Source: Candidatus Nanoarchaeia archaeon
GTDB taxonomy: Archaea > Nanobdellota > Nanobdellia > SCGC-AAA011-G17 > JAFCDX01
Assembly (NCBI GenBank): GCA_041651575.1
Contig: JBAZJB010000001.1
Span: forward strand, 74,430 to 138,429
Direction: 5' to 3'
Length of the DNA: 64,000 bases
Of the stretch, positions 1-64,000 are shown in pieces. The notes below the pieces were generated by a model that did not search any database, had not been told where the DNA came from, and was given only the letters and a program-made list of their open reading frames with translations. Positions within the stretch are counted from its first letter, which is position 1. The number at the start of each line of letters is the position of its first letter. The position numbers and the translations under genes are program-made.

Positions 1-201
1 CATTATTTCTTTTACTGTTTCTTCATTAGATAAATTTCTTGCTTGAGCATCAAGTAACTTAACAGAATGACTATATTTTTCTAAATTTGCTGCAATGAAA
101 CAGAGACCTAAATTAGGTAATTGACCTACCCTAATCTTACTCTTTGAGCCATATCCTTCTTTTATAAAATCATAAGGAGGAGTTATAAGTAAGACTTTCA
201 T
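1..201 (-). CDS. B12-binding radical SAM protein, N-terminal fragment (gene continues beyond window start)
   Basis: Minus-strand ATG at 201. Translation MKVLLITPPYDFIKEGYGSKSKIRVGQLPNLGLCFIAANLEKYSHSVKLLDAQARNLSNEETVKEIM resembles the N-terminal B12-binding domains of the ORFs at 2189-3604 and 10488-11894. It is absent from the ORF track, probably because the gene runs off the window edge. Confidence 0.5.
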   Translation of the reverse strand, partial: MKVLLITPPYDFIKEGYGSKSKIRVGQLPNLGLCFIAANLEKYSHSVKLLDAQARNLSNEETVKEIM

Positions 202-387
202 ATTTTTTCTCCTTTCAATTTAAGTTTTATTTCTAGGCATATTTTCATTTGTTAGACAATTATTTAACTATTTAAAAACGTTTGTTTTGTTTTTAAATAA
301 ATTTCTAAACCTTTTATTTTAGGTGCAATTTAAATAATTTTCTATAGATACCGATTATTTTATAAATAGATTATAATCTTTATTCAA

Positions 388-1089
388 ATGGACCTTTCAA
401 TTATAGTTCCGGTTTATAATGAAGAGAAAAGAATACAGCCTTTTCTTCCAAATTTGATAGATTTTTCTAAAAAAAACTTAAAAAATTATGAAATTCTCTT
501 AATAAATGATGGATCTAAAGATAATACGCTGAATGTTTTGAAAGAACTTATAAAAAATAATAAAACAACAAAAATAATTTCTTATAATGAAAATAAAGGA
601 AAAGGTTATGCTATACGCGAAGGCATTTTTTCTTCTAAGGGAAGCAAAGTTATGTTTATAGATGCCGATGGTTCTATAATGCCTGATCAAATTCCAAACC
701 TTGTAAAAGAATTAGAACATTATGATTGTGTTGTCGGTAATAGAAAAGATAAAAATTCAAAAGTAACAACTTCAAGATATAGAGCTTTTACACAAATTTT
801 ATTTAATGGAATAGTAAGGGTTTTATTTTGGACAGGAATAGATGATAATCTGTGTGGTTTTAAGGGTTTTAAAAAAGAAGTTGCAAAAGATTTATTTCAA
901 GAAATGTATGATTATGGATGGATATTTGATGTAGAATTATTTTATAAAATGAAAAAGAAAGGGTATTCATTAAAAAGGATTCCTTTGGTATGGACACACG
1001 TTGATGATTCAAAAATGAAATTTACAGATCCTGCTTGGATGTTTATTAAATTATTAATAATCTTAAAATTAAGACTTAAAAAATGGTAA
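388..1089 (+). CDS. Family 2 glycosyltransferase (dolichyl-phosphate sugar synthase-like)
   Basis: N-terminal 'IIVPVYNEE...INDGSKDNT' and 'FIDADG' are GT2 signature motifs. Its stop overlaps the next start (ATGGTAA). Confidence 0.7.
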   Translation: MDLSIIVPVYNEEKRIQPFLPNLIDFSKKNLKNYEILLINDGSKDNTLNVLKELIKNNKTTKIISYNENKGKGYAIREGIFSSKGSKVMFIDADGSIMPDQIPNLVKELEHYDCVVGNRKDKNSKVTTSRYRAFTQILFNGIVRVLFWTGIDDNLCGFKGFKKEVAKDLFQEMYDYGWIFDVELFYKMKKKGYSLKRIPLVWTHVDDSKMKFTDPAWMFIKLLIILKLRLKKW

Positions 1090-2114
1090 GAATAGGGAAT
1101 CAAAATTATAGTTTTAAAGAACTTTGGAAAATTAAGAAATCTATTTTTCTTGCTGTAATCTCTCCAAAAAAGTTTTATAATTTTTTTAAAGTAAAGTACT
1201 CAGAATTTAGAAAAAATACAAAAGTTTCTGGTCTTCCTTATTCAACTTTCATAGAAACGAGTTCTTTTTGTAATTTAAGATGTCCTATGTGTTTGAAATT
1301 GCAAAAAAATTCTAAATTTGATAATAAAAATATGACTTTAGAGCAATATAATGAAATAATGAAGCAACTTGGCCCAACTATGATGACATTAAGGTTGTGG
1401 AACTATGGAGAACCTTTGATTAATAAGGATATTTTTGAAATGATTAAGTTGGCTAAGAAATATAGAATTTTTACTGTACTTTCTACAAATGGAGTATTAA
1501 TGACTAAGGAAGTTTCTAGAAAATTACTTGAATCCGGATTAGACTTTTTAGTTATTTCATTTGATGGAGCTTCAAAAGAAACGTATGAAAAAAACAGGAA
1601 ACAAGGAGTTTTTGAAGTAGTATTAAAAAATGTACAAAATTTCATGGAATTAAAAAAACAAATGAAGAAAAATAACCTTTTGGTTTCTATACAGTTCATT
1701 ATTATGAATACTAATGAAAATGAAGTTGAAAAAATAAAAGAAATTACTAATAATCTTGGTGCAGATAAATTAATGTTAAGAGTATTAAATGTTGTATCTA
1801 AAAAAGGTTCTGAATTACTTCCAAAAAACAAAAAATATGAAAATCTTGAGCAAGAACCAGAAAAAAATCTTAATTTCTGTTCAAATGTTTGGGAAGAGAC
1901 AGTAATTAATTCTACAGGGATTGTAACCCCTTGTTGTATGGATGCGGCAATTGAATATCCCTTTGGTAATGTTTTTTCAGAAAGTTTTAAGGATATATGG
2001 AATGGTCCAAAATATTTAGAATTTAGGAAAAAAATACTTCAAAATATAAATCAAATTAAAATTTGTAATGCTTATTGTTATAAAAAGGATAATAAAATTA
2101 ATTTTATAAAATAA
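1083..2114 (+). CDS. Radical SAM protein with C-terminal SPASM/twitch-like Cys cluster
   Basis: CxxxCxxC motif 'CNLRCPMC' near the N-terminus. C-terminal Cys-rich region 'PCCMDAAIEYPFGN...CNAYCY'. Confidence 0.65.
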   Translation: MVRIGNQNYSFKELWKIKKSIFLAVISPKKFYNFFKVKYSEFRKNTKVSGLPYSTFIETSSFCNLRCPMCLKLQKNSKFDNKNMTLEQYNEIMKQLGPTMMTLRLWNYGEPLINKDIFEMIKLAKKYRIFTVLSTNGVLMTKEVSRKLLESGLDFLVISFDGASKETYEKNRKQGVFEVVLKNVQNFMELKKQMKKNNLLVSIQFIIMNTNENEVEKIKEITNNLGADKLMLRVLNVVSKKGSELLPKNKKYENLEQEPEKNLNFCSNVWEETVINSTGIVTPCCMDAAIEYPFGNVFSESFKDIWNGPKYLEFRKKILQNINQIKICNAYCYKKDNKINFIK

Positions 2115-2188
2115 TTATTTCTATATTGTTAATATTATAAAAGCTTTTGTAAAATCTTTTGGTAATTTAAAACTTTTATATTCCTAAT

Positions 2189-3604
2189 TCATATGATTGC
2201 CTTACTTTGTTTTAATGCTTCTTTATAGTTTTTAAATACTTTTAATGCAAATTTAATTGATATACAATCAATAAAATCTGGCAAAGTTAATTTTAAATTT
2301 TTCTTTGAAATATTTTTTTGTATAGCTGTTTTAATAAATTTATCATACCATATACCAAATTTATCCTTATCTATTTTATTTGTTAGTAATACATCTGGAT
2401 TATACTTTAAAATAGTTTTATGTTTTTCATCATAATAACTTTCTTTTATTTTTTTATGTTTTATTGCGTACTCCCATAAATCTGTTCCAGGTAAGGGCGT
2501 TGTTTGATATATTTGCACTAAATCTATTCCAGGATTTAACATAAAATCAAAGCTTTTTTGTAAATCTTCTTCGGTTTCATCAGGATTTCCTATCATAATA
2601 TATCCTACTACATTTAAATTATATTCTTTACAAAGTTTTATAGCAGTAAGTCCTTGAGCAACTGTTACTGTATTCTTTTTTAGATATTTTAATACTTTAT
2701 CAGAACCGGATTCAAAACCAAAACAAACAGTTTGAGCATTTAATCTCTTTAATAAATCACAAATTTCTCTGTCAATTATATTTGCTCTGGCATAAATCTC
2801 AAAATCTATTTTTTTATTTAATTTCTTTTGTTCTAATAATTCTACTATCTTTCTAAATCTATCTTTATTTGCAATAGCTAGATCATCATATATTGAAATA
2901 TGTTTAACTTTATATTTTTTATATAACATTTCTATTTCACTTACCACATATTCAGCAGAATGCCATCTTACCTTATTAAATAAAGTATTAGAACCGCAGT
3001 AAACACAATGATAAGGACATCCTCTCGAAGTCATTATGGTCCCTTTTTTCCCAATTTTTGTACCGATTCTTCCAGGAACTAAATAGAAACTTTTCATTTT
3101 TAATAATTCTCTTGCGATTGGGGGAATAGAATCTAAAGGTTCAATTAATTCTTCTCTTGGTGTTTTTATTAATCTTTCATTATCTTTAAAACAAATACCT
3201 TTTATTTTTTTTAAATTTTGTAAATCGAACTTTTTATTTTTATCGTATTCATTTAATAAATTCAAAAATATTTTTTCTCCTTCTCCCATAACACCAATAT
3301 CAAAATTTGTTTTTAATAGATCTAAAGGTTTAATAGTTATATGTACTCCTCCCAAAATTAAAGGAGCTTTTGTTATCTTTCTTAATTCTTTAGCTAATTC
3401 TTTAGCATCATAAAATTGTTCACTTACAGCACCAATTCCTATTATGTCTGGTTTATACTTTTTAATGGCTTTAATTGGGTTTTCTCTGTCTATTATTTTG
3501 ATATCTTTAAAATTACTATATTTTTTAACATAGGAAGCCAAATAAGATAATCCAATTGGTGGTGCACCAAATACCTTTTCTATATTAATTAGAGCTATTT
3601 TCAT
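2189..3604 (-). CDS. B12-binding domain radical SAM protein
   Basis: N-terminal Rossmann-like B12-binding region (MKIALINIEK...GIGAVSE) followed by 'SRGCPYHCVYCGS' (CxxxCxxC). Confidence 0.65.
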   Translation of the reverse strand: MKIALINIEKVFGAPPIGLSYLASYVKKYSNFKDIKIIDRENPIKAIKKYKPDIIGIGAVSEQFYDAKELAKELRKITKAPLILGGVHITIKPLDLLKTNFDIGVMGEGEKIFLNLLNEYDKNKKFDLQNLKKIKGICFKDNERLIKTPREELIEPLDSIPPIARELLKMKSFYLVPGRIGTKIGKKGTIMTSRGCPYHCVYCGSNTLFNKVRWHSAEYVVSEIEMLYKKYKVKHISIYDDLAIANKDRFRKIVELLEQKKLNKKIDFEIYARANIIDREICDLLKRLNAQTVCFGFESGSDKVLKYLKKNTVTVAQGLTAIKLCKEYNLNVVGYIMIGNPDETEEDLQKSFDFMLNPGIDLVQIYQTTPLPGTDLWEYAIKHKKIKESYYDEKHKTILKYNPDVLLTNKIDKDKFGIWYDKFIKTAIQKNISKKNLKLTLPDFIDCISIKFALKVFKNYKEALKQSKAII

Positions 3605-3656
3605 GGATTATGATAAAGACAAAAAGCTTTTATAACTTTCTCCTTATAATGGTTTT

Positions 3657-4496
3657 ATGAAAAGAAATCCAAAAGTCTCTATAATCGCCGCGGCTTATAA
3701 TGAAGAGAAATACATAGGAAAGTTGATAGGTTCAGTTTTAAATCAAAATTATAAAAACATAGAAATTGTGATAGTTGATGATAATTCTAAAGATAATACT
3801 TATAATATTATAACAGCTTATTCTAAAAAACATAAGAATGTAATTGTATTACAACAAGATAAAAAACTAAGAGGACCTGGAAATGCTTGGAATTTGGCAG
3901 TAAGAAAAGGAAGTTCTGGAGATATTTTATTTTTTGAAGGTGCAGATACAATTTTAGCTAAAGATTATGTTGAAAAAATGATAGCACCAATAATTTCTGG
4001 AGAGGTAATTGGTACTTTGCATAAAGAAGAAAAAATAGCTAATAAAAATAAGATTCTTGCTAGGGCTTATGGAAAAAGAATTTGTGTTGATAAAAATAAT
4101 GAAGGAATAATATTTGGGGCTATAAGAAAAGATAAATGGGAAGAAACAGGAGGGTTTGATCCTTCTTTGGGATATGCAGATGATCATACTTTATATTTAA
4201 AATTAAAAATTAAATCTAAAGGAGTTGATGCAGATATTTATCATCATAATCCAGAAACTTTAGCTGAAATATGGAAACAATATCTTTGGATTGGAGCTTC
4301 AACTAAAATTCCTTTTAAAATCTTGATAAGTTTGCCTGTTTTTCCTCTTTGGGTTTTATATAAAACTTTGAAACATTTAAAAGAAGATTTTTATTTACCT
4401 TTTATTCTATTTTTACCTTTCTTTTATACAATGAAGTATTTTGGATTTTATTTTGGTGTATTAAGAAAATTAATTTTCAAAAATATATATAGATAA
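3657..4496 (+). CDS. Family 2 glycosyltransferase with C-terminal membrane segment
   Basis: 'VSIIAAAYNEEKYI...VIVDDNSKDNT' GT2 motifs. Hydrophobic C-terminus. Confidence 0.65.
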   Translation: MKRNPKVSIIAAAYNEEKYIGKLIGSVLNQNYKNIEIVIVDDNSKDNTYNIITAYSKKHKNVIVLQQDKKLRGPGNAWNLAVRKGSSGDILFFEGADTILAKDYVEKMIAPIISGEVIGTLHKEEKIANKNKILARAYGKRICVDKNNEGIIFGAIRKDKWEETGGFDPSLGYADDHTLYLKLKIKSKGVDADIYHHNPETLAEIWKQYLWIGASTKIPFKILISLPVFPLWVLYKTLKHLKEDFYLPFILFLPFFYTMKYFGFYFGVLRKLIFKNIYR

Positions 4497-4498
4497 AA

Positions 4499-5620
4499 TT
4501 ATTTTTTATAAAATTCTTTTATTTTATCACAAGTATAATCAATTTCATCTGTTTTTAATGTTGGGAACATGGGTAAAGATAATATTTCATTGCTTACTTT
4601 TTCTGTTACTGGAAAATCTCCTTTTTTATAACCTAAATCTTTAAAGCAAGGTTGTAAATGTATTGGAACTGGATAATGTTTTCCTACAGAAATTCCATTT
4701 TCAGTTAAATATTTTTCAAGTTCATCACGATTTTGTGTTCTTATAACATATAAATGATAAACATGAGAAACATTTTCATTTTCTTTAGGAGTTATTACTG
4801 GTTCTAAATCTTTAAGTCTTTCATTATATTCTTCAGCATGTTTTCTTCTTAATTCATTCCAACGATCTAACACTTTTAGTTTAGTGTCTAACACTACTGC
4901 TTGTATCGTATCTAATCTACTATTTGTTGGAATATCGTTATGTACATATTTTTTTTCTTGACCATAATTTCTTATTTTTTTTATTCTTTCAGCAACTTCT
5001 TTATCATCTGTAGTTATTGCTCCACCATCTCCATAACAACCTAAGTTTTTTCCTGGATAAAAACTGAATGCAGCAATATTCCCTAGATTTCCTGTTTTTC
5101 TACTATAAAATTCAGCACCATGTGCTTGACAAGAATCTTCTAATATTAATATATCTAATATTTCTTGTTCTAATCTACGTATATCTACTGGTTGCCCATA
5201 TAAATGAACGGGAATTATTGCTTTAGTGCGTTTTGTTGTATTTTCTTGTATTTGGTTTATATCCAGGTTATAATTTGATTCATCAATATCAATTAAAATC
5301 GCATTTGCTCCAACACCTATTATAGCACCTACTGTTGCATTAAAAGTATTTGCTACGGTTATTACATCATCTCCTGGTTTTATATTATTAACTTTCAAAG
5401 CCAATTCTAAAGCAGATAATCCATTTCCTACACCTATACAATATTTTACCCCGCAATAATCTGCAAAATTCTTTTCAAATTCTTCAACACCTTTTCCAAG
5501 AATAAAATCTTTATTTTCTATAACTGTTAATATTTTTTCTTTATTTATTTCTTCTATGCTTCTTCCATCTATTTTAGTTTCTCTTTCGTCTCTTCTTAAA
5601 TCTCCAAATGGAACTTTCAT
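4499..5620 (-). CDS. DegT/DnrJ/EryC1/StrS-family PLP-dependent sugar aminotransferase
   Basis: Family-typical motifs (…GDDVITVANTF.AT…, …DSCQAHGAEF…, 'FSFYPGKNLG'). Confidence 0.7.
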   Translation of the reverse strand: MKVPFGDLRRDERETKIDGRSIEEINKEKILTVIENKDFILGKGVEEFEKNFADYCGVKYCIGVGNGLSALELALKVNNIKPGDDVITVANTFNATVGAIIGVGANAILIDIDESNYNLDINQIQENTTKRTKAIIPVHLYGQPVDIRRLEQEILDILILEDSCQAHGAEFYSRKTGNLGNIAAFSFYPGKNLGCYGDGGAITTDDKEVAERIKKIRNYGQEKKYVHNDIPTNSRLDTIQAVVLDTKLKVLDRWNELRRKHAEEYNERLKDLEPVITPKENENVSHVYHLYVIRTQNRDELEKYLTENGISVGKHYPVPIHLQPCFKDLGYKKGDFPVTEKVSNEILSLPMFPTLKTDEIDYTCDKIKEFYKK

Positions 5621-6132
5621 TTTAAATTATGCATAAGAGCAGCATATTTTTTGTCTCTTACATCTCCAATTATTCTTGCAGGATTTCCAACAACTACTGA
5701 ATATGGTTTAACATCTTTAGTTACCATACTTCCTCCACCTATAAAAGAATATATTCCTATTTTAATTCCAGGCCTTATTATTGCTCCTCCACCAATTGTA
5801 GCATTATCTTCAACTACAACTTCTTCTAATTTCCATTCTCCTCTGGAAGCTTTTTCTGCTGTTGGAAACATGTCATTTAAAAAAGTTGCTCTAGGACCAA
5901 CAAAAACAGAATTTCCTATTATTGTTCCTTCTGGAACGAAAACATAAGATTGTAATCTACAATTATTTCCAATTCTAGCATCTTTTTTTATTTCAGAATA
6001 ACTTCCCACTTGGGTATTTTCTCCAATAATACAACCATATAAATTACAAAAGTGCCATATTTTAGAACCTTTTCCAATTACAACATCATCAGTTATTAAA
6101 CTATTTTTTCCAACGAAATAATCTTTACTCAT
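5617..6132 (-). CDS. Hexapeptide-repeat (LbH) sugar N-acetyltransferase
   Basis: Repeated [LIV]G..x..[LIV] hexapeptide periodicity (IGKGSKIWHFCNLYGCIIGENTQVGSY...). 4-nt overlap with the aminotransferase. Confidence 0.6.
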   Translation of the reverse strand: MSKDYFVGKNSLITDDVVIGKGSKIWHFCNLYGCIIGENTQVGSYSEIKKDARIGNNCRLQSYVFVPEGTIIGNSVFVGPRATFLNDMFPTAEKASRGEWKLEEVVVEDNATIGGGAIIRPGIKIGIYSFIGGGSMVTKDVKPYSVVVGNPARIIGDVRDKKYAALMHNLK

Positions 6133-7124
6133 CTTAAAATAACCTCCAATCCATTTCTTTTTTTTGATTCTTCTGCTGCGCTTAATATTTTTACTATTTC
6201 AAGTCCATCTCTTCCATCACTTCTACATTGTTCTGAACCATTTATACAATTAAAAAAATGATTTAATTCTTCAAGTAAAGGTTGTTTTGATTGAATTTTT
6301 GGAATTAATATATCTCCGTCTCTTGTTGCTGCTTGAAAATCTCCAAATTCTCCACTTATTGGTTGATAATCTACTCCTTTATTATAAATGAAAAGTTTTT
6401 CTGTAGGTTGAACATCATCAAATAAAACTGCTTTTTTAGTTCCACCAACAACAAATTTTCTTTCTTTTATTGGATGTTCCCAATTAACATATATTGTAGT
6501 TAAAATATTATTTGGATATTTTAAATTCAAAGAAACAATATCATCTACTATTTTATTATGAGAAACTCCTTGATAACTTACTGAGATGGGTGAATTTCCT
6601 ATTAAAAAATTTGAAACATAAATATCGTGTGTTGCTAAATCCCAAAGAGCGCTTACATCTTTTCTTATTGGTCCAAGACCTACTCTTTTTGCTTCTAGAT
6701 ATCTTAAACTTCCTAATTCTCCTGATTCTATAATCTTTTTTAATTGAATTACTGCAGGATTATATTTGAAAATATGGCCTACCATTAAAACAACTTTTTC
6801 TTTTTCTGCTATTTTTATTAGTTCTTCTGCATCGCTAACATCATCAGTTATTGGTTTTTCTACTAAAACATGTTTTCCGTGATTTAAACAATCTTTTGCA
6901 ATATTATAATGCATTTTTGTAGGAGTAGCAATTATTACAGAATCTACTTTATCAAGAATTTTAGAATAATAATCAATTCCTTTTTCTTTTAATAATTGGG
7001 CAGGCAATCCTTTTGAAGGAATTGGATCACAGATATACTTTAAATCGACTTTTTCTGAATCTCTTAGGCTATTAACATAATTCTTACCCCAATATCCACA
7101 TCCGATTAATGCTACATTGTTCAT
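6129..7124 (-). CDS. Gfo/Idh/MocA-family NAD-dependent sugar oxidoreductase
   Basis: N-terminal 'VALIGCGYWGKNYV' Rossmann motif and 'EKP' motif. Together with the aminotransferase and acetyltransferase it resembles the WbpB/WbpE/WbpD-type acetamido-sugar module. Confidence 0.6.
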   Translation of the reverse strand: MNNVALIGCGYWGKNYVNSLRDSEKVDLKYICDPIPSKGLPAQLLKEKGIDYYSKILDKVDSVIIATPTKMHYNIAKDCLNHGKHVLVEKPITDDVSDAEELIKIAEKEKVVLMVGHIFKYNPAVIQLKKIIESGELGSLRYLEAKRVGLGPIRKDVSALWDLATHDIYVSNFLIGNSPISVSYQGVSHNKIVDDIVSLNLKYPNNILTTIYVNWEHPIKERKFVVGGTKKAVLFDDVQPTEKLFIYNKGVDYQPISGEFGDFQAATRDGDILIPKIQSKQPLLEELNHFFNCINGSEQCRSDGRDGLEIVKILSAAEESKKRNGLEVILR

Positions 7125-7237
7125 TTTACAATCTTTTAGACTTTAAATAATTTATAAATGTTTCTATCGGATAGTAGATAAACCTTATGAATTTAATTTC
7201 TATAAGAATAACATTTAAATATCTTTAAATTTGTTAA

Positions 7238-8587
7238 TTGGTTATGGAAGGAAAAAAAGAGACAGTATACTATTTCGGTTTAACTTTTATATCTAAATTT
7301 ATAACCTATCTTTTATTACTTATTTTAGCTAATTATTTTTATATTTCAGAATATGGTAAAGCTTCATTTGCTTTGGCAGTTTTTAATATAATCTATTTTT
7401 TTATGTTAATTGGTTTACCGGATCTATTTGTTCCATGGTTTATACATAAAAAAGATGTAAATTCGGTATTTTATTTTTTAGTATTATTAACTGGAATTTT
7501 TACTGTTTTAGGACTAGCTTTTACACTAATTTTTTATCCTTGGATCTTACCTTTAGCAATTTCACTTCCATTTTTATTAGTATATCTAGTAGGTTATTCT
7601 ATCTTTAGAATTAAAAAACAATATCATCTATTAAAAATTTCAGATATACTTTTTATTTTCTTAGTCTTTATTTCAGTATTTTTCTTAAAAAGTTATGGTA
7701 AATTTGGAATTACTTTAGGGTATAGTGTTGCTTATATTTTAACAAGCTTCTTTATTTTTAGTTTAACAAGAAAAGAAATATTTGGTTTGGCAAAAACTTT
7801 TAAATTAGATTTCAAAGCTATATTTCTTTATTTAAAAAAAGGTTTGTCTACAGCATTAATAATTTTGTCTTATTTATTCATAGGTTGGATAGATACCGTA
7901 ATACTTGGTGCAATGTCTACATTCGATAATGTTGCAAGATATAATATCTCTAGTCCAATTGCAAATATATTAACCATAGTTCCATTGTCTTTATCTATGT
8001 TTTTATTGACTAGGATATCTGAAGTTAAAAAAGAAAAATTATCTTTATCCATTTTTAATAGGGCCTTAAGGTTATCTACTTCTTTTTCATTACTATTGGG
8101 AATAGGAATTTTATCTTTACTTAATATATTATTAAAAATATTTTTTAAACAATATATGGATATTGGAATATATGTAACCTTGCTTATGATTGGAATATTC
8201 TTATTTTGTATATACACCTTAATTGCTACATATTTATCTGCTAAGCTTACTCCAGAAAAAACAGTTTTACCAATAACAATTGCTGCATTGTTAAATATAA
8301 TATTAGATATACTTTTAATTCCAAATTATGGTTTGTTAGGAATTTGTATTGCTACCCTGATTGCTCATACTGTTGCATTTATCCTTTTATTATCTAAAAT
8401 GAAACTATTAATTAAATATTTTTATATTATTCCACTTTCTGTTTTATTACTTATTGCTTTTTACTTGGGATTATATGGTTTAATTTTAATCCCTATTGTA
8501 ATATTATCTTTGTTTTTGTTTAAATTAATAAACTTAGAAGACTTAAAAGTCGTAAAAGGAGTTATTTTTAAAATTTTAAGAATTTAA
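7238..8587 (+). CDS. Polysaccharide/oligosaccharide flippase (Wzx-like, MOP superfamily)
   Basis: 449 aa and highly hydrophobic with about 12-14 predicted TM segments. Lies within the glycan cluster. Confidence 0.5.
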   Translation: MVMEGKKETVYYFGLTFISKFITYLLLLILANYFYISEYGKASFALAVFNIIYFFMLIGLPDLFVPWFIHKKDVNSVFYFLVLLTGIFTVLGLAFTLIFYPWILPLAISLPFLLVYLVGYSIFRIKKQYHLLKISDILFIFLVFISVFFLKSYGKFGITLGYSVAYILTSFFIFSLTRKEIFGLAKTFKLDFKAIFLYLKKGLSTALIILSYLFIGWIDTVILGAMSTFDNVARYNISSPIANILTIVPLSLSMFLLTRISEVKKEKLSLSIFNRALRLSTSFSLLLGIGILSLLNILLKIFFKQYMDIGIYVTLLMIGIFLFCIYTLIATYLSAKLTPEKTVLPITIAALLNIILDILLIPNYGLLGICIATLIAHTVAFILLLSKMKLLIKYFYIIPLSVLLLIAFYLGLYGLILIPIVILSLFLFKLINLEDLKVVKGVIFKILRI

Positions 8588-8764
8588 ACCAAAACTATAT
8601 AAATTTATAATTCTTTTATTAATGATGAAAGAAAAATTTATATTAAGTATATTGGTTTTTTATGTTTTAATTCTGTATCCTTACTGGTTATTATATAATT
8701 TAGTTGGTTTTCCTTATTATTTTTTTATAAGTTTGATTGGATTTATAATTTTTGTTAAATTACT

Positions 8765-10456
8765 ATGAAACAAGAAAGAATATTTTGGATATTTGTAATA
8801 ATTTCAATTTTAGTACATATTTATGCAATGACATTTCCATTAGCAACACTAGAAGATGAATCTTTTCATGTAGAAAGAGCAATTTATAGTACACAAATAT
8901 TGGATCTAATCAATCCTTTAGTACTTACATTTTTAATTTTATTAAGCATAGGCTTTTTATTTCTTTTATATAAATTATATTCTAAGAAGGTTAATTATTT
9001 TTTATTGGTTTTAATTCCAATAGCTATAATCTATTACTTTTTAATTAATTATTTTGCAATTAGATTTAGCACAGCCCAATTTGGTAGTCTGGATTTGAAT
9101 AATTTTTCTTGGTTAGTTAGATATGGTTCTATAGGCACAGTTGTTTATACTTTACAACTTTTTGTTTTTGGATACAAAGAATGGGCAATGCGTTTGTTTC
9201 CTTTAATTTTTTCTGTTTTAGCTTCTTTTATGATGTATAAATTGGTACTTTTATATAAAAATGAAAATTGGGCCCTATTTTCTGCAATTTCTTTATTATT
9301 CATGCCAGGATTTTTTTATTTTGTTAATATAAGTCAGCCAACTACAGGGGTTATTTTCTTTACTTTAACATCATTATACTTTTTACTGAAATATGTAAAA
9401 CAAAAAGAGCAGAAACATTTGATTTATATGACTTTATTCTTAATTTTAGGTTTTCAATATAAAGAAACTTTCTTTTTAATATACGGGATAATATTTTCTT
9501 ACTTAATTTATTTATATTTGATTAAAGAAAAGGATATAAACTTTAAAAAAATACTAAAATATATTTTTTTAAGTTTAATACCTTTAATTTTATGGTTAAT
9601 TGTACAGATGAGATTTAATGCAAATCCTTCTGCAAGCAGAATTTTCTTTTTAGATTCAAGTTTATTTACCTTTACAAATTTTTTTAGGTATATTATTCAT
9701 TTACCAGAACAAGTTACCTTACCTTTAACAATATTGTTTTTAATTTCTCTTCCTTTTATTAGTTATAATATTTTTAAGAAAAGAGACCAATTATCTTTTA
9801 TTTTTTTAGTTTATTTTTTAATTCATTTTGTATTTTTTACAAAAGACAATCTTAGAAATTTTATGGTGGTATATAGGTATGGAGCAGATTTAATTCCTCC
9901 TGTTGCTTATTTATCTTTTTTCTTTTTAGAAAAGTTTGATAAAAAAGAGATAATTAGGTTTTTATCTTATGGATTAGTTTTATTTTTATTAGTATCAAGT
10001 TGTTTTTTGACTTATAATCATTGGGAAAAGAGATTTATTCCTATGGATGGAACTTTTTCTTATATAAAAGAGAATGTCCCCGAAGATGCTAAGATATTAA
10101 AAACAATGGCTCCAAATCCTTATAAATTTTATATGGGGAAATATGAATTAAAACAAGAATTTAAACATGAAGTCTGGAAAAATTCTTCAGAACAGAATAT
10201 TACTAATTTGTATTCTTTTATGAAAAATAATAATTATACTTATTTTATATTCCCAAATCCGATAATAAGTTATCAAAGTTATTGGCCAACCGATTATGGG
10301 TGGGTTACTTCTTGGGTATATAAACCTGAATTAAAATTAGTATCTGTTTTAAATGAATCTTTATTGTATAACTTAGAAATTAATAATACTTATTTTGATA
10401 TAGTCTATCGTGAAGAATTAGGTCCTAATGCCTTATATTTAATAAAAATTAGATAA
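8765..10456 (+). CDS. GT-C fold membrane glycosyltransferase (ArnT/PMT-like)
   Basis: Polytopic N-terminal domain with first-loop motif 'LEDESFHVERAIY' resembling the DE..R/E motif of ArnT/PMT enzymes. Soluble C-terminal domain. Confidence 0.4.
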   Translation: MKQERIFWIFVIISILVHIYAMTFPLATLEDESFHVERAIYSTQILDLINPLVLTFLILLSIGFLFLLYKLYSKKVNYFLLVLIPIAIIYYFLINYFAIRFSTAQFGSLDLNNFSWLVRYGSIGTVVYTLQLFVFGYKEWAMRLFPLIFSVLASFMMYKLVLLYKNENWALFSAISLLFMPGFFYFVNISQPTTGVIFFTLTSLYFLLKYVKQKEQKHLIYMTLFLILGFQYKETFFLIYGIIFSYLIYLYLIKEKDINFKKILKYIFLSLIPLILWLIVQMRFNANPSASRIFFLDSSLFTFTNFFRYIIHLPEQVTLPLTILFLISLPFISYNIFKKRDQLSFIFLVYFLIHFVFFTKDNLRNFMVVYRYGADLIPPVAYLSFFFLEKFDKKEIIRFLSYGLVLFLLVSSCFLTYNHWEKRFIPMDGTFSYIKENVPEDAKILKTMAPNPYKFYMGKYELKQEFKHEVWKNSSEQNITNLYSFMKNNNYTYFIFPNPIISYQSYWPTDYGWVTSWVYKPELKLVSVLNESLLYNLEINNTYFDIVYREELGPNALYLIKIR

Positions 10457-10487
10457 ATTTATATATTTTTCATTAATACTCTGAACT

Positions 10488-11894
10488 ATGAAAACAACTC
10501 TTATTTTTCCTCCATTTGAGAGAGAAATCAATGATAATCTGCAAATAAGCACAGTTAAGAAATTTGCAGGAGTCCCTGTACCTTTAAGTTTAATGTATAT
10601 TGCCGCTACATTAGAACAAGCAGGTCATGATGTTACCATTCTAGATGCAAATGCTTTGGGTTATACAAAAGACCAAATTATTTCTTATCTTAAAGAAAGA
10701 AAAGTAGAAGTTGTAGGTCTGACTGTAACTACATTAACTTATCATAAAGAAGCGGCATGGATAGAAGCCATAAAAAAAGAACTTCCTGATGTAACAATGA
10801 TTGTTGGAGGAAAACATGCCTGGTATTATTCTAAAGAATTACTAAAAAATAAATATATAGATTATGTTTTTGTTGGAGAAGCAGATAATTCTATTGTAGA
10901 ATTTGCAAATGCTTGGGATAAAGATCAGAAAAAATTAAAAAAAATAAAAGGGGTTTGGTCTAGAAATGGAAATAAAATAATTGATAATGGAATGTCAGAT
11001 CCCATTACAGATTTAGATTCTTTACCTTTCCCTGCAAGACACATGTTACCTTTAGGAAATTATTGTACTTTTATAACTAAAAAACAAAAGTTTTCTACTA
11101 TGATTACAACAAGAGGATGTGTAGGAAGATGTACTTTTTGTGATGGTCATTTAGATAGATATAGGGCAAGAAGTGCAGAAAAAGTTGTACAAGAAATGCA
11201 ATTAGCTTATGATATGGGTGTAAGAGAAATAGAATTGTATGATGACGCATTTACAATAAATAAACAAAGAGCAAGAGATATATGTGAAGGCATCAAAAAA
11301 AGAAAATTAAAATTAAGATGGGATATGAGAACAAGAGTTGATATGGTTGATGAAGAAATATTAAAAATTTTAAAATCTGCAGGATGTTGCAGAATTAATT
11401 ATGGTATTGAATCTGGAGATCAGGGAATTTTAAATTTTATGAAGAAAGATATTACTCTTGAGAAAGTTGAAAAAGCAGTTTTATTAAGTAAAAAATTAGG
11501 ATTTGAAGTTTTTGGTTATTTTATTCTTGGATGTCCTGGAGAAACTGAAGAAACTTTGAAAAAAACAATTGAATTCTCTAGAAAATATCCTTTTGATTAT
11601 GTTCAATTTACAAGAATGGTTCCTCTACCAAGAACAGAGTTGTATAGACAATATATGGAAGAAAAAGGACAGGATTATTGGTTAGAATATACTCAAGGTC
11701 AACATAAAGATGAACAAATTCATTTAGTTGGTACGCAGTTATCTGAAAAAAGAATAGAAGAGGCAGTTAAAAATGCTTATAGGGGATTTTATCTAAGGCC
11801 AAAACAAGTTTTAAAAACTCTTTTACGTACTAGATCCTTTGGTGAATTGAATAAATACATTAGTGCAGGAATTAATTTTGTATTTAAAAAATAA
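10488..11894 (+). CDS. B12-binding domain radical SAM protein
   Basis: B12-binding-like N-terminus (LSLMYIAATLEQAGHDVTILD) and 'TRGCVGRCTFCDG' CxxxCxxC. Confidence 0.65.
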   Translation: MKTTLIFPPFEREINDNLQISTVKKFAGVPVPLSLMYIAATLEQAGHDVTILDANALGYTKDQIISYLKERKVEVVGLTVTTLTYHKEAAWIEAIKKELPDVTMIVGGKHAWYYSKELLKNKYIDYVFVGEADNSIVEFANAWDKDQKKLKKIKGVWSRNGNKIIDNGMSDPITDLDSLPFPARHMLPLGNYCTFITKKQKFSTMITTRGCVGRCTFCDGHLDRYRARSAEKVVQEMQLAYDMGVREIELYDDAFTINKQRARDICEGIKKRKLKLRWDMRTRVDMVDEEILKILKSAGCCRINYGIESGDQGILNFMKKDITLEKVEKAVLLSKKLGFEVFGYFILGCPGETEETLKKTIEFSRKYPFDYVQFTRMVPLPRTELYRQYMEEKGQDYWLEYTQGQHKDEQIHLVGTQLSEKRIEEAVKNAYRGFYLRPKQVLKTLLRTRSFGELNKYISAGINFVFKK

Positions 11895-11958
11895 GGTAGT
11901 TTTAAAAACAGTAAATTCTATAATAAGGTTTAAATAATTTTCTCTTCTACGAATATTA

Positions 11959-12744
11959 ATGGTAAAAATAGGTATTATTGGGGGTTCTGGGTTGGATAAT
12001 CCAGGTTTATTAACTGAGTATAAAGAAGTTAGTGTAAAAACTCCATATGGATCACCAAGTTCTAAATTAGTTTGTGGAAAAATAAATAACGTTGATGTTG
12101 TTATTTTATCCAGACATGGAAAAGATCATACTATCATGCCTACAAATGTAAATTCCCAAGCAAATATTTTTGCTCTTAAAAAATTAGGTTGTACTCACGT
12201 AATTGCTACAACTGCTTGTGGTTCTTTAAATAAAAAAATAAAACCAGGAACTTTAGTATTGCCTAATCAATTTATTGATAGAACTACAAAAAGAAAACAA
12301 ACTTTTTTTGAAAAAGGAAAAGTATGTCATATTTCTATGGAAGAGCCTTTTTGTAAAGCTTTAAGATTATTAATTGGACAAACAATAAAAGAATTAAAAT
12401 TAAATTATCAAACTGATAAAACTGTTGTTACAATTGAAGGTCCAAGATTTTCTTCAAGAGCAGAATCTTTAATGAATCAAAAATTTGGAGGAGATATTGT
12501 AAATATGTCTACTGTTCCTGAAGTTGTTTTAGCTAGAGAAGCAGGTTTATGTTATCAAGCTATTGCAATGGTAACTGATTATGATTGTTTTATGGAACAT
12601 AAAGAAAATGTTAGTTGGGAACAAATTTCTAAAATCATGAGTAAGAATGCAGACAATGTTAAAAACATATTAGTTAATGTTATTAATAAAATAAATTATG
12701 ATCACTGTATTTGCAGAGACTCTTTAAAGAGTGCGTTGGTTTAA
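11959..12744 (+). CDS. mtnP: 5'-methylthioadenosine / purine nucleoside phosphorylase
   Basis: 'MVKIGIIGGSGL' N-terminus and the overall PNP/MTAP-family pattern. Confidence 0.65.
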   Translation: MVKIGIIGGSGLDNPGLLTEYKEVSVKTPYGSPSSKLVCGKINNVDVVILSRHGKDHTIMPTNVNSQANIFALKKLGCTHVIATTACGSLNKKIKPGTLVLPNQFIDRTTKRKQTFFEKGKVCHISMEEPFCKALRLLIGQTIKELKLNYQTDKTVVTIEGPRFSSRAESLMNQKFGGDIVNMSTVPEVVLAREAGLCYQAIAMVTDYDCFMEHKENVSWEQISKIMSKNADNVKNILVNVINKINYDHCICRDSLKSALV

Positions 12745-13049
12745 CAACTGAATACAGAACAAGTTATATTTAAATTAGGGCAAGTCAATCCTTTTTCATT
12801 AGAATCTATTTTTTCATTACCATTTAAATCTACATTAAATTTATTGTTACAGAAAATTTCTTTTAATTCTATAGCGGGATAGGTTTCATATTGTATACAA
12901 TAATTATTACACCTGTTTGTTACTTCTGGAAGATTTAATGGATATTCTATAAAAGTTCTAGTCTTACTATGGTCGATAAATCCAATAATAAATAACCCTA
13001 TTAAAATAAGAAGCATTAAAATAACAACAATTAATATTCCTTTTTTCAT
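12741..13049 (-). CDS. Small Cys-rich membrane-anchored protein (possible class III signal 'MKKG|ILIVVIL')
   Basis: N-terminal KKG followed by a long hydrophobic stretch. Cys-rich C-terminus. Confidence 0.3.
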   Translation of the reverse strand: MKKGILIVVILMLLILIGLFIIGFIDHSKTRTFIEYPLNLPEVTNRCNNYCIQYETYPAIELKEIFCNNKFNVDLNGNEKIDSNEKGLTCPNLNITCSVFSC

Positions 13050-13104
13050 AATCTATACAAACTTTTAACCTTTATAACTTTTTCTTAAGAGTGCTTTGGT
13101 GTAA

Positions 13105-13386
13105 TTATTTTTCTTCTAAGGCATAAGTACCATTTAACATTTTTAATTTACCGTTTTCAACATACCTTATTCCTGAACCATTTTCATTTACTTCTACATA
13201 AGAATTATAAATATCTTTTTCTAATATAACTTTACCATTACAATCAAAAAGAGTAACATGATAATTTTTTTTATTAAAATCTCTTGATATATCATTACTA
13301 AAATTACTACAAGTACCACAATTTTGGTTAAAAGTAAAAACCAAAGCGGCTAATCCTGTCAATGCAACTTTTGCTAATTTATTCAT
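13105..13386 (-). CDS. Small secreted protein
   Basis: Sec-type signal peptide MNKLAKVALTGLAALVF. BRE/TATA about 30 nt upstream at 13416-13423. Confidence 0.35.
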   Translation of the reverse strand: MNKLAKVALTGLAALVFTFNQNCGTCSNFSNDISRDFNKKNYHVTLFDCNGKVILEKDIYNSYVEVNENGSGIRYVENGKLKMLNGTYALEEK

Positions 13387-13478
13387 TTTAATATATAGGT
13401 TATAGTATATAGTTATTTATAAATCTTTTGTTTATTAAAAGACTAAGTTTATATATAACCCTCTTGGTATGGTGTAAA

Positions 13479-13829
13479 ATGAAAAAGATATTATTAATTT
13501 TAAGTTTATTATTTGTAATTGGTTTAGTAAATGCTTCTAATGAAACCTTTAAAACCTCTTTTGGTGAAACAACTTGTGTTGAAAATGATTATAATTTTAC
13601 TGAATGGTCTAAATGCGTAGAAGGTGGAAAAGCAGTAAGAAGTTATACTTTACTTGATAATCATTGTAGAGTAAATGAAAAAGTATATGTTCCTGAAATT
13701 GAAAAAGATTGTTTTTATATTACTGAAGAACCAGTGTATAAATCCATAGAAAATATTACTGAAGAAGTTGTTGTAGAAAAGGGTTTCTTTTTTAGTATTT
13801 GGGATTGGATTAAAGGATTATTCTCTTAA
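13479..13829 (+). CDS. Small secreted protein (start probably the internal ATG at 13479)
   Basis: 'MKKILLILSLLFVIGLVNAS' signal peptide begins at the internal Met. The track ORF starts at 13428. Confidence 0.35.
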   Translation: MKKILLILSLLFVIGLVNASNETFKTSFGETTCVENDYNFTEWSKCVEGGKAVRSYTLLDNHCRVNEKVYVPEIEKDCFYITEEPVYKSIENITEEVVVEKGFFFSIWDWIKGLFS

Positions 13830-13937
13830 AAGGTTAGATTTATATATAGTAAATGAATAAAAAGATTTAAATACTATTAAATTGAATAAATAGGTAACCT
13901 ATATACTTAAGTATGTAGATTAGGGGTAAAAACAAAA

Positions 13938-14996
13938 ATGAAAAATTTAAAATTTATATTAGGACTTTTTATTCTATTAGTAATGCCTTTAACATTAGCT
14001 CACCCTGTACTTATGGGAGACTGTGATGGAAACGGTGTTCTTGAATTACCTGATTATATGTGTAATGAACTTATAATGGCAAATCAAATTACTAAAGCAA
14101 ATTGTTATATTCCAGGTTGTATGAATTTTGATTTTAATGGAAATAAAATACTTATTGAAATTCAAGATTATACAACTTTTCAGCAAGTATTTGTAAATCA
14201 TCAAATAATATATTGGATTCATGATTTAGATAATGATGGATTCGATTCAACTGATGCAACTGGTGCAATAGTAGATTGTAATGATGGGGATGCAACAATA
14301 TATCCTGGCGCAACAGAAACATGTAATAATGTAGATGATAATTGTGATGGTTCTATTGATGAATCTTTAACAATAGCAACAGTAAATATTCTTGGAGAGT
14401 GTTTAGCTAATACTCAAACTTGTTCAGCAGGAATATGGTCTGATGATTTAACCAATTATATACCTGTAGCAGAAATTTGTGATGCAAAAGACAATGATTG
14501 TAATGGTCTAATAGATGATGGATTAGTATTTTCTAATTATTATGAAGATATTGATGCAGATGGATATGGAAATTTAGCAGTAATACAAAATGCTTGCGCA
14601 TTAGTACTTAATTACGTTTTAGATAGTACTGATTGTATTGATAATGATGGAAATATACATCCGGGTTCAACTATGTGTGGATCTATAGATTATAATTGTG
14701 ATGGAATTGTAGACGCTTGTCCAGCAGTTGCTAGTTCTAGCGGTGGTGGAGGCGGTGGCGGAAGTTCAAGAGGTAAAGTAAAACCAGTTATAAATACAGT
14801 AACACCTGTTGTTCCAACTCCAGTTATAGAAGAATCTAAACAAGAGCCTGTTCAAGAAACACAAGAGAATAATTTAATTACAGGTGCAGCAACAACTGAT
14901 GCAGAAAATAGTGGAACAAGTGGTTTAACCATTGGTTTAATCCTTTTGGCATTAATTGTAGTAGCAGGTTTATTCTATTGGAAGAAATCTAGATGA
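13938..14996 (+). CDS. Cell-surface Cys-rich protein with MopE-like putative metal-binding repeats, Gly/Thr-Pro linker and C-terminal TM anchor
   Basis: Signal peptide. Repeats 'CNNVDDNCDGSIDE', 'CDAKDNDCNGLIDDG', 'CGSIDYNCDGIVDAC'. 'SSGGGGGGGSS' linker, Pro/Thr-rich stretch, C-terminal hydrophobic helix and 'KKSR' tail. Confidence 0.55.
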   Translation: MKNLKFILGLFILLVMPLTLAHPVLMGDCDGNGVLELPDYMCNELIMANQITKANCYIPGCMNFDFNGNKILIEIQDYTTFQQVFVNHQIIYWIHDLDNDGFDSTDATGAIVDCNDGDATIYPGATETCNNVDDNCDGSIDESLTIATVNILGECLANTQTCSAGIWSDDLTNYIPVAEICDAKDNDCNGLIDDGLVFSNYYEDIDADGYGNLAVIQNACALVLNYVLDSTDCIDNDGNIHPGSTMCGSIDYNCDGIVDACPAVASSSGGGGGGGSSRGKVKPVINTVTPVVPTPVIEESKQEPVQETQENNLITGAATTDAENSGTSGLTIGLILLALIVVAGLFYWKKSR

Positions 14997-15066
14997 TTTC
15001 TTTTAATTTTTTTCTTTTTAAATAACATAAGGAAAGTTTTAAAAGGTATTTAGTTTTACATTTAAA

Positions 15067-15657
15067 ATGAGTTTAATCACAAAAATTGAACAAAGTTTAA
15101 TTGAAAAACATCTATTGTATAATTCTGCTAGGGGTTCTGGTAATGGAGAAGAAGTTCAAATAGTTCATTTTAATGTTTTTCCTCAAGTAGGTTTATACAA
15201 TTTAATTCATTTACACTGTTTTTTTAATTATGTAAGAAAGGATTTGGAACCTACTACAGAAAAAGATTTTGATATAGAAGAAGGTAAATTAATTTTAGGA
15301 ACAATGAACTTTCAAGAAAAGTTAGGAATTTTAAAAGAAGTAACTACTAAAACACCAAGTATAAGCTTAAGAAGTAAAGACTTTATTCACCTTTATCCAA
15401 GATTAAAAACGTTGGAAAGACCGGTTAAAACTTCTGAACAAAAAACTCTTTTATCTTTTCTTAGTATTGATTTATATCCTAGTAAGTTAATTTATGCAGA
15501 TTTATTTTCTGAAAGAAAGAAGGAAATAACTGTAAAAGATCTTAAAAAATATGAATCAGAAGAATTAACAAGGTTTATGAAAGGGTTACATATTTCAAAA
15601 TATGAAGCAAAACAGATGCTCAGAAATCAAATGGAGTTTATAGGTATAACCTTATAA
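15067..15657 (+). CDS. Hypothetical protein
   Basis: ORF only. No recognisable motif. Confidence 0.3.
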   Translation: MSLITKIEQSLIEKHLLYNSARGSGNGEEVQIVHFNVFPQVGLYNLIHLHCFFNYVRKDLEPTTEKDFDIEEGKLILGTMNFQEKLGILKEVTTKTPSISLRSKDFIHLYPRLKTLERPVKTSEQKTLLSFLSIDLYPSKLIYADLFSERKKEITVKDLKKYESEELTRFMKGLHISKYEAKQMLRNQMEFIGITL

Positions 15658-15704
15658 AATTCTCTTAAGGAAACATTTAAATATAAATTCTATTAATAAA
15701 TAAT

Positions 15705-16268
15705 ATGTTTGATTTAGCAAAAACATTTTTAGCAATTGGAATTGCAGTAATTTTTGCAATATTTATCGGTTATGGACTTCATGTTGTTTATGAAATTCCA
15801 ACAGCGTATAGTTCTCATAATAGTGAATGTTCTAAGACATATAAATGTGAACAACAAATTTATGATTGTCAAAAACAATATACAAGTGATAGTGGAATGG
15901 CAAGAGATTGTTATTCTAGTGTTCCACAAACCCCCCAATATAAAACCTGTCAAGAAAATTTATTTAAATGTAATGAAGAAGCTACTAAAAAAAGTCCTCA
16001 GTATATTCATTCAAGAAATAGTTTTTACATTTTAATACTTATTGGAATAATTACTATAATAACTGGTCTTTTCTTATCAAGTTTAGAAGGAATTGGTTCT
16101 GGTTTGATAGGTGGAGGAGTTTTAGTTGTAATTTGGTCTTTATTTTACACAGCAAGATATTGGTCTACCTTGCCTAAATATCTTAAATTAGCTGCATTAG
16201 GAATTGTTTTAGTAGTCTTAATCTACTTTGGTTATAAAAAATTAGAAAGTAGACAAACAACTTTATAA
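15705..16268 (+). CDS. Hypothetical membrane protein with Cys-rich extracytoplasmic segment
   Basis: N- and C-terminal TM helices flanking a Cys-rich loop. Confidence 0.35.
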   Translation: MFDLAKTFLAIGIAVIFAIFIGYGLHVVYEIPTAYSSHNSECSKTYKCEQQIYDCQKQYTSDSGMARDCYSSVPQTPQYKTCQENLFKCNEEATKKSPQYIHSRNSFYILILIGIITIITGLFLSSLEGIGSGLIGGGVLVVIWSLFYTARYWSTLPKYLKLAALGIVLVVLIYFGYKKLESRQTTL

Positions 16269-16278
16269 ATTCTTTAAT

Positions 16279-16599
16279 TTAAACTTTTATTAACTGTTTA
16301 TTCTCTAGAACTTCTAAGTCTTGAATTAATAACTTATTAAATAACTCAATCAATTTTTTTATGGATTCATTTTTAACATTTAGTTTATACAATTGAGCTC
16401 TTCCAATTGCTCTTGTTTTAACAACCATATTATTTTTTATAAATTTTGGAAATAGTCTATGAACTGTTCTCCAGCTTACCCCAGAGTTATTTGCAATATC
16501 TGTTAAAGAATAATCAAAATCTTTACCTTCTATTAAAAATTCCAATATTCTAGTTGTAGGATTATTTCCCATGAACTCTCTAAATAGTGTATTTTTCAT
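16279..16599 (-). CDS. Winged-helix DNA-binding protein
   Basis: 'SLTDIANNSGVSWRTVHRLFPKF' HTH-like segment. 4-nt overlap with the HEPN gene. Confidence 0.45.
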   Translation of the reverse strand: MKNTLFREFMGNNPTTRILEFLIEGKDFDYSLTDIANNSGVSWRTVHRLFPKFIKNNMVVKTRAIGRAQLYKLNVKNESIKKLIELFNKLLIQDLEVLENKQLIKV

Positions 16600-17072
16600 T
16601 TTTTTTCAATTATAGCTTTTATTAAAGACACAAATTTTATTGCATTTTCAATTGATTCCTTCGCATAAGGGATATTTGCATTCGAATTGATATTATATGT
16701 AAATCTGCCTCTTTTCTTTTTTTCTGAATAAAAAATGTTTAAAAGAATTTCAGCTTTTTCTGCTTCTAGATCGTAAATTTCTAATAAATGCCTGTCAATT
16801 TTACCAGAATCAACGAGTCTTTTAAATTCATCATAAGTTTTTTTATGTTCTTCTGGAGCAGCGGTTTTTATTTCTTCCAATAACAAATAGGCTTTTGCTA
16901 CGTAAAAAATAGCATAATAACATTCTGAAATAACATCATTAAAAAAGGTTTGATTACTTTGTAATTTAAGAGTATTTTTTAATTCTTTATTTATAGATAT
17001 ATCAAAATTTGTTTTTGCAAGAATAATTTCATTTTCAGCTCTTTCAAGATATAATTTAACCATTGAATCCAT
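16596..17072 (-). CDS. HEPN-domain protein
   Basis: 'YYAIFYVAKAYLLLEEI' helix typical of HEPN. Overlaps the upstream MNT gene by 17 nt. Confidence 0.55.
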   Translation of the reverse strand: MDSMVKLYLERAENEIILAKTNFDISINKELKNTLKLQSNQTFFNDVISECYYAIFYVAKAYLLLEEIKTAAPEEHKKTYDEFKRLVDSGKIDRHLLEIYDLEAEKAEILLNIFYSEKKKRGRFTYNINSNANIPYAKESIENAIKFVSLIKAIIEKK

Positions 17073-17661
17073 TTTTGATAGCCTCCCTTATTAATTCATA
17101 ATAAATATATGCATTCTTTAAGATAATGTTGGATTTAAATATTTCCTTTCCATAATTCTCTTTTTCATCAAGCAACATTTCTATAATATCTTTATTATTA
17201 AATACATATAAATGTATTTTTGGATAAAATAATAAAGTTATATTTTCAACAAGTTTTTGAATATCTATTGCTTTTTCATGGTCTGGAATTACTATAACTA
17301 AATCCAAATCAGAACTTTTTGTTGCTTTACCTTTAGCATAACTTCCTGTAACAATTAAAAGGTATTGAGAAATCTCTCTAATAGACATTAATTTTTCATA
17401 GTTTGGTAATTTCTTCTCCATTGCTTCTTGTTCTTCTAAAAAGGATAGTTGGGCTATTGACTGAATTGTTAAGGGTAACGAGATAATATTAGAACTTCCA
17501 ATTTTTTCTGATTTTAAGATATTATTTTTTTCAAGATATTTTATAGCTTCATAAACTTTAGGATAAGCTTTATTGAGTTTTTTTGCTAGTTGTAATATAC
17601 TTGTTTTTAGAAAAATATCCTTTCTAAACAAATTTAAGATTCTTAGTTGGTTTTTTAACAT
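17056..17661 (-). CDS. Winged-helix plus minimal nucleotidyltransferase (MNT) domain protein
   Basis: 'GSYAKGKATKSSDLDLVIV' nucleotidyltransferase motif (hG[GS]...DhD). N-terminal wHTH-like region. Confidence 0.6.
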   Translation of the reverse strand: MLKNQLRILNLFRKDIFLKTSILQLAKKLNKAYPKVYEAIKYLEKNNILKSEKIGSSNIISLPLTIQSIAQLSFLEEQEAMEKKLPNYEKLMSIREISQYLLIVTGSYAKGKATKSSDLDLVIVIPDHEKAIDIQKLVENITLLFYPKIHLYVFNNKDIIEMLLDEKENYGKEIFKSNIILKNAYIYYELIREAIKNGFNG

Positions 17662-17771
17662 ATTTGTACCTTTTTAGGTATAACATTATACTCTTTTAGG
17701 TATATAAATCTTTCTTTTTTAAAAATGGTCTAATTTTATATATACTTGATTATTCAAATTAACATAGAAAA

Positions 17772-18503
17772 ATGTTAATAGATGCACATTGTCATTTAGA
17801 TTTTGAAGAGTTTGACAAAGATATAGATTTAGTTATAAAAAGATTTCCAGGCATAATAATCCAAAATGCAGTTAGTCTAGATTCTATGAAAAAATCATTA
17901 ATAATAGCAAAGAAATACAATAACGTTAAGTTAGCATTTGGTGTTTATCCAACAAGAGCTTTAGAATTAACTGAAAAAGACTTTGAAAAAGCATTATCTT
18001 TTATAAGAGAAAATAAAGACAATATAATTGCTCTAGGTGAAATAGGTTTAGAATACAAAGAAAGTCAAGAAAGAGAAAAACAAATAATTAATTTAAAAAA
18101 ATTACTAAAATTGGCAGAAGAAATAAAAAAACCATTAATAGTACATTCAAGAAAAGCAGAATTAGAAGTTCTAGAACTATTAAAAAATTCAAAAGTAAAA
18201 GTAGTACTACATTGTTTTAATGGAAATACAACCGCAGTAAGAACGGCTTTAGAATATAACTTTTATTTTTCAGTACCAACTAATATATCAAATTCAAAAA
18301 ACTTAAAAAAATTAGTAAAAATAGTTCCTATAGATAGAATTCTAACAGAAACAGATGCTCCTTATTTAAGTCCAATAAAAGGGCAAAGAAATGAACCTTT
18401 GAATGTTAAACATACAATTAAAGTAATTTCAGAAATAAAACATATTACAGAAGAAAACGTAGAAGAACAAATATACAGGAATTATAAACTAATCTTTGAA
18501 TAA
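17772..18503 (+). CDS. tatD: TatD-family metal-dependent hydrolase/DNase
   Basis: 'MLIDAHCHLDF' N-terminal motif and 'HCF' motif. Confidence 0.7.
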   Translation: MLIDAHCHLDFEEFDKDIDLVIKRFPGIIIQNAVSLDSMKKSLIIAKKYNNVKLAFGVYPTRALELTEKDFEKALSFIRENKDNIIALGEIGLEYKESQEREKQIINLKKLLKLAEEIKKPLIVHSRKAELEVLELLKNSKVKVVLHCFNGNTTAVRTALEYNFYFSVPTNISNSKNLKKLVKIVPIDRILTETDAPYLSPIKGQRNEPLNVKHTIKVISEIKHITEENVEEQIYRNYKLIFE

Positions 18504-19220
18504 TTTATCATAAATTTCGTCTTTGGGTATTTCTTTAAATTGTCTTAAACCTAATTTTTCTAATTTTATTTTTCCTATGGAAATTCTTTTTAGTTCTTTA
18601 ACAGTATAACCTAAAGCACCAAACATTCTTCTTATTTGTCTTTTTTTACCTTCTTTTATAGTAATTATTACTTCTTTAGGACCAATTTTATGTGCTTTTG
18701 CTGGTCTTGTTCTATAATCTTTATCATCCAATAAAATAGTTACTCCTGTATCTAATCTTTTTAAATCCCAATCTGAAATATCTCTATCTAATAAAACTTG
18801 ATAAGATTTTTTAATATGATTTTTTGGATTAGAAATTTTAGAAGCTAACATACCGTCATTAGTTATTATAATTAATCCTGAAGAATCTACATCTAATCTC
18901 CCTACAGTAAAACAAGATCTTCTTGTTGCTTCATCAACTTTTAATTCTTTTTCTATGATATTATAAATAGATTTTGGTTCGTTTTTCTGACAGCTAATCC
19001 TTTTTGGTTTGTTAAATAAGAAATATACTTTTCTTGCTGGTTCTAATCTTTCTTCATTATAATAAACATTGGTTTCTTTTGTATCAACTCTATAATTTGG
19101 ATTGTTAATTATTTCAGTTCTAATTTTAATTTCATTATTTCTTATAGCTTTCATTACCTCGTCCTTAGTCCTAAAAGCTCCTGATTTGGATAATACCTGA
19201 TGTAACCTTAATTTTACCAT
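18489..19220 (-). CDS. RsuA/RluB-family pseudouridine synthase with S4 domain
   Basis: N-terminal S4-like 'LRLHQVLSKSGAFRTKDEVMKAIRNNEIKI' and catalytic 'GRLDVDSSGLIIITNDG'. Confidence 0.65.
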   Translation of the reverse strand: MVKLRLHQVLSKSGAFRTKDEVMKAIRNNEIKIRTEIINNPNYRVDTKETNVYYNEERLEPARKVYFLFNKPKRISCQKNEPKSIYNIIEKELKVDEATRRSCFTVGRLDVDSSGLIIITNDGMLASKISNPKNHIKKSYQVLLDRDISDWDLKRLDTGVTILLDDKDYRTRPAKAHKIGPKEVIITIKEGKKRQIRRMFGALGYTVKELKRISIGKIKLEKLGLRQFKEIPKDEIYDKLFKD

Positions 19221-19562
19221 TTATTTATAACCAAATAATTTATTATATTCTTTGTGGTCCATAATTTTTAAAACAAATAAGAATATAGTAATGGTATCTC
19301 CTTCTATTGTATAAAGCATTCTCCAATAATTTGATAATTCTACCCTATATAAATTTTGAATTCCCATTTTTTTAAATTCAGAAGGAATTAGTTCTTTTTT
19401 AATGGGATCTCCATATTGCGGATTTTTCTTTAATATATCTTTTATTCTATTAAAAGAATTTAATATGGATTTTGCTTCTTTATCATTGCTTTTTTTTAAT
19501 TCTAAATAAGATTCTTCTGCATCTCCTTTTAAAAGTATTTTTACTTCTTTTCCAAAAAACAT
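19221..19562 (-). CDS. RelE/ParE-family toxin-like protein
   Basis: C-terminal 'LYRVELSNYWRMLYTIEGDTITIFLFVLKIMDHKEY' follows the RelE/ParE pattern. Confidence 0.5.
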   Translation of the reverse strand: MFFGKEVKILLKGDAEESYLELKKSNDKEAKSILNSFNRIKDILKKNPQYGDPIKKELIPSEFKKMGIQNLYRVELSNYWRMLYTIEGDTITIFLFVLKIMDHKEYNKLFGYK

Positions 19563-19563
19563 T

Positions 19564-19869
19564 TTAAACCTCTATAGTATTTTTTAACATCTTTTTTAAA
19601 TGTTCTGGTTCAGAATAAATCCATTGAATCCCCTTTGGCCCATAGATTATTTTTCCACTTTTCCAAAGATATTCTAAAATGAGTTTAAGAGTTTGATGCA
19701 TTATTTGTTTTGGAAGCCTTTTTTTTAATTCAGCTATAGAAATAGGAATATCATTATTTTTCTTTAAAAATTCTTCAACCATTAAAACAGTATTAAGATT
19801 AGGATACCTGAGTATAATATTATTCTTCTTTTCTATTAGTTCTGTTTTTTTAAATTCAAGTTTTTGCAT
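19564..19869 (-). CDS. Hypothetical small protein, putative cognate antitoxin
   Basis: Lies immediately upstream of the RelE-like ORF with a 1-nt gap, and is small. No sequence homology was recognised. Confidence 0.3.
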   Translation of the reverse strand: MQKLEFKKTELIEKKNNIILRYPNLNTVLMVEEFLKKNNDIPISIAELKKRLPKQIMHQTLKLILEYLWKSGKIIYGPKGIQWIYSEPEHLKKMLKNTIEV

Positions 19870-19969
19870 TTTATTTATATCAACTGATACTTATTATATA
19901 TCAAATAGTATATAAACCTTCCTGTTTTAATACAATAATTTTTATAAATAGTTATACCCTTTTAAATTT

Positions 19970-20500
19970 ATGCATAAAATCAAGGAAAAAATAAGAACAG
20001 TACCTCACTGGCCTAAACAAGGAGTTATGTTTAGGGACGTTACAACCTTGTTAAAAGATGCTCATGGTTTTAACTATATGATTGATAAATTGCATGAAAG
20101 GTACAAAGATTCTGGAATTGATATTGTAGTTGGGATTGAAGCAAGAGGTTTTATTACAGGTTCTGCATTAGCTCATAGATTAGGAATTGGTTTTGTACCT
20201 ATAAGAAAAAAAGGTAAATTACCTGCAGAAGTTATTTCTGAAGAATATGCTTTAGAATATGGAACAGATAAAATTGAAATTCATAAAGATGCAATAAATA
20301 AAGGAGATAAAGTTTTAATTGTAGACGATTTGATTGCTACAGGGGGGACAAGTTTTGCTGCATGTAGATTAGTTGAAAAACTTGGTGGAGAAATTCTTGA
20401 ATGTTCATTTATAGTAGATTTACCTGAACTTGGTGGAAAGAAAAAACTAGAACAAGCAGGTTATAAGGTTTTTAATTTAGTTGATTTCGAAGGAGAATAA
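19970..20500 (+). CDS. apt: Adenine phosphoribosyltransferase
   Basis: 'VLIVDDLIATGGT' PRPP-binding motif and 'GIEARGFI'. Confidence 0.75.
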   Translation: MHKIKEKIRTVPHWPKQGVMFRDVTTLLKDAHGFNYMIDKLHERYKDSGIDIVVGIEARGFITGSALAHRLGIGFVPIRKKGKLPAEVISEEYALEYGTDKIEIHKDAINKGDKVLIVDDLIATGGTSFAACRLVEKLGGEILECSFIVDLPELGGKKKLEQAGYKVFNLVDFEGE

Positions 20501-20919
20501 TGTCTTTTCAACCACATTATTAAAGAAATAGCCCTCATATTCCATACTTCTGTTACGCCTTTAACTTGTTTCATATAAATTGCATTTACTAAATCAAATA
20601 ACATATGGTAAGCTATACCTATAATTACACATAAAAATATTTCAGAAAAGAAACTTAATGCTAAAATTAAAATATGAAATTCTATTGTATGAAAAATATG
20701 TAATAAATCCCTATCTTTTCTTGGGTGAGGACTATGATATTCATAACATTTTTTCAAAGAAAAAGATTTGTTGTGAAAGATGCACCATAAATAATGGTCT
20801 ATATCAAATATCCAAGCAGAGAAAAATATAATTAAAGTATTTATTAGAGAAACATCAAAATAATTATATAAAATAAAACAAAAAGGTAAAGTTACCAGTA
20901 TATGTATTAAGGGTATCAT
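20461..20919 (-). CDS. Hypothetical His-rich membrane protein (possible membrane-bound metal-dependent hydrolase)
   Basis: Multi-TM with a His-rich core (DIDHYLW, HSPHPRK, HIFHTIEFH). Convergent 40-nt overlap with apt. Confidence 0.3.
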   Translation of the reverse strand: MIPLIHILVTLPFCFILYNYFDVSLINTLIIFFSAWIFDIDHYLWCIFHNKSFSLKKCYEYHSPHPRKDRDLLHIFHTIEFHILILALSFFSEIFLCVIIGIAYHMLFDLVNAIYMKQVKGVTEVWNMRAISLIMWLKRHYSPSKSTKLKTL

Positions 20920-21118
20920 TTAATTTACCTTTTTCTTCTTTTGGTTATGCTTTCTTCTAAGTCTTCAATTTTTTGTTCTAGGATAAATATTCTCCTTAAA
21001 CCATATAAATTTCCTAGACTTAAACCTAGAATTAAAAGCAACAAGTATGTATTCCCATCCATTACCATTAAATCACCTCTAATTAATATAAGAATTACTT
21101 ATTTAAAAATCTAACGTT

Positions 21119-21403
21119 TTAATTTTTATGAACACATTTAACTATTAAATCAGAATTATGTTCTTCTATGGTTACTTTTTCTAAATCATTTATAATTAAG
21201 TCATTTCCTGCAACCATATATTTTACGTTTCCATTAAATATCTTAACTTCTTTACATTTTGGAAATTCTAATATTTTTTTAGGGCAGTCAGGACTTTTAT
21301 GAGGATCATTTACATCACATAGTTCGATAAAAGGAGTTAATTTTCCAAGTTTTAAAAAGTTCTTTTTCCTTCCAATTATTGCAGATTTTGTTTTGTATTC
21401 CAT
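21119..21403 (-). CDS. Hypothetical protein
   Basis: ORF only. Confidence 0.25.
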   Translation of the reverse strand: MEYKTKSAIIGRKKNFLKLGKLTPFIELCDVNDPHKSPDCPKKILEFPKCKEVKIFNGNVKYMVAGNDLIINDLEKVTIEEHNSDLIVKCVHKN

Positions 21404-21404
21404 T

Positions 21405-22961
21405 TTAATCTTCTAATAAGTTTTCTATAATAACTGCGAATGCAGGCCTGGTTATAAATACTCCTACACATACACCTATTATAGTCATTATAGCAAAACC
21501 TCTTAATAAACCTGCTCCTGCGAATAATAAAGGCAACATAGCAGCTACTATTCCTGCAAAAGCAGCAAATATTATACTAAATGCAGATTTTATTCTATCT
21601 TTCCAGTTAGTATAAGTTTCTTTTCTTAATCCTTCGTCTGTAATAATAATTTGATCATTAACGCCTGTACCAATTGCTGCAATAATACCTGCTATTGCTG
21701 CCATATCCATACTGTTTTTCATGAAGGCAGCAACACCTAACATAATAAATATCTCAGATATTGAAATAAATATAATTGAACCAGAAACTTTCCAACTTCT
21801 ATATCTTACTAATATAATTAAAGAAACAGAAACTATTGCTAAAATTCCAATTAATAAAGTATTTTTTACAAATTGTTCTCCAAGTAATGGGCTAATTGAA
21901 TCTAATTTTACAATGTTTAATTTTGTTGGTAAAGAACCGGTAATTAAAACTGTTTGTAAATGTTTCATTTGTTTTTCTGCTTCTAATATTGCTTCATTTC
22001 TATCTTTTCCAACTCCAGGACCAGTGATTGAAATATCCATAGCAACTTTTCCTTTTAAGTCTCCCATAATTTGTAAACTATCAACTTGTTTATCGTCTAA
22101 ATAAAAGTCTAATTTTTTTTCAAGAACTTCAGAACCTTCTGGAGTTGTTATTAAAGGTATTTTTGAAGTTACATCTGCAAATTTCTTTGCTGCAGCTTCA
22201 CTTAATTTAATTGCAAATTCAAATTTACAAAATTCAGATCCATCTTGGTTTGTAGAACAATCTCTAATTCCAGAACAAGTACCATCATTTCTACATACAA
22301 ATTTAATATCTTCTTGTCCTCCACTAAATACAGTATCATTTCCAATTTTAGCTTCGAATTTTCCTTGTTGTCCTATTAATTGTCTAACTTCTTCTTTGGA
22401 TGCTCCTGCAACTTCAATTAAAATATAATTATTTCCAAATAAATCATTAACAGGTTTTAATTTAATATCAGATAAACCATAAACATTTAATCTATTTTCC
22501 ATAGTTGCAATTAAATCGTCTCTTTCTTGATCAGAAAATTCTCCTTCAGGTTGTATCAATACTCTAGTTCCTCCTGCCAATTCTAAACCTTTTTTAATAT
22601 TAGAAAATGGTTTGTCAGCAACAGTTAATCCTGAATAATTTGTTTTCATAAAAGCATATTCTCTTTTATCTGTAGAAAGTCTTATTATTTCTCCTTCTTT
22701 TATCGAATCAAGAGCTTTAGAATAATCTTGTAAATTAGTTATTGTATTTCCATTTACTGCTTTTATAGTTTCTAATTTAGTTTGTACCAAGGTTGGAGCC
22801 GGACTTGCCATACCTGCTAAATAAGAAGTACTATTAAGTTCTACAGCTTTAATTACAACTCCTTCTTTTCCAAATTGAGGATTTATTGCTATATATGAGA
22901 AGATTACGAATAGTAAAAATACAATTACTTTCCAACTTTTGAATATTTGTTTTATTTTCAT
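21405..22961 (-). CDS. secD: Protein-export membrane protein SecD
   Basis: Large periplasmic domain plus C-terminal 6-TM bundle with 'GTGVNDQIIITDE'. Confidence 0.65.
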   Translation of the reverse strand: MKIKQIFKSWKVIVFLLFVIFSYIAINPQFGKEGVVIKAVELNSTSYLAGMASPAPTLVQTKLETIKAVNGNTITNLQDYSKALDSIKEGEIIRLSTDKREYAFMKTNYSGLTVADKPFSNIKKGLELAGGTRVLIQPEGEFSDQERDDLIATMENRLNVYGLSDIKLKPVNDLFGNNYILIEVAGASKEEVRQLIGQQGKFEAKIGNDTVFSGGQEDIKFVCRNDGTCSGIRDCSTNQDGSEFCKFEFAIKLSEAAAKKFADVTSKIPLITTPEGSEVLEKKLDFYLDDKQVDSLQIMGDLKGKVAMDISITGPGVGKDRNEAILEAEKQMKHLQTVLITGSLPTKLNIVKLDSISPLLGEQFVKNTLLIGILAIVSVSLIILVRYRSWKVSGSIIFISISEIFIMLGVAAFMKNSMDMAAIAGIIAAIGTGVNDQIIITDEGLRKETYTNWKDRIKSAFSIIFAAFAGIVAAMLPLLFAGAGLLRGFAIMTIIGVCVGVFITRPAFAVIIENLLED

Positions 22962-23881
22962 TAGTTAATACCTTTTTTCTTACAATACCAAGTTATTATT
23001 CCTGCATTTGTTAAGAAAGTTGTAAATACATCTGCAATTAAAGCAATTAATATTATTGTGAACATTTCTTTAATAACAACTGAATTACTGAATATTATTG
23101 CTATTGTTAAAGCCGCTACTGCAGTTAGTAACATTGTTAATCCTGTTTTCATAGCATTCCACATTCTATCAAATATTTTTCCTTCGTGTTTTTTTAATGC
23201 TTTTGTTGTCAGTAATATATCTGTATCAATACTATAACCTATAATTAATAAAAATGCAACAATACCTGCACTTGAAATTTTCATACCCATTAAATTGACT
23301 GCTGCTAAAGCAATTACCATATCTCCAAATGCTGCTTGTATAACTGCAAGACTTGGAATAATATTTCTAAAAGTTGCAAATACAACAATACCCATTAATA
23401 TAAAAGCAAAAAATAAAACCATTAATAATTCTGAGTAAAAGGAACTTCCTAAAGAAGAACCTGTTTCTTCCATAGAATAATTTTGATCATCTAAAGTTAA
23501 ATCTAATCTTTTTTCTAAATAAGATTTTAATTCATCTGAGGTTTTTCCTGAAATTTCTACTAAAATCCCTATTTGTTTTCCTGTGCTTAAATCTGTTAAT
23601 GTTCTTACAGAAGCATCTACTAATTCTTTTTCAATTTCAGCAGTATCAACTTGTTTTTCAGTATAAATTGTAGCAGAAATACCTCCTTTTAAGGTAATAT
23701 CTTTGTTGATTATATCTCCTGTCTTATAATAAAACCCTATAATACTGACTAAAGATAGAGCTACAACTATTAAAGGTAAAACCATTAATAACTTATAATG
23801 CTTGTTGTAAAACTCTTCTACTTGCTGTTTTATCATATTTATATTGAAATTTAATGATTTAAAAACATTATGGAATTGCAA
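22961..23881 (-). CDS. secF: Protein-export membrane protein SecF
   Basis: 306 aa with a SecF-like 6-TM architecture. 1-nt overlap with secD. Confidence 0.6.
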   Translation of the reverse strand: MQFHNVFKSLNFNINMIKQQVEEFYNKHYKLLMVLPLIVVALSLVSIIGFYYKTGDIINKDITLKGGISATIYTEKQVDTAEIEKELVDASVRTLTDLSTGKQIGILVEISGKTSDELKSYLEKRLDLTLDDQNYSMEETGSSLGSSFYSELLMVLFFAFILMGIVVFATFRNIIPSLAVIQAAFGDMVIALAAVNLMGMKISSAGIVAFLLIIGYSIDTDILLTTKALKKHEGKIFDRMWNAMKTGLTMLLTAVAALTIAIIFSNSVVIKEMFTIILIALIADVFTTFLTNAGIITWYCKKKGIN

Positions 23882-24314
23882 AAAAGGTATTCTTACTAAG
23901 ATTATTATATATATCTCTTAGCTCTTTTCTTTCAGGCATATCTATATATTCTCCATATTCGGGATAATAAAATTTGGCCATTACATTAACTCCAATTATT
24001 GTAGGATTTGTGTCGCCCCAAATATATTCAATCTGCTCATCTGCGTCTATATTTGATTTAGGGTTATACTTTTTATCCCAATTATTATGTTTAATATTAT
24101 CTTTTTCTAATTCTAAAAGAATATTATCTAATACCTTATCAAGAATTTTATTAAAAATTAGTTTGTCTCCTGCACTTGGTTTAAAAGGTTTAGGGCATTT
24201 ATTACCAATAAAACTTATTCCATTAGCTCCCTTCATATAATAAAATACATCTATGGTTTGTGCACACTCACACATTCCTTTCAATATTTTTTCCCTATAA
24301 TAGTCTTTATTCAT
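23868..24314 (-). CDS. Hypothetical protein
   Basis: ORF only. Confidence 0.25.
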   Translation of the reverse strand: MNKDYYREKILKGMCECAQTIDVFYYMKGANGISFIGNKCPKPFKPSAGDKLIFNKILDKVLDNILLELEKDNIKHNNWDKKYNPKSNIDADEQIEYIWGDTNPTIIGVNVMAKFYYPEYGEYIDMPERKELRDIYNNLSKNTFFAIP

Positions 24315-24334
24315 TTATTAGAAGATAAAAAGAT

Positions 24335-24637
24335 TTATTTTAAGTCTTTTGTTTTGTCGTTTATTGTTTGTTCAAGTTGGTTTATTTCTTGTTCATTCAC
24401 TTGTTTTTTCTCTTTTTTTATATTATCTAATAATTTATAAGTTCCATCATTTTGTTGTAAAAAGATGAATTTAGTTCCAGCTGTATTTGTAACTACTATA
24501 TCTGAACTTCCTTTATTAGATAAATCTCTAACATAAGCACATTGTGGTTTAGTTATATATTGAGCAAGGTTTCCACCTATACCCACTCCTGCCATTAAAC
24601 TAATTACTCCTACTATTACATAATTTGATTCTGACAT
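24335..24637 (-). CDS. Small membrane-anchored protein with coiled-coil tail
   Basis: N-terminal TM (VIVGVISLMAGVGIGG). Conserved promoter element upstream (24679-24705). Confidence 0.35.
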   Translation of the reverse strand: MSESNYVIVGVISLMAGVGIGGNLAQYITKPQCAYVRDLSNKGSSDIVVTNTAGTKFIFLQQNDGTYKLLDNIKKEKKQVNEQEINQLEQTINDKTKDLK

Positions 24638-24678
24638 TTTTTTACCTGCATTTATTATACAAATATCGTATTAATTAA

Positions 24679-24705
24679 TATATAAACCTTTCTATTTGTA
24701 ACTAC
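24679..24705 (-). promoter_or_regulatory. BRE/TATA promoter with conserved upstream element (minus-strand reading GTAGTTACAAA..GAAAGGTTTATATA)
   Basis: TATA about 42 nt upstream of the ATG at 24637. Near-identical copies lie at 36198-36227 and 49083-49111. Confidence 0.45.
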
Positions 24706-24765
24706 TATTAAGTTATATAAATATCAATAATAAACCTTTAAAAAGAAATACTTTTTCCATAAAGA

Positions 24766-25293
24766 ATGATAGAAGTATTAAGACTGTCTCATAGAGTGTC
24801 TAGAGACCCTAGAATTAGCACTCACGTAGCTTTAACAGCAAGGGCTTTTGGAGCATCTAAAATATACTATTCTGGACAAAAAGACTCTAATGTAGAAGAT
24901 ACTGTTAATAAAATAACTGAAAATTTTGGTGGTCCTTTTGAAATAGAATATGTAAAAGATGCATTAAAACTAGCAGAAGAAAAAAAGAAAAAAGGTTTTT
25001 TTATAGTACATTTAACAATGTATGGATTAAAAATACAAAAAGAAATAAAAGACATTAAAAAACAAAAGAATATTTTAGTTTTAGTTGGTTCTGAAAAAGT
25101 ATTGCCTGAATTTTATAAAATTGCAGATAAAAATATTGCTGTAACAGGACAGCCACATTCTGAAGTAATGGCTTTGGGATTGTTTTTAGATATGTGTTTT
25201 GATAGAAAAGAATTAGATAAAAACTTTGATAATGGAAAAATGTTAATTATACCTCAAAACCTAGGAAAGAACGTTAAAAAGCTCAAAGAATAA
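24766..25293 (+). CDS. tRNA (cytidine56-2'-O)-methyltransferase aTrm56 (SPOUT family)
   Basis: 'MIEVLRLSHRVSRDPRISTHVALTARAFGA' matches the archaeal Trm56 N-terminus. Confidence 0.65.
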   Translation: MIEVLRLSHRVSRDPRISTHVALTARAFGASKIYYSGQKDSNVEDTVNKITENFGGPFEIEYVKDALKLAEEKKKKGFFIVHLTMYGLKIQKEIKDIKKQKNILVLVGSEKVLPEFYKIADKNIAVTGQPHSEVMALGLFLDMCFDRKELDKNFDNGKMLIIPQNLGKNVKKLKE

Positions 25294-25342
25294 ATTTATA
25301 AATAATAATATTCTAAGTTATATATAAAAAAGAGGGTGTTTA

Positions 25343-28300
25343 ATGAATAAAGTATTAGGTAATATAATCTTAATTTTTCTTGTTTTAATTCTATCTTCAG
25401 TTAGTGTAATTTCTTATACTTGTACAGAAACCGATGGAGGAAATAAACCTTACACTTATGGAGAACTTACTTGTTTAGAAACAGGCACTTGGATTTTTAA
25501 AGATAGTTGTGATTCTGCTACTAATTTAAGGGAATGGTATTATCGTAGTGATATAAAGGATTATTCTACTGCAAATTATATTTGTAATTGTATATATAAT
25601 CCAACTACTAAAGCTTCAACATGCTCTCAAGGATCTATTACTGGTTGTAGTAGTGGATTATGTGATACTAGTTTAATTGGTACTGGTGGAGGAACTGGAA
25701 CTTGTACATATACCTCATCAACTTGTCCAACTTGGTCAATATGTGCTTCTGCAAGTCAATATTGTACTGTTACTAATTGTAATTCATTAACTCGTTCTTG
25801 TATAACAGGAACTTCTTGTCAATATATTCCACAAACTTGTCCAACTTGGTCAGCTTGTTCAGGAAGTTCTCAATATTGTACTGCTCCAAATTGTAATTCA
25901 TTAACAAAAGCATGTACTTCTGGAACAACTTGTGCTTATACTCAAGTAACTTGTCCAACTTGGTCTACATGTTCTGGAAGTTCTCAATATTGTACTGCTA
26001 CAAATTGTAATTCATTAACTAAATCTTGTACAACTGGAACTGGTACAATAACTACAACAACAGGTTGTGTTTCAACTTCAGAAACAGAAGATACAGAAAC
26101 ATTATGTGCTAACAATGTTGATGATGATTGTGATGGTTCAATGGATTGTGCAGATAGCGAATGTAAAGATTTTTGTGCAACAACTTCAATTAGTCTTTCA
26201 AAAAATCCAACAATAAATATTTCTTTAATAAAAAATTATGGTCCTGGAGAAAAAATACAAGGTTTAATTAGTTTTAATAATTTAAAAGGATTACCTAGTC
26301 CAACAAAAGTAATAGTAGAAGTTGGGGATAAAAGAATAACAAAAAATTTAATTGATTTATGTAAAAATTGTATTACTGTCAAAGAATCTTATAATCTTTC
26401 TAATAAAGGACAAAATATTCCTGAAGAATCTAGAATTATTGAATTTTTAAAAGCAGACACTATAACAAAATATGCATTAGTTATACCTCAAGCAGGAGTT
26501 AATGATATACAAAAAGCAGAATTTAGTTTAACAGGTATTGCTAAAAATTCTTTTTATCCAAATTCTCCAAAATTAGATTTAAATCAAGCAGATGGAAAAT
26601 ATGATTGGGAATATACAGGTCCTTTGAAATTAGATGGTTCTGGAGCAGTTATTTATCAAAAAATTAATTCAGATTATTTAGCTTCATTAACCCCTTCATC
26701 AGAAACCTATAAAATTTATGGTGGAGAAAGATACGAATATTGTGAAAGAGTTAAATTACCTAAAACAAAAAAATATTTGTTAGAAGCTTATGTTAAAAAA
26801 ACTTCACAAACAGGTGGACAATTAAACTTTAGAATAAGACATGATGGAGCTCTTGGTTATTCTACAGAATTTGATGATAAAGAAGGAAACATTAAAAATT
26901 TAGAATGCACTGCACAAGAACCTTCAACAAGTTATTCTTGGAAATCCTGCGAAATAGATGTTTCTAATGTAGATTTAAGTGAAGAATATAATTTAATTTG
27001 TGTTTATTCAAAAGCAGATAATGATGAAGCTGCTTATTATGATTTAGCAACAGAAGATTATTCTTTAATAAATAAAGGATATAAATGTGATCCTGAAAAT
27101 TGTGTATATGCAGAAGGTTTTGATTATTTTATAAGAGCTTATTCTGCTGCCTTTGATCCTAAATTTAGTACAACAGAAAATGTAAATTTAATAAATTCCT
27201 TTTCCGAAGTTCAGTGTAATTATATTTCATCAATAGATAATATTGTTAATTGTATCTTTCCATTGACTTTTGTTTCTAATTCTCAAGGAAAATTACAATT
27301 GACTAATTTAAATTTAGAATATGGAGGAAGGAGTAGTTCTAAACTAATAGGAGTTAATTATATTCCAGAAACATTAAATTATGCTGGATCTTTGAATTTA
27401 ACAAGTAAAGATTTTATTAATTTAACAACTCCACTATCTGAAGGAGATTATAATTTAAAAGTAAAATTGATTTATGGAACATCACAATATGCTTCAAAAG
27501 AATTTGAAATAGAAGTTTTTCCAACACCAAGTGCTTCTTTAGATGTTCCTGAAACCGGAATTGTAAATACAGACATACCTTGTAATTTTAGTATAGATAA
27601 TTCAACAGGATTTAAATTTTCTTGGAGTTTTGGAGATGGAAAAAATGCAACTATTAAAGAAACAAAACATAGTTATGATAATATTGGATTTTATAATATA
27701 ACTTTACAAGTAACAGATCTTAATGGCGTTGTTTCTACTTTTGAAAAATCCATAGAAATTATTTCAGCAGAACAAACTTTGATTACTTTGCTAGATACTA
27801 CAAAGTTACAATTAGATAATGTATTACAACAATTAAATTCTTTATCTGGAGATGTTTCTTCTGTAATAACTACTTTAAATTTAAAACAAAAAATAAATGA
27901 TGCAAAACTTGCTGTTGATGGATATAATTCAGAATATAATTCTACTTTAATAATGACCGGAGTAACAAAAGAACAAAAAATTAGTGCAATATATAATAAA
28001 TTATTAACTTTGAGAAAAACTACTGTTTCACAAATTTCTATTTCCAATTTTGGTTTTAGTCCAAAGTTATCTATGCCTAATCAAATACCTGACCAACTAT
28101 TTTCTTCAGTAAGTGATATAGGAACTGCTAAGAACGATATTTTTGCAATACAAGATAAAATAGAGGTAACTTCAAAAGCTTATTTAGTTAATTTACAATA
28201 TCTAGCTGGAGAACAAGAAACTTTAAGATTGGTTAAGAAAACAGTTTCTGTTTCAGATATACCTCAAGGTTCTTCAATAGTAGAATATATTCCTAAAGAA

Positions 28301-28846
28301 GTAGAACAATCTATAACTGATAAAAATATTTTAAGTTCAGGATTTACTATAATTGCTGCAGATCCAATTATAAGTTGGCCTGCTTCTTCATCAGTAGAAA
28401 TAACTTATAAATTAAGTTCTGGAGATTTAGAATCTTTATCAAAAACAAGAACTTTCTTATTTGTACCTATTACAGAAGAACCTGTAGAAAAATATACTTG
28501 TGGAGACAATAAGTGTGATTTAGGAGAAGAAACAACTTGTAAAGCAGATTGTGAAATAAAATCTCCTACATTATTTTATATTTTTACTATTGTATTAATA
28601 ATTATTGTATTGGGTGTTGGAGGATATTATTTATATGAAAAATATGGGAAAAAATATCCTTTTGTAAACAAAGAATCAGAAATAAGATTAGAAGCTTATA
28701 TTAAAAAAGAACAAGCAAATAGATTACCAGACATACAAATTAAAAGTATTTTAGTTAAAAAGGGTTGGAAAAAAGAACAATTGGATTATGTTTTCAATAA
28801 AATTATAAAAGAAAAAAAAGCTAAACTCAATAGAAAATTGAAATAA
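25343..28846 (+). CDS. Large cell-surface protein: Cys-rich N-terminal tandem repeats, MopE-like motif, PKD domain, C-terminal TM anchor with basic tail
   Basis: Signal peptide. Three 38-aa repeats 'TCPTWS.C...QYCT..NCNSLT..C'. 'CANNVDDDCDGSMDCADSEC'. PKD signature 'FSWSFGDGKNAT...HSYDNIGFYNITLQVTDLNGV'. C-terminal TM 'LFYIFTIVLIIIVLGVGGYYLY' and Lys-rich tail. Confidence 0.6.
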   Translation: MNKVLGNIILIFLVLILSSVSVISYTCTETDGGNKPYTYGELTCLETGTWIFKDSCDSATNLREWYYRSDIKDYSTANYICNCIYNPTTKASTCSQGSITGCSSGLCDTSLIGTGGGTGTCTYTSSTCPTWSICASASQYCTVTNCNSLTRSCITGTSCQYIPQTCPTWSACSGSSQYCTAPNCNSLTKACTSGTTCAYTQVTCPTWSTCSGSSQYCTATNCNSLTKSCTTGTGTITTTTGCVSTSETEDTETLCANNVDDDCDGSMDCADSECKDFCATTSISLSKNPTINISLIKNYGPGEKIQGLISFNNLKGLPSPTKVIVEVGDKRITKNLIDLCKNCITVKESYNLSNKGQNIPEESRIIEFLKADTITKYALVIPQAGVNDIQKAEFSLTGIAKNSFYPNSPKLDLNQADGKYDWEYTGPLKLDGSGAVIYQKINSDYLASLTPSSETYKIYGGERYEYCERVKLPKTKKYLLEAYVKKTSQTGGQLNFRIRHDGALGYSTEFDDKEGNIKNLECTAQEPSTSYSWKSCEIDVSNVDLSEEYNLICVYSKADNDEAAYYDLATEDYSLINKGYKCDPENCVYAEGFDYFIRAYSAAFDPKFSTTENVNLINSFSEVQCNYISSIDNIVNCIFPLTFVSNSQGKLQLTNLNLEYGGRSSSKLIGVNYIPETLNYAGSLNLTSKDFINLTTPLSEGDYNLKVKLIYGTSQYASKEFEIEVFPTPSASLDVPETGIVNTDIPCNFSIDNSTGFKFSWSFGDGKNATIKETKHSYDNIGFYNITLQVTDLNGVVSTFEKSIEIISAEQTLITLLDTTKLQLDNVLQQLNSLSGDVSSVITTLNLKQKINDAKLAVDGYNSEYNSTLIMTGVTKEQKISAIYNKLLTLRKTTVSQISISNFGFSPKLSMPNQIPDQLFSSVSDIGTAKNDIFAIQDKIEVTSKAYLVNLQYLAGEQETLRLVKKTVSVSDIPQGSSIVEYIPKEVEQSITDKNILSSGFTIIAADPIISWPASSSVEITYKLSSGDLESLSKTRTFLFVPITEEPVEKYTCGDNKCDLGEETTCKADCEIKSPTLFYIFTIVLIIIVLGVGGYYLYEKYGKKYPFVNKESEIRLEAYIKKEQANRLPDIQIKSILVKKGWKKEQLDYVFNKIIKEKKAKLNRKLK
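25721..26062 (+). repeat. Three tandem in-frame 114-nt repeats (38-aa Cys-rich modules)
   Basis: 'acttgtccaacttggtc...' recurs at 25721, 25835 and 25949 with high nucleotide identity. Confidence 0.7.
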
Positions 28847-28880
28847 AAAGGTTTAAATATTTAAATTCTTAATTATTAAT

Positions 28881-30899
28881 ATGAAAAGAGGAGTATTAAT
28901 TATATTTTCTTTGTTGTTTATTTTGTTGAGTGTTAATTGTTTTGCATTTACTATTTCCGGGCATACTCTTTATAATGGTGACCCTTTTTCTGGGGTTAAA
29001 GTTAATATTAGTTGCCCTCCTTATTATTATGAAACTGATTCTGATTATTTAGGAGATTATAGTATTACTGACAATATAGCGTGTCCTAGTTATTATTTAA
29101 TTATCGCAGAAATTATTGATGAAGATCCTACTGATTCTGAAGGCACTTCACTTTATACGGCTAAGAAGATGAGTTATCCTGGAAGTAATCCTGTTAGTCT
29201 TGATTTAATTATGTGGATTGATATAGATAATGATCATTATACAATTTTAGGTTATTGTGCTTCTCCTTTATGTACTTGTCCTGGAGATCCAAGATGTAGA
29301 ATGGATTGTGTTGATACTCTAACTAATGATCCTGCAGGTTGTCCAACTTTAGTAAGTGGTTGTACATCAGCAACTTCAGCTTGTGCAATTTGTATAAATC
29401 CTGGCGCAACAGAAATTTGTGATGGAAAAGATAATAATTGTGATAATTCTATTGATGAAGGAGGAGTATGTCCTACAATAACTTATTATTGTAATACTGA
29501 TAATGATGGTTATTTTAGTTCAACCGCTTTAACTTGTAATACTTATAATTGTAAACCTACTTCTTGTCAACTTACTGCAGGAAATGATTGTGATGATACC
29601 AAATCAGATGATCCTACGGGTTGTCCTGCTATTAAAACCTCTTGTATTACTTCTACTTCAAAATGTGCTATTTGTATAAATTCTGGAGCAACAGAAGTTT
29701 GTGATGGAAAAGATAATGATTGTATCAATGGAATTGATGAAAATGTAAATTGTGGTACAACTTTATGTACGGCAGCAAACACAATAGGTTCATGTTCAAA
29801 TATTTGTGCAGGTATATCTGGTTGTTCAACTTGTATTCCTATATGTACTTGTCAAACTGGATTTTGTGATCAAGATAATAATATGGCAAATGGTTGTGAA
29901 ATATCAACAACAGAAATTTGTAATAGTATAGATGATGATTGTGATAATTCTATTGATGAAGATTTAACAAGGTATACCTATTATCAAGATTCTGATGGAG
30001 ATGGATATGGAAACTCTTTAGTTAATGTAACTACATGTGATTCTACTCCTCCAACAGGTTATGTAACGAATGATGATGATTGTGATGATACTAATCTTAA
30101 TAAAAATCCTGGGGCAGTAGAAATATGTGAAAATGGAATAGATGAAGATTGTAGTGGTTTTGATAAAACTCCTTGCGATTGTAATGACATTTCTAATTCT
30201 GAAGCATGTTTAAATAATAATGATTGTTACTGGGATTTTAGTGCTAATAGTTGTTTTGATTGTGCTCTTCCGCCTCTTTGCGCAGTATTTGGTTTAGATG
30301 AAAATTATTGTGAATCTAGAAGATGTGGATTACCTGTATGTGTATGGGATGATACTATTAATCCAAATGAATGTAAACAAGATGGAAATTGTGGAGAACA
30401 TGGTGGAGATTATGATAGTGATGGAATTTGTGATGATGCAGATAATTGTGTAGATATTTATAATCCAAGTCAAAATAATGAAGTATGTATGTGTTCGCAA
30501 GTTACAAATCAACCAAATACTCTTTGTGAAGATATTTTTGGAATAGGAACAATTTGTGATGAAGAATGTATTGGAGGTTGTTTTATTACTTCATCAGATT
30601 CTGCAACAGGAAAATGTTGTGTTTATGGAAGATGCGGTATTTCTAGTTATACTTTATCAGGAACTAGTTCATATGAATTAAGAAATAGCGAATGTATAAA
30701 TGCAAATGAAGAAGGAATAGGAACAAGATGGGTTGTTAAATTTAATCCCGCTACAGGAAATCAAATCGGAGAATCTTACCAAGAACCTTGTGCAATTCTT
30801 CCAAAACAAAAACAAGTTCCTTTTTTCAGTTTAATTTCAGCAATGTCAATAGTATTTATTCTAACTTTATTCTATGTATTTAAAAGAAAATCATTTTAA
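28881..30899 (+). CDS. Cell-surface Cys-rich protein with multiple MopE-like putative metal-binding repeats and C-terminal TM anchor
   Basis: Signal peptide. 'CINPGATEICDGKDNNCDNSIDEGGVC', 'CINSGATEVCDGKDNDCINGIDEN', 'CNSIDDDCDNSIDED', 'PGAVEICENGIDEDCSG'. C-terminal hydrophobic helix. Confidence 0.6.
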   Translation: MKRGVLIIFSLLFILLSVNCFAFTISGHTLYNGDPFSGVKVNISCPPYYYETDSDYLGDYSITDNIACPSYYLIIAEIIDEDPTDSEGTSLYTAKKMSYPGSNPVSLDLIMWIDIDNDHYTILGYCASPLCTCPGDPRCRMDCVDTLTNDPAGCPTLVSGCTSATSACAICINPGATEICDGKDNNCDNSIDEGGVCPTITYYCNTDNDGYFSSTALTCNTYNCKPTSCQLTAGNDCDDTKSDDPTGCPAIKTSCITSTSKCAICINSGATEVCDGKDNDCINGIDENVNCGTTLCTAANTIGSCSNICAGISGCSTCIPICTCQTGFCDQDNNMANGCEISTTEICNSIDDDCDNSIDEDLTRYTYYQDSDGDGYGNSLVNVTTCDSTPPTGYVTNDDDCDDTNLNKNPGAVEICENGIDEDCSGFDKTPCDCNDISNSEACLNNNDCYWDFSANSCFDCALPPLCAVFGLDENYCESRRCGLPVCVWDDTINPNECKQDGNCGEHGGDYDSDGICDDADNCVDIYNPSQNNEVCMCSQVTNQPNTLCEDIFGIGTICDEECIGGCFITSSDSATGKCCVYGRCGISSYTLSGTSSYELRNSECINANEEGIGTRWVVKFNPATGNQIGESYQEPCAILPKQKQVPFFSLISAMSIVFILTLFYVFKRKSF

Positions 30900-33461
30900 G
30901 AATTTTTTAATTTCTGCAAATACAAAAACACTTGAAGATATTAATAAAATATATATCCAATCTATTAATTTTAAGCTTACAATTCCAAATAAGCTTGTAC
31001 CAAAGTAAATTACAATTATTTGTAATAATATAGAAATTCCTAAAGCATATAATAATTTTTTATTCGTAAATAATCCAACTTTAAATACAGAACTTTCGCT
31101 TCTTGAATTAACTGCATTAAACATTTGAAACATCATTAAGGTAGAAAAAGCCATTGTTCTAGCATATTCTAAAGTATAATAGAAATTATACAATTTAAAT
31201 ATAAATAATGTTCCTATTGCCATTAATATCGCAATCAAACCCATATGTATTATATTGGATTTATTAAGAATACTTTCTTTTTTCTTTCTTGGAGCTTTAG
31301 ACATAATATCTCTTTCAATAGGCTCTAATCCTAAAGCTAGAGCAGGTAAACCATCTGTAATTAGATTTATCCATAATATTTGGATAGGTAATAACATTAG
31401 AGGCAATCCAATTATAGTTGCAATAAATATAGTAAATATTTCTCCTAAATTACAAGATAATAAATAAGTAATAAACTTTTTAATATTAGAATATATTCCC
31501 CGTCCTTCTTTTACAGCAGCAACAATAGAAGCAAAATTATTATCTAATAATATCATATCTGATTCTTGTTTAGCAATATCTGTTCCACGTTCAACTGCAA
31601 TTCCTATGTCTGCTGCTTTTAATGCAGGAGCATCATTTACTCCATCTCCTGTCATTGCAACAATATGATCTTTTTCTTGTAAAGCTTCTATGATTCTTAA
31701 TTTGTGTTTTGGAGTTACTCTAGCATATACAGAAATGTCATCTACTAAACTTTTAAAATCTTTTTTAGATAGTTTATTTAATTGTTCTCCTGTAATTACT
31801 TTTCCTTTAATTCCAACTTGTTGTGCTATTGCTTTTGCAGTTTCTTTATGGTCTCCAGTAATCATAATAACTTTAATTCCTGCTCTTTCACACAAATCTA
31901 TTGCATCTTTAACTTCTGGTCTTGGAGGGTCTATCATCCCCATCAATCCAACAAAAACTAAATTTTCTGGTTTATCTGTTTTTGAATAAGCAAAAGCAAG
32001 AACTCTTAATGCTTTACTTCCCATATTATTTAAAGTTTTTAATATTTCTTCACGTTCTTCTTTTCCAAACCATTTTGTTCTTCCATTAATATAATAATAT
32101 GAACAAAATTCCATTATTTTTTCTGGAGCTCCTTTAAAATAATATACTTCTCTATCTTTTATTTTATGAGAAGTTGCCATGAATTGTTTTTCATTAGCAA
32201 AAGGTATTTCTTTTATTCTTGGATAAGGTTTTATGTTTAAATTAGATTTTGCTACAACATTTAATAAGGCTAATTCAGTAGGATCTCCGGATTTGTATTC
32301 TAAATCTGCATTATTACATAAATAAGCAACTTGCATTAATGGTTGTAATTCTTCTGTGTCTATTTTTCTATTGTTATAAATAAAATCTCCTTTAATATCA
32401 TAACCTTCTCCTGTAACTTTAATTAATTTATCATTAACAAATATTTCTTTAACGGTCATTTCATTTTTAGTTATAGTTCCTGTTTTATCTGTGGCAATTA
32501 CTGTTGTAGAACCTAAAGTTTCAACAGCATTTAATTTTCTAATTAAACTATTCCTTTTTAGCATTCTTTGCAATCCTAAAGCTAAAGTAATTGTTATTAT
32601 TGCAGGTAATCCTTCTGGAATTGCAGCAACAGCCAAACTCGTAGAAACTAAAAATGTATCAATTAAATTTCTATTGATATAATAACCTATACAAAAAGTG
32701 ATTAGACAAATTAATACAATTGCAATTGAAATAAAAGTTCCTAATTTTTTAATGTTTGTTTGCAAAGGAGTTTCTGTTTCTTTTATTGTTTTTAAAGAAT
32801 AAGCTATTTTTCCAATTTCAGTTTGTATTCCTGTTTCAACAACTACAGCTTTTGCATGCCCATATACACAAGTTGTAGAAGAAAAAATCATATTTTTTTG
32901 ATCACTTACAACAATATCAGAATGTAACTTATCTATAATTTTTTCTACAGGTAAAGATTCTCCTGTTAAAATGCTTTCATCTAATTTTAAATTAATTGCT
33001 TCAATTAAACGAGCATCAGCAGGAATATTGCTTCCTTGTTCAATTAAAATAATATCTCCTGGAACCAATTCATCAGAATTTATTGTTTTTTTAATTCCAT
33101 CTCTTATTACATTTGCTTTGAAAGCTGCTAATTTTTTTAATGCTTTTAATGCTTTTTCAGCTTTGTATTCTTGTACAAAACCAAGTATAGAATTTAATAA
33201 TAATATAATTAGTATTAATACAAAATCACTAAATCTACCAATAAATAAAGAAATTAATGCTACAATTAATAAAATTATAACTAAAATATTTGTAAATTGT
33301 GATAAAAATATTTTTATTGGTCCTTTTGATTCTTTAGCTTTTATAGAATTTGGGCCATACTTTGCTAGCCTATCAGATGCTTCTTTTTCGGATAATCCTT
33401 TAGTTAAATCTGTGTTTAGAATACCCAACACTTCTTTTGTGCTTTTATCATAAAAAGGCAT
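30891..33461 (-). CDS. P-type cation-transporting ATPase (type IIA/IIB Ca2+-ATPase-like)
   Basis: 'DKTGTIT' phosphorylation motif, 'TGDGVNDAPAL', 'MITGD'. 10-TM architecture. Confidence 0.8.
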   Translation of the reverse strand: MPFYDKSTKEVLGILNTDLTKGLSEKEASDRLAKYGPNSIKAKESKGPIKIFLSQFTNILVIILLIVALISLFIGRFSDFVLILIILLLNSILGFVQEYKAEKALKALKKLAAFKANVIRDGIKKTINSDELVPGDIILIEQGSNIPADARLIEAINLKLDESILTGESLPVEKIIDKLHSDIVVSDQKNMIFSSTTCVYGHAKAVVVETGIQTEIGKIAYSLKTIKETETPLQTNIKKLGTFISIAIVLICLITFCIGYYINRNLIDTFLVSTSLAVAAIPEGLPAIITITLALGLQRMLKRNSLIRKLNAVETLGSTTVIATDKTGTITKNEMTVKEIFVNDKLIKVTGEGYDIKGDFIYNNRKIDTEELQPLMQVAYLCNNADLEYKSGDPTELALLNVVAKSNLNIKPYPRIKEIPFANEKQFMATSHKIKDREVYYFKGAPEKIMEFCSYYYINGRTKWFGKEEREEILKTLNNMGSKALRVLAFAYSKTDKPENLVFVGLMGMIDPPRPEVKDAIDLCERAGIKVIMITGDHKETAKAIAQQVGIKGKVITGEQLNKLSKKDFKSLVDDISVYARVTPKHKLRIIEALQEKDHIVAMTGDGVNDAPALKAADIGIAVERGTDIAKQESDMILLDNNFASIVAAVKEGRGIYSNIKKFITYLLSCNLGEIFTIFIATIIGLPLMLLPIQILWINLITDGLPALALGLEPIERDIMSKAPRKKKESILNKSNIIHMGLIAILMAIGTLFIFKLYNFYYTLEYARTMAFSTLMMFQMFNAVNSRSESSVFKVGLFTNKKLLYALGISILLQIIVIYFGTSLFGIVSLKLIDWIYILLISSSVFVFAEIKKFLK

Positions 33462-33500
33462 GTCCTATTATAATATATTACAATTTAAGAATTTTACTTT

Positions 33501-34391
33501 TTAAGCTCTAAATTTATCTTTTCTTCTTTTTTCTTTAATACGTTTAAATACTGTATAAGCAGCTTGTCCGCCAGGTATAAAGCTAGATAAAGCCTCTCCA
33601 CCTATTTCTAATATTTCAGATTCTGCAAAAGAAGTTTCTGTTTTTTTGTTTTCTAATTTACTTGAATAAGTTACTTCTTCTGTTAATCCATCTACAAAAA
33701 TAAATCTTTTTCCTCCTTGAGGATAAGCAATACATTCAAAAATATAGATAGGATGGAAATATAATATTAATTTTTCTACAGAAATTTCTTCATTTAATAC
33801 TTTATCTGCATCTACAGGATGCATTATAGCTTGTAAAATACTTCTTACTATGAATTCTGCTTTAGTTTCTATAGCATAAACTTGTGTACTTTCATTAACG
33901 ATTAAATCTTCAATTTCTTTTATCCTTCTGGTTTCAAAATTCAAATATTTTTCAAATTTAGTATTATTTTTTAGGTCTTCTGGTTTTTTATGTTCTATTG
34001 TAGCATCTATTAACAAATCTCTTTCTTTTTTTACTTCACATATATCTGTTCCATTAATGACTAAAGATTTTCTTTTTTCTCCTTTTTCTGCATCAAATCT
34101 TTCTTTATCAATAACAAAACTTTTAACTTCTTTATCCACATCTACCCTATATTTATTTTTTCTTTCATATTCTATATACGAGAATGCATTAATATGCCAG
34201 AATGGATAATATCTTTTTAACATACCAACAACTTTAATCTCTTCTTGTCTACCAAATTTTCTAGCAATACCATGGAACATACCAAAGGCTTTTTCTTTAT
34301 TTTGTTCGGCTAATTCTTTAGCTCTAGCTAAGTTGATTTTATCCAAAAAAAACCTTATTTCTTGCTTTTTATGTTTTACAGATGGTTGCAT
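33501..34391 (-). CDS. Hypothetical protein
   Basis: ORF only. No motif recognised. Confidence 0.3.
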   Translation of the reverse strand: MQPSVKHKKQEIRFFLDKINLARAKELAEQNKEKAFGMFHGIARKFGRQEEIKVVGMLKRYYPFWHINAFSYIEYERKNKYRVDVDKEVKSFVIDKERFDAEKGEKRKSLVINGTDICEVKKERDLLIDATIEHKKPEDLKNNTKFEKYLNFETRRIKEIEDLIVNESTQVYAIETKAEFIVRSILQAIMHPVDADKVLNEEISVEKLILYFHPIYIFECIAYPQGGKRFIFVDGLTEEVTYSSKLENKKTETSFAESEILEIGGEALSSFIPGGQAAYTVFKRIKEKRRKDKFRA

Positions 34392-34517
34392 TTTATCTCT
34401 TTAAATGAATTTTAGTGTTTTTAAAATTTTCTAATTGCAAAATAGGGGTTTGTAACTCTAGAGCAATAATACAAAAACTTTATAAAATAAAGAATTCTTA
34501 AGAATAAAAAGAGGTGT

Positions 34518-35345
34518 TTGATGAAATATAAGAAAGTTAAGGTTTCTGAAGATAAATCTAAAGAAGAATATAAAATAGCTTATGATTTTGCTGTTAAAGC
34601 TTATAAACAATTTAAAGAGGTTATAAAGACAGTAATTCTTTTTAACCCTACAGATAATACTTTAAAAGAAATTAATATTATAATTATCGTTGATGATTGT
34701 ACAATAGATTGGGATCAAGAATTAATAGCCTGGTATAGGGAAGAATTAGGAAAATTAATTGCTAAACAAAAATATGCTACTAAAGTGCATGTAAATACAG
34801 TTACTTTGTCTGCGTTTTGGGAAGAAGTTCGCGTAGGAGAACCATTTATAATTAATGTTTTAAGATATGGACAAGCTATGCTTGATTTTGGTGGCTTTTT
34901 TGAACCATTAAAAGTTTTATTAGCAAAAGGAAAAATAAGACCAACTCCAGAGGCAGTTTATACTGCTTTACGTAGAGCTCCTGATAGTCTTTCAAAAGCT
35001 AGATATAATATGCTTGCTAGTGTAGAAGGATTGTATTGGAGTATGGTGGATTCAGCACATGCTGCATTAATGGCTTCAAATGAAATTCCTCCAAGTCCAG
35101 AACATATTCCAGATATGTTAAGTACTATTTTTGTAAAACAAGGAAAAATACATAAGAAATATGTCGAATGGTATCATGAACTTCAAGATCTAGCTAGAGG
35201 TATTTCACAGGGAAAAATAATTTCTGTAAAACCTGAAGAATTAAATGAACATTCTAAAAGAGCAGAAATCTTTGTAAGTACTATGTATAAAATAACAGAT
35301 AATTTGTTAAAAAGAGAAAAAATAGTTAAAATAGAAAAAAAATAA
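34518..35345 (+). CDS. Hypothetical protein (weak, degenerate nucleotidyltransferase-like N-terminus and helical C-terminal half)
   Basis: 'VILFNPTDNTLKEINIIIIVDD' loosely resembles an MNT core but lacks the GS and DxD motifs. Confidence 0.25.
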   Translation: MMKYKKVKVSEDKSKEEYKIAYDFAVKAYKQFKEVIKTVILFNPTDNTLKEINIIIIVDDCTIDWDQELIAWYREELGKLIAKQKYATKVHVNTVTLSAFWEEVRVGEPFIINVLRYGQAMLDFGGFFEPLKVLLAKGKIRPTPEAVYTALRRAPDSLSKARYNMLASVEGLYWSMVDSAHAALMASNEIPPSPEHIPDMLSTIFVKQGKIHKKYVEWYHELQDLARGISQGKIISVKPEELNEHSKRAEIFVSTMYKITDNLLKREKIVKIEKK

Positions 35346-35346
35346 A

Positions 35347-36171
35347 TTAATGTTGTGCTTGTGCTTTATACACATCTAAAAGAGGCACAGTTAATTTCTT
35401 TAAGTTTTCTTGTGAACCATAAACTTCTTGTATCAATTCTTTATTTAATTGATATTTTCCATCTTTACATTTCACAAATTTACTTCCTAAGTCTCTTTTA
35501 GCTAATGCTGTTTGATAAGCATGTAAATCATTGTAATTTAATCCTAAACTTAATGTATTATACTTTAAGTTATATTTTTTTTGTAAATGAGCATCCATTT
35601 CGCCAGGTATTTGGTCTTTTTCAAGGTTTTTTAAGTGATCTAAAACAGCTTCAGCTTCTACAACAGCTTTATCGGCTTTTTCACTTTTCTTATACTCATC
35701 TGAGATTTTTAATTCACTGAAATAGTCTCCAAATAACTGATAAATATCTTGTTCTATTTTTTCTGTAAGAGCTTGTTTTTCTTCTGGAGTTTTTCCTTTT
35801 TCTATTTCTTCTTTTCCTTTTTTTACTAAATCTTCTAAGTGACCTGCACTAATAGCAGTATAATCTTGTAATATTTTTGGTGCATATTTAGCTAAGAATG
35901 CATCTATTGATTCAGAATTTTCTTTTAAATAACCTTCTGCTTCTCCTTCTATACGTGCATCTGTAGCATTTATAAATAAATCAGGCATTTCTCCATTAGT
36001 TTTAAGTTTTGATAAAGTTTCAACAAAGTGTTTATCGGAGAATTTTTTCTTACCTTTTTTAACTTCATTCATATATTGTCCAATTTGATAATTGTTGTTA
36101 GTAAGAACTAGGCCATCTAAATATTCCCTGTTTTGATTTTGTGTTTCTGACATTTTGTTTTTTATCCTCAA
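35347..36171 (-). CDS. Hypothetical protein
   Basis: ORF only. Conserved promoter element directly upstream. Confidence 0.3.
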   Translation of the reverse strand: MRIKNKMSETQNQNREYLDGLVLTNNNYQIGQYMNEVKKGKKKFSDKHFVETLSKLKTNGEMPDLFINATDARIEGEAEGYLKENSESIDAFLAKYAPKILQDYTAISAGHLEDLVKKGKEEIEKGKTPEEKQALTEKIEQDIYQLFGDYFSELKISDEYKKSEKADKAVVEAEAVLDHLKNLEKDQIPGEMDAHLQKKYNLKYNTLSLGLNYNDLHAYQTALAKRDLGSKFVKCKDGKYQLNKELIQEVYGSQENLKKLTVPLLDVYKAQAQH

Positions 36172-36197
36172 ATTTTATATATTCTAGTAGTAGAACT

Positions 36198-36227
36198 TAT
36201 TTATAAACCTTTCGCTTTTGTAACTAC
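36198..36227 (-). promoter_or_regulatory. BRE/TATA promoter with conserved upstream element (GTAGTTACAAAAGCGAAAGGTTTATAAATAAG on minus strand)
   Basis: TATA at 36200-36207, about 30 nt upstream of the ATG at 36171. Copy of the 24679-24705 element. Confidence 0.45.
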
Positions 36228-36279
36228 CTGTAGGTAACAACTTATAACCTTTTTAAAAGGGTTTTAAAGGAGTATAAAC

Positions 36280-36415
36280 GCCGAGAGCAGGATTTGAACC
36301 TGCACATCCTTTCGGAAACCAGCTTTCTTGCACAACCTTTCCAGGTTCGCCTTACTTCGAGGTTCGCCTTACTCTATTAGTAATCTGGCGCAATACCAGG
36401 TTATGCGATCTCGGC
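36280..36415 (-). tRNA. Intron-containing type-II tRNA gene (probably tRNA-Ser; pre-tRNA 136 nt, intron position unresolved)
   Basis: Minus-strand 7-bp acceptor stem GCCGAGA/TCTCGGC. T-arm GCAGG-TTCAAAT-CCTGC. 3-bp D-stem with 11-nt D-loop (GCA-TAACCTGGTAT-TGC) as in type-II tRNAs. Variable-arm hairpin TCC-GAAA-GGA. Discriminator G. About 50 nt of extra internal sequence. Confidence 0.55.
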
Positions 36416-36456
36416 ATATAAATCTAAAGAAATAATTGCTTTTAAAATTATCTATT

Positions 36457-36894
36457 TCAGAATTTTTCCCATAAATACAATCTAAAAATTCTTGTTTCTG
36501 TTAAGTTAGACAACATAATACTTTTTGCATAAACATCTTTATTATTAGGTATGAAGTCATTTTTTATATCTGGATTACAATTTGTATTTTTTTGATTACA
36601 TACTGTAAAATTAAAATCAAGAGTAACAAACTTTTTTGTATTATCTTTTATAGTAGCATATAGGTTTATTCTATTTGGGTCTGTAGGATTAAATGGAACG
36701 TTTAATGGGGATTCTAATACATTTTTTCTTAAAGAACTATTCAATTCTATTATTTTTAAGGTATTTTTTTGAATAGAACTTAATGTATTTTCTTTTTGAC
36801 TTTCTTTTGGAGTTAATATAGTCATTATAAAAATGAAAGTAAGTAAGATTGCAATTACTGCTTCTACTGTCCTTATGTATGCTTTTTTATTCAT
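36457..36894 (-). CDS. Type IV pilin-like protein (class III signal peptide 'MNKKA|YIRTVEAVIAILL')
   Basis: KKA followed by a hydrophobic helix. Last gene of the pilus operon. Confidence 0.45.
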   Translation of the reverse strand: MNKKAYIRTVEAVIAILLTFIFIMTILTPKESQKENTLSSIQKNTLKIIELNSSLRKNVLESPLNVPFNPTDPNRINLYATIKDNTKKFVTLDFNFTVCNQKNTNCNPDIKNDFIPNNKDVYAKSIMLSNLTETRIFRLYLWEKF

Positions 36895-36895
36895 T

Positions 36896-37648
36896 TTACC
36901 ACGCCATTATTGTTATTGTTATAGACTCTAATTCTCCATTTTGTTTTAATATATAGTTTGGTATTTGTCTTACAAATACATCTGCGCTTGCAGGAGGAAT
37001 CAAATTTTGTGGGAATTTATTTTCTCCTATTTGAATACTAAATTCTTTATTTGGTGGGAAATTCCATTCTGTTTTTAAATCTTCATAATTCTTTCCAAAT
37101 AATGAATTAATTTTATCTCCACAATTTCCATCATCACATATTCCTTTAATTGTTTCAGCAATTCCATACTGATAATTTGTTATAGGAACAATACAATTAC
37201 CACTAGAACCTCCTCCAGCAATATTGAAATCTAGAGAATTAAATATAAAAAGTTCATCGTTTGTTGCAGGTAAATTTCCATTTATTAAATAAGAAGCTAT
37301 ATTAAAATTTAAATAATCTCCACTAATTGAAGAAGCTAAAATAATACTTTTGGTTTTACTATAAACTTTTGTGTTTTTATCTAGCCATTCAAATGGAAAT
37401 GTTAATTTTGCTGCAACTGGATCTCCACTACATTGCCCCCCATCTAATTTAACATTCAAAGGAACTTTGGTAATTTCCCAATTAATGTCTTTCATTAAAC
37501 CATCTTGAACTAAATCTAATAAAACAGATCCTTTATACAATGGATCAATTCCAGGTTTTAACATTACTATAACGAATAGAGTATATACCATAAATAAACC
37601 TATTGCAAGCATCCAATCTAAATGATGACCTATTGCTTTTTTATTCAT
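36896..37648 (-). CDS. Type IV pilin-like protein (start at internal Met giving 'MNKKA|IGHHLDWMLAIGLFMV')
   Basis: The internal ATG forms an ATGA overlap with the stop of the upstream gene at 37645-37647. Confidence 0.45.
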   Translation of the reverse strand: MNKKAIGHHLDWMLAIGLFMVYTLFVIVMLKPGIDPLYKGSVLLDLVQDGLMKDINWEITKVPLNVKLDGGQCSGDPVAAKLTFPFEWLDKNTKVYSKTKSIILASSISGDYLNFNIASYLINGNLPATNDELFIFNSLDFNIAGGGSSGNCIVPITNYQYGIAETIKGICDDGNCGDKINSLFGKNYEDLKTEWNFPPNKEFSIQIGENKFPQNLIPPASADVFVRQIPNYILKQNGELESITITIMAW

Positions 37649-38538
37649 ATAACACCTACTGCTATTGCTGGAGTCCATGATACTGTTGAAATAATCAAAT
37701 ATCCAACAATTACAAATATTAAACTATGTTTTACTCCATATTTTAATTCCCCTTCTGAAAATTTTCCAATTAATAATCCCGCAAATAATCCTTGTATTAA
37801 TACCATCCAAGTAAAGGTATTTGCCATAATTTTTTCATCTAATTTTGCAGTTGAACTACTTCCTAAGGAAATTCCAGGAACTCCGGAAATAGGAGAGCCA
37901 CCCATACTTAATTCTTCTCCACCTAAATTACTTATTTTTGGCATAAGATAAACTTGCATCATTAACATTATTGCAATAAATATAAAAAAGATAATGTATC
38001 CTTGTACAACTTGTGAATATACAGAAGATTTTCTTTCTTCTTTTATTTTCTTAATAGAATATACTGAATTGCTTACTGCTTGTAACACCTCTGCCATATT
38101 ACCACCTGATTTTTCTGCTTCTGTAACTATAGAAATAGATTTATTTATAACTTTATTCCTTGCATCGTTTGCAAATACTTCTAGAACATCATCTAAAGGA
38201 AAACCCCATTCTATTTGTGCAGCCATTTTTTTAACATGAGGAGTTAAAGCACCATAATCTTCTGTTGAAATTTGTATAATTGCTTTTGGAATAGGAATAC
38301 CAGATTTTACTGTTTCTACTAAGGCTCTTACAAATTCTAAGAATTTTGTTTCTATTTCTTGTTGTCTTTTGTTTTCAGCTAAAAAATCTAGGAAGAATTG
38401 TATGCCCATTACAACGAATCCAATAATTATTACAGGTTTAAACCATCTTTCATTTAAAAAATAGATAAAATTAATTATAAGAATCAATATTCCTATTATT
38501 ATAAATAAAATATGTTTTGATTGAAGTTTTATTTCCAT
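37645..38538 (-). CDS. TadC/FlaJ-like pilus platform membrane protein (half-size)
   Basis: T2SS-F-like domain with cytoplasmic helical region and 3-4 TM segments. Follows the ATPase gene. Confidence 0.5.
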   Translation of the reverse strand: MEIKLQSKHILFIIIGILILIINFIYFLNERWFKPVIIIGFVVMGIQFFLDFLAENKRQQEIETKFLEFVRALVETVKSGIPIPKAIIQISTEDYGALTPHVKKMAAQIEWGFPLDDVLEVFANDARNKVINKSISIVTEAEKSGGNMAEVLQAVSNSVYSIKKIKEERKSSVYSQVVQGYIIFFIFIAIMLMMQVYLMPKISNLGGEELSMGGSPISGVPGISLGSSSTAKLDEKIMANTFTWMVLIQGLFAGLLIGKFSEGELKYGVKHSLIFVIVGYLIISTVSWTPAIAVGVI

Positions 38539-38539
38539 T

Positions 38540-39502
38540 TTATATCTCAGTTGCTGTTAAATTAAGGAATGCTATGAAACCTACGTTTAGTATAGGTAAA
38601 ACTAAAAAGGTTCCATATTGAGCAATGACTGTTGCAGTTAATCCTCCTACTGCTCCTCCAATAACATTAATGATTGCTAAAGTTGTAATAAACAATAAAG
38701 GTGCAGCAATTAATATTCCTGTATAAATATCTGAATATGTTGCAATAGATTCTACATATTTTTGTCTTTCTAATTTGTATGTTGAAAGAGCGTCTTGTGC
38801 TTTTGTTTCTAAATATGTTTTTAAATCTCCACCTGAATTAACTGTTGATACAATTCCATTTAATAATTCTCCAAATTCTGGACTTGGGCAAGTTGATGCA
38901 ACAGATTTCAAAGCAGTGCTTAAATCATAACCAAAAATATTAATATGATTCATTATTTTTTTAAATTCTGTTTCTAATTCAGGATATTCTTTGGATTGTA
39001 TTAACAAACTGAAAATATTTATTGGTGGAGTACCTGAGCCAGCAATAGCTGCCATATGAATAATTGCAAAAGGTAGTTCTGATTTAATTTTTTTCCTTCT
39101 GCTATTAATATTTGATTTTGGATAGAAGAAAAAAAGGATTACAGTAAAAAATAGAGATAATACTCCTAAACCTAATCCATTAAGAATATTTTTTAATATA
39201 ATTGAAAATAGAATTGTTCCTACAAAAAAAGCTAAAATACTTGAAAATATCATTATACTTACATAACTTTCAGAAAGCATATTTAATCTTATTAATTTTA
39301 AAGAATTAAATAAAGGTTTGAACAATTCTGGAAATTTTCTTAGTAAAAGAAGAGTTATAGGTTCTACAAATCTATTTGATATTTTTGCAAATTGGTTTGG
39401 TTTGTATAAAGTATATGGAACTACTGCAGGTTTTGATTTTACTTTTTTATAATTTTTAGCAAATTTCTTAATATAAGGATTTATTTCAGGATTTTTTTTC
39501 AT
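38540..39502 (-). CDS. TadB/FlaJ-like pilus platform membrane protein (half-size)
   Basis: Same architecture as the adjacent platform gene and directly downstream of the ATPase. Confidence 0.5.
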   Translation of the reverse strand: MKKNPEINPYIKKFAKNYKKVKSKPAVVPYTLYKPNQFAKISNRFVEPITLLLLRKFPELFKPLFNSLKLIRLNMLSESYVSIMIFSSILAFFVGTILFSIILKNILNGLGLGVLSLFFTVILFFFYPKSNINSRRKKIKSELPFAIIHMAAIAGSGTPPINIFSLLIQSKEYPELETEFKKIMNHINIFGYDLSTALKSVASTCPSPEFGELLNGIVSTVNSGGDLKTYLETKAQDALSTYKLERQKYVESIATYSDIYTGILIAAPLLFITTLAIINVIGGAVGGLTATVIAQYGTFLVLPILNVGFIAFLNLTATEI

Positions 39503-39509
39503 ATTTCAC

Positions 39510-41111
39510 CTAAATTACGCCGAATTGCTTTAAAACTTTTTTTGGATTTCTTGCATATTCATTAATTACTGTTTGAACTTGTTTATAATCAAAAATTTTA
39601 GCTTTGTACATAGCAACTAATAGTTTCGTTCTTAATTGGAATTCTTCTAATAATCTTTCTTTACCAAATCCAAATTCTTCTGTTAATTTTTTAAAAGTAT
39701 AACTATCTGTTTTAAAGAAAAAAGTATCTGTATTAACATCCCATTTAAATGGAATATTAATTTGTGCTTGTCCTGATTCTCCTACAGAAATAATTTCTTG
39801 AATCATTTTTATTCTTCTTACATCTACATTGTTTACTTTTGCATGTCCAATAACACAAACAACATCAAGGGATTCAACTAAAGTTGCAGATAAATTAATT
39901 GGGGGGCTCTCAAGTCTTTTTATCATACTTTCTACATCATTTGCGTGCATTGTACCCATTGATGGATGTCCTGAGCTCATTCCCTGGAATAAAACGAAAG
40001 CTTCTTGTCCTCTAATTTCTCCCACAATTACATAATCTGGTCTTTGTCTGAAAGATTCTTTTAATAAATCAAATAAAGTAACTTCTCCATATTTTTGGCC
40101 AACAATATTTGCTAGACCAATACCTTCTCTAGCTACACTTGGTAACCAGTTTTCATGTTCTAAATTTAATTCTCTAGTATCTTCTATTGAAACAATTCTA
40201 GCTTGAGGTGGGATAAAAAAGGCTAATCCATTTAAGAAAGTTGTTTTACCTGAACCTGTTCCACCAATGACCATAACATTAAATTCGTGTTCAATCAAAA
40301 TCCATAGGTATGCTAAAATTTCTGGGCTTACTGTTCTCATATCAATCATTTTTACAGGGCTCCATGGCTCTTTAGTAAATTTTCTTAAAGTGAAAGTAGG
40401 TCCTTTTGAAGAAATGTCTGTTGTATAAGTTGCATTTACTCTAGATCCATCTGGCAAAGATCCATCTAAAATTGGATTTGAATAAGAAACATATCTTCCT
40501 GCTTTTTGTGCTAATTTTTCTACAAAAGAAATTAAATAAGGAAATTCATTAAATGTAATATTTGATCTTAAATTTCTATATTTTCTATGTACTATATAAA
40601 CTGGACTCTTTATTCCATTACATTCAATATCTTCTATAAAATAATCACATAATAAAGGTTCAATCTCATTCATACCTACAAAATCTCGATAAACATAATA
40701 CATTATTTTTAAAAAAGTATCATTAGAAATTTTTAATCCAAGTTCTTTTAATAAAGTTTTAATATTTCTTTCTAAATATTCAATAACTGCTTCTCCTTTT
40801 TTAATACTAATAAAACTAACATTGATGAATTCTTTTACTCCATTTTCTAATATTTTTAGAACTTCTTTTTCTCTATCATCTAATCTTGGTTCTATTACTT
40901 CATAAATAACATCGCCTTCTTTTGGATCCCAATGTATATGAACAGAAGCATAAGGTTCAATTAAAGGATATTGAATATCAATTTTTTCTTTGTTTGGAAA
41001 ATCAGGTAATACTGGAAGTTTTTCTATACGATTTATTTTGAAAAGAGTCTCTTCTTTTATAGAACTATCTACTTTTTTATCTACCTCTTTTTTTCCAAAT
41101 AACTTAAACAT
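39510..41111 (-). CDS. Type IV pilus assembly ATPase (FlaI/TadA/GspE family)
   Basis: Walker A 'GGTGSGKTT', Asp box, Walker B 'DYVIVGEIRGQEA' and His box 'GHPSMGTMHA'. Confidence 0.8.
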   Translation of the reverse strand: MFKLFGKKEVDKKVDSSIKEETLFKINRIEKLPVLPDFPNKEKIDIQYPLIEPYASVHIHWDPKEGDVIYEVIEPRLDDREKEVLKILENGVKEFINVSFISIKKGEAVIEYLERNIKTLLKELGLKISNDTFLKIMYYVYRDFVGMNEIEPLLCDYFIEDIECNGIKSPVYIVHRKYRNLRSNITFNEFPYLISFVEKLAQKAGRYVSYSNPILDGSLPDGSRVNATYTTDISSKGPTFTLRKFTKEPWSPVKMIDMRTVSPEILAYLWILIEHEFNVMVIGGTGSGKTTFLNGLAFFIPPQARIVSIEDTRELNLEHENWLPSVAREGIGLANIVGQKYGEVTLFDLLKESFRQRPDYVIVGEIRGQEAFVLFQGMSSGHPSMGTMHANDVESMIKRLESPPINLSATLVESLDVVCVIGHAKVNNVDVRRIKMIQEIISVGESGQAQINIPFKWDVNTDTFFFKTDSYTFKKLTEEFGFGKERLLEEFQLRTKLLVAMYKAKIFDYKQVQTVINEYARNPKKVLKQFGVI

Positions 41112-41184
41112 CTTACCTAATTTAATATAAAAATTGTATATATAAATAGGTTTCGAATTTAGAAAATTGGTAAAATTAGGCTTT

Positions 41185-41703
41185 TTATATGCCCTTTATT
41201 GATATTTTGCCTGCATCTTCGTTTCTTATAAGGAGATTATATTTTCCTGAAAGTGTTTTTAAATCTGTATTTAATCCTGCTAAAGCGTTGGTATAATCTA
41301 AAGTTAATGTAATTTGATATTGACTTCCTTGTTTTATTGTAGATATTTTTATATTTCCTTCTGTTATTGTTGAACCTTCTTGAGATGCAATGTATTTTGA
41401 AGGACCAGTCCAAGTTATTTTCTTTGGTGCTATTGTTGGAGGATTATCTGCTCCTGTGGTTATACTGAATTCTCCTCTTTGTATTTCAATTGAAGCTGTT
41501 CTTTGTGCTCCAGGACCTTCTCTTAAAACGTCTCTTATTGTAGAATCTATTTTATGCATAACTTCTTTTGTTTGTAAATAAGTATTTCTATCTCTCATTT
41601 TATTTATTGCTGGTGTTGTTGCCGCTAATACTACTGCAAGAATTACTACACCAAGAGCTACATAAATTACTGCTGAAATCCAAATATCTGCTTTTTTGTT
41701 CAT
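41185..41703 (-). CDS. Type IV pilin-like protein (class III signal 'MNKKA|DIWISAVIYVALGVV')
   Basis: KKA followed by a hydrophobic N-terminal helix. Confidence 0.5.
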   Translation of the reverse strand: MNKKADIWISAVIYVALGVVILAVVLAATTPAINKMRDRNTYLQTKEVMHKIDSTIRDVLREGPGAQRTASIEIQRGEFSITTGADNPPTIAPKKITWTGPSKYIASQEGSTITEGNIKISTIKQGSQYQITLTLDYTNALAGLNTDLKTLSGKYNLLIRNEDAGKISIKGI

Positions 41704-41743
41704 GTTCGTTTATATAAAAAATAAAAAAATAAAAAAAATAAAT

Positions 41744-42277
41744 TTATGCTATTGTTGCTTCTGCTGCTACTCCAACATCACAAGGTTTTGTATCTGCTCC
41801 AATTTTAACTTTTGGAACTACTAATACTTTATTTCCTGCTTTTATTATTTTACTATTTGTTAAGTTCCATTGTTGTATTGCTGCACCATTCCAACTTATG
41901 TTGGTTAGTATGTTTATATCTTTAGAACCTAAAATAGGTATAGCATTTGTATTTGTTACATCTGCATCAACTGTTATCCTTTCGGTAGTTGTTTCTATTA
42001 ATACAATTGCACCTGCAACTTCTTTTTCTGCATTATTATTTGCTATTTTTATTGTTAAATTGCTTAATGCTCCATCTACAGGTTTTTCTAAAATTGCACT
42101 AGTAATTTCTAAATTCATACCCATACAAGCAGTTTGTAAGTTTACTGTTTTTTCTTGTTCAGCTGTTAAGTTTTTAACAAAACCACCTGCCCATTGCAAG
42201 ACAACTGCAGCTAAAACTATAGTAAATCCAATTATCAAAACTGTTGCGATTAATGGACTAATTGCTTTCTTATTCAT
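41744..42277 (-). CDS. Archaeal type IV pilin (class III signal 'MNKKA|ISPLIATVLIIGFTIVLAA')
   Basis: Canonical archaeal pilin/flagellin-N-terminal-like 'ISPLIATVL' helix. Confidence 0.65.
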   Translation of the reverse strand: MNKKAISPLIATVLIIGFTIVLAAVVLQWAGGFVKNLTAEQEKTVNLQTACMGMNLEITSAILEKPVDGALSNLTIKIANNNAEKEVAGAIVLIETTTERITVDADVTNTNAIPILGSKDINILTNISWNGAAIQQWNLTNSKIIKAGNKVLVVPKVKIGADTKPCDVGVAAEATIA

Positions 42278-42302
42278 TTTTCACCTCCGTTATCATTTTT
42301 TA

Positions 42303-42731
42303 TTAAATATCAACTGTAACTTTTTTCTCAGCACAAGTTCCAGTAACTCCTTGTCTTACTATCATTGGCATAACATCTAATTTACCTGTTTTTCCTGGAA
42401 ATGTTAAAGATTTTTGTTCTCCAGGATTAAAAGATTCTTTTTCTACAAGACTTTCTCCATTACTTTGAACCATTATTCTTATGCCATTAAATAAAGCAGT
42501 TCCATCGTTTTTAATTTCAAGAACTGCATTTCCATTTATTTTTTGAGCACTTAATATAATTAATGAAATTTGAGTTGTACAATCAGTTTTAATTTCATTT
42601 AAAGCTCCATCTTTTTGCATTTGTTCTCTAATAATACTTCCATACCACATCCAAATTGCAACAGCTATTATTACAGTGAAACCAATTAGAAGTACTGTAG
42701 CAATTAATGGACTGATTGCTTTTTTATTCAT
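42303..42731 (-). CDS. Archaeal type IV pilin (start at internal 'MNKKA|ISPLIATVLLIGFTVIIAVAI')
   Basis: Same N-terminal domain. The track ORF extends 9 codons upstream to 42758. Confidence 0.6.
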   Translation of the reverse strand: MNKKAISPLIATVLLIGFTVIIAVAIWMWYGSIIREQMQKDGALNEIKTDCTTQISLIILSAQKINGNAVLEIKNDGTALFNGIRIMVQSNGESLVEKESFNPGEQKSLTFPGKTGKLDVMPMIVRQGVTGTCAEKKVTVDI

Positions 42732-42748
42732 TAAATCTTCTCTTTTTA

Positions 42749-43300
42749 TTATGGACATTTTCTAATACTCTTAATCTCCTTTAATTTAAAAACCTTTTCA
42801 TTACAAATTATATTTTTATCTTCTACATGGATTATTGGAGTAATAATTATTTCTAAAGGTTTTAAAGTTAAATCTAAATCATCATCGGTTGCATCTTCAT
42901 CATTTAAACCTGCACTTAAAGATAGAAAAGCATTTACTCCTGGATTGATAACATTAAGTTTAGTAGTTCCTTCTGAATTACTTGTAATTGAAAATTGTTC
43001 ATCTTTTTCTAATTCATCTAAATCAGTTCCTTGTTTTAGATATAGTGTAATATTTACTATGTTAAAAGAACCAGTATTTTTTAATGTAAAATTTAATATT
43101 TTGGCATCATTCAAAATTTTATAACAATCTAATTGTGCATTAATACTTGTATCTGGACAATATAAATCTGAACCTTTTTCTATATTACTTACTTGTTCTC
43201 TTGTTTGGTTTATTATATAATTAGAAACGAAAACTCCAATTACAACTGTAAATCCAACTAGCATAACATACGCAATTAATGGACTTATTGATTTTTTCAT
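42749..43300 (-). CDS. Archaeal type IV pilin ('MKKS|ISPLIAYVMLVGFTVVIGV')
   Basis: Same N-terminal domain. Confidence 0.6.
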   Translation of the reverse strand: MKKSISPLIAYVMLVGFTVVIGVFVSNYIINQTREQVSNIEKGSDLYCPDTSINAQLDCYKILNDAKILNFTLKNTGSFNIVNITLYLKQGTDLDELEKDEQFSITSNSEGTTKLNVINPGVNAFLSLSAGLNDEDATDDDLDLTLKPLEIIITPIIHVEDKNIICNEKVFKLKEIKSIRKCP

Positions 43301-43971
43301 GGTGTTTCTATTACCTGTACTTTTACATTATTGTTGTCTTCACTTTTTACTATGGCATTAAAATTTTGATTTCCTATTTTATAAAAGACTCCTGCTATTT
43401 GTAAATAAAATTGTCCAGTAGTTAAGTCTACATTTCCAGAATTTAATTCAGAACCAAAATTAGTTACTTTTGTTGGAATTGTTTTAGTAAATTTCATTCC
43501 AGCCACATCTAAACTTAATTCATTAACTGTTTTACTAGTATCAGAAAATAAACTATCTGTACAGGAGGGTTGTTCTGTAGAAGTACATATCCAAGTAATA
43601 TCTTCATTTGGGGTTGAAGATTTTTTACCTAAGAAATTACCTACTTTGAAAGTATACGCATTTTTAGTTTCTTCATCTTCTAAAGGATTGATGCTTCTAT
43701 AAACATAAACAATTCCTAAACTTGGATCAATTGATTGAGCATAATTAGTAAAATTTTTTGTAAAATCTTCTAAAGCTGTTTCTACATCCTCATTAGTTAA
43801 TATTGCTTCGTTAACAACTTTTGGTGTTTCTTCAGCATAATTAGCAGACAAATCTGGAAAATCTTCTAATAAAATTCTTTCTTCATAGGTATTTACTCTA
43901 GAAGATAATATCAAAATTACTCCACAAAGTATTACTGCTATTAAAATAAAAAATTGACCTCTTTTATTCAT
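43297..43971 (-). CDS. Pilin-like protein ('MNKRG|QFFILIAVILCGVILIL')
   Basis: KRG followed by a hydrophobic helix. First gene of the operon, with a 4-nt overlap to the next. Confidence 0.45.
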   Translation of the reverse strand: MNKRGQFFILIAVILCGVILILSSRVNTYEERILLEDFPDLSANYAEETPKVVNEAILTNEDVETALEDFTKNFTNYAQSIDPSLGIVYVYRSINPLEDEETKNAYTFKVGNFLGKKSSTPNEDITWICTSTEQPSCTDSLFSDTSKTVNELSLDVAGMKFTKTIPTKVTNFGSELNSGNVDLTTGQFYLQIAGVFYKIGNQNFNAIVKSEDNNNVKVQVIETP

Positions 43972-43986
43972 TATTATTATACTCCT

Positions 43987-44619
43987 TTAGTCCTTTAATA
44001 ATTTTTCTACGTCTTTAAAAATGACTTTAATTGGCCTTTCACCATTAACTTCTTTTATAATTCCTAATTTTTTAAAATATTTTATAATGGGGGTTTCAAA
44101 TTTCCTATAAACTTTTAATCTTTCATCTATTACACATTCATCTTCTCTAACTTGTAATTTTGTTCTATCATAATCACAAATGTTATCGTGTTTTGGTTTT
44201 AAAAATTTAATATGATACGTACGTCCGCATTTAGGACATTGTAATCTTCCTTTTAATCTTGATTTTACTGTTTTATCAGAAACTTTAATCAAAATTGCTT
44301 TGTCTATTTGATTATTCTTAATTAAATTTTTAGCTTCTTCAAATCTTCTTGGAGAACCATCCAAAACATAATTATCTTTTGGAATATTTTTTATTAATAA
44401 GTTATTTACTAATTTATGCGGTGCTAATTTTCCAGAATCTAATATTTTTTCTAATTTTTTATCTTTTCTTGCTGCTTTTCTTAAGATATTTCCAACAGTA
44501 ATTCTCTTTAAATGATACTTTTTTTCTAGAAGTTGAGCATAAGTTCCTTTTCCAGATCCAGGTGGACCTATTATTGCTAGTTTCATTTTACCTCTTTTTA
44601 ATTTAAAAGAATTATTCAA
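43987..44619 (-). CDS. adk: Adenylate kinase (long type with zinc-ribbon lid)
   Basis: 'IIGPPGSGKGT' P-loop. 'CPKCGRTYH...C.YD' lid domain. Confidence 0.8.
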   Translation of the reverse strand: MNNSFKLKRGKMKLAIIGPPGSGKGTYAQLLEKKYHLKRITVGNILRKAARKDKKLEKILDSGKLAPHKLVNNLLIKNIPKDNYVLDGSPRRFEEAKNLIKNNQIDKAILIKVSDKTVKSRLKGRLQCPKCGRTYHIKFLKPKHDNICDYDRTKLQVREDECVIDERLKVYRKFETPIIKYFKKLGIIKEVNGERPIKVIFKDVEKLLKD

Positions 44620-44634
44620 TTATATAGTTTTCTA

Positions 44635-45114
44635 TTAACCGAAGTATTGGACTTTCTCTTTTTTCTCTGAGGATTCCCAACCTTTTATCAATTTTTCAAA
44701 TATTTTTTTAATTTTGTCTTTATTATCATTCCAATCTTGGTAAAATTCTTTTATGAATTTGGCATTTTCTTCTTCTTTTGATTCTATTTCTAAGGAAGCA
44801 GATCTCCTTTCAAATATCATCATATGACTTAATAATTTTGAAATGTTTTCTTTTTCTACTTCATCAAAGAAATTATTTTGTTTAATAGAAACAATAACTC
44901 CTGGATTTGGCATTAAAACTGCCTGTAAGTTATTACAAACAAAAATTAATTTTTCACTCATTCTTCTTCTTATAACATCTAATAAAAACTTTTCATTTAC
45001 ATTTTCTAGATTAACATTAGATAATTCGAATTCCTTGTCCAAACTATTAAAATCTGATAAACTATACTTTGTTTTGTATTTACTATATTCTTTTTCTAAG
45101 TTTGTTTTTTCCAT
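44635..45114 (-). CDS. Hypothetical protein
   Basis: ORF only. Confidence 0.25.
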   Translation of the reverse strand: MEKTNLEKEYSKYKTKYSLSDFNSLDKEFELSNVNLENVNEKFLLDVIRRRMSEKLIFVCNNLQAVLMPNPGVIVSIKQNNFFDEVEKENISKLLSHMMIFERRSASLEIESKEEENAKFIKEFYQDWNDNKDKIKKIFEKLIKGWESSEKKEKVQYFG

Positions 45115-45128
45115 TTTAAAGGATTATA

Positions 45129-45223
45129 AGCCCCGACCGGGAATTGAACCCGGGACCTCTTCCTTACCAAGGAACTGAGCAGTTTTCATCAAACTAGTGC
45201 TCTACCGACTGAGCCATCGGGGC
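45129..45223 (-). tRNA. tRNA-Thr(GGU) with 22-nt non-canonical intron (between positions 27 and 28)
   Basis: Minus strand. Acceptor GCCCCGA/TCGGGGC. D-arm GCTC-AGTCGGTA-GAGC. T-arm CCGGG-TTCAATT-CCCGG. Anticodon arm C|TTCC-TTGGTAA-GGAAG after removing TAGTTTGATGAAAACTGCTCAG, leaving a mature length of 73 nt. Confidence 0.55.
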
Positions 45224-45853
45224 GCTTTTAATAAAATCTACCTTCTCTTTATTTTTTAAAGGTATGTATTTTAATATTTTATAGAAATCCTTTTTATGTA
45301 TATAAATCTGATGGTAAACATGATTATTATACTTCCAAGGGCAAGAATGATAAGAAAATTTAAATTGTTTAAACATATTATCACAAAATTTAGCTAAATA
45401 TTTACTTGCTGTAGAAAGCCCAAAACCACTTCCCTTTTTACCTCCGTCTGTATCTAATAATCCTGTAAGTAATGGGGCATAATACTTTTTTGGTAAATTT
45501 GGAATTTTAGCAATTTTTGCTTTTTTACCGGTGGTAATTCCTTTATTTTTTAAGAATAAGTATATCTTTTTGGATTCTATTGGGCAATTATATAAAATTT
45601 TTCTATCTTTCTTTTTTCTAATTTCTAATCGCGGATTTATATTAAATAATCTAACAAATAGAGGAATGTATACTTCTTTACAGAAATTTAAAGAATTACA
45701 GAAAAAATAAATAAGGTGTCTTTTCTGTATTTTTCCATTTGGTCTTTTTGTAAATGCTTTAGGTAAACTTCCGTCCCCTAAAATTAAACCACAAAAATAA
45801 GCTAAATCATTATTCCATCTTTTTGGTAAAATTATATTTTTATTTATGCTCAT
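45194..45853 (-). CDS. LAGLIDADG-family homing endonuclease-like protein (free-standing)
   Basis: Two LAGLIDADG motifs 'LAYFCGLILGDGSL' and 'LLTGLLDTDGGKK' about 110 aa apart. The last 10 codons read into the tRNA-Thr 5' end, so the true C-terminus is uncertain. Confidence 0.55.
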   Translation of the reverse strand: MSINKNIILPKRWNNDLAYFCGLILGDGSLPKAFTKRPNGKIQKRHLIYFFCNSLNFCKEVYIPLFVRLFNINPRLEIRKKKDRKILYNCPIESKKIYLFLKNKGITTGKKAKIAKIPNLPKKYYAPLLTGLLDTDGGKKGSGFGLSTASKYLAKFCDNMFKQFKFSYHSCPWKYNNHVYHQIYIHKKDFYKILKYIPLKNKEKVDFIKSAPMAQSVEH

Positions 45854-45962
45854 ACCACTATGGTGCTTTTTTTATTTATAAATCTCACGCACACCCGTTT
45901 GCAAGTTGCAATTTGTTGTAATATATATTTTGTAGAATATACTTTTTATAAGAAAAAATAAG

Positions 45963-46046
45963 TGTGGGAGAAGGGATTTGAACCCTCGCAAGCACTAAGC
46001 TACTGGATCTTAAGTCCAGCGCATTTGACCGCTCTGCCACTCCCAC
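45963..46046 (-). tRNA. tRNA-Leu(UAA)
   Basis: Minus strand. GTGGGAG/CTCCCAC acceptor. 3-bp D-stem with 11-nt D-loop. Anticodon arm CTGGA-CTTAAGA-TCCAG. Long variable arm. T-arm GAGGG-TTCAAAT-CCCTT. Discriminator A. Confidence 0.75.
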
Positions 46047-46084
46047 ATAATCCAAAAAAGAACTAAAATTACTTATAAATATTG

Positions 46085-46579
46085 CTATTTATTGATTATA
46101 TTTAACCCTATTATTTTCTTATTTTTAATATCAAATACTAATAATTCAGAAGGAAATTCTTTGTTTTTTAAACCTGTTAATGTTGCTAGTTTTTCAGCTT
46201 TTAAGGTATCTATTACTATAGAACCAGGATATTCGGCTTTTGCTATGTTTTTTGCTATTTTTATTTTATGTTCTTCTATACTTTTGAATTTTAATAATTC
46301 TCCTTTGTAAACTTTTTTTAAGCATTCTGCTTCTATTTTTATTATCTCTTTTCTTGTCTTTGGTTTTTTCTTTTTTTCCATAGATACTTTTAATTTAGCA
46401 TAATATTCAACTATTTTTGTTATTTTGTTTATTTCTTCTTTTTTTAATCTAATGAATTTTAACCATTTTGTTCTTGCTGGAGAATTTAGAAATATTAACA
46501 ATACTTTCTGATCTATTAAGAATTCCCTTGCATCGCTTGGAGATTCTTGTTTTAATTTAGAAAAACTAACCTCTTTCAT
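46085..46579 (-). CDS. Hypothetical Lys-rich protein
   Basis: ORF only. Confidence 0.25.
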   Translation of the reverse strand: MKEVSFSKLKQESPSDAREFLIDQKVLLIFLNSPARTKWLKFIRLKKEEINKITKIVEYYAKLKVSMEKKKKPKTRKEIIKIEAECLKKVYKGELLKFKSIEEHKIKIAKNIAKAEYPGSIVIDTLKAEKLATLTGLKNKEFPSELLVFDIKNKKIIGLNIINK

Positions 46580-46679
46580 TAATATTAAAAGAATTCTTTT
46601 GTTTTTATAGGTTGTGGTGATAAAACTTTAATCTTAGCTCATTAAAAACCTTTAAATAATCAATTTATTTATTAAATAT

Positions 46680-47345
46680 ATGAAATTAAAGAGGAAGATG
46701 TTTTTATTATTTACCTTGGGATTAATAGTTATAGGATTAATGTTATTCTTACCAGCAGGTTCTTTTAGTTATTGGCAAGGTTGGTTATTCATAGCTATTT
46801 TATTTATTCCTTGTCTTTTTGTGGCATTATATTTTTTAAAACATGATCCAAAACTTTTAGAAAGGAGAATGAAATTTAAAGAAAAAGAAGTTCAGCAAAG
46901 ATTAATTATAAAAATATCAATTTTAATTTTCATTATAGGCTTCTTAATTCCAGGATTTGATTATAGATATCATTGGTCAAATGTTCCAGTGTTTTTAGTT
47001 ATTATTTCAGCAATTATTGTTTTAGTAGGATATTCACTAGTATTTTTTGTTTTTAAAGAAAATAGTTTTACTTCAAGAACAGTAGAAGTTTATAAAAAAC
47101 AAAAATTAGTTAGCACAGGACCTTATGCAATAATAAGACATCCAATGTATTTGGGAGTAATTTTAATGTATTTATTTATGCCTTTAACTCTTGGATCTTA
47201 TTACGCATCAATTTTTTCAATCCCAATGATTTTTGTAATAATTTTTAGAACTTTAAACGAAGAAAAAGTTTTGTTAAGAGATTTAAAAGGTTATAAAGAA
47301 TATATGAAAAAAGTAAAATATAGGATAATACCTTATTTATGGTGA
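46680..47345 (+). CDS. Isoprenylcysteine carboxyl methyltransferase (ICMT)/phospholipid methyltransferase-family membrane protein
   Basis: 'GPYAIIRHPMYLGVILMYLF' (the RHPxY motif of ICMT/PEMT family). Multi-TM. Confidence 0.55.
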   Translation: MKLKRKMFLLFTLGLIVIGLMLFLPAGSFSYWQGWLFIAILFIPCLFVALYFLKHDPKLLERRMKFKEKEVQQRLIIKISILIFIIGFLIPGFDYRYHWSNVPVFLVIISAIIVLVGYSLVFFVFKENSFTSRTVEVYKKQKLVSTGPYAIIRHPMYLGVILMYLFMPLTLGSYYASIFSIPMIFVIIFRTLNEEKVLLRDLKGYKEYMKKVKYRIIPYLW

Positions 47346-47346
47346 G

Positions 47347-47898
47347 ATGATGAGAGACAGTATATTTAATAAAGATTTTTTTGAAATATTAGGAACACAA
47401 CTAGTTTCTGTGATTGGTGGATTAATTGCAGGAACAATGTTAGCAATATATACTGATAAGGTTTTTTTAATTCCAGGTATGTTAATTCTTATACCAGGTT
47501 TACTAGAAATGAGAAATAGTATAGATGGTTCATTTGCTTCTAGATTAAGTGCAGGATTATTTTTACATGTAATAAATCCTAAGCATACAAAAACAAAAAT
47601 AATAAAAGGAAATTTAGTTGCAGCATTTTCTCTTGGAATTGTCGTTTCATTAGTTCTTGGTTTGGTTGCATTCGGATTTAATTATTTCATATTAAACTTA
47701 TTTATGCCAAAAATAATTTTGATACCTCTTATTGCAGGGATTTTTGCAAATTTAATCGAATTACCTTTAACTTTGTTTACCACTTTGGCTTTATTTAAAA
47801 GAGGATATGATCCAAATAACATAATGGGGCCTTTCATAACCTCAACAGGAGATATAATAAGCGTTATTTCGTTGCTTGTTACATTATTCATACTATGA
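47347..47898 (+). CDS. MgtE/SLC41-like divalent cation transporter TM-domain protein (half 1)
   Basis: 5-TM unit with 'PFITSTGDIISVISLL'. ATGA overlap with the next gene. Confidence 0.45.
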   Translation: MMRDSIFNKDFFEILGTQLVSVIGGLIAGTMLAIYTDKVFLIPGMLILIPGLLEMRNSIDGSFASRLSAGLFLHVINPKHTKTKIIKGNLVAAFSLGIVVSLVLGLVAFGFNYFILNLFMPKIILIPLIAGIFANLIELPLTLFTTLALFKRGYDPNNIMGPFITSTGDIISVISLLVTLFIL

Positions 47899-48608
47899 TT
47901 AATCACACAAAAAATCACAAATTGAAAAGAGAACTAAAGAAATTAATAAAAATTAAAAGACATAAACATCATCCTTTATTGCATCGCATTCATAAAAAGC
48001 ATGGAATATCCCATAAAACTCTTTTTTATATTAAAGAATATGGAGCTCATTCGCATGTCATTAATGTAATTATGAAAGAAAGCATTTTGATTCTTATTTT
48101 AGCAACTTTGATGAGTGCGTTTGGTGGAATTGCTTTAGAAAAGATGAAAGAAATTTTTCTAATTATAATTCCTTTTGTGATATTATACCCTACTCTAAAT
48201 GGAATGATTGGCAGTTATGGTTCAATTATTTCGTCTAAATTTGGAACTATGCTTCATCAAGGAAAAGTAAAAGATGGTTGGTGGACAAATAAAGAACTTA
48301 GAAAATTATATTATCAACTAATTACTATTGCCTTAGGAACAGGAATCCTTAGTTCAACCGTTGCAATAATTATAGCTTATTTTTCAAAATATGTTATTAC
48401 TTCTATAATTATATTAAAAATATATGGAATTGTTTTATTAGATGTTTTTATTTTAGTAAATATTTTATTTACAATTTCAATATATGCAGGAAGATATTAT
48501 TTTAAACATCAAGAAGATCCTAATAATTTTTTAGTGCCTTTAGCAACAGCAATAGCTGATTTAGGAAATGGGCTTATTTTAGCTGGACTTATATTTTTAT
48601 TATTCTGA
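47895..48608 (+). CDS. MgtE/SLC41-like divalent cation transporter TM-domain protein (half 2)
   Basis: 'PLATAIADLGNGLILAGL' resembles the conserved D..GN motif of the MgtE pore. Confidence 0.45.
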   Translation: MINHTKNHKLKRELKKLIKIKRHKHHPLLHRIHKKHGISHKTLFYIKEYGAHSHVINVIMKESILILILATLMSAFGGIALEKMKEIFLIIIPFVILYPTLNGMIGSYGSIISSKFGTMLHQGKVKDGWWTNKELRKLYYQLITIALGTGILSSTVAIIIAYFSKYVITSIIILKIYGIVLLDVFILVNILFTISIYAGRYYFKHQEDPNNFLVPLATAIADLGNGLILAGLIFLLF

Positions 48609-49064
48609 TTTATTTATAGGGAATGTTTTTTCAACAAACCTCTTTATAATTTCTTTTGCAGTTTCTAGAGACTTATAAGCGTGGCATTCGTAAGGAGTCT
48701 TTATAAATTTAGATCCTTGTTTTCCAAGAGTATATGCAGAAACTTGTTCTTCTAATCCTTCTTTGAATAAACATAAAATGGGTTTGCCTAAGCTTACTAG
48801 ATCAGATATTTCTCCACCAACACCTAAGCTAGGATTACTTATCTCGAAAATTCCACAATCTGCTCCTAAAATCCAGTTGTAATCTCTATCATGAATATCG
48901 GTATTTGTTAATTTAGCTTCACTTTTTTGCCAATCCCCTGTTTGATGCCTTGACATTAATAGATAACCTAATTCTTCAATAATATCTGGAAGTTTGGCTA
49001 ACTCTGTTTTATCTACTACGCCATATCCTCCACGCATTGAACATCCAAAAAATACTTTTACCAT
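48600..49064 (-). CDS. 2'-deoxynucleoside 5'-phosphate N-hydrolase (DNPH1/Rcl-like; nucleoside 2-deoxyribosyltransferase superfamily)
   Basis: 'KVFFGCSMRGG' and 'NPSLGVGGEISDLVSLGKPILCLF' resemble the 'YFCGSIRGG…QPSLGVGYELG…ILCLF' pattern as I recall it for DNPH1/Rcl. Confidence 0.6.
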   Translation of the reverse strand: MVKVFFGCSMRGGYGVVDKTELAKLPDIIEELGYLLMSRHQTGDWQKSEAKLTNTDIHDRDYNWILGADCGIFEISNPSLGVGGEISDLVSLGKPILCLFKEGLEEQVSAYTLGKQGSKFIKTPYECHAYKSLETAKEIIKRFVEKTFPINKSE

Positions 49065-49082
49065 AAAAATTAAATTGCCTCT

Positions 49083-49111
49083 TTATTTATAAACCTTTCT
49101 TTTGTTATCAC
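49083..49111 (-). promoter_or_regulatory. BRE/TATA promoter with GTGATAACAAA upstream element (variant of the 24679 and 36198 element)
   Basis: TATA at 49087-49094, 23-30 nt upstream of the ATG at 49064. Confidence 0.45.
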
Positions 49112-49402
49112 TTTAAAGAAGTTATTATAACTCTAACCTATTTTATCTTAGGTTTGATTTTTGTAGTAATTGGTTTAAAGATTACTCGTAAAGTTAACAA
49201 GAATTAATTATTCTGATTTTGTATTAGAATTTCCTATGTTTGTGGTTCTAAACTTTCCACCGTGTTTGTAAGGATTGTACCTTCTTTTATTTCTTTTTTC
49301 TTTTCTTGATTTTCTATAGCTTGCACATTCAAAATCTGACATATTTTTACTAATGTTTTCTAATATATAAAATTATTTAAATTAAAAGATTAAGTTAATG
49401 GT

Positions 49403-50386
49403 ATGAGAAATAAAACTCTGATGAAACTTGTGTTGTTTGCTTTTTTAATAGGAGCAGGTTTAATTGGTTATAGTCAGAAGAATATTTCTCCTATGGCTGT
49501 TCTTGAGCAACCAAAAATAATACAGGAAAATTACAAATATATGCAAGTTTATTTTTGTGAAACTGATGATTGTGGTAAAATTCAAGCAGATTTAATAAAA
49601 AACACAGAAAATCCGGATTGTGCCTTTTATGATATTGATTTGGAAAATATGGTTAGTGAATTATCTAAGAAAAATTATAGATTAGTTACAAATGATCATA
49701 GTAAGATTAGTTTAGAACACAAATTTGATACTAATAAAGCTTTAATGCATGACAAATTTTGTATTTATTCAAATAATACCTTTTCTTCAGGTTCTTTTAA
49801 TCCGAAAGAAGCTAGTTTGTTTAAAGATTATAATAATTTAATAGTAATTCAATCAGATTATCTATCTCAGAATTATAGAGATGAATTTGAAGAGTTATTT
49901 TCTGGAATATTTGGTTCTGGAGCTAAAGTAAGATATCCAAAAGTACAATATGGAGATATTTTAATAGAAAATTACTTTTGCCCGGAGGATTCTTGCCAAA
50001 AACACGTTTTAGAACAAATGGATAAAGCAAATTCTAGTATTTATGGATTATTATTTTCCTTTACAGATAGTTATATTGCAGAAAAATTAGTTGAAAAGAA
50101 AAATCTCGATATTAAATTGGTTGTTGAGAAACAAAGGATGAATATGCAATATGAAAAGTACAAATTCTTGAAAGAAAATGGAATAAATATAAAAACAGAT
50201 TCAAATCCTTATTTACTTCATGATAAAGTATGGATAATTGATAGAAAAATTGTAATAACAGGAAGTTATAATCCAACTGCTTCTGGAAATACTAAGAACG
50301 ATGAAAATATATTAATAATTCATTCTTCAGAATTAGCTGAAAAATTATTAAAAAGATTTGATTCTATTTATTCTAGTGCAAATTAG
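49403..50386 (+). CDS. Secreted phospholipase D-superfamily protein (Nuc-like nuclease / two HKD motifs)
   Basis: Signal/TM 'MRNKTLMKLVLFAFLIGAGLIG'. 'HDKFCIYSNNTFSSGSFN' and 'HDKVWIIDRKIVITGSYNPT' (HxKx4Dx6GSxN). Confidence 0.6.
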   Translation: MRNKTLMKLVLFAFLIGAGLIGYSQKNISPMAVLEQPKIIQENYKYMQVYFCETDDCGKIQADLIKNTENPDCAFYDIDLENMVSELSKKNYRLVTNDHSKISLEHKFDTNKALMHDKFCIYSNNTFSSGSFNPKEASLFKDYNNLIVIQSDYLSQNYRDEFEELFSGIFGSGAKVRYPKVQYGDILIENYFCPEDSCQKHVLEQMDKANSSIYGLLFSFTDSYIAEKLVEKKNLDIKLVVEKQRMNMQYEKYKFLKENGINIKTDSNPYLLHDKVWIIDRKIVITGSYNPTASGNTKNDENILIIHSSELAEKLLKRFDSIYSSAN

Positions 50387-50417
50387 AGTTTTATACCTTT
50401 TAAATACGATATAAAAA

Positions 50418-50426
50418 TATTTATAA
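50418..50426 (+). promoter_or_regulatory. TATA box (ATTTATAAA) about 25 nt upstream of the giant surface protein gene
   Basis: Spacing consistent with a leaderless archaeal transcript. Confidence 0.4.
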
Positions 50427-50449
50427 ACGCGTATACTACACTATTTATT

Positions 50450-53400
50450 ATGCATAAAAAGAGGGTAAGAGATACTTTTTACTTTTATACTTCTAAAAGA
50501 GAAAAAGGAAAAGTCAAAAGCGTTTACTTAGGTACTAATTTCTTATCTGCAAAGAAAAGAGAACTAGAGTTACAATTTAATAAGTTTAGTATACTACAAA
50601 CAAAATATGTATTAATGCTTTTAATTTTAGTACTTTTATTATCTGGATTTTATTTTATGGGAAATTATACTGGATTATTTATTTCTAATGAAACAGGAGA
50701 AACTTTTGTAAATGAAACTGAAGGTATTACTTTAACTGAACCTTCAAATGTTTCTGAAACCATAGCAGAAACTAATATAACAGAAATACCTGAAGAAATA
50801 ATTCTTGTAGAAGAGATTATAATCCCAGAAGAAGAACCAGAAGAAAGTTTTACCTTACAAGATTTAATTTTAAATAGGGGCAATGGACTACAAACTAATT
50901 TTACAGGAATAACTCCTGCAAATAATTCAATTCAATCAAACACAAATATATTTGTGAATGTTTCAAGCAGTGATGATGGAGATCATTATACTTTTTTGGA
51001 TTTTGATAGAGATTTGGCTTTATGGATGACAATGGATGATGTAAATGCTTCAACAGAGCCAACTGATTTATCAATATATAGCAACAATGGAAGCAGACAA
51101 GGAAACGCAGCACAATCTGCTTCTGGACATTTTGGAAAATCATTTAGTTTTGATGGTACTGGAGATTTTGTTGCTATAAAAAATGCAAATATTCTTAATC
51201 CGGCAGATAGATTAACTATTTCTGCTTGGATATATGCAAATGAATGGGAAACAAACCGTTGGGAAGGAACAATTGTTGGAAAAGATGATTGGGCAGATGG
51301 AAATGCTAATGGTTATGTATTAAGAACAGGAGATAATGGTAGACTTTCTTTTGCATTTGGAAAGGGGGCAGCAGGATGGTCAGAAATACTTTCAGATCAA
51401 ATAATGGCCATAGGAACTTGGTATCATGTTGTTGTAGTATTAAACAATACAAATATGAGTTTATTCATAAATGGAACAATTAAAAAAAGTGCATCTTTAC
51501 CAAGTGTAACAACTATAAACCCCTCTTCATATGCTTTAGATATAGGTAGAAGTACTTTTGCTACAGATAGATTATTCAATGGATTGATAGATGAAGTTTT
51601 AATTTTTAATAGAAGTTTATCTGATCAGGAAGTTTATGCCTTGTTCAATGCTTCATCAAATAATTATTATAATAATTTTACTAATCTTATTCTAGGAACT
51701 CATACATTTACTGCTTATTCTGTTAATAGTTCTGGAGTAAAAAATCAAACAGAACAAAGAATTGTAAGAATTATAGAAGAAGCAAATAGGCCTGCAATAG
51801 ATTTTGTTGATCCTACTCCAGGAAATGGAGCAAATACTTCAAACACTTCTGTTGAGATTAATGTTTCAATAGCTGAACAGAATTTAAATTCTTTAATTTA
51901 TAATTGGAATGGAACTAATTTTACTCTCTATGATAATACTTTGGTTCTAAGATATAATTTTGATAATAGAAGTGTATTAGGAGAAAATTCAACTTATGTT
52001 ATGGATATGAGCAATTATAGTAGCAATGGTAGTTTAATTGGTCCTCCAAATTTTATTACAGCTGGACGTTATGGTTTAGGATTAAACTTTTCTGGAAATG
52101 CTCAATATATTAATATAACTGATAACCCTAGAATAGATGTTACCAATAATTTTACATATTCTGCATGGATTAATCCTGTAGGTTATAATGCTTGTCAAGG
52201 AATTATTAGTAAATATCATGTAGGTTGGGGAAATGGGCCTACCTTTAGATTAAAATGTGCTGAACCTTATAATACAATTGATTTTAATGAATTAGTTTCA
52301 ACAAAAGTTATTGATTTGAATACTTGGACTCATGTTGTTGGAATTATTAAAGATGGAGTGGCATATGTTTATGTAAATGGAGTGTTAGATGCTTCTGGAG
52401 CTCCAGGATATGCCGTTTTAGATAATGCTCAACCATTAATGATAGGAGTAGATTTCTTTGTTAGTCCAAGATATTGGAATGGTTCTCTTGATGAGATAAA
52501 AATATGGAATAGAAGTTTAACTGCAGAAGAAGTTTATCAAGATTATGTTTCAAATTTATACAAATTTAATTCTACACAATGGTATTTTTATATAAATCAA
52601 TCACAGAATGCTACAACTAATTTAGGTTATGGAAATTATACTTATCAAGTTTTTGCAGAGGATAAATTTACACTTTCAAATCAAACAGGACAAAAATTAA
52701 TTAATCTAAATAATAATATCCCTACTTTTTTTAATATAACTTTTTTTGATAATGTAACAACTAGTTCATATGGAAAAGCAAAACAATTTAATGGTTCTGT
52801 GGCTATTGGGGATTTAGATTCTGGACAAAAATTAAATATTTCCTTTTTTTGGTATGAACAAGATTCTATAATCATCTCTAATAATACTGCAGGTTCTAAT
52901 ATGAGTAATATTACTAATGGAATAAATGGAACGATGTATTACACAACACAAAATTTAACTGCATTAAATTACAAGCTGGGTTATAATTACTCTTTAGGAA
53001 TTTACGTTTGTGATGGATTTGGATGTAATCAATCCAATTCAACTAGATTATTCATTAATAATACATTGCCTTTCTTTAGAAATATTACTTTATATGATAA
53101 TGTAACAACCACTTCTATAGGGAAGGGTTATTCATTTAATGCTTCAACTTTTATAGAAGATGCTGATAATGATAAATTAAACATTTCATTTTACTGGTTA
53201 AAAATAAATCCATATTCTATAATAAAAACTTCAACAAATAATGCAAATCAAAACATTACTAATGGAAATAATGGAACAGAATATTATTCTAGTATTAATT
53301 TAACTTATTCTGATTATGAATTAGGATTTAATTATACTTTTTTAGTTCAGGTTTGTGACAATTTATATTGTAATACTAGTAATTGGTCAACAAGTATATT

Positions 53401-55093
53401 ATTTATTAACAATTCTATGCCTACAAATGTTTCCTTATTTACTCCAAATAATGATTCAATAACAGGAACTAATAATACCAATTATAGTTGGTATAGTTCT
53501 GTAGATTTAGATGAAGATATACTAAATTATATCTTAGAAATTGATGATGATATTAATTTTGAATCTATAGATTATTATTCAGATTATATCGGTAATTCAA
53601 CTATAATAAGTAATAAATCTCAACAATTAACAGATGGAGTGTATTATTGGAGAATTATTACTACAGATAATTATTCTAATTCAACAGTATCAGATATAAG
53701 AAAATTAACTATAGATACAACAAGTCCTAATTTAACTATATTATACCCTATGAATAATTCAGGATTTTATGGTAATGTTACTATAAATCTAAATATAACA
53801 GATAGGAATAATATAACTAATTGTACTTTAAATTTAAACAATCTATTAAATATAACAGAAATATCAATAATAAAAAACATTACAACCAATATTTCATTAT
53901 ACAATCTAAATATATCTAAATATAATTATACTATAAATTGTACAGATGTAGCAAATAATACTATTTTAAGTGAATTAAGACAATTTTCAATAATCTATAC
54001 AACCTCTTTTTCTGGTGAGACCACTAATATGAGTGCTGTTAATGTATCAAATATATCAGATTTGACAGTAGAAACTTCTTCTAAAGGAAAATTAGTCTTT
54101 AAAGAAAATATAGATTTAAGCAATGGAACAGATTTAAGTTCTTACATAACCATTTCTTCAAATTACATAGAAATTAATTCAACAGCCTATCCTGAATTAA
54201 ATAAATCTGCTAATATTACTTTATATGGAATTACCTATTCCAATCCAGAACCATTAAGAAATGGTTTGACTTGTCCAACAACAATTTGTCAAGAAATAAG
54301 TTATTCTGGAAACGTATTTGTATTTAATGTAACTCAATTTACAAGTTATTCTGCAGGAGAAACCGCAGTGTCTGGTGGACCTGGTGGCGGAGCAGCAGGT
54401 GGTGGCGGAGGCGGTGGAGCTGTAAAAGAAAAAGTAACTTATGAATGTACTAAAAATAGTGATTGTTCAGAAGGGTATACTTGTTATGGAACTAAATGTG
54501 TAAAATTATTCGACGTAAAGATATTAGAAATTCAATCTCCAATTACTTCAACAGGATTCTTTGATTTAACTTATTATATAAAAGGAATGGCAAATATTAA
54601 TGGAGATGTAATTATAAAATTTTATCTAGATAAAAATGGAAATATAACAGAACTTGGAAAAGATACAGTTTACTTTGGAAACTTTGAAGAAAAAACAGAA
54701 AAAACAAAGTTATTCTTACCAAGTTATCTAGAAGGAGTATACGACTTTAATGTAGAAGCACAATTTGAAGATTATTCTGCTAGCTCTTTCAGAAAGATAG
54801 AAATAATAAAGAAAGAAAATAAAACAGAAATTCTAGAAAATGGAAAACCAATAGAAATGTCTAGTTATGAATACTTTAGATATTCTGTCTGGCCTATACT
54901 AAAAATAATAATATATACATTAATTATTATTGCAATAGTTTTCCTTGGAATAAAATTACTAACTAAAAAAAGAATTAAAAACATAAAGAAAAAGTTCTTA
55001 AAAAGATTACATAGAAAATACAATAAAAAATTAAAAGTGTTTAAAAAGAAATTAAAACGCTTAATAACCAAGTATATAACTTCTAAACTCTAA
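50450..55093 (+). CDS. Giant (1547 aa) cell-surface protein with two LamG/concanavalin-A-like lectin domains, tandem Asn-rich modules, Gly linker, C-terminal TM anchor and Lys-rich tail
   Basis: LamG_3-like blocks ('LTISAWIYANEW…GLIDEVLIFNRSLSDQEVYALF' and 'FTYSAWINPVGY…GSLDEIKIWNRSLTAEEVYQDY'). Two roughly 115-aa repeated modules. 'GGPGGGAAGGGGGGGA' linker. TM 'ILKIIIYTLIIIAIVFLGIKLL' followed by a K-rich tail. Very dense N-x-S/T sequons. Confidence 0.6.
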   Translation: MHKKRVRDTFYFYTSKREKGKVKSVYLGTNFLSAKKRELELQFNKFSILQTKYVLMLLILVLLLSGFYFMGNYTGLFISNETGETFVNETEGITLTEPSNVSETIAETNITEIPEEIILVEEIIIPEEEPEESFTLQDLILNRGNGLQTNFTGITPANNSIQSNTNIFVNVSSSDDGDHYTFLDFDRDLALWMTMDDVNASTEPTDLSIYSNNGSRQGNAAQSASGHFGKSFSFDGTGDFVAIKNANILNPADRLTISAWIYANEWETNRWEGTIVGKDDWADGNANGYVLRTGDNGRLSFAFGKGAAGWSEILSDQIMAIGTWYHVVVVLNNTNMSLFINGTIKKSASLPSVTTINPSSYALDIGRSTFATDRLFNGLIDEVLIFNRSLSDQEVYALFNASSNNYYNNFTNLILGTHTFTAYSVNSSGVKNQTEQRIVRIIEEANRPAIDFVDPTPGNGANTSNTSVEINVSIAEQNLNSLIYNWNGTNFTLYDNTLVLRYNFDNRSVLGENSTYVMDMSNYSSNGSLIGPPNFITAGRYGLGLNFSGNAQYINITDNPRIDVTNNFTYSAWINPVGYNACQGIISKYHVGWGNGPTFRLKCAEPYNTIDFNELVSTKVIDLNTWTHVVGIIKDGVAYVYVNGVLDASGAPGYAVLDNAQPLMIGVDFFVSPRYWNGSLDEIKIWNRSLTAEEVYQDYVSNLYKFNSTQWYFYINQSQNATTNLGYGNYTYQVFAEDKFTLSNQTGQKLINLNNNIPTFFNITFFDNVTTSSYGKAKQFNGSVAIGDLDSGQKLNISFFWYEQDSIIISNNTAGSNMSNITNGINGTMYYTTQNLTALNYKLGYNYSLGIYVCDGFGCNQSNSTRLFINNTLPFFRNITLYDNVTTTSIGKGYSFNASTFIEDADNDKLNISFYWLKINPYSIIKTSTNNANQNITNGNNGTEYYSSINLTYSDYELGFNYTFLVQVCDNLYCNTSNWSTSILFINNSMPTNVSLFTPNNDSITGTNNTNYSWYSSVDLDEDILNYILEIDDDINFESIDYYSDYIGNSTIISNKSQQLTDGVYYWRIITTDNYSNSTVSDIRKLTIDTTSPNLTILYPMNNSGFYGNVTINLNITDRNNITNCTLNLNNLLNITEISIIKNITTNISLYNLNISKYNYTINCTDVANNTILSELRQFSIIYTTSFSGETTNMSAVNVSNISDLTVETSSKGKLVFKENIDLSNGTDLSSYITISSNYIEINSTAYPELNKSANITLYGITYSNPEPLRNGLTCPTTICQEISYSGNVFVFNVTQFTSYSAGETAVSGGPGGGAAGGGGGGGAVKEKVTYECTKNSDCSEGYTCYGTKCVKLFDVKILEIQSPITSTGFFDLTYYIKGMANINGDVIIKFYLDKNGNITELGKDTVYFGNFEEKTEKTKLFLPSYLEGVYDFNVEAQFEDYSASSFRKIEIIKKENKTEILENGKPIEMSSYEYFRYSVWPILKIIIYTLIIIAIVFLGIKLLTKKRIKNIKKKFLKRLHRKYNKKLKVFKKKLKRLITKYITSKL

Positions 55094-55133
55094 AATCATA
55101 AACCTTTTAAATCCTAGATATTAAATACTATTA

Positions 55134-56951
55134 ATGTCAAAAGAAGTTTTATCAAAAGAGAAAAAGGCCTTATTATTTGGTAATGAGTCAGTTGTAAGAG
55201 CTTGTTTAGAGTCGGGTGTAGGCTTCTCGGCTTCATATCCAGGAACTCCTGCTTCTGAAATAGGTACTGTATTGGCAGAAGTATCAAAAGAAACAGGATT
55301 ATACTTTGAATGGTCTACTAATGAAAAAGTTGCTTTGGAAGCAGCAGCAGGTGCCGCATTTTCTGGAGTAAAATCAATAACTGCAATGAAACATTATGGT
55401 TTAAATGTAGTTTCAGATTCATTATTACCTTTAACATATTTAGAATGTCCTTTAGTAGTTGTTGTAGCAGATGATCCAGGATGTTTTAGTTCTATTGAAA
55501 CAGAACAAGATACAAGATGGTATTCTAAAATGGGTTATATTCCTATGTTAGAGCCAAGTTCTCCTGAAGAAACAATGGATGTAACAAAAAAAGCATTTGA
55601 AATTGCTTGGAAATATAAAATTCCAGTTATAATAAGATTAACAACAAGAGTTTGTTACACAAGATCAATAATTAATTTAAGTAAAATACCAAAAATAAAT
55701 TCTATTGGAAGATTTGAAAAACCAATAAATTATGAAGGTTCTTGCAGTCATACTGTTTTAGGTCATGAAAAATTATTAAATAAAATAGAATTATTAAAGA
55801 AATTATCTGAAAAATCTGAATTAAATTTTACTGAAGCAGGAACAGGAAATGTAGGAATTATTACTTCTGGTGTTTCTTACAGATATGTAAAAGAAGTTTT
55901 TGATGATTTAAAAATTAAATTGCCTTTATTAAAAATAGGTATGAGTTATCCTATGCCTGAAGAAAAAATAAAGAATTTCTGTAAAAAATTAAAAAAAGTT
56001 TTAATCGTTGAAGAAGTTGATCCTATAATTGAAAACGAAGTTAAATGTTTAACAAATAATTTAGAAGTTCATGGTAAAGATTTTTTATCTTCTGTTGGAG
56101 AATATAATACTGAAATTGTTTTAAGTGGAATATGTAAAATATTAAATAAAAAATTCCCAAAAGACATTGAAAATATAGGTAAACAATATAATAATACAGA
56201 AATAGAGCCAAGAATTCCATTTTTATGTGCAGGTTGTCCTCACAGATCTACATTTTATGCTATTAGAAAAGTAATTCCAGATGCTCCAAAATTAGGAGAT
56301 ATTGGTTGTTATTTATTAGGTTCTTGGAAACCAGAAAAAATAGAAGATATAATTGTAAGTATGGGTGCAGGAATAAGTTTAGCTCATGGAGTTTCAAAAT
56401 CTACAAATAAAAAAACAGTTGCTTTTATTGGAGATTCAACATTTTTCCATGCAGGTGTTCCAGCATTATTGAATTTAGTTTATAATAAATCAGATATTTT
56501 ACTAGTTATTTTAGATAATAGATGGACTGCAATGACTGGCCATCAACCTACATTAACAACAGGAAGAAATGCAACAGAAGAAGCAAAGATAATTGATATA
56601 GCAGAAATTGTTAAAGCTTGTCAAGTTGATAATTACGCAAGTGCAAATGTTTACAACATGAATGAATTATTAACTACTGTAAAAGATTTATATTCAAAAA
56701 AAGGAGTTTCTGTTTTGATTGCTAAAGGAGAATGTAAGTTAGCTTATTTGAGAAGATTAGCAAAAGAAAAGAAAAATTATTTCAAATTTGAAGTTTATCA
56801 ACAAAATTCAGACTTAAAAGAGCTTGATAATTTTAAATGTCCAGCAATATTCAAAGAAAATGGAAAATATTCAATCGATGCAAATTTATGTTGGGGTTGT
56901 ACTGTTTGTAAACAATTAGCACCTAGTTCAATAAAAATAAAAACACAATGA
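55134..56951 (+). CDS. iorA: Indolepyruvate:ferredoxin oxidoreductase subunit alpha
   Basis: N-terminus 'LLFGNESVVRACLESGVGFSASYPGTPASEI'. TPP-binding 'GDSTFFH' region. C-terminal Cys cluster 'CWGCTVC'. Confidence 0.7.
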   Translation: MSKEVLSKEKKALLFGNESVVRACLESGVGFSASYPGTPASEIGTVLAEVSKETGLYFEWSTNEKVALEAAAGAAFSGVKSITAMKHYGLNVVSDSLLPLTYLECPLVVVVADDPGCFSSIETEQDTRWYSKMGYIPMLEPSSPEETMDVTKKAFEIAWKYKIPVIIRLTTRVCYTRSIINLSKIPKINSIGRFEKPINYEGSCSHTVLGHEKLLNKIELLKKLSEKSELNFTEAGTGNVGIITSGVSYRYVKEVFDDLKIKLPLLKIGMSYPMPEEKIKNFCKKLKKVLIVEEVDPIIENEVKCLTNNLEVHGKDFLSSVGEYNTEIVLSGICKILNKKFPKDIENIGKQYNNTEIEPRIPFLCAGCPHRSTFYAIRKVIPDAPKLGDIGCYLLGSWKPEKIEDIIVSMGAGISLAHGVSKSTNKKTVAFIGDSTFFHAGVPALLNLVYNKSDILLVILDNRWTAMTGHQPTLTTGRNATEEAKIIDIAEIVKACQVDNYASANVYNMNELLTTVKDLYSKKGVSVLIAKGECKLAYLRRLAKEKKNYFKFEVYQQNSDLKELDNFKCPAIFKENGKYSIDANLCWGCTVCKQLAPSSIKIKTQ

Positions 56952-57517
56952 AATCAGATATAATAATAACAGGATACGGAGGACAAGGAGTTTTAACAAT
57001 TGCAGAAGTGATAGCAAAAGCTGCTTTAAGTCAAGGATATAATATTTCACAGACAGAATTACATGGACTTGCTCAACGTGGAGGTTCTTTACAATGTCAT
57101 ATAAGAATTTCTGATAAAAAAATAAATTCTGAATTAATTTTGGTTGGAAGTGCTGATTTAATAATAGCTTTAGATCCTTTAGAAGCATTAAGAGCTTGTT
57201 ATTGGGCAAATCCAAACACAACAATCTTAATTAATTATAAAACTTCTAAACCTTATCTGGTTGAAGAACTTTCTCCAGAAGGATTAATAACTAAAATTAA
57301 AAAATTCTCAAAGAAAATAGAAATTGTAAAAGCAGACGATATCGTTCAAAAGTTAACAGGAAATATTATGGACGCAAATACTTATATTTTGGGTTATGCT
57401 TTAAAGAAAAAGATTTTAATTTTGAATAAAGATAAAATTTGGAAGTCAATAACTGATAAGATTAGACCAGAATTCATAGAAAGCAATAAAAAGGTATTTG
57501 AAACAGCATTAAAATAA
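56948..57517 (+). CDS. iorB: Indolepyruvate:ferredoxin oxidoreductase subunit beta
   Basis: 'IIITGYGGQGVLTIAEVIAKAA' pyruvate-oxidoreductase gamma-like domain. 4-nt overlap with iorA. Confidence 0.65.
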   Translation: MKSDIIITGYGGQGVLTIAEVIAKAALSQGYNISQTELHGLAQRGGSLQCHIRISDKKINSELILVGSADLIIALDPLEALRACYWANPNTTILINYKTSKPYLVEELSPEGLITKIKKFSKKIEIVKADDIVQKLTGNIMDANTYILGYALKKKILILNKDKIWKSITDKIRPEFIESNKKVFETALK

Positions 57518-57537
57518 TTTTTAATAGGGGGTGAAAA

Positions 57538-58314
57538 ATGTATTCGGAAGAGCAATATAAAAAAGCATTTGATTTGAGAAAAGAAGGTTTTACATATAAT
57601 GAAATAAAAGAAAAACTTAATCTTTTATCACTAAACGCAGCATATGGTTGGATTAAAAAAAGAAATCTACCGCGCGGATCATTTTTAAGTTCTGATGCTA
57701 AAAAATTATCTCCAGAACTGGCTTATATTTTGGGGGTAATTCAAGGTGATGGATATGTTTCTATTAGTAGAACAAAAGGCTGTGCAAAATTAGAAGCAAA
57801 AGACAAAGATTTCGTAAAAAATTTTAAAAATAAATTAAGTAAATGGTCCGGACAAAAATCTTATTTTAATCTAAGAAAAGACAGAAATTTATATACGGCA
57901 ACGCTTAATTCATTAAGGGCATCACAATTTCTTAAAGATTTTAATATTTATAATTTATCTAATACTAAAAAAGATATAAAAATCTCTTTTTTAAGAGGGT
58001 TATTTGATTCAGAGGGGGGAGTATCAGGTTATAATTTAAGCACTCCTAGAACTGCTACGAGATTTATAGCTTTTTATAATACAGATAAAGATTTAATATT
58101 CCTTGTTAAGAATATGTTAGAATCTTTAGGAATAAGAGTTCAAAATATAGATAAAAGGATTAAAAGTGGTTTTTCTACTAATACTCTGCTTTTTAGACTT
58201 AGGATAGGTGGAAAAGAGAATTTAGAAAAGTTTAATAATACTATAAGGTTTTCGATAAAAAGAAAAAATAAAAAACTTGAAGAAGTTTTAAGGAGTTATA
58301 AGAAAAATGTTTAA
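57538..58314 (+). CDS. LAGLIDADG-family homing endonuclease-like protein (free-standing) with N-terminal HTH-like region
   Basis: Motifs 'LAYILGVIQGDGYVS' and 'FLRGLFDSEGGVS' about 90 aa apart. Confidence 0.55.
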   Translation: MYSEEQYKKAFDLRKEGFTYNEIKEKLNLLSLNAAYGWIKKRNLPRGSFLSSDAKKLSPELAYILGVIQGDGYVSISRTKGCAKLEAKDKDFVKNFKNKLSKWSGQKSYFNLRKDRNLYTATLNSLRASQFLKDFNIYNLSNTKKDIKISFLRGLFDSEGGVSGYNLSTPRTATRFIAFYNTDKDLIFLVKNMLESLGIRVQNIDKRIKSGFSTNTLLFRLRIGGKENLEKFNNTIRFSIKRKNKKLEEVLRSYKKNV

Positions 58315-59401
58315 AAAATTTAATAAATTTAGTATAATTTTCTTATTTATTATTCTTTTATTTACTCCTTGTTTGGTTATGGCTGAACAGAATGTAGACT
58401 TATACTTCTTTTACGGAAAATCCTGTCCACATTGTGCAAATATGGAAGTTTTTTTACAAGATACACAAAAAGAATATTCTAATTTAAATATTAAAGAATT
58501 TGAAATATATTTCAATGAGAAAGATAGAGAATATTTACAACAATTAGCAACAGCGTATGGAACTAAAGTTGAGGGTGTTCCAACAATTTTCATTGGAGAT
58601 AAATTCTTTGTAGGAGAATCTCAAGAAGTTAAAGATGGAATAATAGAACAAATACAGAAATGTTCTCAAGAAAAATGTGAAATAAAACAAGAGCAACAAA
58701 CAGGAATATGGGAAAAATTAACAATACCTGCGGTTATTTCTGCTGCTGCAGTTGATTCAATTAATCCATGTGAATTTGCAGTATTAATTATTCTATTAAC
58801 TACAATTTTAGTTGCTGGAAAAAAGAAAAAAGCATTATATGCAGGATTGGCATTTAGTGCTGCAATGTTTTTATCATATTTAGCAATGGGTTTTGGTTTA
58901 TATTCCGCAATACAATATTCTGGAATTACACATATTATTTACATAATCGTTTCTGTATTAGCAATTTTAGTTGGATTATTTAATTTGAAAGATTATCTTT
59001 GGTATGGTAAATGGTTTATCATGGAAGTTCCTTTATCCTGGAGACCTAGAATGAAAGGTCTTGTTAAAAGTGTAGCTTCTATTCCTGGTGCTTTTGGTAT
59101 GGGTTTAGTAGTTAGTTTATTTTTATTGCCTTGTACTTCTGGTCCTTATATTGTTATACTTGGATTATTGGCTAAAGCAGCAACAAGAGCAAATGCAGTT
59201 CCATTATTATTACTTTATAATTTGATATTTATTTTACCTATGTTGATTATTACTCTTGCAGTTTATTTTGGAATTACTACAACAGAAAAAGCAGAAGAAT
59301 GGAGAACAAGAAAATTAAGAACTTTACATTTAATTACAGGTTCAATTATTTTATTATTAGGTATTGTAATGTTAGCCAGTGTTATTTTTGGATGGCTTTA
59401 A
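58307..59401 (+). CDS. Thioredoxin-fold (CPHC) domain fused to CcdA/DsbD-like disulfide-transporting membrane domain
   Basis: Signal peptide. 'FFYGKSCPHCANMEVFL' Trx/DsbA-like. TM domain with paired Cys 'SINPCEFAVL' and 'LLPCTSGPYIV'. Confidence 0.6.
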   Translation: MFKKFNKFSIIFLFIILLFTPCLVMAEQNVDLYFFYGKSCPHCANMEVFLQDTQKEYSNLNIKEFEIYFNEKDREYLQQLATAYGTKVEGVPTIFIGDKFFVGESQEVKDGIIEQIQKCSQEKCEIKQEQQTGIWEKLTIPAVISAAAVDSINPCEFAVLIILLTTILVAGKKKKALYAGLAFSAAMFLSYLAMGFGLYSAIQYSGITHIIYIIVSVLAILVGLFNLKDYLWYGKWFIMEVPLSWRPRMKGLVKSVASIPGAFGMGLVVSLFLLPCTSGPYIVILGLLAKAATRANAVPLLLLYNLIFILPMLIITLAVYFGITTTEKAEEWRTRKLRTLHLITGSIILLLGIVMLASVIFGWL

Positions 59402-60072
59402 TTTTTATTAACTAGTTTAGATAGTTCAGCTATATTTTCTGGTTTATTTCTTTTTTTAATATGGTGTCTTAGTCCCTCTATTATTACAGGAAGTAAAGAA
59501 ACAAAAATTATTCCAACAATTACTGCACTATAATTTTCTCTTACAAAAGGAAGATTACCAAAAAAATAACCTAAAGAAACAAAACCAGTTGCCCACATTG
59601 CAGCCCCAGTTATATTATAAAAACTAAATCTAGAATATTTCATTTTTGCTATACCTGCAACAAAAGGAGCAAAAGTTCTAACAATTGGAACAAATCTAGC
59701 AATTATAATTGTTTTTCCACCATATTTTTCATAAAAATGATGAGTTTTATCAATGTATTCTTGTTTAACATATTTTTTTCTTATTAATAAATTTCCAACA
59801 TGTTTTCCAAGGTAATAGTTTATTATATCTCCAAGTACTGCTGCTAAAGTTAATACTATAACTAAATAATAAGGATTCAAAACTCCTTGTGCTGCTAATG
59901 TCCCTGCTGCAAAAATTAAAGAATCTCCTGGTAAAAAAGGAGTAAATACAAATCCTGTTCCTAAAATTATTAAAAATAATAAACCATAAATGAATGTTCC
60001 ATATTTAAACGTCCACACTATTAAATTATCATCCATATGTAATACAAAATGAATAATTTGTGAAATTATCAT
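59398..60072 (-). CDS. DedA/SNARE-associated family membrane protein
   Basis: 'ARFVPIVRTFAPFVAGIAKM' family motif. Confidence 0.6.
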   Translation of the reverse strand: MIISQIIHFVLHMDDNLIVWTFKYGTFIYGLLFLIILGTGFVFTPFLPGDSLIFAAGTLAAQGVLNPYYLVIVLTLAAVLGDIINYYLGKHVGNLLIRKKYVKQEYIDKTHHFYEKYGGKTIIIARFVPIVRTFAPFVAGIAKMKYSRFSFYNITGAAMWATGFVSLGYFFGNLPFVRENYSAVIVGIIFVSLLPVIIEGLRHHIKKRNKPENIAELSKLVNKN

Positions 60073-60193
60073 ATTTCTTACTTTTAGTATAAATATATAA
60101 ATTTATGCTATCAAAATGCTTATAAACTGTAGAACTCAACTTAAAGTCTTGAGGGGTGCAAAAAAGAGGTGATTACTCTTTATTTATTCTAAC

Positions 60194-60211
60194 AAAACTT
60201 TTATAAACAAT
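60194..60211 (+). promoter_or_regulatory. Promoter 18-mer CAAAACTTTTATAAACAAT (TATA 24-32 nt upstream of ATG 60231)
   Basis: The identical 18-mer recurs at 60493-60510, upstream of the permease gene. Confidence 0.45.
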
Positions 60212-60230
60212 ATATACATACTTTTTCTTA

Positions 60231-60470
60231 ATGAAAAATGTTGATGAATTAAAGAAATTTTCTGTATATCCCGTTATTATAACTTATTACACTACTGGAA
60301 TAGATACAGCTATTGCTGCTTTTCATAAAGAAGCTTATAATGTATTTGAAAAAACTGAAGAACTTGCTATTAAAAAAGCAACCACTAAATTTAAAAAAGA
60401 ATTCCCAGATAAAACAATTGATAGAATTGGGATAGGTATAAGCACTAGATTAGAGGATTGTTTATTTTAA
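60231..60470 (+). CDS. Hypothetical small protein
   Basis: ORF only. Confidence 0.25.
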   Translation: MKNVDELKKFSVYPVIITYYTTGIDTAIAAFHKEAYNVFEKTEELAIKKATTKFKKEFPDKTIDRIGIGISTRLEDCLF

Positions 60471-60492
60471 ATAAGTTTTAATTCTATATATC

Positions 60493-60510
60493 AAAACTTT
60501 TATAAACAAT
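60493..60510 (+). promoter_or_regulatory. Second copy of promoter 18-mer, followed by SD-like AGAGGTG (60531-60537)
   Basis: Exact repeat of 60194-60211. Confidence 0.4.
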
Positions 60511-60542
60511 TTAAACTAATTAAATCTTAAAGAGGTGTTAAA

Positions 60543-61667
60543 ATTAAAGATAGAACTTTATTACTTGAAGCAATAGCTACTATCACAGGATGTGTTATTG
60601 GAGCAGGAGTTCTTGGAATACCTTATGTTGTTGCAAAAGCAGGATTTTTTACTGGTTTAGTTGATATAATTTTAATAGGAATTTTAATTTTAATACTTAA
60701 TTTTTATTTAGGAGAAGTTGTTTTAAGGACAAAAGGAAAGCATCAGTTAACTGGTTATGCTAATAAATATCTTGGTGAAAAAGGAAAATATTTGATGTTT
60801 TTTGCTTTATTGATTGGAGATTTAGGTGCATTAATTGCTTATTTGATTGGTGAAGGAAAATCTTTATCAACTTTACTTGGAGGAGACCCATTATTATGGA
60901 GTTTTATTTTCTTTGCAATTGGATCTTTTTTAGTATACAAAGGAATTAAAAGCATAGCCGAATCAGAATTTTTAGTTTCAGGTTTAATTTTAGTAATAGT
61001 TGTAGTAATAGGGATATTTTCATTTAGTCATATTTCAACTGCAAATTATACTGGATTTGATATTAAAAATATTTTTATTCCTTATGGAACTGTGCTATTT
61101 GCTTATTTAGGATTTTTAGCAATACCTGAAGCTCACGAAATTCTAATAAACAAAAGAAAATTATTTAAGAAAGCAATTATGATTGGATTAGCAATTCCTG
61201 CAGCAGTTTATATTTTATTTCCTTTAATTATTATAGGGGTTACTGGAGTAAATACAACCGAAATTGCAACAATTGGATTAAGTGATCACATCGGTAAAAT
61301 TGGTTTTGTTCTTGGTAATTTATTTGCTGTTTTTGCAATGTTTACTTCATTTTTAGCAATATCTTTAGCATTAAGAGAAGTTTTAAATTATGATTTCAAA
61401 GTAAAAGAAGATTTATCTTTTTTATTTGCAACGTTTTTACCATTATTTATTTTTTTGATTGTTAGAAAATTTGCTAGTTTTAATACTGTTTTAAATTATG
61501 CAGGAGCTTTATCTGGTGGATTTACTGGATTAATGATTTTACTTATGGCAAGAAAAGCAGAAAAACTTGGAGATAGAAAACCAGAATATAAAATAACTAA
61601 AAATGTCTTTGTAATGGGGGCAATAGCAATAGCATTAATCTTAGGAATAATCTTTGCAATAATATAA
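60543..61667 (+). CDS. Amino acid permease-family transporter (N-terminus extended upstream of the track ORF; probable non-ATG start)
   Basis: The frame is open from 60531. Upstream in-frame translation 'IKDRTLLLEAIATITGCVIGAGVLGIPYVVAKAG' is the conserved first TM of APC-family permeases. There is no ATG/GTG/TTG between the stop at 60528 and 60792, but there is an ATT at 60543, 5 nt after an SD-like motif. Confidence 0.5.
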   Translation: MKDRTLLLEAIATITGCVIGAGVLGIPYVVAKAGFFTGLVDIILIGILILILNFYLGEVVLRTKGKHQLTGYANKYLGEKGKYLMFFALLIGDLGALIAYLIGEGKSLSTLLGGDPLLWSFIFFAIGSFLVYKGIKSIAESEFLVSGLILVIVVVIGIFSFSHISTANYTGFDIKNIFIPYGTVLFAYLGFLAIPEAHEILINKRKLFKKAIMIGLAIPAAVYILFPLIIIGVTGVNTTEIATIGLSDHIGKIGFVLGNLFAVFAMFTSFLAISLALREVLNYDFKVKEDLSFLFATFLPLFIFLIVRKFASFNTVLNYAGALSGGFTGLMILLMARKAEKLGDRKPEYKITKNVFVMGAIAIALILGIIFAII

Positions 61668-61668
61668 A

Positions 61669-62568
61669 ATGTTATGGATAATTTATTCTTTAGCTTCTGC
61701 TCTTTGTACTTCTATTTCTTATTTGCTTAGGAAAAAAACTTTAATAAAAGAACATTCAATTCAGTTTTTAACGGTTTTTAAATTCTTTGAAGGAGTATTT
61801 GTTTTATTATTAGTTCCTTTTGTAAATTTTAATTTACCCATTTTTGTATATGTATTACTATTTTTAATTTCTTTAATAGGATTAGAGGCAGATATTTTTG
61901 ATACAAAATCTTTAAAACATTTAGAAATTAGCAATGTTTTTCCTTTAAAGAATTTAAGTCCTTTGTTTTTAGTTATTATTTCTTATATTTTCTTAGGTGA
62001 AAAATTAGTTTTATTACAGATAATTGGAATTATTATTTTAATCTTTGGAACTTATGTTTTAGAATGCAATGGTAATTTACTTAATTATCAATATTTTTTT
62101 AAAAGAGTAAAACATTCTAGATATTTACAATATGCTTTTTTAAGTTTAGTTTTGGTTTCATTTTCGGCAATTGGAGAAAAATATACTTTTAATAAACATC
62201 TAGTGGATCCTTTAACCATTTTATTTTTTATATATACTTTTATGGCAATTGAAATGTTGATAGTTCAAATATTCTTTCCAAAAGAGAAAGAGCATAAGAA
62301 TCCAATCAAAGAAATTTTTGATACTTTAAATAGGGCAAGATGGCCAATTTTTGTTTCTGCTTTATTTGGATTACTTGCAGCAGCTTTTTATTATTTAGCA
62401 ATACAAATTGCACTAGTTTCTTTGGTAATACCTCTTAAAAGATTATCTACATTAATAACAACGGTTTTAGGTGGAGAATTCTTCAAAGAAAAAAATTTAT
62501 TCTTTAGAACTTTAGCTTGTCTTATTATGTTATTTGGATTATATTTGATAGTTCATCCTATGATATAA
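61669..62568 (+). CDS. EamA/DMT-like 10-TM transporter
   Basis: Hydrophobicity pattern of two 5-TM repeats. Weak. Confidence 0.35.
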   Translation: MLWIIYSLASALCTSISYLLRKKTLIKEHSIQFLTVFKFFEGVFVLLLVPFVNFNLPIFVYVLLFLISLIGLEADIFDTKSLKHLEISNVFPLKNLSPLFLVIISYIFLGEKLVLLQIIGIIILIFGTYVLECNGNLLNYQYFFKRVKHSRYLQYAFLSLVLVSFSAIGEKYTFNKHLVDPLTILFFIYTFMAIEMLIVQIFFPKEKEHKNPIKEIFDTLNRARWPIFVSALFGLLAAAFYYLAIQIALVSLVIPLKRLSTLITTVLGGEFFKEKNLFFRTLACLIMLFGLYLIVHPMI

Positions 62569-62600
62569 AACTTTAAATATTAAAAGAATTTAATTATAAT

Positions 62601-63494
62601 ATGAAAAAGAGCCTGATTTATGCGTTTGCTTTTTTATTCTTAATGAATTTAGTATTTGCTCTGGATTGGTCTAATATTACTGCTAAAGACTTAGGGTTTA
62701 TAGATGCTGGACAAAAAGTTGTAGAAAATGGTAAAACTATTACTTTGGTAAGTACTGGAGGAACAAAAGCAATATTCAATGTGGATGGAGAATTAAAAGC
62801 AATTACAACAGATGGAGTTGTTTCTGGGGTTTGGATTGCAGTTGATGGAGTATTTGATGATCCTGCTAGAGCAATGGTAAAAATTTATGTTCCTTTTAAT
62901 TGCGGAGATGCTATTTGTGATGATAATGAAAGTTATAGAAATTGTTGCACTGATTGTAATTGTAGTAAAAAATCTGAATCATGTATTTCAAATCAATGTT
63001 CTGATAAATCTTTAAACAAATGTGAATTTGATTGGGATTGTTCTGATAATATTTCTTGTACAAAAGATACTTGTGAAGGAAGTCCAGCAGAATGCAAATT
63101 TGTTAAAATAACCGAATGTAAAAAAGCAGATGGTTGCTGTCCTGCAGGATGTATTTACCAATATGATAAAGATTGTCCAAAACCAGACCAGTGTAAAACA
63201 GATGTAGATTGTGATGATAAAAGTCCATGTACAATAGATTATTGTGCAGGAGATCCAAGAAAAGTATGTATTCATAATTCTACAGAAGAAGGTTGTGGAT
63301 TAGAAGGAAAATGTGTTCCTATAGGTAGTATAACAAATAAAACTTATTGTGAAAATATAACTTGGGTTGAACAAAAACAAGATTTAGAAAATTGTACAAA
63401 AAGTTATGAATGTATTAATTCTTGTTCTAATGGAATATGCAAACAATTAGGTTTTTTTGATAAAATAATTAGTTTCTTTAAGAATTTATTTTAA
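62601..63494 (+). CDS. Secreted Cys-rich repeat protein
   Basis: Signal peptide. Repeated 'DC.D...C T.D.C.G' modules (DCSDNISCTKDTCEG, VDCDDKSPCTIDYCAGD). Confidence 0.45.
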   Translation: MKKSLIYAFAFLFLMNLVFALDWSNITAKDLGFIDAGQKVVENGKTITLVSTGGTKAIFNVDGELKAITTDGVVSGVWIAVDGVFDDPARAMVKIYVPFNCGDAICDDNESYRNCCTDCNCSKKSESCISNQCSDKSLNKCEFDWDCSDNISCTKDTCEGSPAECKFVKITECKKADGCCPAGCIYQYDKDCPKPDQCKTDVDCDDKSPCTIDYCAGDPRKVCIHNSTEEGCGLEGKCVPIGSITNKTYCENITWVEQKQDLENCTKSYECINSCSNGICKQLGFFDKIISFFKNLF

Positions 63495-64000
63495 TAATTT
63501 TTTTAATATTTCTTGAACTTTATGAGGTTCTGCTTGTCCTTTAGTAATTCTCATAACTTGTCCTGCAATAAATTGTAAGGATTTTTCATTTCCATTTTTA
63601 TAATCGTCTGCTGCTTTTTTATTCTCAGAAATTGCTTTCTTACATATTTCTTCAAGTTCTTTTTCAGAAGAAACAACTTTAATTCCTTGTTTTTTAACGT
63701 ATTCTTTTGGAGAAAATGGTTTTTCTATTAATTGTTCAATAATTCTTTGACCGACTTGTTCTGTAATTTGTTTTTTCTCAATTAATTCTAATAATTCAAT
63801 CAAATGTGTTTCGTCAATTTCTAAATCGTGTAAATCTAATTTATTATAAGCAACAACTCTCATTAATTCACGTTTTAACCATTTTGCTGCTAATTCTGGA
63901 TTAATTTTCTTAGCAACTTTTTCAAATAAATCTGCAAGTAAATATTCTGAAGCAATTACTTCTGCATCTTCTTTTTTAATATTATAAATTTTTATATATT
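63486..64000 (-). CDS. gatB: Asp/Glu-tRNA amidotransferase subunit B (GatB/GatE C-terminal region; gene continues beyond window end)
   Basis: The GatB/YqeY tail 'NGNEKSLQFIAGQVMRITKGQAEPHKVQEILKKLL'. The reading frame is open upstream to the window edge (…ADLFEKVAKKINPELAAKWLKRELMRVV…). Confidence 0.6.
   Translation of the reverse strand, partial: YIKIYNIKKEDAEVIASEYLLADLFEKVAKKINPELAAKWLKRELMRVVAYNKLDLHDLEIDETHLIELLELIEKKQITEQVGQRIIEQLIEKPFSPKEYVKKQGIKVVSSEKELEEICKKAISENKKAADDYKNGNEKSLQFIAGQVMRITKGQAEPHKVQEILKKLLK

What the first reader, a model, noticed from the sequence alone, without database searches (positions are those of the whole stretch)
1..11894. Surface-glycan biosynthesis cluster unusually rich in B12-binding and SPASM radical SAM enzymes
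Within about 12 kb, two GT2 transferases, a Gfo/Idh/MocA dehydrogenase, a DegT aminotransferase, a hexapeptide acetyltransferase (a WbpB/E/D-like acetamido-sugar module), a Wzx-like flippase and an ArnT/PMT-like GT-C transferase are interleaved with four radical SAM genes. These are the SPASM-type gene at 1083-2114 and the B12-binding types at 2189-3604, 10488-11894 and the partial copy at 1-201. B12-dependent radical SAMs typically perform C-methylations or other radical alkylations. Their co-clustering with nucleotide-sugar and lipid-linked-glycan genes suggests a heavily modified, possibly C-methylated, protein-linked or lipid-linked glycan. Alternatively this could be radical modification of a lipid carrier. 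This combination is not a textbook archaeal Agl pathway. It fits the dense N-x-S/T sequons of the surface proteins in this window.
Basis: partly seen in the sequence, partly recalled or inferred. Interest (0 to 1): 0.75.

Follow-up and report, generated by a model that had tools for sequence, protein, structure and literature searches.

The report
Radical-SAM-rich surface glycan gene island
A tiny uncultivated (DPANN) archaeon carries a sugar-coat gene island unusually packed with vitamin-B12-type radical enzymes, and part of the island recurs in unrelated bacteria, so an uncharacterised kind of radical sugar tailoring probably happens on cell surfaces.

Summary

The window cuts the island. 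On the source contig it continues at least 9.6 kb upstream, giving five B12-domain rSAMs and one SPASM/Twitch rSAM in about 21.5 kb, with five GT2 and two PMT_2 GT-C transferases.

The source is a Nanoarchaeia (DPANN) metagenome genome.

No rSAM reaches the cut-off of any curated family, whether lipid, tRNA, RiPP or cofactor. The nearest families are HpnJ and BchE, and the nearest folds are AprD4 and BtrN. These are mostly non-methylases, several acting on sugars, so C-methylation is only one option.

The link to glycosylation is conserved:
- Immediate neighbours of homologues in many phyla are enriched for GT2 (21/138 versus 2/140) and PMT_2 (11/138 versus at most 1/140).
- A GT2-fused homologue exists.
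- An Omnitrophota bacterium carries orthologues of five upstream genes at 36-54% identity.

Best model: small GT2s load sugars on polyprenyl phosphate, rSAMs tailor them, a Wzx-like flippase and GT-C enzymes export and attach them.

The chemistry and the acceptor are unknown. The N-sequon link is weak.

The parts
1..201 (-). N-terminal 67 codons of a 468-aa B12-binding-domain radical SAM protein ('B12_C'). The rest lies upstream of the window.
   Evidence: The minus-strand translation MKVLLITPPYDF... is identical to the start of L003:8408-9814(-), which carries PF02310+PF04055. Best NCBIfam hit is HpnJ at 205 bits, below the 577.6 cut-off.
388..1089 (+). 233-aa soluble GT2, like a polyprenyl-phosphate sugar synthase (GtrB/ArnC/DPMS-like).
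   Evidence: PF00535, 110 bits. Nearest solved proteins are GtrB sll0501, ArnC and Pyrococcus DPMS. NCBIfam hits to PgfS, ArnC, AglJ, Dol-P-hexose transferase and PpgS are all below cut-off. No TM segment. Overlaps the next gene by 7 bp.
1083..2114 (+). Radical SAM enzyme with an abridged SPASM (Twitch-like) C-terminal domain. Likely translationally coupled to the GT2 upstream.
   Evidence: PF04055 68.6 bits and PF13186 56.9 bits. C63x3C67x2C70, with only C266, C284, C285, C328 and C332 conserved C-terminally. Model pLDDT 90.5. Nearest fold is BtrN (TM 0.73 on target), then SuiB, BlsE, SkfB, anSME and DesII. No NCBIfam cut-off reached. The GT2-SPASM overlap is kept in a relative.
2189..3604 (-). 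471-aa B12-binding-domain radical SAM protein ('B12_D').
   Evidence: PF02310 55.9 bits and PF04055 87.5 bits. C196x3Cx2C. Best NCBIfam hit is BchE at 157 bits, below 481. Nearest PDB sequence is MgmA 9ccb at 59 bits. A 471-aa B12-rSAM gene occupies the same position in L089.
3657..4496 (+). 279-aa GT2 glycosyltransferase.
   Evidence: PF00535, 102 bits. Only sub-threshold NCBIfam hits. Syntenic in L089.
4499..5620 (-). DegT-family PLP sugar aminotransferase, probably C-3 specific (WbpE/QdtB-like).
   Evidence: PF01041, 361 bits. Nearest solved proteins are 7b0d (366 bits), QdtB (358) and WbpE (254). Overlaps the acetyltransferase gene by 4 bp.
5617..6132 (-). Left-handed beta-helix (hexapeptide) sugar N-acetyltransferase (WlbB/WbpD/QdtC-like).
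   Evidence: PF00132, 84.5 bits. Nearest solved proteins are 7s43, the WxcM-like 4mzu, WlbB 3mqg and QdtC 3fs8.
6129..7124 (-). Gfo/Idh/MocA oxidoreductase, probably a UDP-GlcNAc 3-dehydrogenase (WbpB/GnnA-like).
   Evidence: PF01408 and C-terminal domains. NF040723, archaeal UDP-GlcNAc 3-dehydrogenase, 190 bits, below the 450 cut-off. The nearest solved protein is 7bvj, identified as GnnA in 10.1101/2024.11.05.622173.
7238..8587 (+). Divergent MOP-superfamily (Wzx/Polysacc_synt-like) flippase. The gene caller starts it at ATG 7244.
   Evidence: About 12-13 hydrophobic segments. Own Pfam hit is only MurJ at E 0.4. All 10 remote homologues tested (E 6e-12 to 2e-8) are PF01943 members. The order 447-aa protein, PMT_2, B12-rSAM is kept in Woesearchaeota relatives.
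8765..10456 (+). 563-aa GT-C glycosyltransferase of the PMT_2 (ArnT/PMT-like) family.
   Evidence: PF13231, 45.5 bits, above the 26.1 cut-off. About 10 TM segments. No PDB sequence match. A 31-bp gap to the co-directional B12-rSAM; the pair is conserved at 66-69% identity level.
10488..11894 (+). 468-aa B12-binding-domain radical SAM protein ('B12_E'), co-directional with the GT-C gene.
   Evidence: PF02310 79.3 bits and PF04055 95.2 bits. C211x3Cx2C. Best NCBIfam hit is HpnJ at 222 bits, below 577.6. Model pLDDT 90.9. Nearest fold is AprD4 (TM 0.74), then TsrM, OxsB, MgmA, CysS and TokK. More than 3188 homologues, with neighbours enriched in GT2 and PMT_2.
11959..12744 (+). S-methyl-5'-thioadenosine phosphorylase (MTAP). 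A possible accessory gene that removes adenosyl by-products of SAM chemistry, or simply a housekeeping neighbour.
   Evidence: TIGR01694, 303.8 bits, above the 274.85 cut-off. Co-directional, 64 bp after B12_E. Present in the same place in one relative (L087) and absent in another (L085). The role is inferred.

Best explanation
The region is the right-hand part of a surface-glycoconjugate island of about 21.5 kb or more in a Nanoarchaeia/Woesearchaeota-type DPANN archaeon.

Proposed flow:
1. The Gfo / acetyltransferase / DegT trio turns UDP-GlcNAc into a 2,3-diacetamido sugar nucleotide.
2. Small soluble GT2 enzymes, which resemble GtrB, ArnC and DPMS, put sugars on a polyprenyl (dolichyl) phosphate carrier at the cytoplasmic face.
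3. The cytoplasmic radical SAM enzymes (five with a B12-type Rossmann domain, one Twitch/SPASM type), together with class I methyltransferases and an FAD oxidoreductase encoded upstream, tailor these lipid-linked or nucleotide-linked sugars by radical chemistry. Options are C-methylation (MoeK5/GenK-like), ring contraction (HpnJ/calditol-synthase-like), or dehydration, oxidation or decarboxylation (AprD4/BtrN/BlsE-like).
4. The Wzx-like flippase moves the carrier-bound sugar outward.
5. The PMT_2 GT-C enzymes attach it to a surface protein, glycan or lipid.

Shown: gene content, family assignments, synteny in relatives, cross-phylum neighbourhood enrichment, a natural rSAM-GT2 fusion, and a cross-domain orthologous cassette.

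Inferred: the order of steps, the substrate, the reaction type and the acceptor.
For: Gene content and concentration:
- Domains are. rSAM and GT2 genes are confined to the first 12 kb of the 64-kb window.
- The source contig continues upstream with GT2 x3, PMT_2 (701 aa), two SAM methyltransferases, an amine-oxidase-type FAD protein and further B12-rSAMs.

Coupling of each rSAM to a transferase gene:
- GT2_388 and the SPASM gene overlap by 7 bp.
- PMT563 and B12_E are 31 bp apart.
- The upstream genes form a nine-gene same-strand run from B12_C to B12_A.

Synteny in relatives:
- Kept in related Nanoarchaeota/Woesearchaeota genomes.
- A distant locus (SPASM homologue 40% identical) again combines rSAM, SPASM, B12-rSAM, DegT, FAD oxidoreductase, PMT_2 and DUF2079.

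Census of 72 loci holding B12_E homologues, drawn from CPR, DPANN, Bathyarchaeia, Omnitrophota, Elusimicrobia, Planctomycetota and Chloroflexota:
- Immediate neighbours: GT2 21/138, PMT_2 11/138, B12-rSAM 12/138.
- Genes more than 7 kb away: GT2 2/140, PMT_2 at most 1/140, B12-rSAM 2/140.
- Fisher p = 1.6e-5, 0.003 and 0.006 respectively.
- 33/72 loci have a GT2 within 5 kb.

Fusion and cassette:
- P0108 is a 767-aa B12-rSAM fused to GT2.
- Omnitrophota locus L096 holds, in one co-directional run, orthologues of B12_B (54%), GT2_233 (52%), B12_A (46%), MT298 (45%) and the FAD protein (36%), plus two polytopic membrane proteins.
- A Planctomycetota locus has the B12_B orthologue (56%) next to a GT2, a methyltransferase and nucleotidyltransferases.

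Folds:
- B12_E is nearest AprD4, solved with an aminoglycoside sugar substrate.
- The Twitch rSAM is nearest BtrN, with BlsE and DesII also among the top hits. From memory, these three act on sugar or cyclitol substrates.

Other parts:
- The nearest solved relatives of GT2_388 are polyprenyl-phosphate glycosyltransferases.
- The flippase assignment rests.
Against: - No biochemical datum exists for any member.
- The GT2 association holds in only about 46% of sampled loci, so the broad B12_E family is functionally mixed.
- Whether the Rossmann domain binds cobalamin is not shown. The nearest fold, AprD4, is, as I recall, cobalamin-free.
- The distal control genes come from the same loci and may still lie inside extended clusters. 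My ORF calling in the loci is crude.
- The nearest curated families include lipid-acting enzymes (HpnJ, the ladderane protein).
- The acceptor is unknown, and no AglB lies in the window.
Confidence: 0.55

Rival explanations
1. Glycolipid or lipid remodelling. The rSAMs act on a membrane lipid or its sugar head group rather than on a glycan destined for protein. One example is converting a hexosyl head group into a carbocyclic cyclitol, as proposed for HpnJ and calditol synthase. Another is methylating or cross-linking isoprenoid chains, as Gmm, Grs or Tes do. The GT2 and GT-C enzymes would then make the glycolipid.
For: - HpnJ is the best NCBIfam hit for B12_E (222 bits) and B12_C (205 bits), and the second-best hit for B12_B (188 bits).
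- The ladderane-lipid model TIGR04072 scores 107-140 bits.
- The SPASM gene's best PDB sequence hit is the tetraether synthase GDGT-MAS at 47 bits.
- B12-rSAM and SPASM/Twitch rSAM lipid modifiers are established in archaea (PMC11214058, PMC13459092).
- A related cluster carries CDP-alcohol phosphatidyltransferase and a cytidylyltransferase.
Against: - All these scores are far below family cut-offs.
- The GDGT-MAS match covers only the rSAM core.
- Gms carries a characteristic COG4001 domain, and no domain other than Radical_SAM and SPASM was found in the 343-aa protein.
- The same cassette occurs in Omnitrophota, Planctomycetota and CPR bacteria, which are not expected to make archaeal tetraether lipids.
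- No isoprenoid or hopanoid core genes are in the island.
- Nucleotide-sugar enzymes, a Wzx flippase and GT-Cs point to exported glycans.
Confidence: 0.2
2. Tailoring of a cytidylyl-activated small alcohol or phosphonate. Some of the B12-rSAMs, especially B12_B, methylate a CMP/CDP-linked polyol phosphate or phosphonate, as Fom3 does. The product is then added as a phospho-substituent to the glycan.
For: - B12_B's best NCBIfam hit is the Sden_1168 'P-methyltransferase' family at 203 bits.
- Its bacterial orthologues sit next to IspD-like or NTP_transferase genes, zinc alcohol dehydrogenases and ribulose-phosphate epimerase.
- A related archaeal cluster has CTP_transf_like plus CDP-OH_P_transf.
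- In the published sequence network HpnJ groups with Fom3 and MoeK5, and SD1168's function is unknown (PMC9204698).
Against: - The score is below the cut-off (203 versus 575).
- No PEP mutase or other phosphonate genes were seen in any locus.
- No nucleotidyltransferase lies in the window part.
- This does not explain the rSAMs paired with the GT-C and the GT2.
Confidence: 0.12
3. Peptide or protein maturation. The rSAMs modify a ribosomal peptide or a surface protein (RiPP-like C-methylation, cross-links or epimerisation), and the glycosyltransferases are merely adjacent or glycosylate that peptide.
For: - Sub-threshold hits to the RiPP maturases ApyD (99-179 bits) and rSAM_ocin_1 (96-117 bits).
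- SuiB, SkfB and anSME are among the fold matches of the Twitch rSAM.
- A 48-codon ORF was called between the flippase and the GT-C gene in one assembly.
Against: - No recognisable precursor, leader peptidase, RiPP recognition element or export ABC transporter lies in the island.
- The small ORF was not called in the other assembly.
- The conserved partners across phyla are GT2, GT-C, methyltransferases and sugar-nucleotide enzymes.
Confidence: 0.05
4. Unrelated neighbours. The rSAMs are housekeeping enzymes (tRNA or cofactor modification) that happen to lie among glycosylation genes.
For: Radical SAM genes are common in anaerobes. JGI pipelines label the homologues 'BchE' or 'YgiQ'.
Against: - MiaB/RimO/MtaB and cofactor models score 27-84 bits against cut-offs of 180-650.
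- Gene overlaps and short gaps link them to transferase genes.
- There is a fusion to GT2.
- Synteny holds across domains.
- The neighbourhood enrichment is statistically significant.
Confidence: 0.03

Closest known systems
Hopanoid side-chain module HpnI (GT2) / HpnK / HpnJ (B12-domain rSAM), and archaeal calditol synthase Cds
   Same: A GT2 puts a hexosamine on a lipid, and a B12-domain rSAM then remodels that lipid-bound sugar; a ring contraction is proposed. HpnJ is the best-scoring curated family for B12_E and B12_C (222 and 205 bits, full-length alignment) and second-best for B12_B (188 bits) (PMC9204698, PMC13459092).
   Different: The scores are well below the HpnJ cut-off of 577.6. 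There are no squalene-hopene cyclase, HpnH, HpnG or HpnK genes. The host is a DPANN archaeon. Here there are five B12-rSAMs, plus GT-C enzymes and a flippase, which implies an exported product.
Cobalamin-dependent rSAM C-methyltransferases acting on sugars (MoeK5 of moenomycin; GenK/GenD1 of gentamicin)
   Same: The same two-domain architecture (Rossmann plus rSAM barrel). The substrates are sugars, lipid-linked in the case of MoeK5. MoeK5 and Fom3 co-cluster with HpnJ in the published sequence network (PMC9204698).
   Different: Those enzymes belong to antibiotic pathways of actinomycetes. No orthology is shown, and no reference sequences were available for a direct test. Methyl transfer is unproven here.
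AprD4 (rSAM 1,2-diol dehydratase of apramycin) and BtrN / BlsE / DesII (sugar- or cyclitol-acting rSAMs)
   Same: These are the best structural matches. B12_E matches AprD4 at TM 0.74/0.76. The Twitch rSAM matches BtrN at TM 0.73 on the target, with BlsE and DesII also near the top. From memory, all act on amino-sugar, cyclitol or nucleotide-sugar substrates.
   Different: Sequence identity is only 13-20%. The phmmer alignment to AprD4 covers only the rSAM core (residues 173-403), whereas the alignments to OxsB, TokK and CysS extend into the N-terminal domain.
Three-component polyprenyl-phosphate sugar systems: ArnC/ArnD/ArnT, GtrA/GtrB/GtrC, mycobacterial PpgS/Rv3779, Haloferax AglD/AglR/AglS
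   Same: A small GT2 makes the polyprenyl-P-sugar, a flippase moves it, and a GT-C enzyme transfers it outside the cell. In the Arn system the sugar is edited while on the lipid. The nearest solved relatives of GT2_388 are GtrB, ArnC and DPMS. The GT-C is PMT_2. The flippase is MOP type.
   Different: None of the known systems contains radical SAM enzymes. All equivalog scores are below cut-off. The GT2s here lack TM helices. The details of these reference systems are from my own knowledge.
WbpB/WbpE/WbpD (WlbA/C/B; GnnA/GnnB) 3-acetamido-sugar pathway
   Same: The same three enzyme families sit in one overlapping operon. The nearest solved proteins are GnnA, QdtB/WbpE and WlbB/QdtC.
   Different: No WbpA-type 6-dehydrogenase or WbpI epimerase was seen, so the product may be UDP-GlcNAc3NAc rather than the uronic acid. 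The NF040723 score is 190 against a cut-off of 450.

Membership tests
Class B (cobalamin-dependent) radical SAM enzymes | N-terminal B12-binding Rossmann domain (PF02310) followed by an rSAM barrel with CX3CX2C | tested here: met
   PF02310 scores 55.9 and 79.3 bits against a gathering score of 32.1, and PF04055 scores 87.5 and 95.2 bits. CX3CX2C is at residues 196 and 211. The model folds like TsrM, OxsB, MgmA, CysS and TokK.
Class B (cobalamin-dependent) radical SAM enzymes | Cobalamin actually bound and used | not testable with these tools
   The GGxH segment is conserved in alignment A1. Sequence alignments to OxsB, TokK and CysS include the N-terminal domain. The top fold match, AprD4, is, as I recall, cobalamin-free.
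Class B rSAM methyltransferases (HpnR, PhpK, TsrM, KedN5, MgmA, RiPP C-MTs) | Score at or above the curated cut-off of a methyltransferase equivalog | tested here: not met
   The best scores are 38-203 bits against cut-offs of 282-700 for every B12-rSAM of the island.
HpnJ (hopanoid cyclitol-ether rSAM) | TIGR03471 score of at least 577.6, and a hopanoid gene context | tested here: not met
   Scores are 222, 205, 188 and 106 bits. No shc, hpnH, hpnG or hpnK genes are in the island.
Archaeal/bacterial lipid-modifying rSAMs (GDGT-MAS/Tes, Gms, Gmm, Grs, ladderane protein) | Family-level sequence match, and for Gms the COG4001 domain | tested here: not met
   TIGR04072 scores 107-140 bits, below 360. 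TIGR04190 scores 55-84 bits, below 500. GDGT-MAS matches at 47 bits over the rSAM core only. The 343-aa protein has no domain beyond Radical_SAM and SPASM.
tRNA/ribosomal methylthiotransferases (MiaB/RimO/MtaB) | Score at or above the curated cut-off | tested here: not met
   Scores are 27-55 bits against cut-offs of 251-357.
SPASM-domain rSAM | PF13186 match | tested here: met
   56.9 bits against a cut-off of 21.5.
SPASM-domain rSAM | Full seven-cysteine motif for two auxiliary clusters | tested here: not met
   Only C266, C284, C285, C328 and C332 are conserved in 24 homologues. The pattern and the best fold match (BtrN) fit a one-cluster Twitch-like domain.
WbpB/WbpE/WbpD-type 3-acetamido sugar module | Gfo-family 3-dehydrogenase, DegT 3-aminotransferase and LbH N-acetyltransferase encoded together | tested here: met
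   Three overlapping genes lie at 4499-7124(-). The nearest solved proteins are GnnA 7bvj, QdtB/WbpE and WlbB/QdtC. Substrate identity is inconclusive, because NF040723 scores 190 bits against a cut-off of 450.
Polyprenyl-phosphate GT2 + MOP flippase + GT-C system (Arn/Gtr/AglD-R-S type) | GT2 related to polyprenyl-phosphate glycosyltransferases | tested here: inconclusive
   The nearest solved proteins are GtrB, ArnC and DPMS. All NCBIfam equivalogs are below cut-off. No TM helix.
Polyprenyl-phosphate GT2 + MOP flippase + GT-C system (Arn/Gtr/AglD-R-S type) | MOP/Wzx flippase and GT-C transferase in the same cluster | tested here: met
   PMT_2 scores 45.5 bits against a cut-off of 26.1. The 449-aa protein is linked to PF01943 through 10/10 remote homologues.
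Archaeal N-glycosylation (Agl) pathway | AglB/STT3 oligosaccharyltransferase | tested here: not met
   All window ORFs of more than 600 aa are assigned to other families (PKD protein, MopE-repeat protein, P-type ATPase, Laminin_G protein, oxoacid oxidoreductase). No STT3 appears in the upstream 9.6 kb. The rest of the genome was not examined.

The most novel reading that the evidence does not exclude
A horizontally mobile cassette shared across domains (small GT2, class I methyltransferase, FAD oxidoreductase, two B12-type rSAMs, polytopic GT-C) builds a class of radically modified sugars not yet described on cell surfaces. These could be C-alkylated or carbocyclic sugars, or modified polyol-phosphate units. 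They would decorate ultra-small, host-dependent archaea (DPANN) and bacteria (Omnitrophota, CPR, Planctomycetota). The surface of such organisms would then depend on scavenged cobamide.
Probability: 0.3. Interest if true: 0.8.

Novelty: new variant of a known kind. Interest (0 to 1): 0.62.

Why it matters
Radical SAM tailoring of sugars is known almost only from antibiotic pathways and from two lipid head groups (the hopanoid cyclitol ether and calditol). A widespread, cross-domain set of B12-type rSAMs wired to GT2 and GT-C glycosylation genes would extend radical carbohydrate chemistry to ordinary cell-surface glycans.

It would matter most in the uncultivated, episymbiotic lineages, where the surface mediates host attachment. 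It would predict new sugar structures, and it would tie surface biogenesis to cobamide cross-feeding.

It also gives enzymologists several compact, testable orphan families. The best candidate is the B12_B group, which is 53-60% identical between archaea and bacteria.

Tried and rejected
- Curated-family assignment of the rSAMs. NCBIfam scans of all complete rSAMs gave only sub-threshold hits, so no name can be transferred.
- Reading further upstream on the source contig. An exact-pattern scan of metagenome contigs found nothing. I used a genome whose B12_B homologue is 89% identical instead.
- The window's own species did not appear among the 80 loci kept from the GTDB-representative scan (best match 40% identity).
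- Local phmmer and iterated HMMs failed to detect the divergent GT-C proteins (3 and 2 hits), so the PMT_2 counts rest on the Pfam census. The first iterated run timed out.
- PMT563 has no PDB sequence match, even at E = 1.
- The afdb50 fold library was unavailable.
- Six literature searches for B12-rSAM plus glycosyltransferase clusters in DPANN, CPR or archaeal glycosylation returned nothing relevant.
- Recent foreign origin judged by composition was rejected. GC is 0.22-0.28 in the cluster and 0.24-0.29 elsewhere.
- The Wzx assignment from the protein's own Pfam hit was rejected as insufficient (MurJ, E 0.4). It was replaced by transitive evidence.

Full report
**1. Observation**

| Coordinates | Strand | Assignment |
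|---|---|---|
| 1-201 | - | First 67 codons of a 468-aa B12-rSAM |
| 388-1089 | + | GT2 |
| 1083-2114 | + | Radical_SAM + SPASM |
| 2189-3604 | - | B12-binding + Radical_SAM |
| 3657-4496 | + | GT2 |
| 4499-5620 | - | DegT |
| 5617-6132 | - | Hexapeptide acyltransferase |
| 6129-7124 | - | Gfo/Idh/MocA |
| 7238-8587 | + | 449-aa polytopic protein |
| 8765-10456 | + | PMT_2 GT-C |
| 10488-11894 | + | B12-binding + Radical_SAM |

- The stretch at 1-201 on the minus strand encodes the N-terminus of a B12-rSAM that is complete on the source contig.
- All three complete rSAMs have CX3CX2C and no TM segments.
- In the whole window, the CX3CX2C motif (in ORFs of at least 150 aa) and the profile hits for rSAM and GT2 occur only in this 12 kb. 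The concentration is therefore real.

**2. Source and true extent**

- Exact-protein look-ups place the window on a 314,865-bp metagenome contig (ENA ERZ27247363) and on a Logan assembly.
- NCBI calls the identical protein 'MAG: Candidatus Nanoarchaeia archaeon'. Long tRNA genes, apparently intron-containing, fit an archaeon.
- The window edge cuts the island. Upstream, all on the minus strand, lie the rest of B12_C, GT2 (246 aa), a methyltransferase (220 aa), PMT_2 (701 aa), GT2 (233 aa), a methyltransferase (298 aa), an amine-oxidase-type FAD protein (462 aa), B12-rSAM 'B12_B' (456 aa) and B12-rSAM 'B12_A' (465 aa, cut).
- The island thus holds five B12-rSAMs, one SPASM-type rSAM, five GT2 and two GT-C genes in about 21.5 kb.
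- The B12 paralogues are only 29-32% identical to one another, so they are old, distinct subfamilies.
- A closely related genome goes on with a cytidylyltransferase, a CDP-alcohol phosphatidyltransferase, a GT4, another GT2 and a third PMT_2/B12-rSAM pair.
- The right border is after B12_E or the MTAP gene. In relatives the next genes are TatD, pseudouridine synthase and the like.

**3. Non-rSAM parts**

- *Amino-sugar trio.* The three overlapping minus-strand genes match a 3-keto, 3-amino, 3-N-acetyl sugar module.
  - The nearest solved protein to the Gfo gene is 7bvj, identified as the UDP-GlcNAc 3-dehydrogenase GnnA in a preprint.
  - The acetyltransferase is nearest WlbB, QdtC and related N-acetyltransferases.
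  - DegT is nearest QdtB and WbpE.
  - The archaeal UDP-GlcNAc 3-dehydrogenase model scores 190 bits, below its 450 cut-off.
- *GT2_388.* Its nearest solved relatives are the polyprenyl-phosphate glycosyltransferases GtrB, ArnC and DPMS.
- *Upstream GT2s.* GT2_233 and GT2_246 hit AglJ, ArnC, Dol-P-hexose transferase and PpgS, all below cut-off.
- *The 449-aa protein.* It has about 12-13 hydrophobic segments. It is linked to Wzx-type flippases only transitively: all 10 remote homologues tested are PF01943 members.
- *Triad.* GT2 + MOP flippase + PMT_2 GT-C has the logic of the ArnC/ArnT, GtrB/GtrC and Haloferax AglD/AglR/AglS systems. That comparison is from my own knowledge.
- *MTAP.* The gene after B12_E is a bona fide MTAP (303.8 bits, above the 274.85 cut-off). 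It is kept in one relative and absent in another.

**4. What the rSAMs are and are not**

No rSAM reaches any NCBIfam cut-off. The best hits are:

| Protein | Best NCBIfam hits (bits) |
|---|---|
| B12_E | HpnJ 222, BchE 197 |
| B12_C | HpnJ 205, BchE 182 |
| B12_B | Sden_1168 203, HpnJ 188 |
| B12_D | BchE 157, MgmA family 122 |
| SPASM gene | Tungsten-cofactor and metalloenzyme maturases 120-125 |

- Lipid models score 55-140 bits, tRNA models 27-55 bits and RiPP models 96-179 bits. All are far below threshold.
- A review states that HpnJ, BchE and OxsB are non-methylases. It also says HpnJ groups with the methylases Fom3 and MoeK5 in the sequence network, and that SD1168 has no known function (PMC9204698).
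- A confident model of B12_E (pLDDT 90.9) is closest to AprD4 bound to paromamine (TM 0.74/0.76). The cobalamin enzymes TsrM, OxsB, MgmA, CysS and TokK follow.
- The SPASM gene keeps only four or five C-terminal cysteines across 24 homologues.
- Its model (pLDDT 90.5) is closest to the Twitch enzyme BtrN, then SuiB, BlsE, SkfB, anSME and DesII.
- 'B12-type and SPASM-type rSAM' is therefore correct as architecture. 'C-methyltransferase' is not implied.

**5. Are the rSAMs functionally tied to glycosylation?**

Five independent lines of evidence say yes.

- *(a) Gene coupling.* GT2_388 and the Twitch rSAM gene overlap by 7 bp, and PMT563 and B12_E are 31 bp apart on the same strand. The upstream genes form a nine-gene same-strand run.
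- *(b) Synteny in relatives.*
  - The order flippase, PMT_2, B12_E (and MTAP in one case) is kept in Woesearchaeota at 66-69% identity.
  - Almost the entire island is kept in a Nanoarchaeota genome whose SPASM protein is 82% identical.
  - A distant locus (40% identity) again mixes two SPASM rSAMs, three B12-rSAMs, two other rSAMs, DegT, two FAD oxidoreductases, PMT_2 and DUF2079.
- *(c) Census.*
  - A profile of B12_E homologues retrieved 80 loci. They come from CPR, DPANN, Bathyarchaeia, Omnitrophota, Elusimicrobia, Planctomycetota, Chloroflexota and others.
  - I scanned 138 immediate neighbours, and 140 genes more than 7 km... corrected: more than 7 kb away, from 72 of these loci.
  - Fisher p values are:

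  | Family | Immediate neighbours | Genes >7 kb away | Fisher p |
  |---|---|---|---|
  | GT2 | 21/138 | 2/140 | 1.6e-5 |
  | PMT_2 | 11/138 | at most 1/140 | 0.003 |
  | B12-binding | 12/138 | 2/140 | 0.006 |

  - The immediate neighbours also include 8 DUF1616 proteins, 7 SAM methyltransferases and 3 LPG_synthase_TM proteins.
  - 33 of 72 loci have a GT2 within 5 kb.
- *(d) Fusion.* A natural 767-aa B12-rSAM-GT2 fusion exists.
- *(e) Cross-domain cassette.*
  - B12_B is 53-60% identical to proteins of Planctomycetota and Omnitrophota.
  - In Omnitrophota locus L096, orthologues of B12_B (54%), GT2_233 (52%), B12_A (46%), MT298 (45%) and the FAD protein (36%) lie in one co-directional run. 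Two polytopic membrane proteins lie with them.
  - In a Planctomycetota locus, the B12_B orthologue (56%) lies beside a GT2, a methyltransferase, a second B12-rSAM and nucleotidyltransferases.

It is not met.

**6. Mechanism**

The best-supported model has five steps:
1. Nucleotide-sugar formation, including the 2,3-diacetamido sugar.
2. Transfer to polyprenyl or dolichyl phosphate by the small GT2s.
3. Radical tailoring by the soluble rSAMs at the cytoplasmic face, together with methyltransferases and the FAD enzyme. This would be analogous to ArnD or DprE1/E2 editing lipid-bound sugars.
4. Flipping by the Wzx-like protein.
5. Transfer by the GT-C enzymes to an external acceptor.

The steps from substrate to acceptor are inferred. 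The reaction type cannot be decided from sequence. I put C-methylation at roughly one in three. The remainder is ring contraction, dehydration, oxidation or decarboxylation.

The rivals, with my weights, are:
- remodelling of a glycolipid head group or of the lipid itself (0.2);
- tailoring of a CMP/CDP-activated alcohol or phosphonate (0.12);
- peptide or protein modification (0.05);
- unrelated neighbours (0.03).

**7. The sequon claim**

- The 1547-aa Laminin_G-type protein at 50450-55093 has 92 N-X-S/T sequons against 31.8 expected (z 11.7). A 297-aa protein at 62601-63494 is also enriched, with 8 sequons against 2.2 expected.
- The PKD protein (25343-28846) and the MopE-repeat protein (28881-30899) are depleted.
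- No AglB-sized gene is left unassigned in the window, and the island's GT-Cs are PMT_2 type.
- Heavy N-glycosylation of one surface protein is therefore plausible. Its link to this island is not shown.

**8. Novelty**

- Six literature searches found no description of B12-rSAM/GT2/GT-C clusters in DPANN, CPR or archaeal glycosylation. The library is incomplete, so this is absence of evidence.
- The closest characterised logic is HpnI/HpnJ, calditol synthase and MoeK5 (PMC13459092, PMC9204698).
- I classify the finding as a new variant of a known kind. It is a glycan island whose tailoring enzymes are radical SAM proteins of uncharacterised subfamilies, part of which is a cross-domain cassette.
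- Interest is 0.62. The association is solid and widespread, and the chemistry is open and testable, but nothing here is yet mechanistically demonstrated.

Noticed in passing
window 50450-55093 (+): A 1547-aa protein with Laminin_G_3 and Ig-like domains carries 92 N-X-S/T sequons against 31.8 expected from shuffles (z 11.7). A 297-aa protein at 62601-63494 has 8 against 2.2 (z 4.2). Other large surface-type proteins are depleted.
   Followed up: partly
window 11959-12744 (+): A bona fide MTA phosphorylase (TIGR01694, 303.8 bits, above cut-off) lies directly after the GT-C and B12-rSAM genes. It is kept there in one Woesearchaeota relative. It might clear adenosyl by-products of the rSAM and SAM enzymes.
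   Followed up: partly
L003 1-6835 (upstream of the window) and L096 10001-17553: A five-gene cassette (B12_B, GT2_233, B12_A, MT298, FAD oxidoreductase) is shared between this archaeon and an Omnitrophota bacterium at 36-54% protein identity. This suggests inter-domain transfer of a functional unit.
   Followed up: yes
L088 2325-4628: A 767-aa natural fusion of a B12-rSAM with a GT2 domain. It is followed by CysD- and CysN-like genes (PAPS_reduct, GTP_EFTU) and preceded by transposase fragments. It hints at a sulfated product in that organism.
   Followed up: no
L093 882-2321: In a genome whose B12_B homologue is 89% identical, the island also has a CTP_transf_like cytidylyltransferase and a CDP-alcohol phosphatidyltransferase. 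This suggests polyol-phosphate or phospholipid-type substituents.
   Followed up: no
L091 / L092 (JGI metagenome loci): An even denser locus in 17 kb: seven rSAM genes (two SPASM, three B12-type, two plain), two amine-oxidase FAD proteins, DegT, PMT_2 and two DUF2079 membrane proteins.
   Followed up: partly
window 13938-14996 (+) and 28881-30899 (+): Two proteins with Cu-binding_MopE repeats (63.5 and 63.9 bits). One lies just beyond the island. Function unknown.
   Followed up: no
window 45129-45223, 45962-46046 and 36279-36415 (all -): Three tRNA genes, two of them long (95 and 137 nt) and probably intron-containing. ARAGORN reports an odd 'His (atg)' anticodon for one, and misses the 137-nt gene that Rfam finds.
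   Followed up: no
window 55134-56951 (+): A 2-oxoacid:ferredoxin oxidoreductase-type protein (POR_N + TPP_enzyme_C). It is a possible source of low-potential electrons for radical SAM enzymes.
   Followed up: no
loci from Bathyarchaeia among L043-L079: Eight of the 138 immediate neighbours of B12_E homologues are DUF1616 membrane proteins. Several sampled loci are from Bathyarchaeia, but which loci hold the DUF1616 genes was not determined. This is a different and unexplained partnership.
   Followed up: no

Follow-up and report, generated by a model that had tools for sequence, protein, structure and literature searches.

In MopE* of methanotrophs (2vov), Cu(I) is bound by His132, His203 and kynurenine-130, and the first 46 residues are invisible in the crystal; IMAC experiments hinted that the first 24 residues, where an acidic motif starts, aid weak Cu(II) binding, and CaCl2 protected MopE* against proteolysis. 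The motif belongs to PF11617 (Cu-binding_MopE), whose match in MopE* (residues 5-47) lies inside the crystal-invisible N-terminal segment. Relatives of this family number in the thousands, mostly from bacteria and many from non-methanotrophs, and in bacteria the unit is joined to unrelated domains and sorting signals of many kinds (T9SS, MYXO-CTERM, lectins). The core of PF11617 was aligned by Tucker et al. to a motif of the teneurins (PMC3278476), and in the teneurin C-rich domain eight acidic residues coordinate three Ca2+ with a disulfide-braced, T3-like and LDL-A-like geometry (PMC9058538). The sole ordered solved relative of the PF11617 unit is AOAH, a marginal match (E 0.005-0.014) for which a calcium-ion-binding activity has been described in the literature.

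The window analysed here is a 64-kb stretch of DNA from an archaeon, as indicated by NCBI records named Candidatus Nanoarchaeia and by an adjoining aTrm56 gene. A first-pass annotation had proposed that it holds an expanded family of anchored, Cys-rich surface proteins with MopE-like repeats, comprising three open reading frames (ORF1, ORF2 and ORF3) and an unanchored relative (ORF4, 62601-63494). The three reading frames are real (Table 1), and PF11617 was the correct accession for the repeat: ORF1 and ORF3 scored well above the Pfam gathering score of 27 bits, and the same copies were found again by a 65-position unit HMM, built independently of Pfam on 2,118 repeats from other organisms, and by a DNA-level repeat family (D1). 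The supposed expansion, however, amounts to just two genes in the window, with 3 and 4-5 units, and ORF2 has no PF11617 match. NCBI records 100% identical to ORF1 and to ORF3 are both named 'putative metal-binding motif-containing protein [Candidatus Nanoarchaeia archaeon]'. The original observation is partly confirmed and mostly ordinary, since the repeat is widespread and already annotated; the novelty lies in the sharply different outer tips of anchored surface proteins in two sister strains (n=2 genomes).

The repeat unit follows the consensus YxDxDGDGYG...C..P.GYV....DCDD....PGAxExCDGxDNDCDGxIDE, in which Asp, Cys, Pro, Glu and Gly are the invariant or near-invariant residues and neither His nor Met is conserved. 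ORF1 is composed of a signal peptide, a variable N-terminal domain, three units, a Gly/Ser/Thr/Pro linker, a TM anchor and the tail WKKSR. Its first unit contains the best Pfam stretch (113-142) and aligns to MopE* residues 5-44, its second is preceded by a Cys-containing insert, and its third is predicted by AF2 with a pLDDT >94 and almost no regular secondary structure; residues 328-351 form a helix in the same model. ORF3 is composed of a signal peptide, an N-terminal domain, a MopE-unit block, a thrombospondin type-3 (T3)-like repeat that had no Pfam match, a conserved C-terminal module for which no homologues were found beyond its own lineage, a TM anchor and the tail KRKSF. In units 1 and 2 of ORF3, a Cys-rich insert separates the DCxD half from the PGATExCDGKDNxC half (the unit HMM gave 27.2 and 16.9 bits for the C-halves and 9.0 bits for an N-half), and the two units form a 282-nt internal duplication (direct repeat D4, 180 nt, 72%). 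Units 3 and 4 scored 15.8 and 66.3 bits, respectively, with the best Pfam stretch at 400-427, and the best outside relatives of unit 4 are 50-60% identical.

Table 1. Features of ORF1, ORF2 and ORF3, with nucleotide positions in the window.
Feature	Residues (aa)	Position	Strand	Evidence or remark
ORF1	352 aa	13938..14996	+	PF11617 63.5 bits, 3 stretches; unit HMM 97 bits
ORF1 membrane-distal N-terminal domain	22-94	14001..14219	+	strain-variable; AF2 pLDDT 45-60
ORF1 MopE unit 1	95-142	14220..14363	+	DLDNDG ... DCND ... PGATETC..DDNCDGSIDE; unit HMM 40.4 bits
ORF1 MopE unit 2, C-terminal half alone	175-195	14460..14522	+	unit HMM 22.1 bits, profile positions 40-64
ORF1 MopE unit 3, full canonical	201-261	14538..14720	+	unit HMM 52.4 bits, positions 2-61
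ORF1 low-complexity linker; TM helix	266-328; 329-348	14733..14981	+	sequence, hydropathy
ORF2	1167 aa	25343..28846	+	PKD_4 41 bits; AF2 pLDDT 83.8
ORF2 Cys/Thr-rich N-terminal extension	25-279	25415..26179	+	lineage-specific, strain-variable
ORF2 single acidic double-disulfide motif CANNVDDDCDGSMDCADSECKDFC	255-278	26105..26176	+	teneurin C-rich-like
ORF2 PKD domain	746-804	27578..27754	+	PF18911 41.2 bits, PF00801 26.2 bits
ORF2 juxtamembrane CGDxxC...C..DC knot; TM; tail	1053-1070; 1076-1098; 1099-1167	28499..28843	+	
ORF3	672 aa, 10% Cys	28881..30899	+	PF11617 63.9 bits, 4 stretches; unit HMM 95 bits
ORF3 strain-variable ectodomain cassette	20-542	28939..30507	+	blastn breakpoints
ORF3 MopE units 1 and 2	113-194; 202-288	29217..29744	+	variant units
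ORF3 MopE unit 3 (C-half); unit 4 (full canonical)	339-361; 367-428	29895..30164	+	
ORF3 thrombospondin type-3-like repeat GDYDSDGICDDADNCVDIYNPSQNN	509-533	30405..30479	+	phmmer vs 5wtl, E 0.006
ORF3 conserved C-terminal module; TM helix	544-647; 648-667	30510..30881	+	

ORF2 was rejected as a member of the PF11617 family, as the unit HMM gave just 10.9 bits (E 0.007); it represents a different and rare family, with a core found in 25 clusters among 1.84 billion representatives and with one full-length orthologue only. The protein is composed of a signal peptide, the Cys/Thr-rich N-terminal extension, a beta-sandwich core, the PKD domain, a helical/beta region, the CGDxxC knot, a TM helix and a Lys-rich cytoplasmic tail of ~69 aa, and a Foldseek search with its model returned generic beta-sandwich strings and a PKD domain at TM 0.8. 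The PKD domain thought to be attached to the MopE repeats is present in ORF2 (41 bits, aa 751-804) and matches collagenase PKD domains structurally (TMt ~0.8), but it is not joined to the repeats because ORF2 is not a PF11617 protein. The N-terminal extension, which contains a tandem repeat at 25700-26041 (TRF; period 114 nt, 3.0 copies, 77% matches), was absent in 5/5 family members whose sequences were examined, and family-wide matches start near residue 12-48 of each protein. The acidic motif within it reached 22.9 bits against NCBIfam acid_disulf_rpt (NF033662), below the cut-off of 41, and its best PDB match was the teneurin-4 C-rich domain (7plp, E 0.049). Furthermore, the juxtamembrane knot scored 25.7 bits (E 1e-7) with an HMM made from family members with ORF2 left out, and the cytoplasmic tail motif KKGW...QLDYVF is kept across the family. 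ORF2 is a beta-sandwich/PKD stalk protein whose Cys-rich tip, with one teneurin-like acidic motif, was acquired in its own lineage, and it is probably co-transcribed with ORF3, from which it is separated by 34 nt. ORF4 was unrelated by every test run, as it had no Pfam match, no unit-HMM match, no BLASTP similarity to ORF1, ORF2 or ORF3 and no match to the knot HMM.

Each of the three proteins has a hydrophobic, signal-like N-terminus and exactly one C-terminal TM helix, and these sequence features support the surface location proposed earlier. The short basic tail holds for ORF1 and ORF3 but not for ORF2, and the low-complexity linker is found in ORF1 only. As the first-pass annotation had noted, PGF-CTERM is absent: neither this nor any other sorting-signal model matched the three proteins, apart from a sub-threshold GVDTG_CTERM match on ORF1 (16.4 bits against a cut-off of 29). 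No enzymatic domain was detected by Pfam search of these proteins.

The window was compared with the MAG of a sister strain in which neighbouring genes are 85-98% identical, and all strain differences refer to these two genomes only. By blastn, the ORF3 cassette, including every MopE unit, displayed no detectable DNA similarity to the sister, whereas its flanks were 95% and 90.6% identical (the latter from 30508 onward); by BLASTP, aa 1-19 and 434-672 alone align. The sister allele has neither a PF11617 nor a unit-HMM match and contains bona fide T3 repeats in the segment that corresponds to the T3-like repeat of ORF3 (COMP 8e-21, TSP-2 9e-16), and the two cassettes are 523 and 526 aa long with 11.1% and 13.7% Cys. 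A module is common to the sister cassette and the ORF2 N-terminus (E 4e-9). In ORF1 (sister orthologue P0122, 85%) and ORF2, divergence is confined to the distal tips: identity in ORF1 is 87-100% across the MopE block but drops to 63% over aa 31-60 and to 43% over aa 61-90, and its distal domain had no Pfam match even at E<=10, while the sister of ORF2 has one 114-nt copy and a scrambled N-terminus. The ORF3 ectodomain with its MopE units appears to have been swapped as a whole between a constant signal peptide and anchor. Because the membrane-distal parts of all three proteins differ between the sister strains, these data suggest that the tips are interaction surfaces, and a host-interaction role is plausible, with which the strain-variable tips are consistent.

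Taken together, ORF1 and ORF3 are secreted surface proteins of a DPANN archaeon (Nanoarchaeia), each anchored by a single membrane pass and predicted to be rich in disulfides, and it is somewhat likely that their PF11617 modules bind Ca2+. Each unit would fold into a small module, poor in regular secondary structure and held by two disulfides and by Ca2+ bound to two sets of invariant Asp/Glu residues (the DxDxDG loop and the cluster D-x-D-N-D-C-D-G-x-x-D-E), and we infer that strings of units form a rigid, protease-resistant spacer or an adhesive surface that keeps distal domains off the membrane. Of the two metals originally suggested, calcium is more likely than copper by motif-level analogy to the teneurin C-rich domain and T3 repeats, although an hhalign comparison of the PF11617 unit with the teneurin C-rich domain gave no statistical support (12 columns aligned, probability 2%). 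The protection of MopE* by CaCl2 and the marginal AOAH match also speak for calcium. The adjoining Ca2+-ATPase adds nothing to this case because 83 homologous ATPase loci (810 kb) contained no MopE-unit ORF. In favour of a capacity for disulfide formation, the window codes for a DsbD/CcdA-type membrane domain that carries a fused CPHC thioredoxin domain; however, disulfide formation is an assumption, since the habitat may be anoxic. If the repeats captured copper or another transition metal at the surface, they could sequester Cu or pass it to the cell, as the family and product names would have it, and a MopE* fragment without the first 24 residues, which overlap the motif start, did lose binding to a Cu(II) IMAC column. 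On this account, a divalent-metal role other than Ca2+ is conceivable for the unit. However, the His132, His203 and Kyn130 site lies outside the motif, the crystal shows no order for the region of the motif, and neither ORF1, with its short alignment, nor ORF3, with no match, reaches the copper-binding core. The unit offers no conserved His or Met, its Cys residues are best read as disulfide partners, EPR data on MopE* did not favour Cys coordination, and the motif occurs in thousands of non-methanotroph proteins; moreover, there are no copper-handling genes nearby, and the adjoining ATPase is of the Ca2+-type IIA, not the Cu-type IB. The copper inference is weak and is based on a family name and not on mechanism; copper acquisition by ORF1 and ORF3 is unlikely, and the transition-metal reading as a whole is highly improbable.

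DPANN archaea are generally episymbionts, and it is conceivable, if rather doubtful, that these proteins are host- or partner-recognition adhesins with exchangeable distal cassettes, where the ORF3 MopE block is one allele of a recombining pool and the binding of a ligand on the host surface, not of metal, is selected. The sharp break in homology between conserved ORF3 flanks, the near-equal length and Cys content of the cassettes, the module shared with ORF2, the purely distal divergence of ORF1 and ORF2, and the resemblance of the ORF2 beta-sandwich and PKD stalk to known adhesins all favour this reading. On the other hand, the comparison covers two genomes, the window was found to hold neither silent cassettes nor flanking repeats, nor a recombinase or a DGR-like template, and the MopE units of ORF1 are its conserved part and not its variable part; recognition is also compatible with Ca2+-stabilised modules. 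The least probable reading, to which we give very little credence, is that the repeats serve only as wall or spacer material, a scaffold resembling an S-layer that binds nothing specifically, and that relaxed constraint or phage-driven turnover of the surface lies behind the differences between the strains. Repetitive, low-information Cys/Asp modules that are fused to many unrelated domains in bacteria fit this description, as does the lack of a detected enzymatic domain in the window proteins, but copy number is low (single genes with 3-5 units), TM-anchored type-I proteins are not lattice formers, sharp breakpoints with conserved flanks resemble exchange rather than decay, and cassette length and Cys density are maintained.

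Compared with known systems, the calcium reading finds its nearest parallels in teneurins and thrombospondins. The teneurin C-rich domain (7plp, NF033662) has the acidic Cys motif C..xxDxDxDGxxDCxDxxC also seen in the acidic motif of ORF2, where 7/8 of its Ca2+-ligating acidic positions are retained, whereas the YD shell, NHL and toxin domains of teneurins are missing here. The pattern DxDxDGxxDxxDNCxxxxNxxQ of T3 repeats (COMP, TSP-1, TSP-2; OmpA-family 5wtl) is common to ORF3, although here it is one weaker copy in an archaeal membrane-anchored protein. In AOAH, the N-terminal segment of the large subunit (5w7a-f; DCNDSD..VYPG....D.NCNG) aligns to unit profile positions 23-58, but as a single copy within a eukaryotic lipase. 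Among the copper-binding surface proteins of methanotrophs (MopE/MopE* and CorA), MopE* has a single motif copy at its N-terminus that can be aligned both with the unit profile (E 1.6e-5) and with ORF1 aa 97-139 (E 0.006), whereas the MopE* beta-sandwich core, with its Cu(I) site and structural Ca2+ site, has no similarity to the window proteins, which are not homologues of MopE in a functional sense. PF11617 proteins of Myxococcota, Bacteroidota (T9SS cargo), Patescibacteria and others, named by NCBI as 'putative metal-binding motif-containing protein' or 'MopE-related protein', have the same ~65-aa unit, invariant at the same positions (Asp, Cys, Pro and Glu), and are likewise extracytoplasmic and tandem, with adhesion-type domains. 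ORF1 and ORF3 differ from them in having few units, as opposed to the many tandem copies in the bacterial proteins examined, an anchor that is simply a C-terminal TM helix, where the others use T9SS or MYXO-CTERM signals, and, in two ORF3 units, a Cys-rich insert; their host is a low-GC DPANN archaeon, and archaeal PF11617 examples are already on record from Woesearchaeota and Heimdallarchaeota.

The first-pass annotation of the window had joined three anchored proteins, ORF1, ORF2 and ORF3, and an unanchored one, ORF4, in a Cys-rich surface family with MopE-like repeats. The accession given for the repeat, PF11617, was correct; with the Pfam HMM, ORF1 scored 63.5 bits over three stretches and ORF3 scored 63.9 bits over four, against a gathering score of 27 bits. 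A separate 65-position profile of the repeat (the unit HMM), built from 2,118 repeats of other organisms' proteins with the window proteins excluded, gave 97 bits for ORF1 and 95 bits for ORF3, and a repeat search on DNA only (family D1) found the identical set of unit copies. Alignments with other members revealed the pattern DxDxDG ... DCxD ... PGAxExC..D.DC.G..D in tandem units of both proteins, the invariant and near-invariant unit columns include ORF1 and ORF3 residues, and two of the ORF3 units, which originated in a 282-nt internal duplication, contain a Cys-rich insert. In ORF1 and ORF3 the PF11617 motif is genuine, well beyond chance and correctly named.

The three anchored ORFs were present as first described, and each combines a hydrophobic, signal-like stretch at the N-terminus with a single TM helix at the C-terminus; however, the low-complexity linker attributed to all three occurs in ORF1 only. 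The reported lack of a PGF-CTERM signal was borne out, as no PGF-CTERM-type match to ORF1-3 was obtained. No sorting signal rose above its cut-off (GVDTG_CTERM scored 16.4 in ORF1 and 15.1 in its orthologue; cut-off 29) and none of the window's multi-TM ORFs that were tested is a sortase; sortase-type processing of ORF1-3 was rejected on these two results. Dockerin, carboxypeptidase-regulatory-like and other domains were likewise rejected for the N-terminal parts of ORF1 and ORF3, where no Pfam match appeared even at E<=10, and EF-hand-sensor matches to ORF1 were weak (E 0.04-0.15). Directly upstream of ORF1 lie three small Cys-containing ORFs that returned no family matches and are possibly small secreted or membrane proteins.

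Features of the window, with positions in nucleotides unless marked aa
Feature	Position	Strand	Description
Three small ORFs	12741-13829		102, 93 and 116-133 aa; hydrophobic N-termini; 3-6 Cys each
ORF1	13938-14996	+	units at aa 95-142, 175-195, 201-261 (unit HMM)
Variable segment	15680-17771		AAA_14/DUF4143 genes at this place in sister MAG
Variable segment	19223-19894		
Variable segment	23884-24755		
aTrm56 gene	24766-25293		archaeal
ORF2	25343-28846	+	PKD protein
TDGG/CPTWS module	25415-25819		N-terminus of ORF2; counterpart in sister allele of ORF3, L002 13438-15018
ORF2 cytoplasmic tail	28637-28843		about 70 aa conserved in family
ORF3	28881-30899	+	units at aa 113-194, 202-288, 339-361, 367-428 (unit HMM)
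ORF3 cassette	28939-30507		ORF3 aa 20-542
P-type ATPase, type IIA	30891-33461	-	856 aa; convergent with ORF3; 3' ends overlap 9 nt
Pilus- or archaellum-like locus	36457-43971	-	repeat family D6 at 42206, 42660, 43232
Laminin_G_3 protein	50450-55093	+	1547 aa; hydrophobic segments around aa 45 and 1476
Thioredoxin-like membrane protein	58307-59401	+	364 aa
ORF4	62601-63494		

For both ORF1 and ORF3, NCBI has a 100% identical record from a Candidatus Nanoarchaeia archaeon MAG, on a 766-kb contig, and each record is named 'putative metal-binding motif-containing protein'; a Logan contig of SRR8542065 also bears ORF3. More than 5,155 significant matches to ORF3 were obtained; the named ones among those listed were mostly from Myxococcota, T9SS cargo of Bacteroidota and Patescibacteria, with Heimdallarchaeota and Woesearchaeota also represented. 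Relatives outside the lineage cover only ORF3 aa ~165-430, with identity up to 50-60% over one unit. A literature search on the function of the repeat or on DPANN Cys-rich surface proteins returned nothing. ORF1 and ORF3 are added members of a known, previously annotated repeat family, and their discovery in itself adds little, because PF11617 is very widespread and both proteins already carry its name.

ORF2 does not belong with them as a MopE-repeat protein, having no PF11617 match and a unit HMM score of only 10.9 bits (E 0.007). A single acidic Cys motif, CANNVDDDCDGSMDCADSEC, scored 22.9 bits (match over aa 249-276) against the NCBIfam acidic double-disulfide repeat NF033662, for which the cut-off is 41. 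The PKD domain that had been described was found above cut-off (PF18911, 41.2 bits; PF00801, 26.2 bits), and its Ig-like fold in the AF2 model corresponds to the PKD domains of collagenases (TMt about 0.8); since this domain is confined to ORF2, it is not attached to MopE repeats as had been proposed. The only full-length relative is 83% identical and comes from the sister MAG, all other matches being to the PKD domain only. An exhaustive HMMER search of 1.84 billion representatives with ORF2 aa 280-745 yielded just 25 clusters, with phmmer E values against family members of 2e-53 to 5e-4. Five relatives that were read (884-908 aa) have in common a signal peptide, a beta core of ~450 aa, a PKD domain, a helical/beta region, a juxtamembrane Cys knot (CGDxxC...C.xDC), a TM helix and a tail. 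ORF2 fits this unnamed stalk family (knot HMM, 25.7 bits), and its N-terminal Cys/Thr-rich extension of about 255 aa is missing from all five. AF2 modelled the core with confidence (pLDDT 83.8); apart from the PKD domain, the model resembles only generic strings of beta-sandwiches (alpha-2-macroglobulin/complement, SorCS2, SraP, GhpA), with a whole-chain TM of about 0.1. ORF2 is a stalk, not an enzyme.

The part of ORF2 that follows the TM helix is about 69 aa long, at odds with the short basic tail first reported. This tail is conserved in the family as YYINFY.G...LF....DL..L..YI...L..G.....I...L.KKGW...QIDYVF, and sequences and alignment place its KKGW...QIDYVF motif in the cytoplasmic tails of the relatives. 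The only database match of the ORF2 tail was a weak one to DUF2621 (20.7 bits, cut-off 27.7). Conservation of this kind suggests that the tail may serve as an intracellular interaction or signalling module. ORF4 matched neither Pfam, the unit HMM nor the knot HMM, nor ORF1-3 by BLASTP, and fell away as a Cys-rich relative; the idea, formed by eye, that it has the CGDxxC knot of ORF2 failed when tested with the knot HMM. Altogether, the original observation was partly confirmed and its interpretation partly supported: the motif stands for ORF1 and ORF3, but ORF2 and ORF4 do not group with them.

The sister MAG (GCA_028716945.1, locus L002) has the same gene order as the window, and nine neighbouring genes are 85-98% identical in protein sequence; however, the positional orthologue of ORF3 is only 42% identical. 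DNA identity is 95% across ORF2 and the initial 58 nt of ORF3, which encode the signal peptide, homology is then absent over the cassette, and from 30508 identity returns at 90.6% through the C-terminal module and anchor of ORF3 and the adjoining ATPase. The sister allele contains no PF11617 unit. Its cassette is similar in length (526 aa versus 523 aa in the window) and Cys content (13.7% versus 11.1%), and both cassettes are very rich in Cys and acidic. By BLASTP, the N-terminus of ORF2 in the window is similar to a stretch of the sister cassette (E 4e-9), which suggests that the two have modules in common. The two loci carry, in different genes, a common module, 'C.(E/D)TDGGNKPYTYG ... C' followed by CPTWS-type Cys/Thr repeats, for which there is no Pfam model. 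ORF2 varies between the strains only in its N-terminal ~200 aa, where a 114-nt repeat is present in three copies versus one in the sister, and ORF1 varies mainly at aa 31-90 (43-63% identity), its MopE block being 87-100% identical. Given these sites of divergence, the membrane-distal part is the varying part of all three proteins in the two genomes. A search of genome contigs for further strains gave the sister MAG only, metagenome contigs yielded no ORF3 C-terminus, and the closest ATPase homologue was 56% identical. Three further segments of the window lack DNA homology to the sister, which is syntenic elsewhere, and HEPN/nucleotidyltransferase pairs differ in position between the two strains; these segments are small islands that vary by strain and are possibly toxin-antitoxin or defence cassettes.

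Several origins of the cassette were considered. A diversity-generating retroelement (DGR) would be marked by a template/variable repeat pair with a reverse transcriptase close by; no near-identical direct repeat pair involving ORF1-3 exists in the 64-kb window, the strain differences are entire cassettes and not adenine-specific point changes, and no reverse transcriptase was found among the window proteins scanned. Nor did the window hold repeats, silent copies or DGR-like elements that would explain the cassette. Recent transfer from a high-GC bacterium was rejected, as there is no identifiable donor and identity to outside relatives reaches 50-60% at best, over one unit; the cassette has a GC content of 0.321, compared with 0.267 for the window (about 27%), 0.319 for ORF1 and 0.331 for the sister cassette. 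The window itself comes from an archaeon, as its archaeal aTrm56 gene indicates. ORF2 and ORF3 lie on one strand with a gap of 34 nt, and the ATPase beyond them scores as a SERCA-type Ca2+ pump (TIGR01116, 708.5 versus a cut-off of 703.4). The sister MAG has the same adjacency of ATPase and ORF3, which is absent from 83 more distant loci, and a functional link was rejected because 810 kb around the 83 homologous ATPase genes contained no MopE-unit ORF, so the adjacency carries no signal.

Contact with host cells is a requirement for DPANN archaea, and to our knowledge their attachment proteins are poorly defined. An unlikely reading of the strain comparison is that ORF1-3 are modular adhesins with variable tips on the surface of an episymbiotic archaeon, whose ectodomain cassettes recombine between conserved signal-peptide 5' ends and anchor 3' ends. 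The cassettes would be assembled from interchangeable Ca2+/disulfide micro-modules, namely MopE units, thrombospondin type-3 (T3) repeats, teneurin-like C-rich motifs, 'TDGG' and 'CPTWS', and the whole, if true, would be a surface-variation system through which DPANN archaea tune host or phage recognition. With tips that differ between near-identical strains, the anchored trio provides concrete candidates for strain-specific host recognition, and the clean 1.57-kb swap of the ORF3 ectodomain between conserved signal peptide and anchor is part of that case. Replacement in ORF3 and tip variability in ORF1 and ORF2 constitute a modest but concrete lead to DPANN host-contact proteins. The apparent type-IV-pilus or archaellum-like locus, of possible relevance to attachment to a host, contains two membrane proteins of the T2SSF type (PF00482 was found in their sister-locus orthologues) and a series of small ORFs whose hydrophobic N-termini are conserved. 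A large candidate surface protein with two Laminin_G_3/concanavalin-like lectin domains (179 bits) is unrelated to the MopE proteins.

Calcium was considered as a ligand of the repeat. The acidic Cys motif of ORF2 had as its top PDB match the teneurin-4 C-rich domain, which holds three Ca2+ through eight acidic residues, in T3-like and LDL-A-like geometry with three disulfides (PMC9058538); the motif keeps seven of the eight acidic positions in the teneurin ligand list, with a family score below cut-off and an E of only 0.049. The PF11617 core was aligned with the teneurin motif by Tucker et al. (PMC3278476); however, the unit profile falls short of the teneurin domain in statistical terms (hhalign probability 2%), and the likeness is therefore kept as an analogy only. 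ORF3 aa 509-533 are T3-like (E 0.006) against bacterial T3-like repeats only, with no Pfam model matched, and the corresponding sister segment is an unambiguous T3 repeat (COMP, 8e-21). The invariant unit residues are Asp, Cys, Pro, Glu and Gly, and the canonical unit is modelled by AF2 with a pLDDT above 94 and almost no regular secondary structure, as expected for a knot stabilised by ions and disulfides. We infer that the MopE unit is best modelled as a Ca2+-stabilised, disulfide-braced module. The unit profile also matched the ordered N-terminus of the acyloxyacyl hydrolase (AOAH) large subunit (5w7a-f, E 0.005-0.014). This mammalian segment, DCNDSD..VYPG....D.NCNG, seems to be the sole PF11617-like stretch seen ordered in a crystal; the literature searched made no mention of the link, and AOAH papers other than the structure paper give only a general statement of calcium-ion-binding activity. 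Elsewhere in the window, a protein begins with a signal-like segment and joins a thioredoxin/glutaredoxin-like domain, whose CPHC active site is of the DsbA type, to about six TM helices that resemble the membrane domain of DsbD/CcdA, with Cys in the motifs INPCEF and LLPCTSGP. It is a plausible candidate extracytoplasmic thiol-disulfide oxidoreductase, relevant to the window's many Cys-rich exoproteins.

The copper binding first suggested is poorly founded. The only solved match of ORF1 below E 0.01 was the copper-binding methanotroph protein MopE* (2vov), over MopE* residues 5-44 only; a 30-unit profile matched residues 12-47, and ORF3 had no match in the PDB. The high-affinity Cu(I) site of MopE* consists of His132, His203 and kynurenine-130 (Ve et al. 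2012, PMC3423442), outside the motif, which falls among the first 46 residues, invisible in the crystal (PMC3423442). CaCl2 shields MopE* from proteolysis, and the only link of the motif to copper is that a fragment minus the first 24 residues lost binding to a Cu(II) IMAC column (PMC3423442). Because the Cu(I) ligands lie elsewhere, the motif is unseen in the crystal and the IMAC result is the sole link, the family name describes no demonstrated copper site. There is no experimental structure of the motif with metal, and Foldseek found no solved analogue. The 'copper-binding' label on PF11617 has no structural basis, and calcium/disulfide modules are the better working model; this matters where metal metabolism is inferred from annotations of DPANN, CPR, Myxococcota and Bacteroidota. 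ORF1 and ORF3 differ from MopE/CorA in having no counterpart of the beta-sandwich core with its W130 (kynurenine), H132 and H203 site, and the alignment of ORF1 or the unit profile to that system is confined to MopE* residues 5-47.

What the first reader, a model, noticed from the sequence alone, without database searches (positions are those of the whole stretch)
36280..36415. 136-nt pre-tRNA with about 50 nt of intervening sequence, an internal 12-nt duplication and two Ser-type anticodon-loop-like heptamers
The acceptor stem, type-II D-arm (3-bp stem and 11-nt loop), variable hairpin (TCC-GAAA-GGA), T-arm and discriminator G all fit an archaeal tRNA-Ser. The region between the D-arm and the variable arm is about 50 nt too long, and I could not place a canonical (37/38) intron. 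It contains a direct repeat TAAGGCGAACCT (twice, 5 nt apart), each copy followed by a heptamer that looks like a Ser anticodon loop (CTCGAAG, anticodon CGA, and CTGGAAA, anticodon GGA). The 5' half ends in CCAGA and its best 3' partner, GCTGG, lies just before the variable arm. This suggests one or more non-canonical introns. It could alternatively be a tandemly duplicated anticodon arm, or a gene able to yield alternative isoacceptors. Multi-intron and non-canonical-intron tRNAs are hallmarks of certain archaeal lineages.
Basis: seen in the sequence. Interest (0 to 1): 0.7.

Follow-up and report, generated by a model that had tools for sequence, protein, structure and literature searches.

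The report
Serine tRNA gene with two anticodon cassettes
This archaeal serine-tRNA gene has two introns and a conserved tandem repeat offering two alternative splice acceptors, each followed by a different anticodon (CGA or GGA), so one gene may make two serine tRNAs by alternative splicing, which has not been described for tRNAs.

Summary
A 137-nt class-II tRNA-Ser gene lies on the minus strand at 36415-36279 in a 27% GC DPANN ('Nanoarchaeia') genome. It contains a 17-nt tandem repeat, 16/17 identical.

A single-intron solution fails. A two-step solution works:
- **First intron:** non-canonical, at position 30/31, with a clean bulge-helix-bulge (BHB) motif. The helix is CGCC/GGCG, the bulges are AG|A and AA|C, and the inner helix is TTACT/AGTAA.
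- **Second intron:** short, at the canonical 37/38 position, with a relaxed motif.

Each repeat copy carries a full 3' half of the first BHB followed by C31 and an anticodon loop. The copies differ only at the wobble base (CGA versus GGA). Either choice gives a perfect 84-nt tRNA-Ser.

A syntenic orthologue (L122; neighbouring proteins 30-70% identical) keeps both cassettes base for base (28/28 nt), while the rest of the introns is unalignable. A third syntenic lineage has an intronless tRNA-Ser(GGA), and other DPANN relatives have one cassette.

The two alternative folds are nearly isoenergetic in both species.

Best reading (about 0.55): alternative 3' splice-site choice yields two isoacceptors from one gene. 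Main rival: only GGA is made. No expression data exist.

The parts
36279..36415 (-). Whole tRNA-Ser gene, 137 nt, no encoded CCA. tRNA index i corresponds to window position 36416-i.
   Evidence: Rfam RF00005 at 38.8 bits; sequence; predicted mature forms called tRNA-Ser by ARAGORN.
36385..36415 (-). Exon 1 (index 1-31): acceptor 5' strand, D arm, G26 and anticodon-stem positions 27-30 (CCAG).
   Evidence: BHB scan. 28 of 31 bases match L122; L090 matches through its own exon-1 end (30 of 30, intron at 29/30).
36379..36390 (-). Shared 5' half of the first BHB: helix strand CGCC (index 26-29), bulge AG|A (30-32, cut after G31) and inner-helix strand TTACT (33-37).
   Evidence: GCGCCAGATTACT is identical in L122.
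36356..36373 (-). Proximal cassette (index 43-60): inner-helix strand AGTAA, helix strand GGCG, bulge AA|C (cut after A53), then exon piece C31 + CTCGAA. Anticodon CGA is at 36357-36359.
   Evidence: GGCGAACCTCGA is 12/12 identical in L122, L123 and L124.
36339..36356 (-). Distal cassette (index 60-77): AGTAA, GGCG, bulge AA|C (cut after A70), then exon piece C31 + CTGGAA. Anticodon GGA is at 36340-36342.
   Evidence: GTAAGGCGAACCTGGA is 16/16 identical in L122. The same acceptor plus anticodon occurs as a single copy in L014, with variants in L090 and L068.
36363..36384 (-). Intron 1, short form (index 32-53, 22 nt), removed if the proximal acceptor is used. It sits at position 30/31.
   Evidence: BHB with 4-bp helix and 5-bp inner helix. 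Forced fold -44.6 kcal/mol.
36346..36384 (-). Intron 1, long form (index 32-70, 39 nt), removed if the distal acceptor is used. It contains the proximal cassette.
   Evidence: BHB with 4-bp helix and 5-bp inner helix. This is the unconstrained minimum-energy fold, -45.5 kcal/mol.
36325..36338 (-). Intron 2, GGA route (index 78-91, 14 nt, canonical 37/38). Relaxed BHB: helix CTGG/CAAG with 3 of 4 pairs, both bulges AA|A, no inner helix. Boundaries are ambiguous within the A-runs.
   Evidence: Removing it restores the loop CTGGAAA and the stem CCAGC/GCTGG.
36325..36355 (-). Intron 2, CGA route (index 61-91, 31 nt, 37/38). Contains the distal cassette folded against AGGTTGTGC. Helix CTCG/CAAG has 3 of 4 pairs.
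36330..36338 (-). AGGTTGTGC element (index 78-86). It is complementary both to the distal cassette GCGAACCT and to the D-arm strand GCATAACCT (9 bp). A possible competing-helix selector.
   Evidence: Minimum-energy folds. Conserved as AGGTTATGC in L122, where the G/A change keeps the pair with T13.
36279..36324 (-). Exon 3 (index 92-137): A38, anticodon-stem 3' strand GCTGG, variable arm, T arm, acceptor 3' strand and G73.
36439..36450 (-). Possible archaeal TATA-like box (TAATTTTAAAAG), about -24 to -35 from G1.
   Evidence: Sequence only. L122 has TTTATAAA at -31 to -24. Inference, not tested.

Best explanation
This is a functional, intron-split tRNA-Ser gene of a DPANN (Nanoarchaeia) archaeon. 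I propose that its precursor is spliced in two alternative ways by the ordinary archaeal machinery: the BHB-recognising splicing endonuclease and an RtcB-type ligase.

One 5' half-BHB at the end of exon 1 (CGCC, bulge AG|A, TTACT) can pair with either of two tandem, near-identical 3' half-BHBs (AGTAA, GGCG, bulge AA|C).

- Pairing with the distal copy removes 39 nt and joins CCAG to C-CTGGAA. Removing a 14-nt intron at 37/38 then gives tRNA-Ser(GGA).
- Pairing with the proximal copy removes 22 nt and joins CCAG to C-CTCGAA. The distal cassette is then removed as part of a 31-nt intron at 37/38, using the same 3' site, which gives tRNA-Ser(CGA).

The two products share an identical body. Seryl-tRNA synthetase does not read the anticodon (established knowledge), so both would be charged with serine.

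What is shown: the gene anatomy, the BHB geometry, the perfect predicted products, the orthology, and the conservation of both cassettes.

What is inferred: that both routes are used in the cell, and that AGGTTGTGC influences the choice by pairing with either the D arm or the distal cassette.
For: (1) BHB geometry. The first BHB has a 4-bp helix and a 5-bp inner helix for both acceptors.

(2) The cut rule is validated. Applied to the neighbouring gene, it gives a perfect tRNA-Thr(GGU). Applied to L090, L014 and L068, it gives perfect tRNA-Ser(GGA). On 11 predicted mature or intronless relatives, 253 of 253 stem cells pair and 10 pairs show compensatory changes, including 31:39, whose 5' base comes from the cassette.

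(3) The first intron is ancient and covaries. The helix is CGCC/GGCG, CGCT/GGCG, CGCA/TGCG or GCGC/GCGT. The inner helix is TTACT/AGTAA, TTTTT/AGAAA, TTC/GAA or TTCTC/GAGAA.

(4) Both cassettes are conserved. The syntenic orthologue L122, and the identical genes in L123 and L124 from independent assemblies, keep GGCGAACCTCGA and GTAAGGCGAACCTGGA exactly (28/28 nt). The intron loop, leader, trailer, variable arm and parts of the stems differ. Flanking proteins are only 30-35% (pilins) and 63-70% (NTase, FlaI) identical.

(5) The copies differ only at wobble position 34, C versus G, in both lineages. Position 37 is A in both cassettes here and G in both in L122.

(6) The two folds are near-isoenergetic. 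Here: -44.6 versus -45.5 kcal/mol, ensemble probabilities 0.38 and 0.48. In L122: -59.7 versus -60.4 kcal/mol, probabilities 0.18 and 0.14.

(7) In the second BHB, position 34 faces an A in both routes, so the same 3' site serves C34 and G34 equally.

(8) ARAGORN calls all four predicted products tRNA-Ser(cga) or tRNA-Ser(gga).

(9) UCG codons are used (17 in 18,618 codons). Archaea normally carry a separate C34 tRNA for each four-codon box (my knowledge: Marck & Grosjean 2002).
Against: - There are no RNA data.
- Only two lineages carry the dual cassette. The targeted metagenome scan found nothing beyond the L122 type.
- The second intron's BHB is relaxed: 3 of 4 helix pairs here and 2 of 4 in L122. 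Its exact cut sites are ambiguous within A-runs.
- In L122 the proximal acceptor forms a less canonical first BHB, with only 2 contiguous inner-helix pairs, or a 6-nt 5' bulge in the forced fold.
- UCG is about 3% as frequent as UCU+UCC, so a near-equal split would not match demand.
- I could not check whether a separate tRNA-Ser(CGA) gene exists elsewhere in the genome.
- The orthologous locus in L133 is a plain intronless tRNA-Ser(GGA), so GGA is the ancestral and main product.
Confidence: 0.55

Rival explanations
1. GGA only. The gene makes just tRNA-Ser(GGA) through the distal acceptor. The proximal copy is a passenger of an old tandem duplication inside intron 1, or has a purely structural or regulatory role in precursor folding. 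Any use of the proximal copy is unproductive.
For: The syntenic locus in L133 is an intronless tRNA-Ser(GGA), and all single-cassette relatives are GGA. The distal BHB is the unconstrained minimum-energy fold here and the more canonical one in L122. UCG codons are rare. The CGA route needs a 31-34-nt second intron with a poor BHB.
Against: A passenger in an intron loop should have diverged like the rest of that loop, which is unalignable between the two lineages. Instead it is 12/12 identical, and the C34/G34 difference is kept in both. Any pairing of the proximal GGCG with CGCC automatically creates a cleavable BHB. An unproductive acceptor with about 40% ensemble weight would therefore waste precursor and should be selected against.
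Confidence: 0.27
2. Recursive splicing. The proximal acceptor is used, but the CGA intermediate is re-spliced. CGCC re-pairs with the distal GGCG in a bulge-helix-loop motif and 17 nt are removed. Both routes therefore end in tRNA-Ser(GGA).
For: After the proximal splice, the junction CGCC-AG^C regenerates the 5' half-site and the distal GGCG-AA|C is still present (sequence logic). Some archaeal splicing endonucleases, the (alpha-beta)2 and epsilon2 types, cleave relaxed and BHL motifs, and DPANN lineages whose endonucleases carry an inserted L3 loop show a marked increase in disrupted tRNA genes (PMC5829648, PMC12397907).
Against: The re-formed motif has no inner helix (the loop is CCUCGAAGUAA). 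This route does not explain why C34 is kept distinct from G34 in both lineages, or why the proximal copy is conserved at all.
Confidence: 0.08
3. The locus is a decaying or non-functional tRNA gene (pseudogene).
For: Standard ARAGORN settings do not find it, and the Rfam score is modest at 38.8 bits.
Against: Synteny is conserved in three lineages. Compensatory changes occur in the acceptor, T, variable and anticodon stems, and 100% of stem cells pair after predicted splicing. All universal tRNA positions are intact.
Confidence: 0.03
4. ARAGORN's solution: tRNA-Leu(UAA) with a single 55-nt intron at 35/36. Other single-intron readings, such as anticodon ACU from CCAGA-TTACTAA-GCTGG, belong here too.
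For: ARAGORN run with the intron option.
Against: No BHB forms at those boundaries. The stem would have an A31:G39 mismatch. G73 and the body are Ser-type. A genuine tRNA-Leu(UAA) lies at 45963-46046. Orthologues show the mature arm is CCAGC-CTGGAAA-GCTGG.
Confidence: 0.01

Closest known systems
Multiple-intron archaeal tRNA genes with non-canonical BHB introns, as in Thermoproteales, ARMAN and other DPANN (reviewed in PMC4033280 and PMC4090602; endonuclease specificity in PMC5829648 and PMC12397907)
   Same: Introns sit at non-canonical (30/31) and canonical (37/38) positions. The motifs are of the HBh' and relaxed types. Removal is presumed to use the splicing endonuclease and RtcB. The same first intron is present as a single copy in other DPANN tRNA-Ser(GGA) genes (L014, L068, L090).
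   Different: Described cases have one acceptor per intron and one product per gene. Here one 5' half-site faces two tandem 3' half-sites, each followed by its own anticodon.
Tri-split tRNA-Gly of Caldivirga maquilingensis and the shared 3' tRNA-Glu half of Nanoarchaeum equitans (Fujishima 2009 and Randau 2005, as summarised in PMC4033280)
   Same: The logic is the same. An anticodon-bearing module is swapped onto a common tRNA body through BHB-type junctions to make synonymous isoacceptors (UCC/CCC or UUC/CUC there, CGA/GGA here).
   Different: Those systems work in trans, from separately transcribed gene pieces joined through complementary leaders. Here everything lies in cis on one 137-nt transcript, and the choice is between competing intramolecular helices. 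That makes it alternative splicing rather than trans-splicing.
Mutually exclusive exon choice by competing RNA helices in eukaryotic pre-mRNAs, such as the Dscam docking-site/selector-sequence model (from memory; analogy only)
   Same: One 'docking' strand (CGCC..TTACT) can pair with only one of several 'selector' strands, and this decides which cassette is kept.
   Different: The machinery is entirely different: protein endonuclease and ligase rather than the spliceosome. The scale differs too (a 7-nt exon piece), and the product is a tRNA.

Membership tests
tRNA (Rfam RF00005), class II tRNA-Ser | Covariance-model score above the gathering threshold. | tested here: met
   38.8 bits against 29 for the unspliced gene. 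L122 scores 38.1 bits.
tRNA (Rfam RF00005), class II tRNA-Ser | Cloverleaf with 7-bp acceptor, 5-bp anticodon stem, 7-nt loop carrying a Ser anticodon, long variable arm, G73, and conserved U8, A14, G18G19, A21 and the T-loop. | tested here: met
   Met after predicted splicing. ARAGORN calls tRNA-Ser(gga) and tRNA-Ser(cga). 253 of 253 stem cells pair across 11 relatives.
Archaeal BHB-intron tRNA (first intron, 30/31) | A 4-bp helix flanked by two 3-nt bulges, with cuts after the second bulge base, plus a flanking helix. | tested here: met
   CGCC/GGCG, AG|A, AA|C and inner helix TTACT/AGTAA (5 bp). The outer helix is weak, so the motif is of HBh' type.
Archaeal BHB-intron tRNA (first intron, 30/31) | Motif maintained by covariation in orthologues, with an exon junction that restores the stem. 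| tested here: met
   Four different helix and inner-helix sequence pairs, all pairing. Pair 31:39 is C-G, or U-A in L068.
Archaeal BHB-intron tRNA (second intron, 37/38) | A canonical BHB at 37/38. | tested here: inconclusive
   3 of 4 helix pairs here and 2 of 4 in L122. The 3' bulge AA|A is well defined next to the 5-bp stem, and there is little or no contiguous inner helix. Other DPANN tRNA-Ser introns are similarly relaxed: L012 has 3/4, L041 has 2/4, L107 has 3/4.
Archaeal BHB-intron tRNA | Actual cleavage by the splicing endonuclease and ligation in vivo. | not testable with these tools
   No RNA data are available, and the endonuclease gene was not located in the window.
Split or tri-split tRNA (trans-spliced) | Pieces encoded at separate loci with their own promoters and complementary leaders. 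| tested here: not met
   All parts are contiguous on one 137-nt gene. This is therefore not a member, although the module-swapping logic is shared.
Alternatively spliced tRNA gene giving two isoacceptors (proposed here) | Two competing, individually competent splice acceptors, each giving a valid tRNA. | tested here: met
Alternatively spliced tRNA gene giving two isoacceptors (proposed here) | Both acceptor and anticodon cassettes under purifying selection. | tested here: met
   28 of 28 nt are identical between lineages whose introns, leaders and trailers are otherwise unalignable. Only two lineages carry the arrangement.
Alternatively spliced tRNA gene giving two isoacceptors (proposed here) | Both mature tRNAs present in the cell. 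| not testable with these tools
   Needs tRNA-seq or RT-PCR.

The most novel reading that the evidence does not exclude
A single archaeal tRNA gene is alternatively spliced in cis. One 5' half-BHB chooses between two tandem 3' half-BHBs, so that tRNA-Ser(CGA) and tRNA-Ser(GGA) with identical bodies come from one transcript. The ratio would be set by competing RNA helices, including AGGTTGTGC pairing with either the D arm or the distal cassette. This would be the first alternative splicing of a tRNA that changes its decoding, and a cis intermediate between ordinary intron-containing tRNAs and tri-split tRNAs.
Probability: 0.5. Interest if true: 0.9.

Novelty: new variant of a known kind. Interest (0 to 1): 0.8.

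Why it matters
The working rule in tRNA biology is one gene, one anticodon. The only known exceptions are the trans-spliced split and tri-split tRNAs of two archaea. A cis-encoded pair of anticodon cassettes, chosen by alternative BHB pairing, would have several consequences:
- Protein-only tRNA splicing could generate decoding diversity.
- Genome-reduced DPANN archaea could keep a minor C34 isoacceptor at a cost of 17 nt instead of a whole gene.
- It would supply a plausible evolutionary link between intron-containing and tri-split tRNAs.

There is also a practical point. Standard tools miss or mislabel such genes. ARAGORN finds nothing by default, or calls Leu(taa) with the intron option, and it mislabels the neighbouring tRNA-Thr as His. 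tRNA censuses of DPANN genomes, and the inferences about 'missing' tRNAs drawn from them, are therefore affected.

Tried and rejected
- **ARAGORN, default settings:** no call at this locus.
- **ARAGORN with introns:** tRNA-Leu(taa) with a 55-nt intron at 35/36. Rejected: no BHB, a mismatched stem, a Ser-type body, and a real tRNA-Leu(UAA) elsewhere in the window.
- **Single-intron solutions:** for example, anticodon ACU from TTACTAA has no BHB and leaves an A31:G39 mismatch.
- **Alternative high-scoring BHB:** GCGC/GTGC, removing index 31-88, gives no anticodon loop and is non-productive.
- **Other placements of intron 2:** cuts at 34/35, 35/36, 36/37 and 38/39 give the same mature sequence because of the A-runs, but none forms a helix. 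Only 37/38 does, with 3 of 4 pairs (reasoned).
- **Genome scan with the 3' end pattern:** It gave single-cassette and intronless relatives but no further dual-cassette gene.
- **Metagenome scan with a dual-cassette pattern:** only two contigs, both of the L122 type. The pattern was narrow, so absence elsewhere is weak evidence.
- **Viral-contig scan:** one chance hit in an unrelated tandem repeat.
- **Synteny walks:** relatives L121 and L125-L131 have no tRNA at this site.
- **Not achieved:** I could not view the other assemblies of this same organism, because the tool collapses them. I also could not scan the rest of the genome for other tRNA-Ser genes.

Full report
**1. Observation**

The feature exists but lies on the minus strand. 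Rfam's tRNA model matches 36415->36279 at 38.8 bits (gathering score 29), with 65 unaligned bases where the anticodon loop should be. Reading the minus strand shows these parts:
- acceptor GCCGAGA/TCTCGGC
- U8
- a 3-bp D stem with an 11-nt loop (A14, G18G19 and A21 present)
- variable hairpin TCC-GAAA-GGA
- T arm GCAGG-TTCAAAT-CCTGC
- discriminator G73

The direct repeat is a 17-nt tandem duplication, AGTAAGGCGAACCT[C/G]GA, 16/17 identical. The window is 25-29% GC. The neighbouring FlaI-like ATPase is 100% identical to a protein NCBI names from a 'Candidatus Nanoarchaeia archaeon' MAG. The contig is a 315-kb ENA metagenome assembly. The organism is therefore a DPANN archaeon.

**2. Anatomy**

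I scanned for bulge-helix-bulge motifs: a 4-bp helix, two 3-nt bulges, and a cut after the second bulge base.

As a control I used the neighbouring gene that ARAGORN calls tRNA-His(atg). The scan finds one perfect motif: GAGC/GCTC, bulges AC|T and AG|T, inner helix AGTTT/AAACT. Removing its 22 nt gives a flawless tRNA-Thr(GGU). A relative has an intronless tRNA-Thr(ggt) in the same place, next to tRNA-Leu(taa).

In the Ser gene, the same rule gives one 5' half-site with two equally good 3' half-sites, one per repeat copy. Positions below are tRNA index, where index i is window 36416-i.
- **5' half-site:** CGCC (26-29), bulge AG|A, TTACT (33-37).
- **3' half-sites:** AGTAA, GGCG, bulge AA|C.
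- **Distal choice:** removes index 32-70 (39 nt) and joins CCAG to C-CTGGAA.
- **Proximal choice:** removes index 32-53 (22 nt) and joins CCAG to C-CTCGAA.

In both cases the fifth stem base, C31, comes from the cassette.

A second intron must then go. It is 14 nt (index 78-91) on the GGA route and 31 nt (index 61-91) on the CGA route. Both routes use the same 3' site, AA|A, directly before GCTGG at the canonical 37/38 position. The four predicted products from the two species are 84 nt each. ARAGORN calls them tRNA-Ser(gga) and tRNA-Ser(cga).

**3. Relatives**

- Three DPANN genes carry the same first intron in single copy, followed directly by the GGA loop: L014 (GGCGAA|CCTGGAAAGCTAG), L068 (TGCGAA|TCTGGAAAACCTG), and L090 (GCGTAA|GCCTGGAAAGCTGG, intron at 29/30).
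- L090's exon 1 matches ours at all 30 bases up to its own splice site, and its mature anticodon arm is identical to the one I predict.
- The BHB helices covary across these genes.
- On an alignment of 11 predicted-mature or intronless relatives, 253 of 253 stem cells form standard pairs, against 34-46% when partners are slid. Ten pairs show compensatory changes.

The exon boundaries are therefore sound, and the gene is under selection as a tRNA.

**4. The key comparison**

I walked synteny from the FlaI-like ATPase and from the nucleotidyltransferase gene. Two other lineages have a tRNA at exactly this spot, between the pilin genes and the NTase neighbours.
- **L133** has a plain intronless tRNA-Ser(GGA).
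- **L122** has a 146-nt gene with the same architecture as ours: GCGCCAG-ATTACT...GGCGAACCTCGA-GTAA-GGCGAACCTGGA...AGGTTATGC...AAGAAAGCTGG.
- Two JGI contigs from independent assemblies (L123, L124) carry the identical gene with partly different flanks.

The two lineages are far apart. FlaI is 70% identical, the NTase 63%, and the pilins 30-35%. Their tRNA exons differ at several stem positions with compensation. The variable arms differ almost entirely, and the loop of intron 1, the leaders and the trailers cannot be aligned.

Even so, both cassettes are identical base for base (12/12 and 16/16). In both lineages the proximal copy has C34 and the distal copy G34. Position 37 is A in both cassettes here and G in both in L122.

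A copy that was only a passenger in an intron loop should have decayed. Gene conversion could keep the copies alike, but it would also erase the C/G difference. I take this as purifying selection on the proximal acceptor and its anticodon. No other long tRNA-Ser gene among the fetched loci has an internal repeat.

**5. Energetics**

Unconstrained folding of our precursor gives the distal BHB as the minimum-energy fold (-45.5 kcal/mol), with the proximal alternative 0.5-0.9 kcal/mol above it.

| Species | Forced proximal | Forced distal | Ensemble probability (proximal / distal) |
|---|---|---|---|
| This gene | -44.6 kcal/mol | -45.5 kcal/mol | 0.38 / 0.48 |
| L122 | -59.7 kcal/mol | -60.4 kcal/mol | 0.18 / 0.14 |

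L122 stays balanced although its inner helices have diverged. Its distal acceptor uses TTACTT/GAGTAA. Its proximal acceptor uses a separate hairpin with a less canonical junction. Predicted energies are approximate, but the balance is seen in both species.

**6. The second intron and the AGGTTRTGC element**

The 37/38 motif is relaxed.
- The helix is CUGG or CUCG against CAAG, with 3 of 4 pairs. The mismatch falls exactly at position 34, so C34 and G34 are treated alike.
- L122 has 2 of 4 pairs.
- Other DPANN tRNA-Ser introns at 37/38 are similarly relaxed: L012 has 3/4, L041 has 2/4, L107 has 3/4.
- The literature reports that (alpha-beta)2 and epsilon2 splicing endonucleases cleave relaxed and bulge-helix-loop motifs. 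It also associates DPANN endonucleases that carry an inserted L3 loop with a marked increase in disrupted tRNA genes (PMC5829648 and PMC12397907).

On the CGA route, the distal cassette pairs with the conserved AGGTTGTGC (AGGTTATGCC in L122) to form a long hairpin that serves as the inner helix of the 31-34-nt intron. The same element is also complementary over 9 bp to the D-arm strand GCATAACCT in both species, and the G/A difference keeps the pair. It can therefore either sequester the distal acceptor, favouring CGA, or leave it free, favouring GGA. This switch idea is inference only.

**7. Need for the products**

In 56 ORFs of the window:

| Codon | Count |
|---|---|
| UCU | 490 |
| UCC | 44 |
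| UCA | 305 |
| UCG | 17 |
| AGU | 308 |
| AGC | 61 |

UCG is rare but used. From established knowledge, archaea typically read each four-codon box with G34, U34 and C34 tRNAs (Marck & Grosjean 2002), and seryl-tRNA synthetase ignores the anticodon. A shared body with swapped anticodons is therefore workable. Whether a separate Ser(CGA) gene exists elsewhere in this genome could not be checked.

**8. Comparison with what is known**

Full-text searches found no description of cis alternative BHB splicing of a tRNA. The closest cases are the shared 3' tRNA-Glu half of N. equitans and the tri-split tRNA-Gly of C. maquilingensis. In those, anticodon-bearing pieces are swapped 'like a jigsaw puzzle' to make synonymous tRNAs, but in trans from separate loci (PMC4033280).

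This gene is a clear member of the multi-intron, non-canonical-intron tRNA class. It is not a split tRNA. It would be a new variant: two tandem acceptors with two anticodons in one transcript.

**9. Verdict**

- **Shown:** a real, conserved tRNA-Ser gene with two introns; a tandem duplication that doubles the 3' splice acceptor and the anticodon; two valid predicted products; and deep conservation of both cassettes.
- **Not shown:** that both products are made.

| Reading | Probability |
|---|---|
| Alternative splicing to two isoacceptors | 0.55 |
| GGA only | 0.27 |
| Recursive splicing ending in GGA | 0.08 |
| Pseudogene | 0.03 |
| ARAGORN's tRNA-Leu | 0.01 |

Junction-specific RNA reads and a whole-genome tRNA census would settle the question.

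Noticed in passing
window 45129-45223 (-), intron at 45175-45196: ARAGORN's 'tRNA-His(atg)' is really tRNA-Thr(GGU), with a 22-nt non-canonical intron at position 27/28. The BHB is perfect: GAGC/GCTC, bulges AC|T and AG|T, inner helix AGTTT/AAACT. The spliced form is called tRNA-Thr(ggt). Relative L128 has an intronless tRNA-Thr(ggt) in the same position next to tRNA-Leu(taa).
   Followed up: yes
window about 45250-45910 (-), between tRNA-Leu(UAA) at 45963-46046 and tRNA-Thr: A 219-aa ORF with a faint LAGLIDADG_3 hit (gene table of L001) sits between two tRNA genes that are only 7 nt apart in relative L128. It may be an inserted homing-endonuclease-like gene.
   Followed up: partly
window 36330-36338 (-) versus 36398-36406 (-): The intron element AGGTTGTGC is complementary over 9 bp to the D-arm strand GCATAACCT of the same tRNA. 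L122 has AGGTTATGC, a perfect complement. The helix appears in the minimum-energy fold of the precursor. Its role is unknown; it may be a selector between the two acceptors.
   Followed up: partly
window 34518-35345 (+): The nucleotidyltransferase-family protein (P0121) lacks the 'LFGS...SDIDxxII' active-site stretch that all its 60-67% identical relatives have. It may be an inactivated enzyme.
   Followed up: no
L127 9089-12157 and L128 15568-19017: In relatives, the tRNA-ligase gene RtcB and its cofactor archease lie just downstream of the same pilus operon. Here and in L122, a spliced tRNA gene sits downstream of that operon instead.
   Followed up: no
L133 10985-12840: The T2SSE/FlaI-like ATPase gene of this relative carries an intein (Intein_splicing and LAGLIDADG_3 domains in the gene table).
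   Followed up: no
L014, tRNA-Ser gene ending at 7396 (+): This tRNA-Ser(GGA) has, besides the 30/31 intron, a 16-nt insertion after position 8 (GCCGAGAT-TATTGATAATATCGAA-CGCATAATC). It carries a BHB-like 3' end (ATCG, AA|C) and is probably a second non-canonical intron.
   Followed up: no
L090 1-1741 (-): The archaeal 16S rRNA match covers model positions 1-820 but spans 1741 nt. The rRNA gene therefore holds a large insertion, possibly an rRNA intron.
   Followed up: no
L107, tRNA-Ser(GCU) gene ending at 2946 (+): Another DPANN Ser gene has two introns (29/30 and 37/38). The 3' end of its second intron, GAAGAA|A, resembles ours, including a mismatch at position 34.
   Followed up: partly
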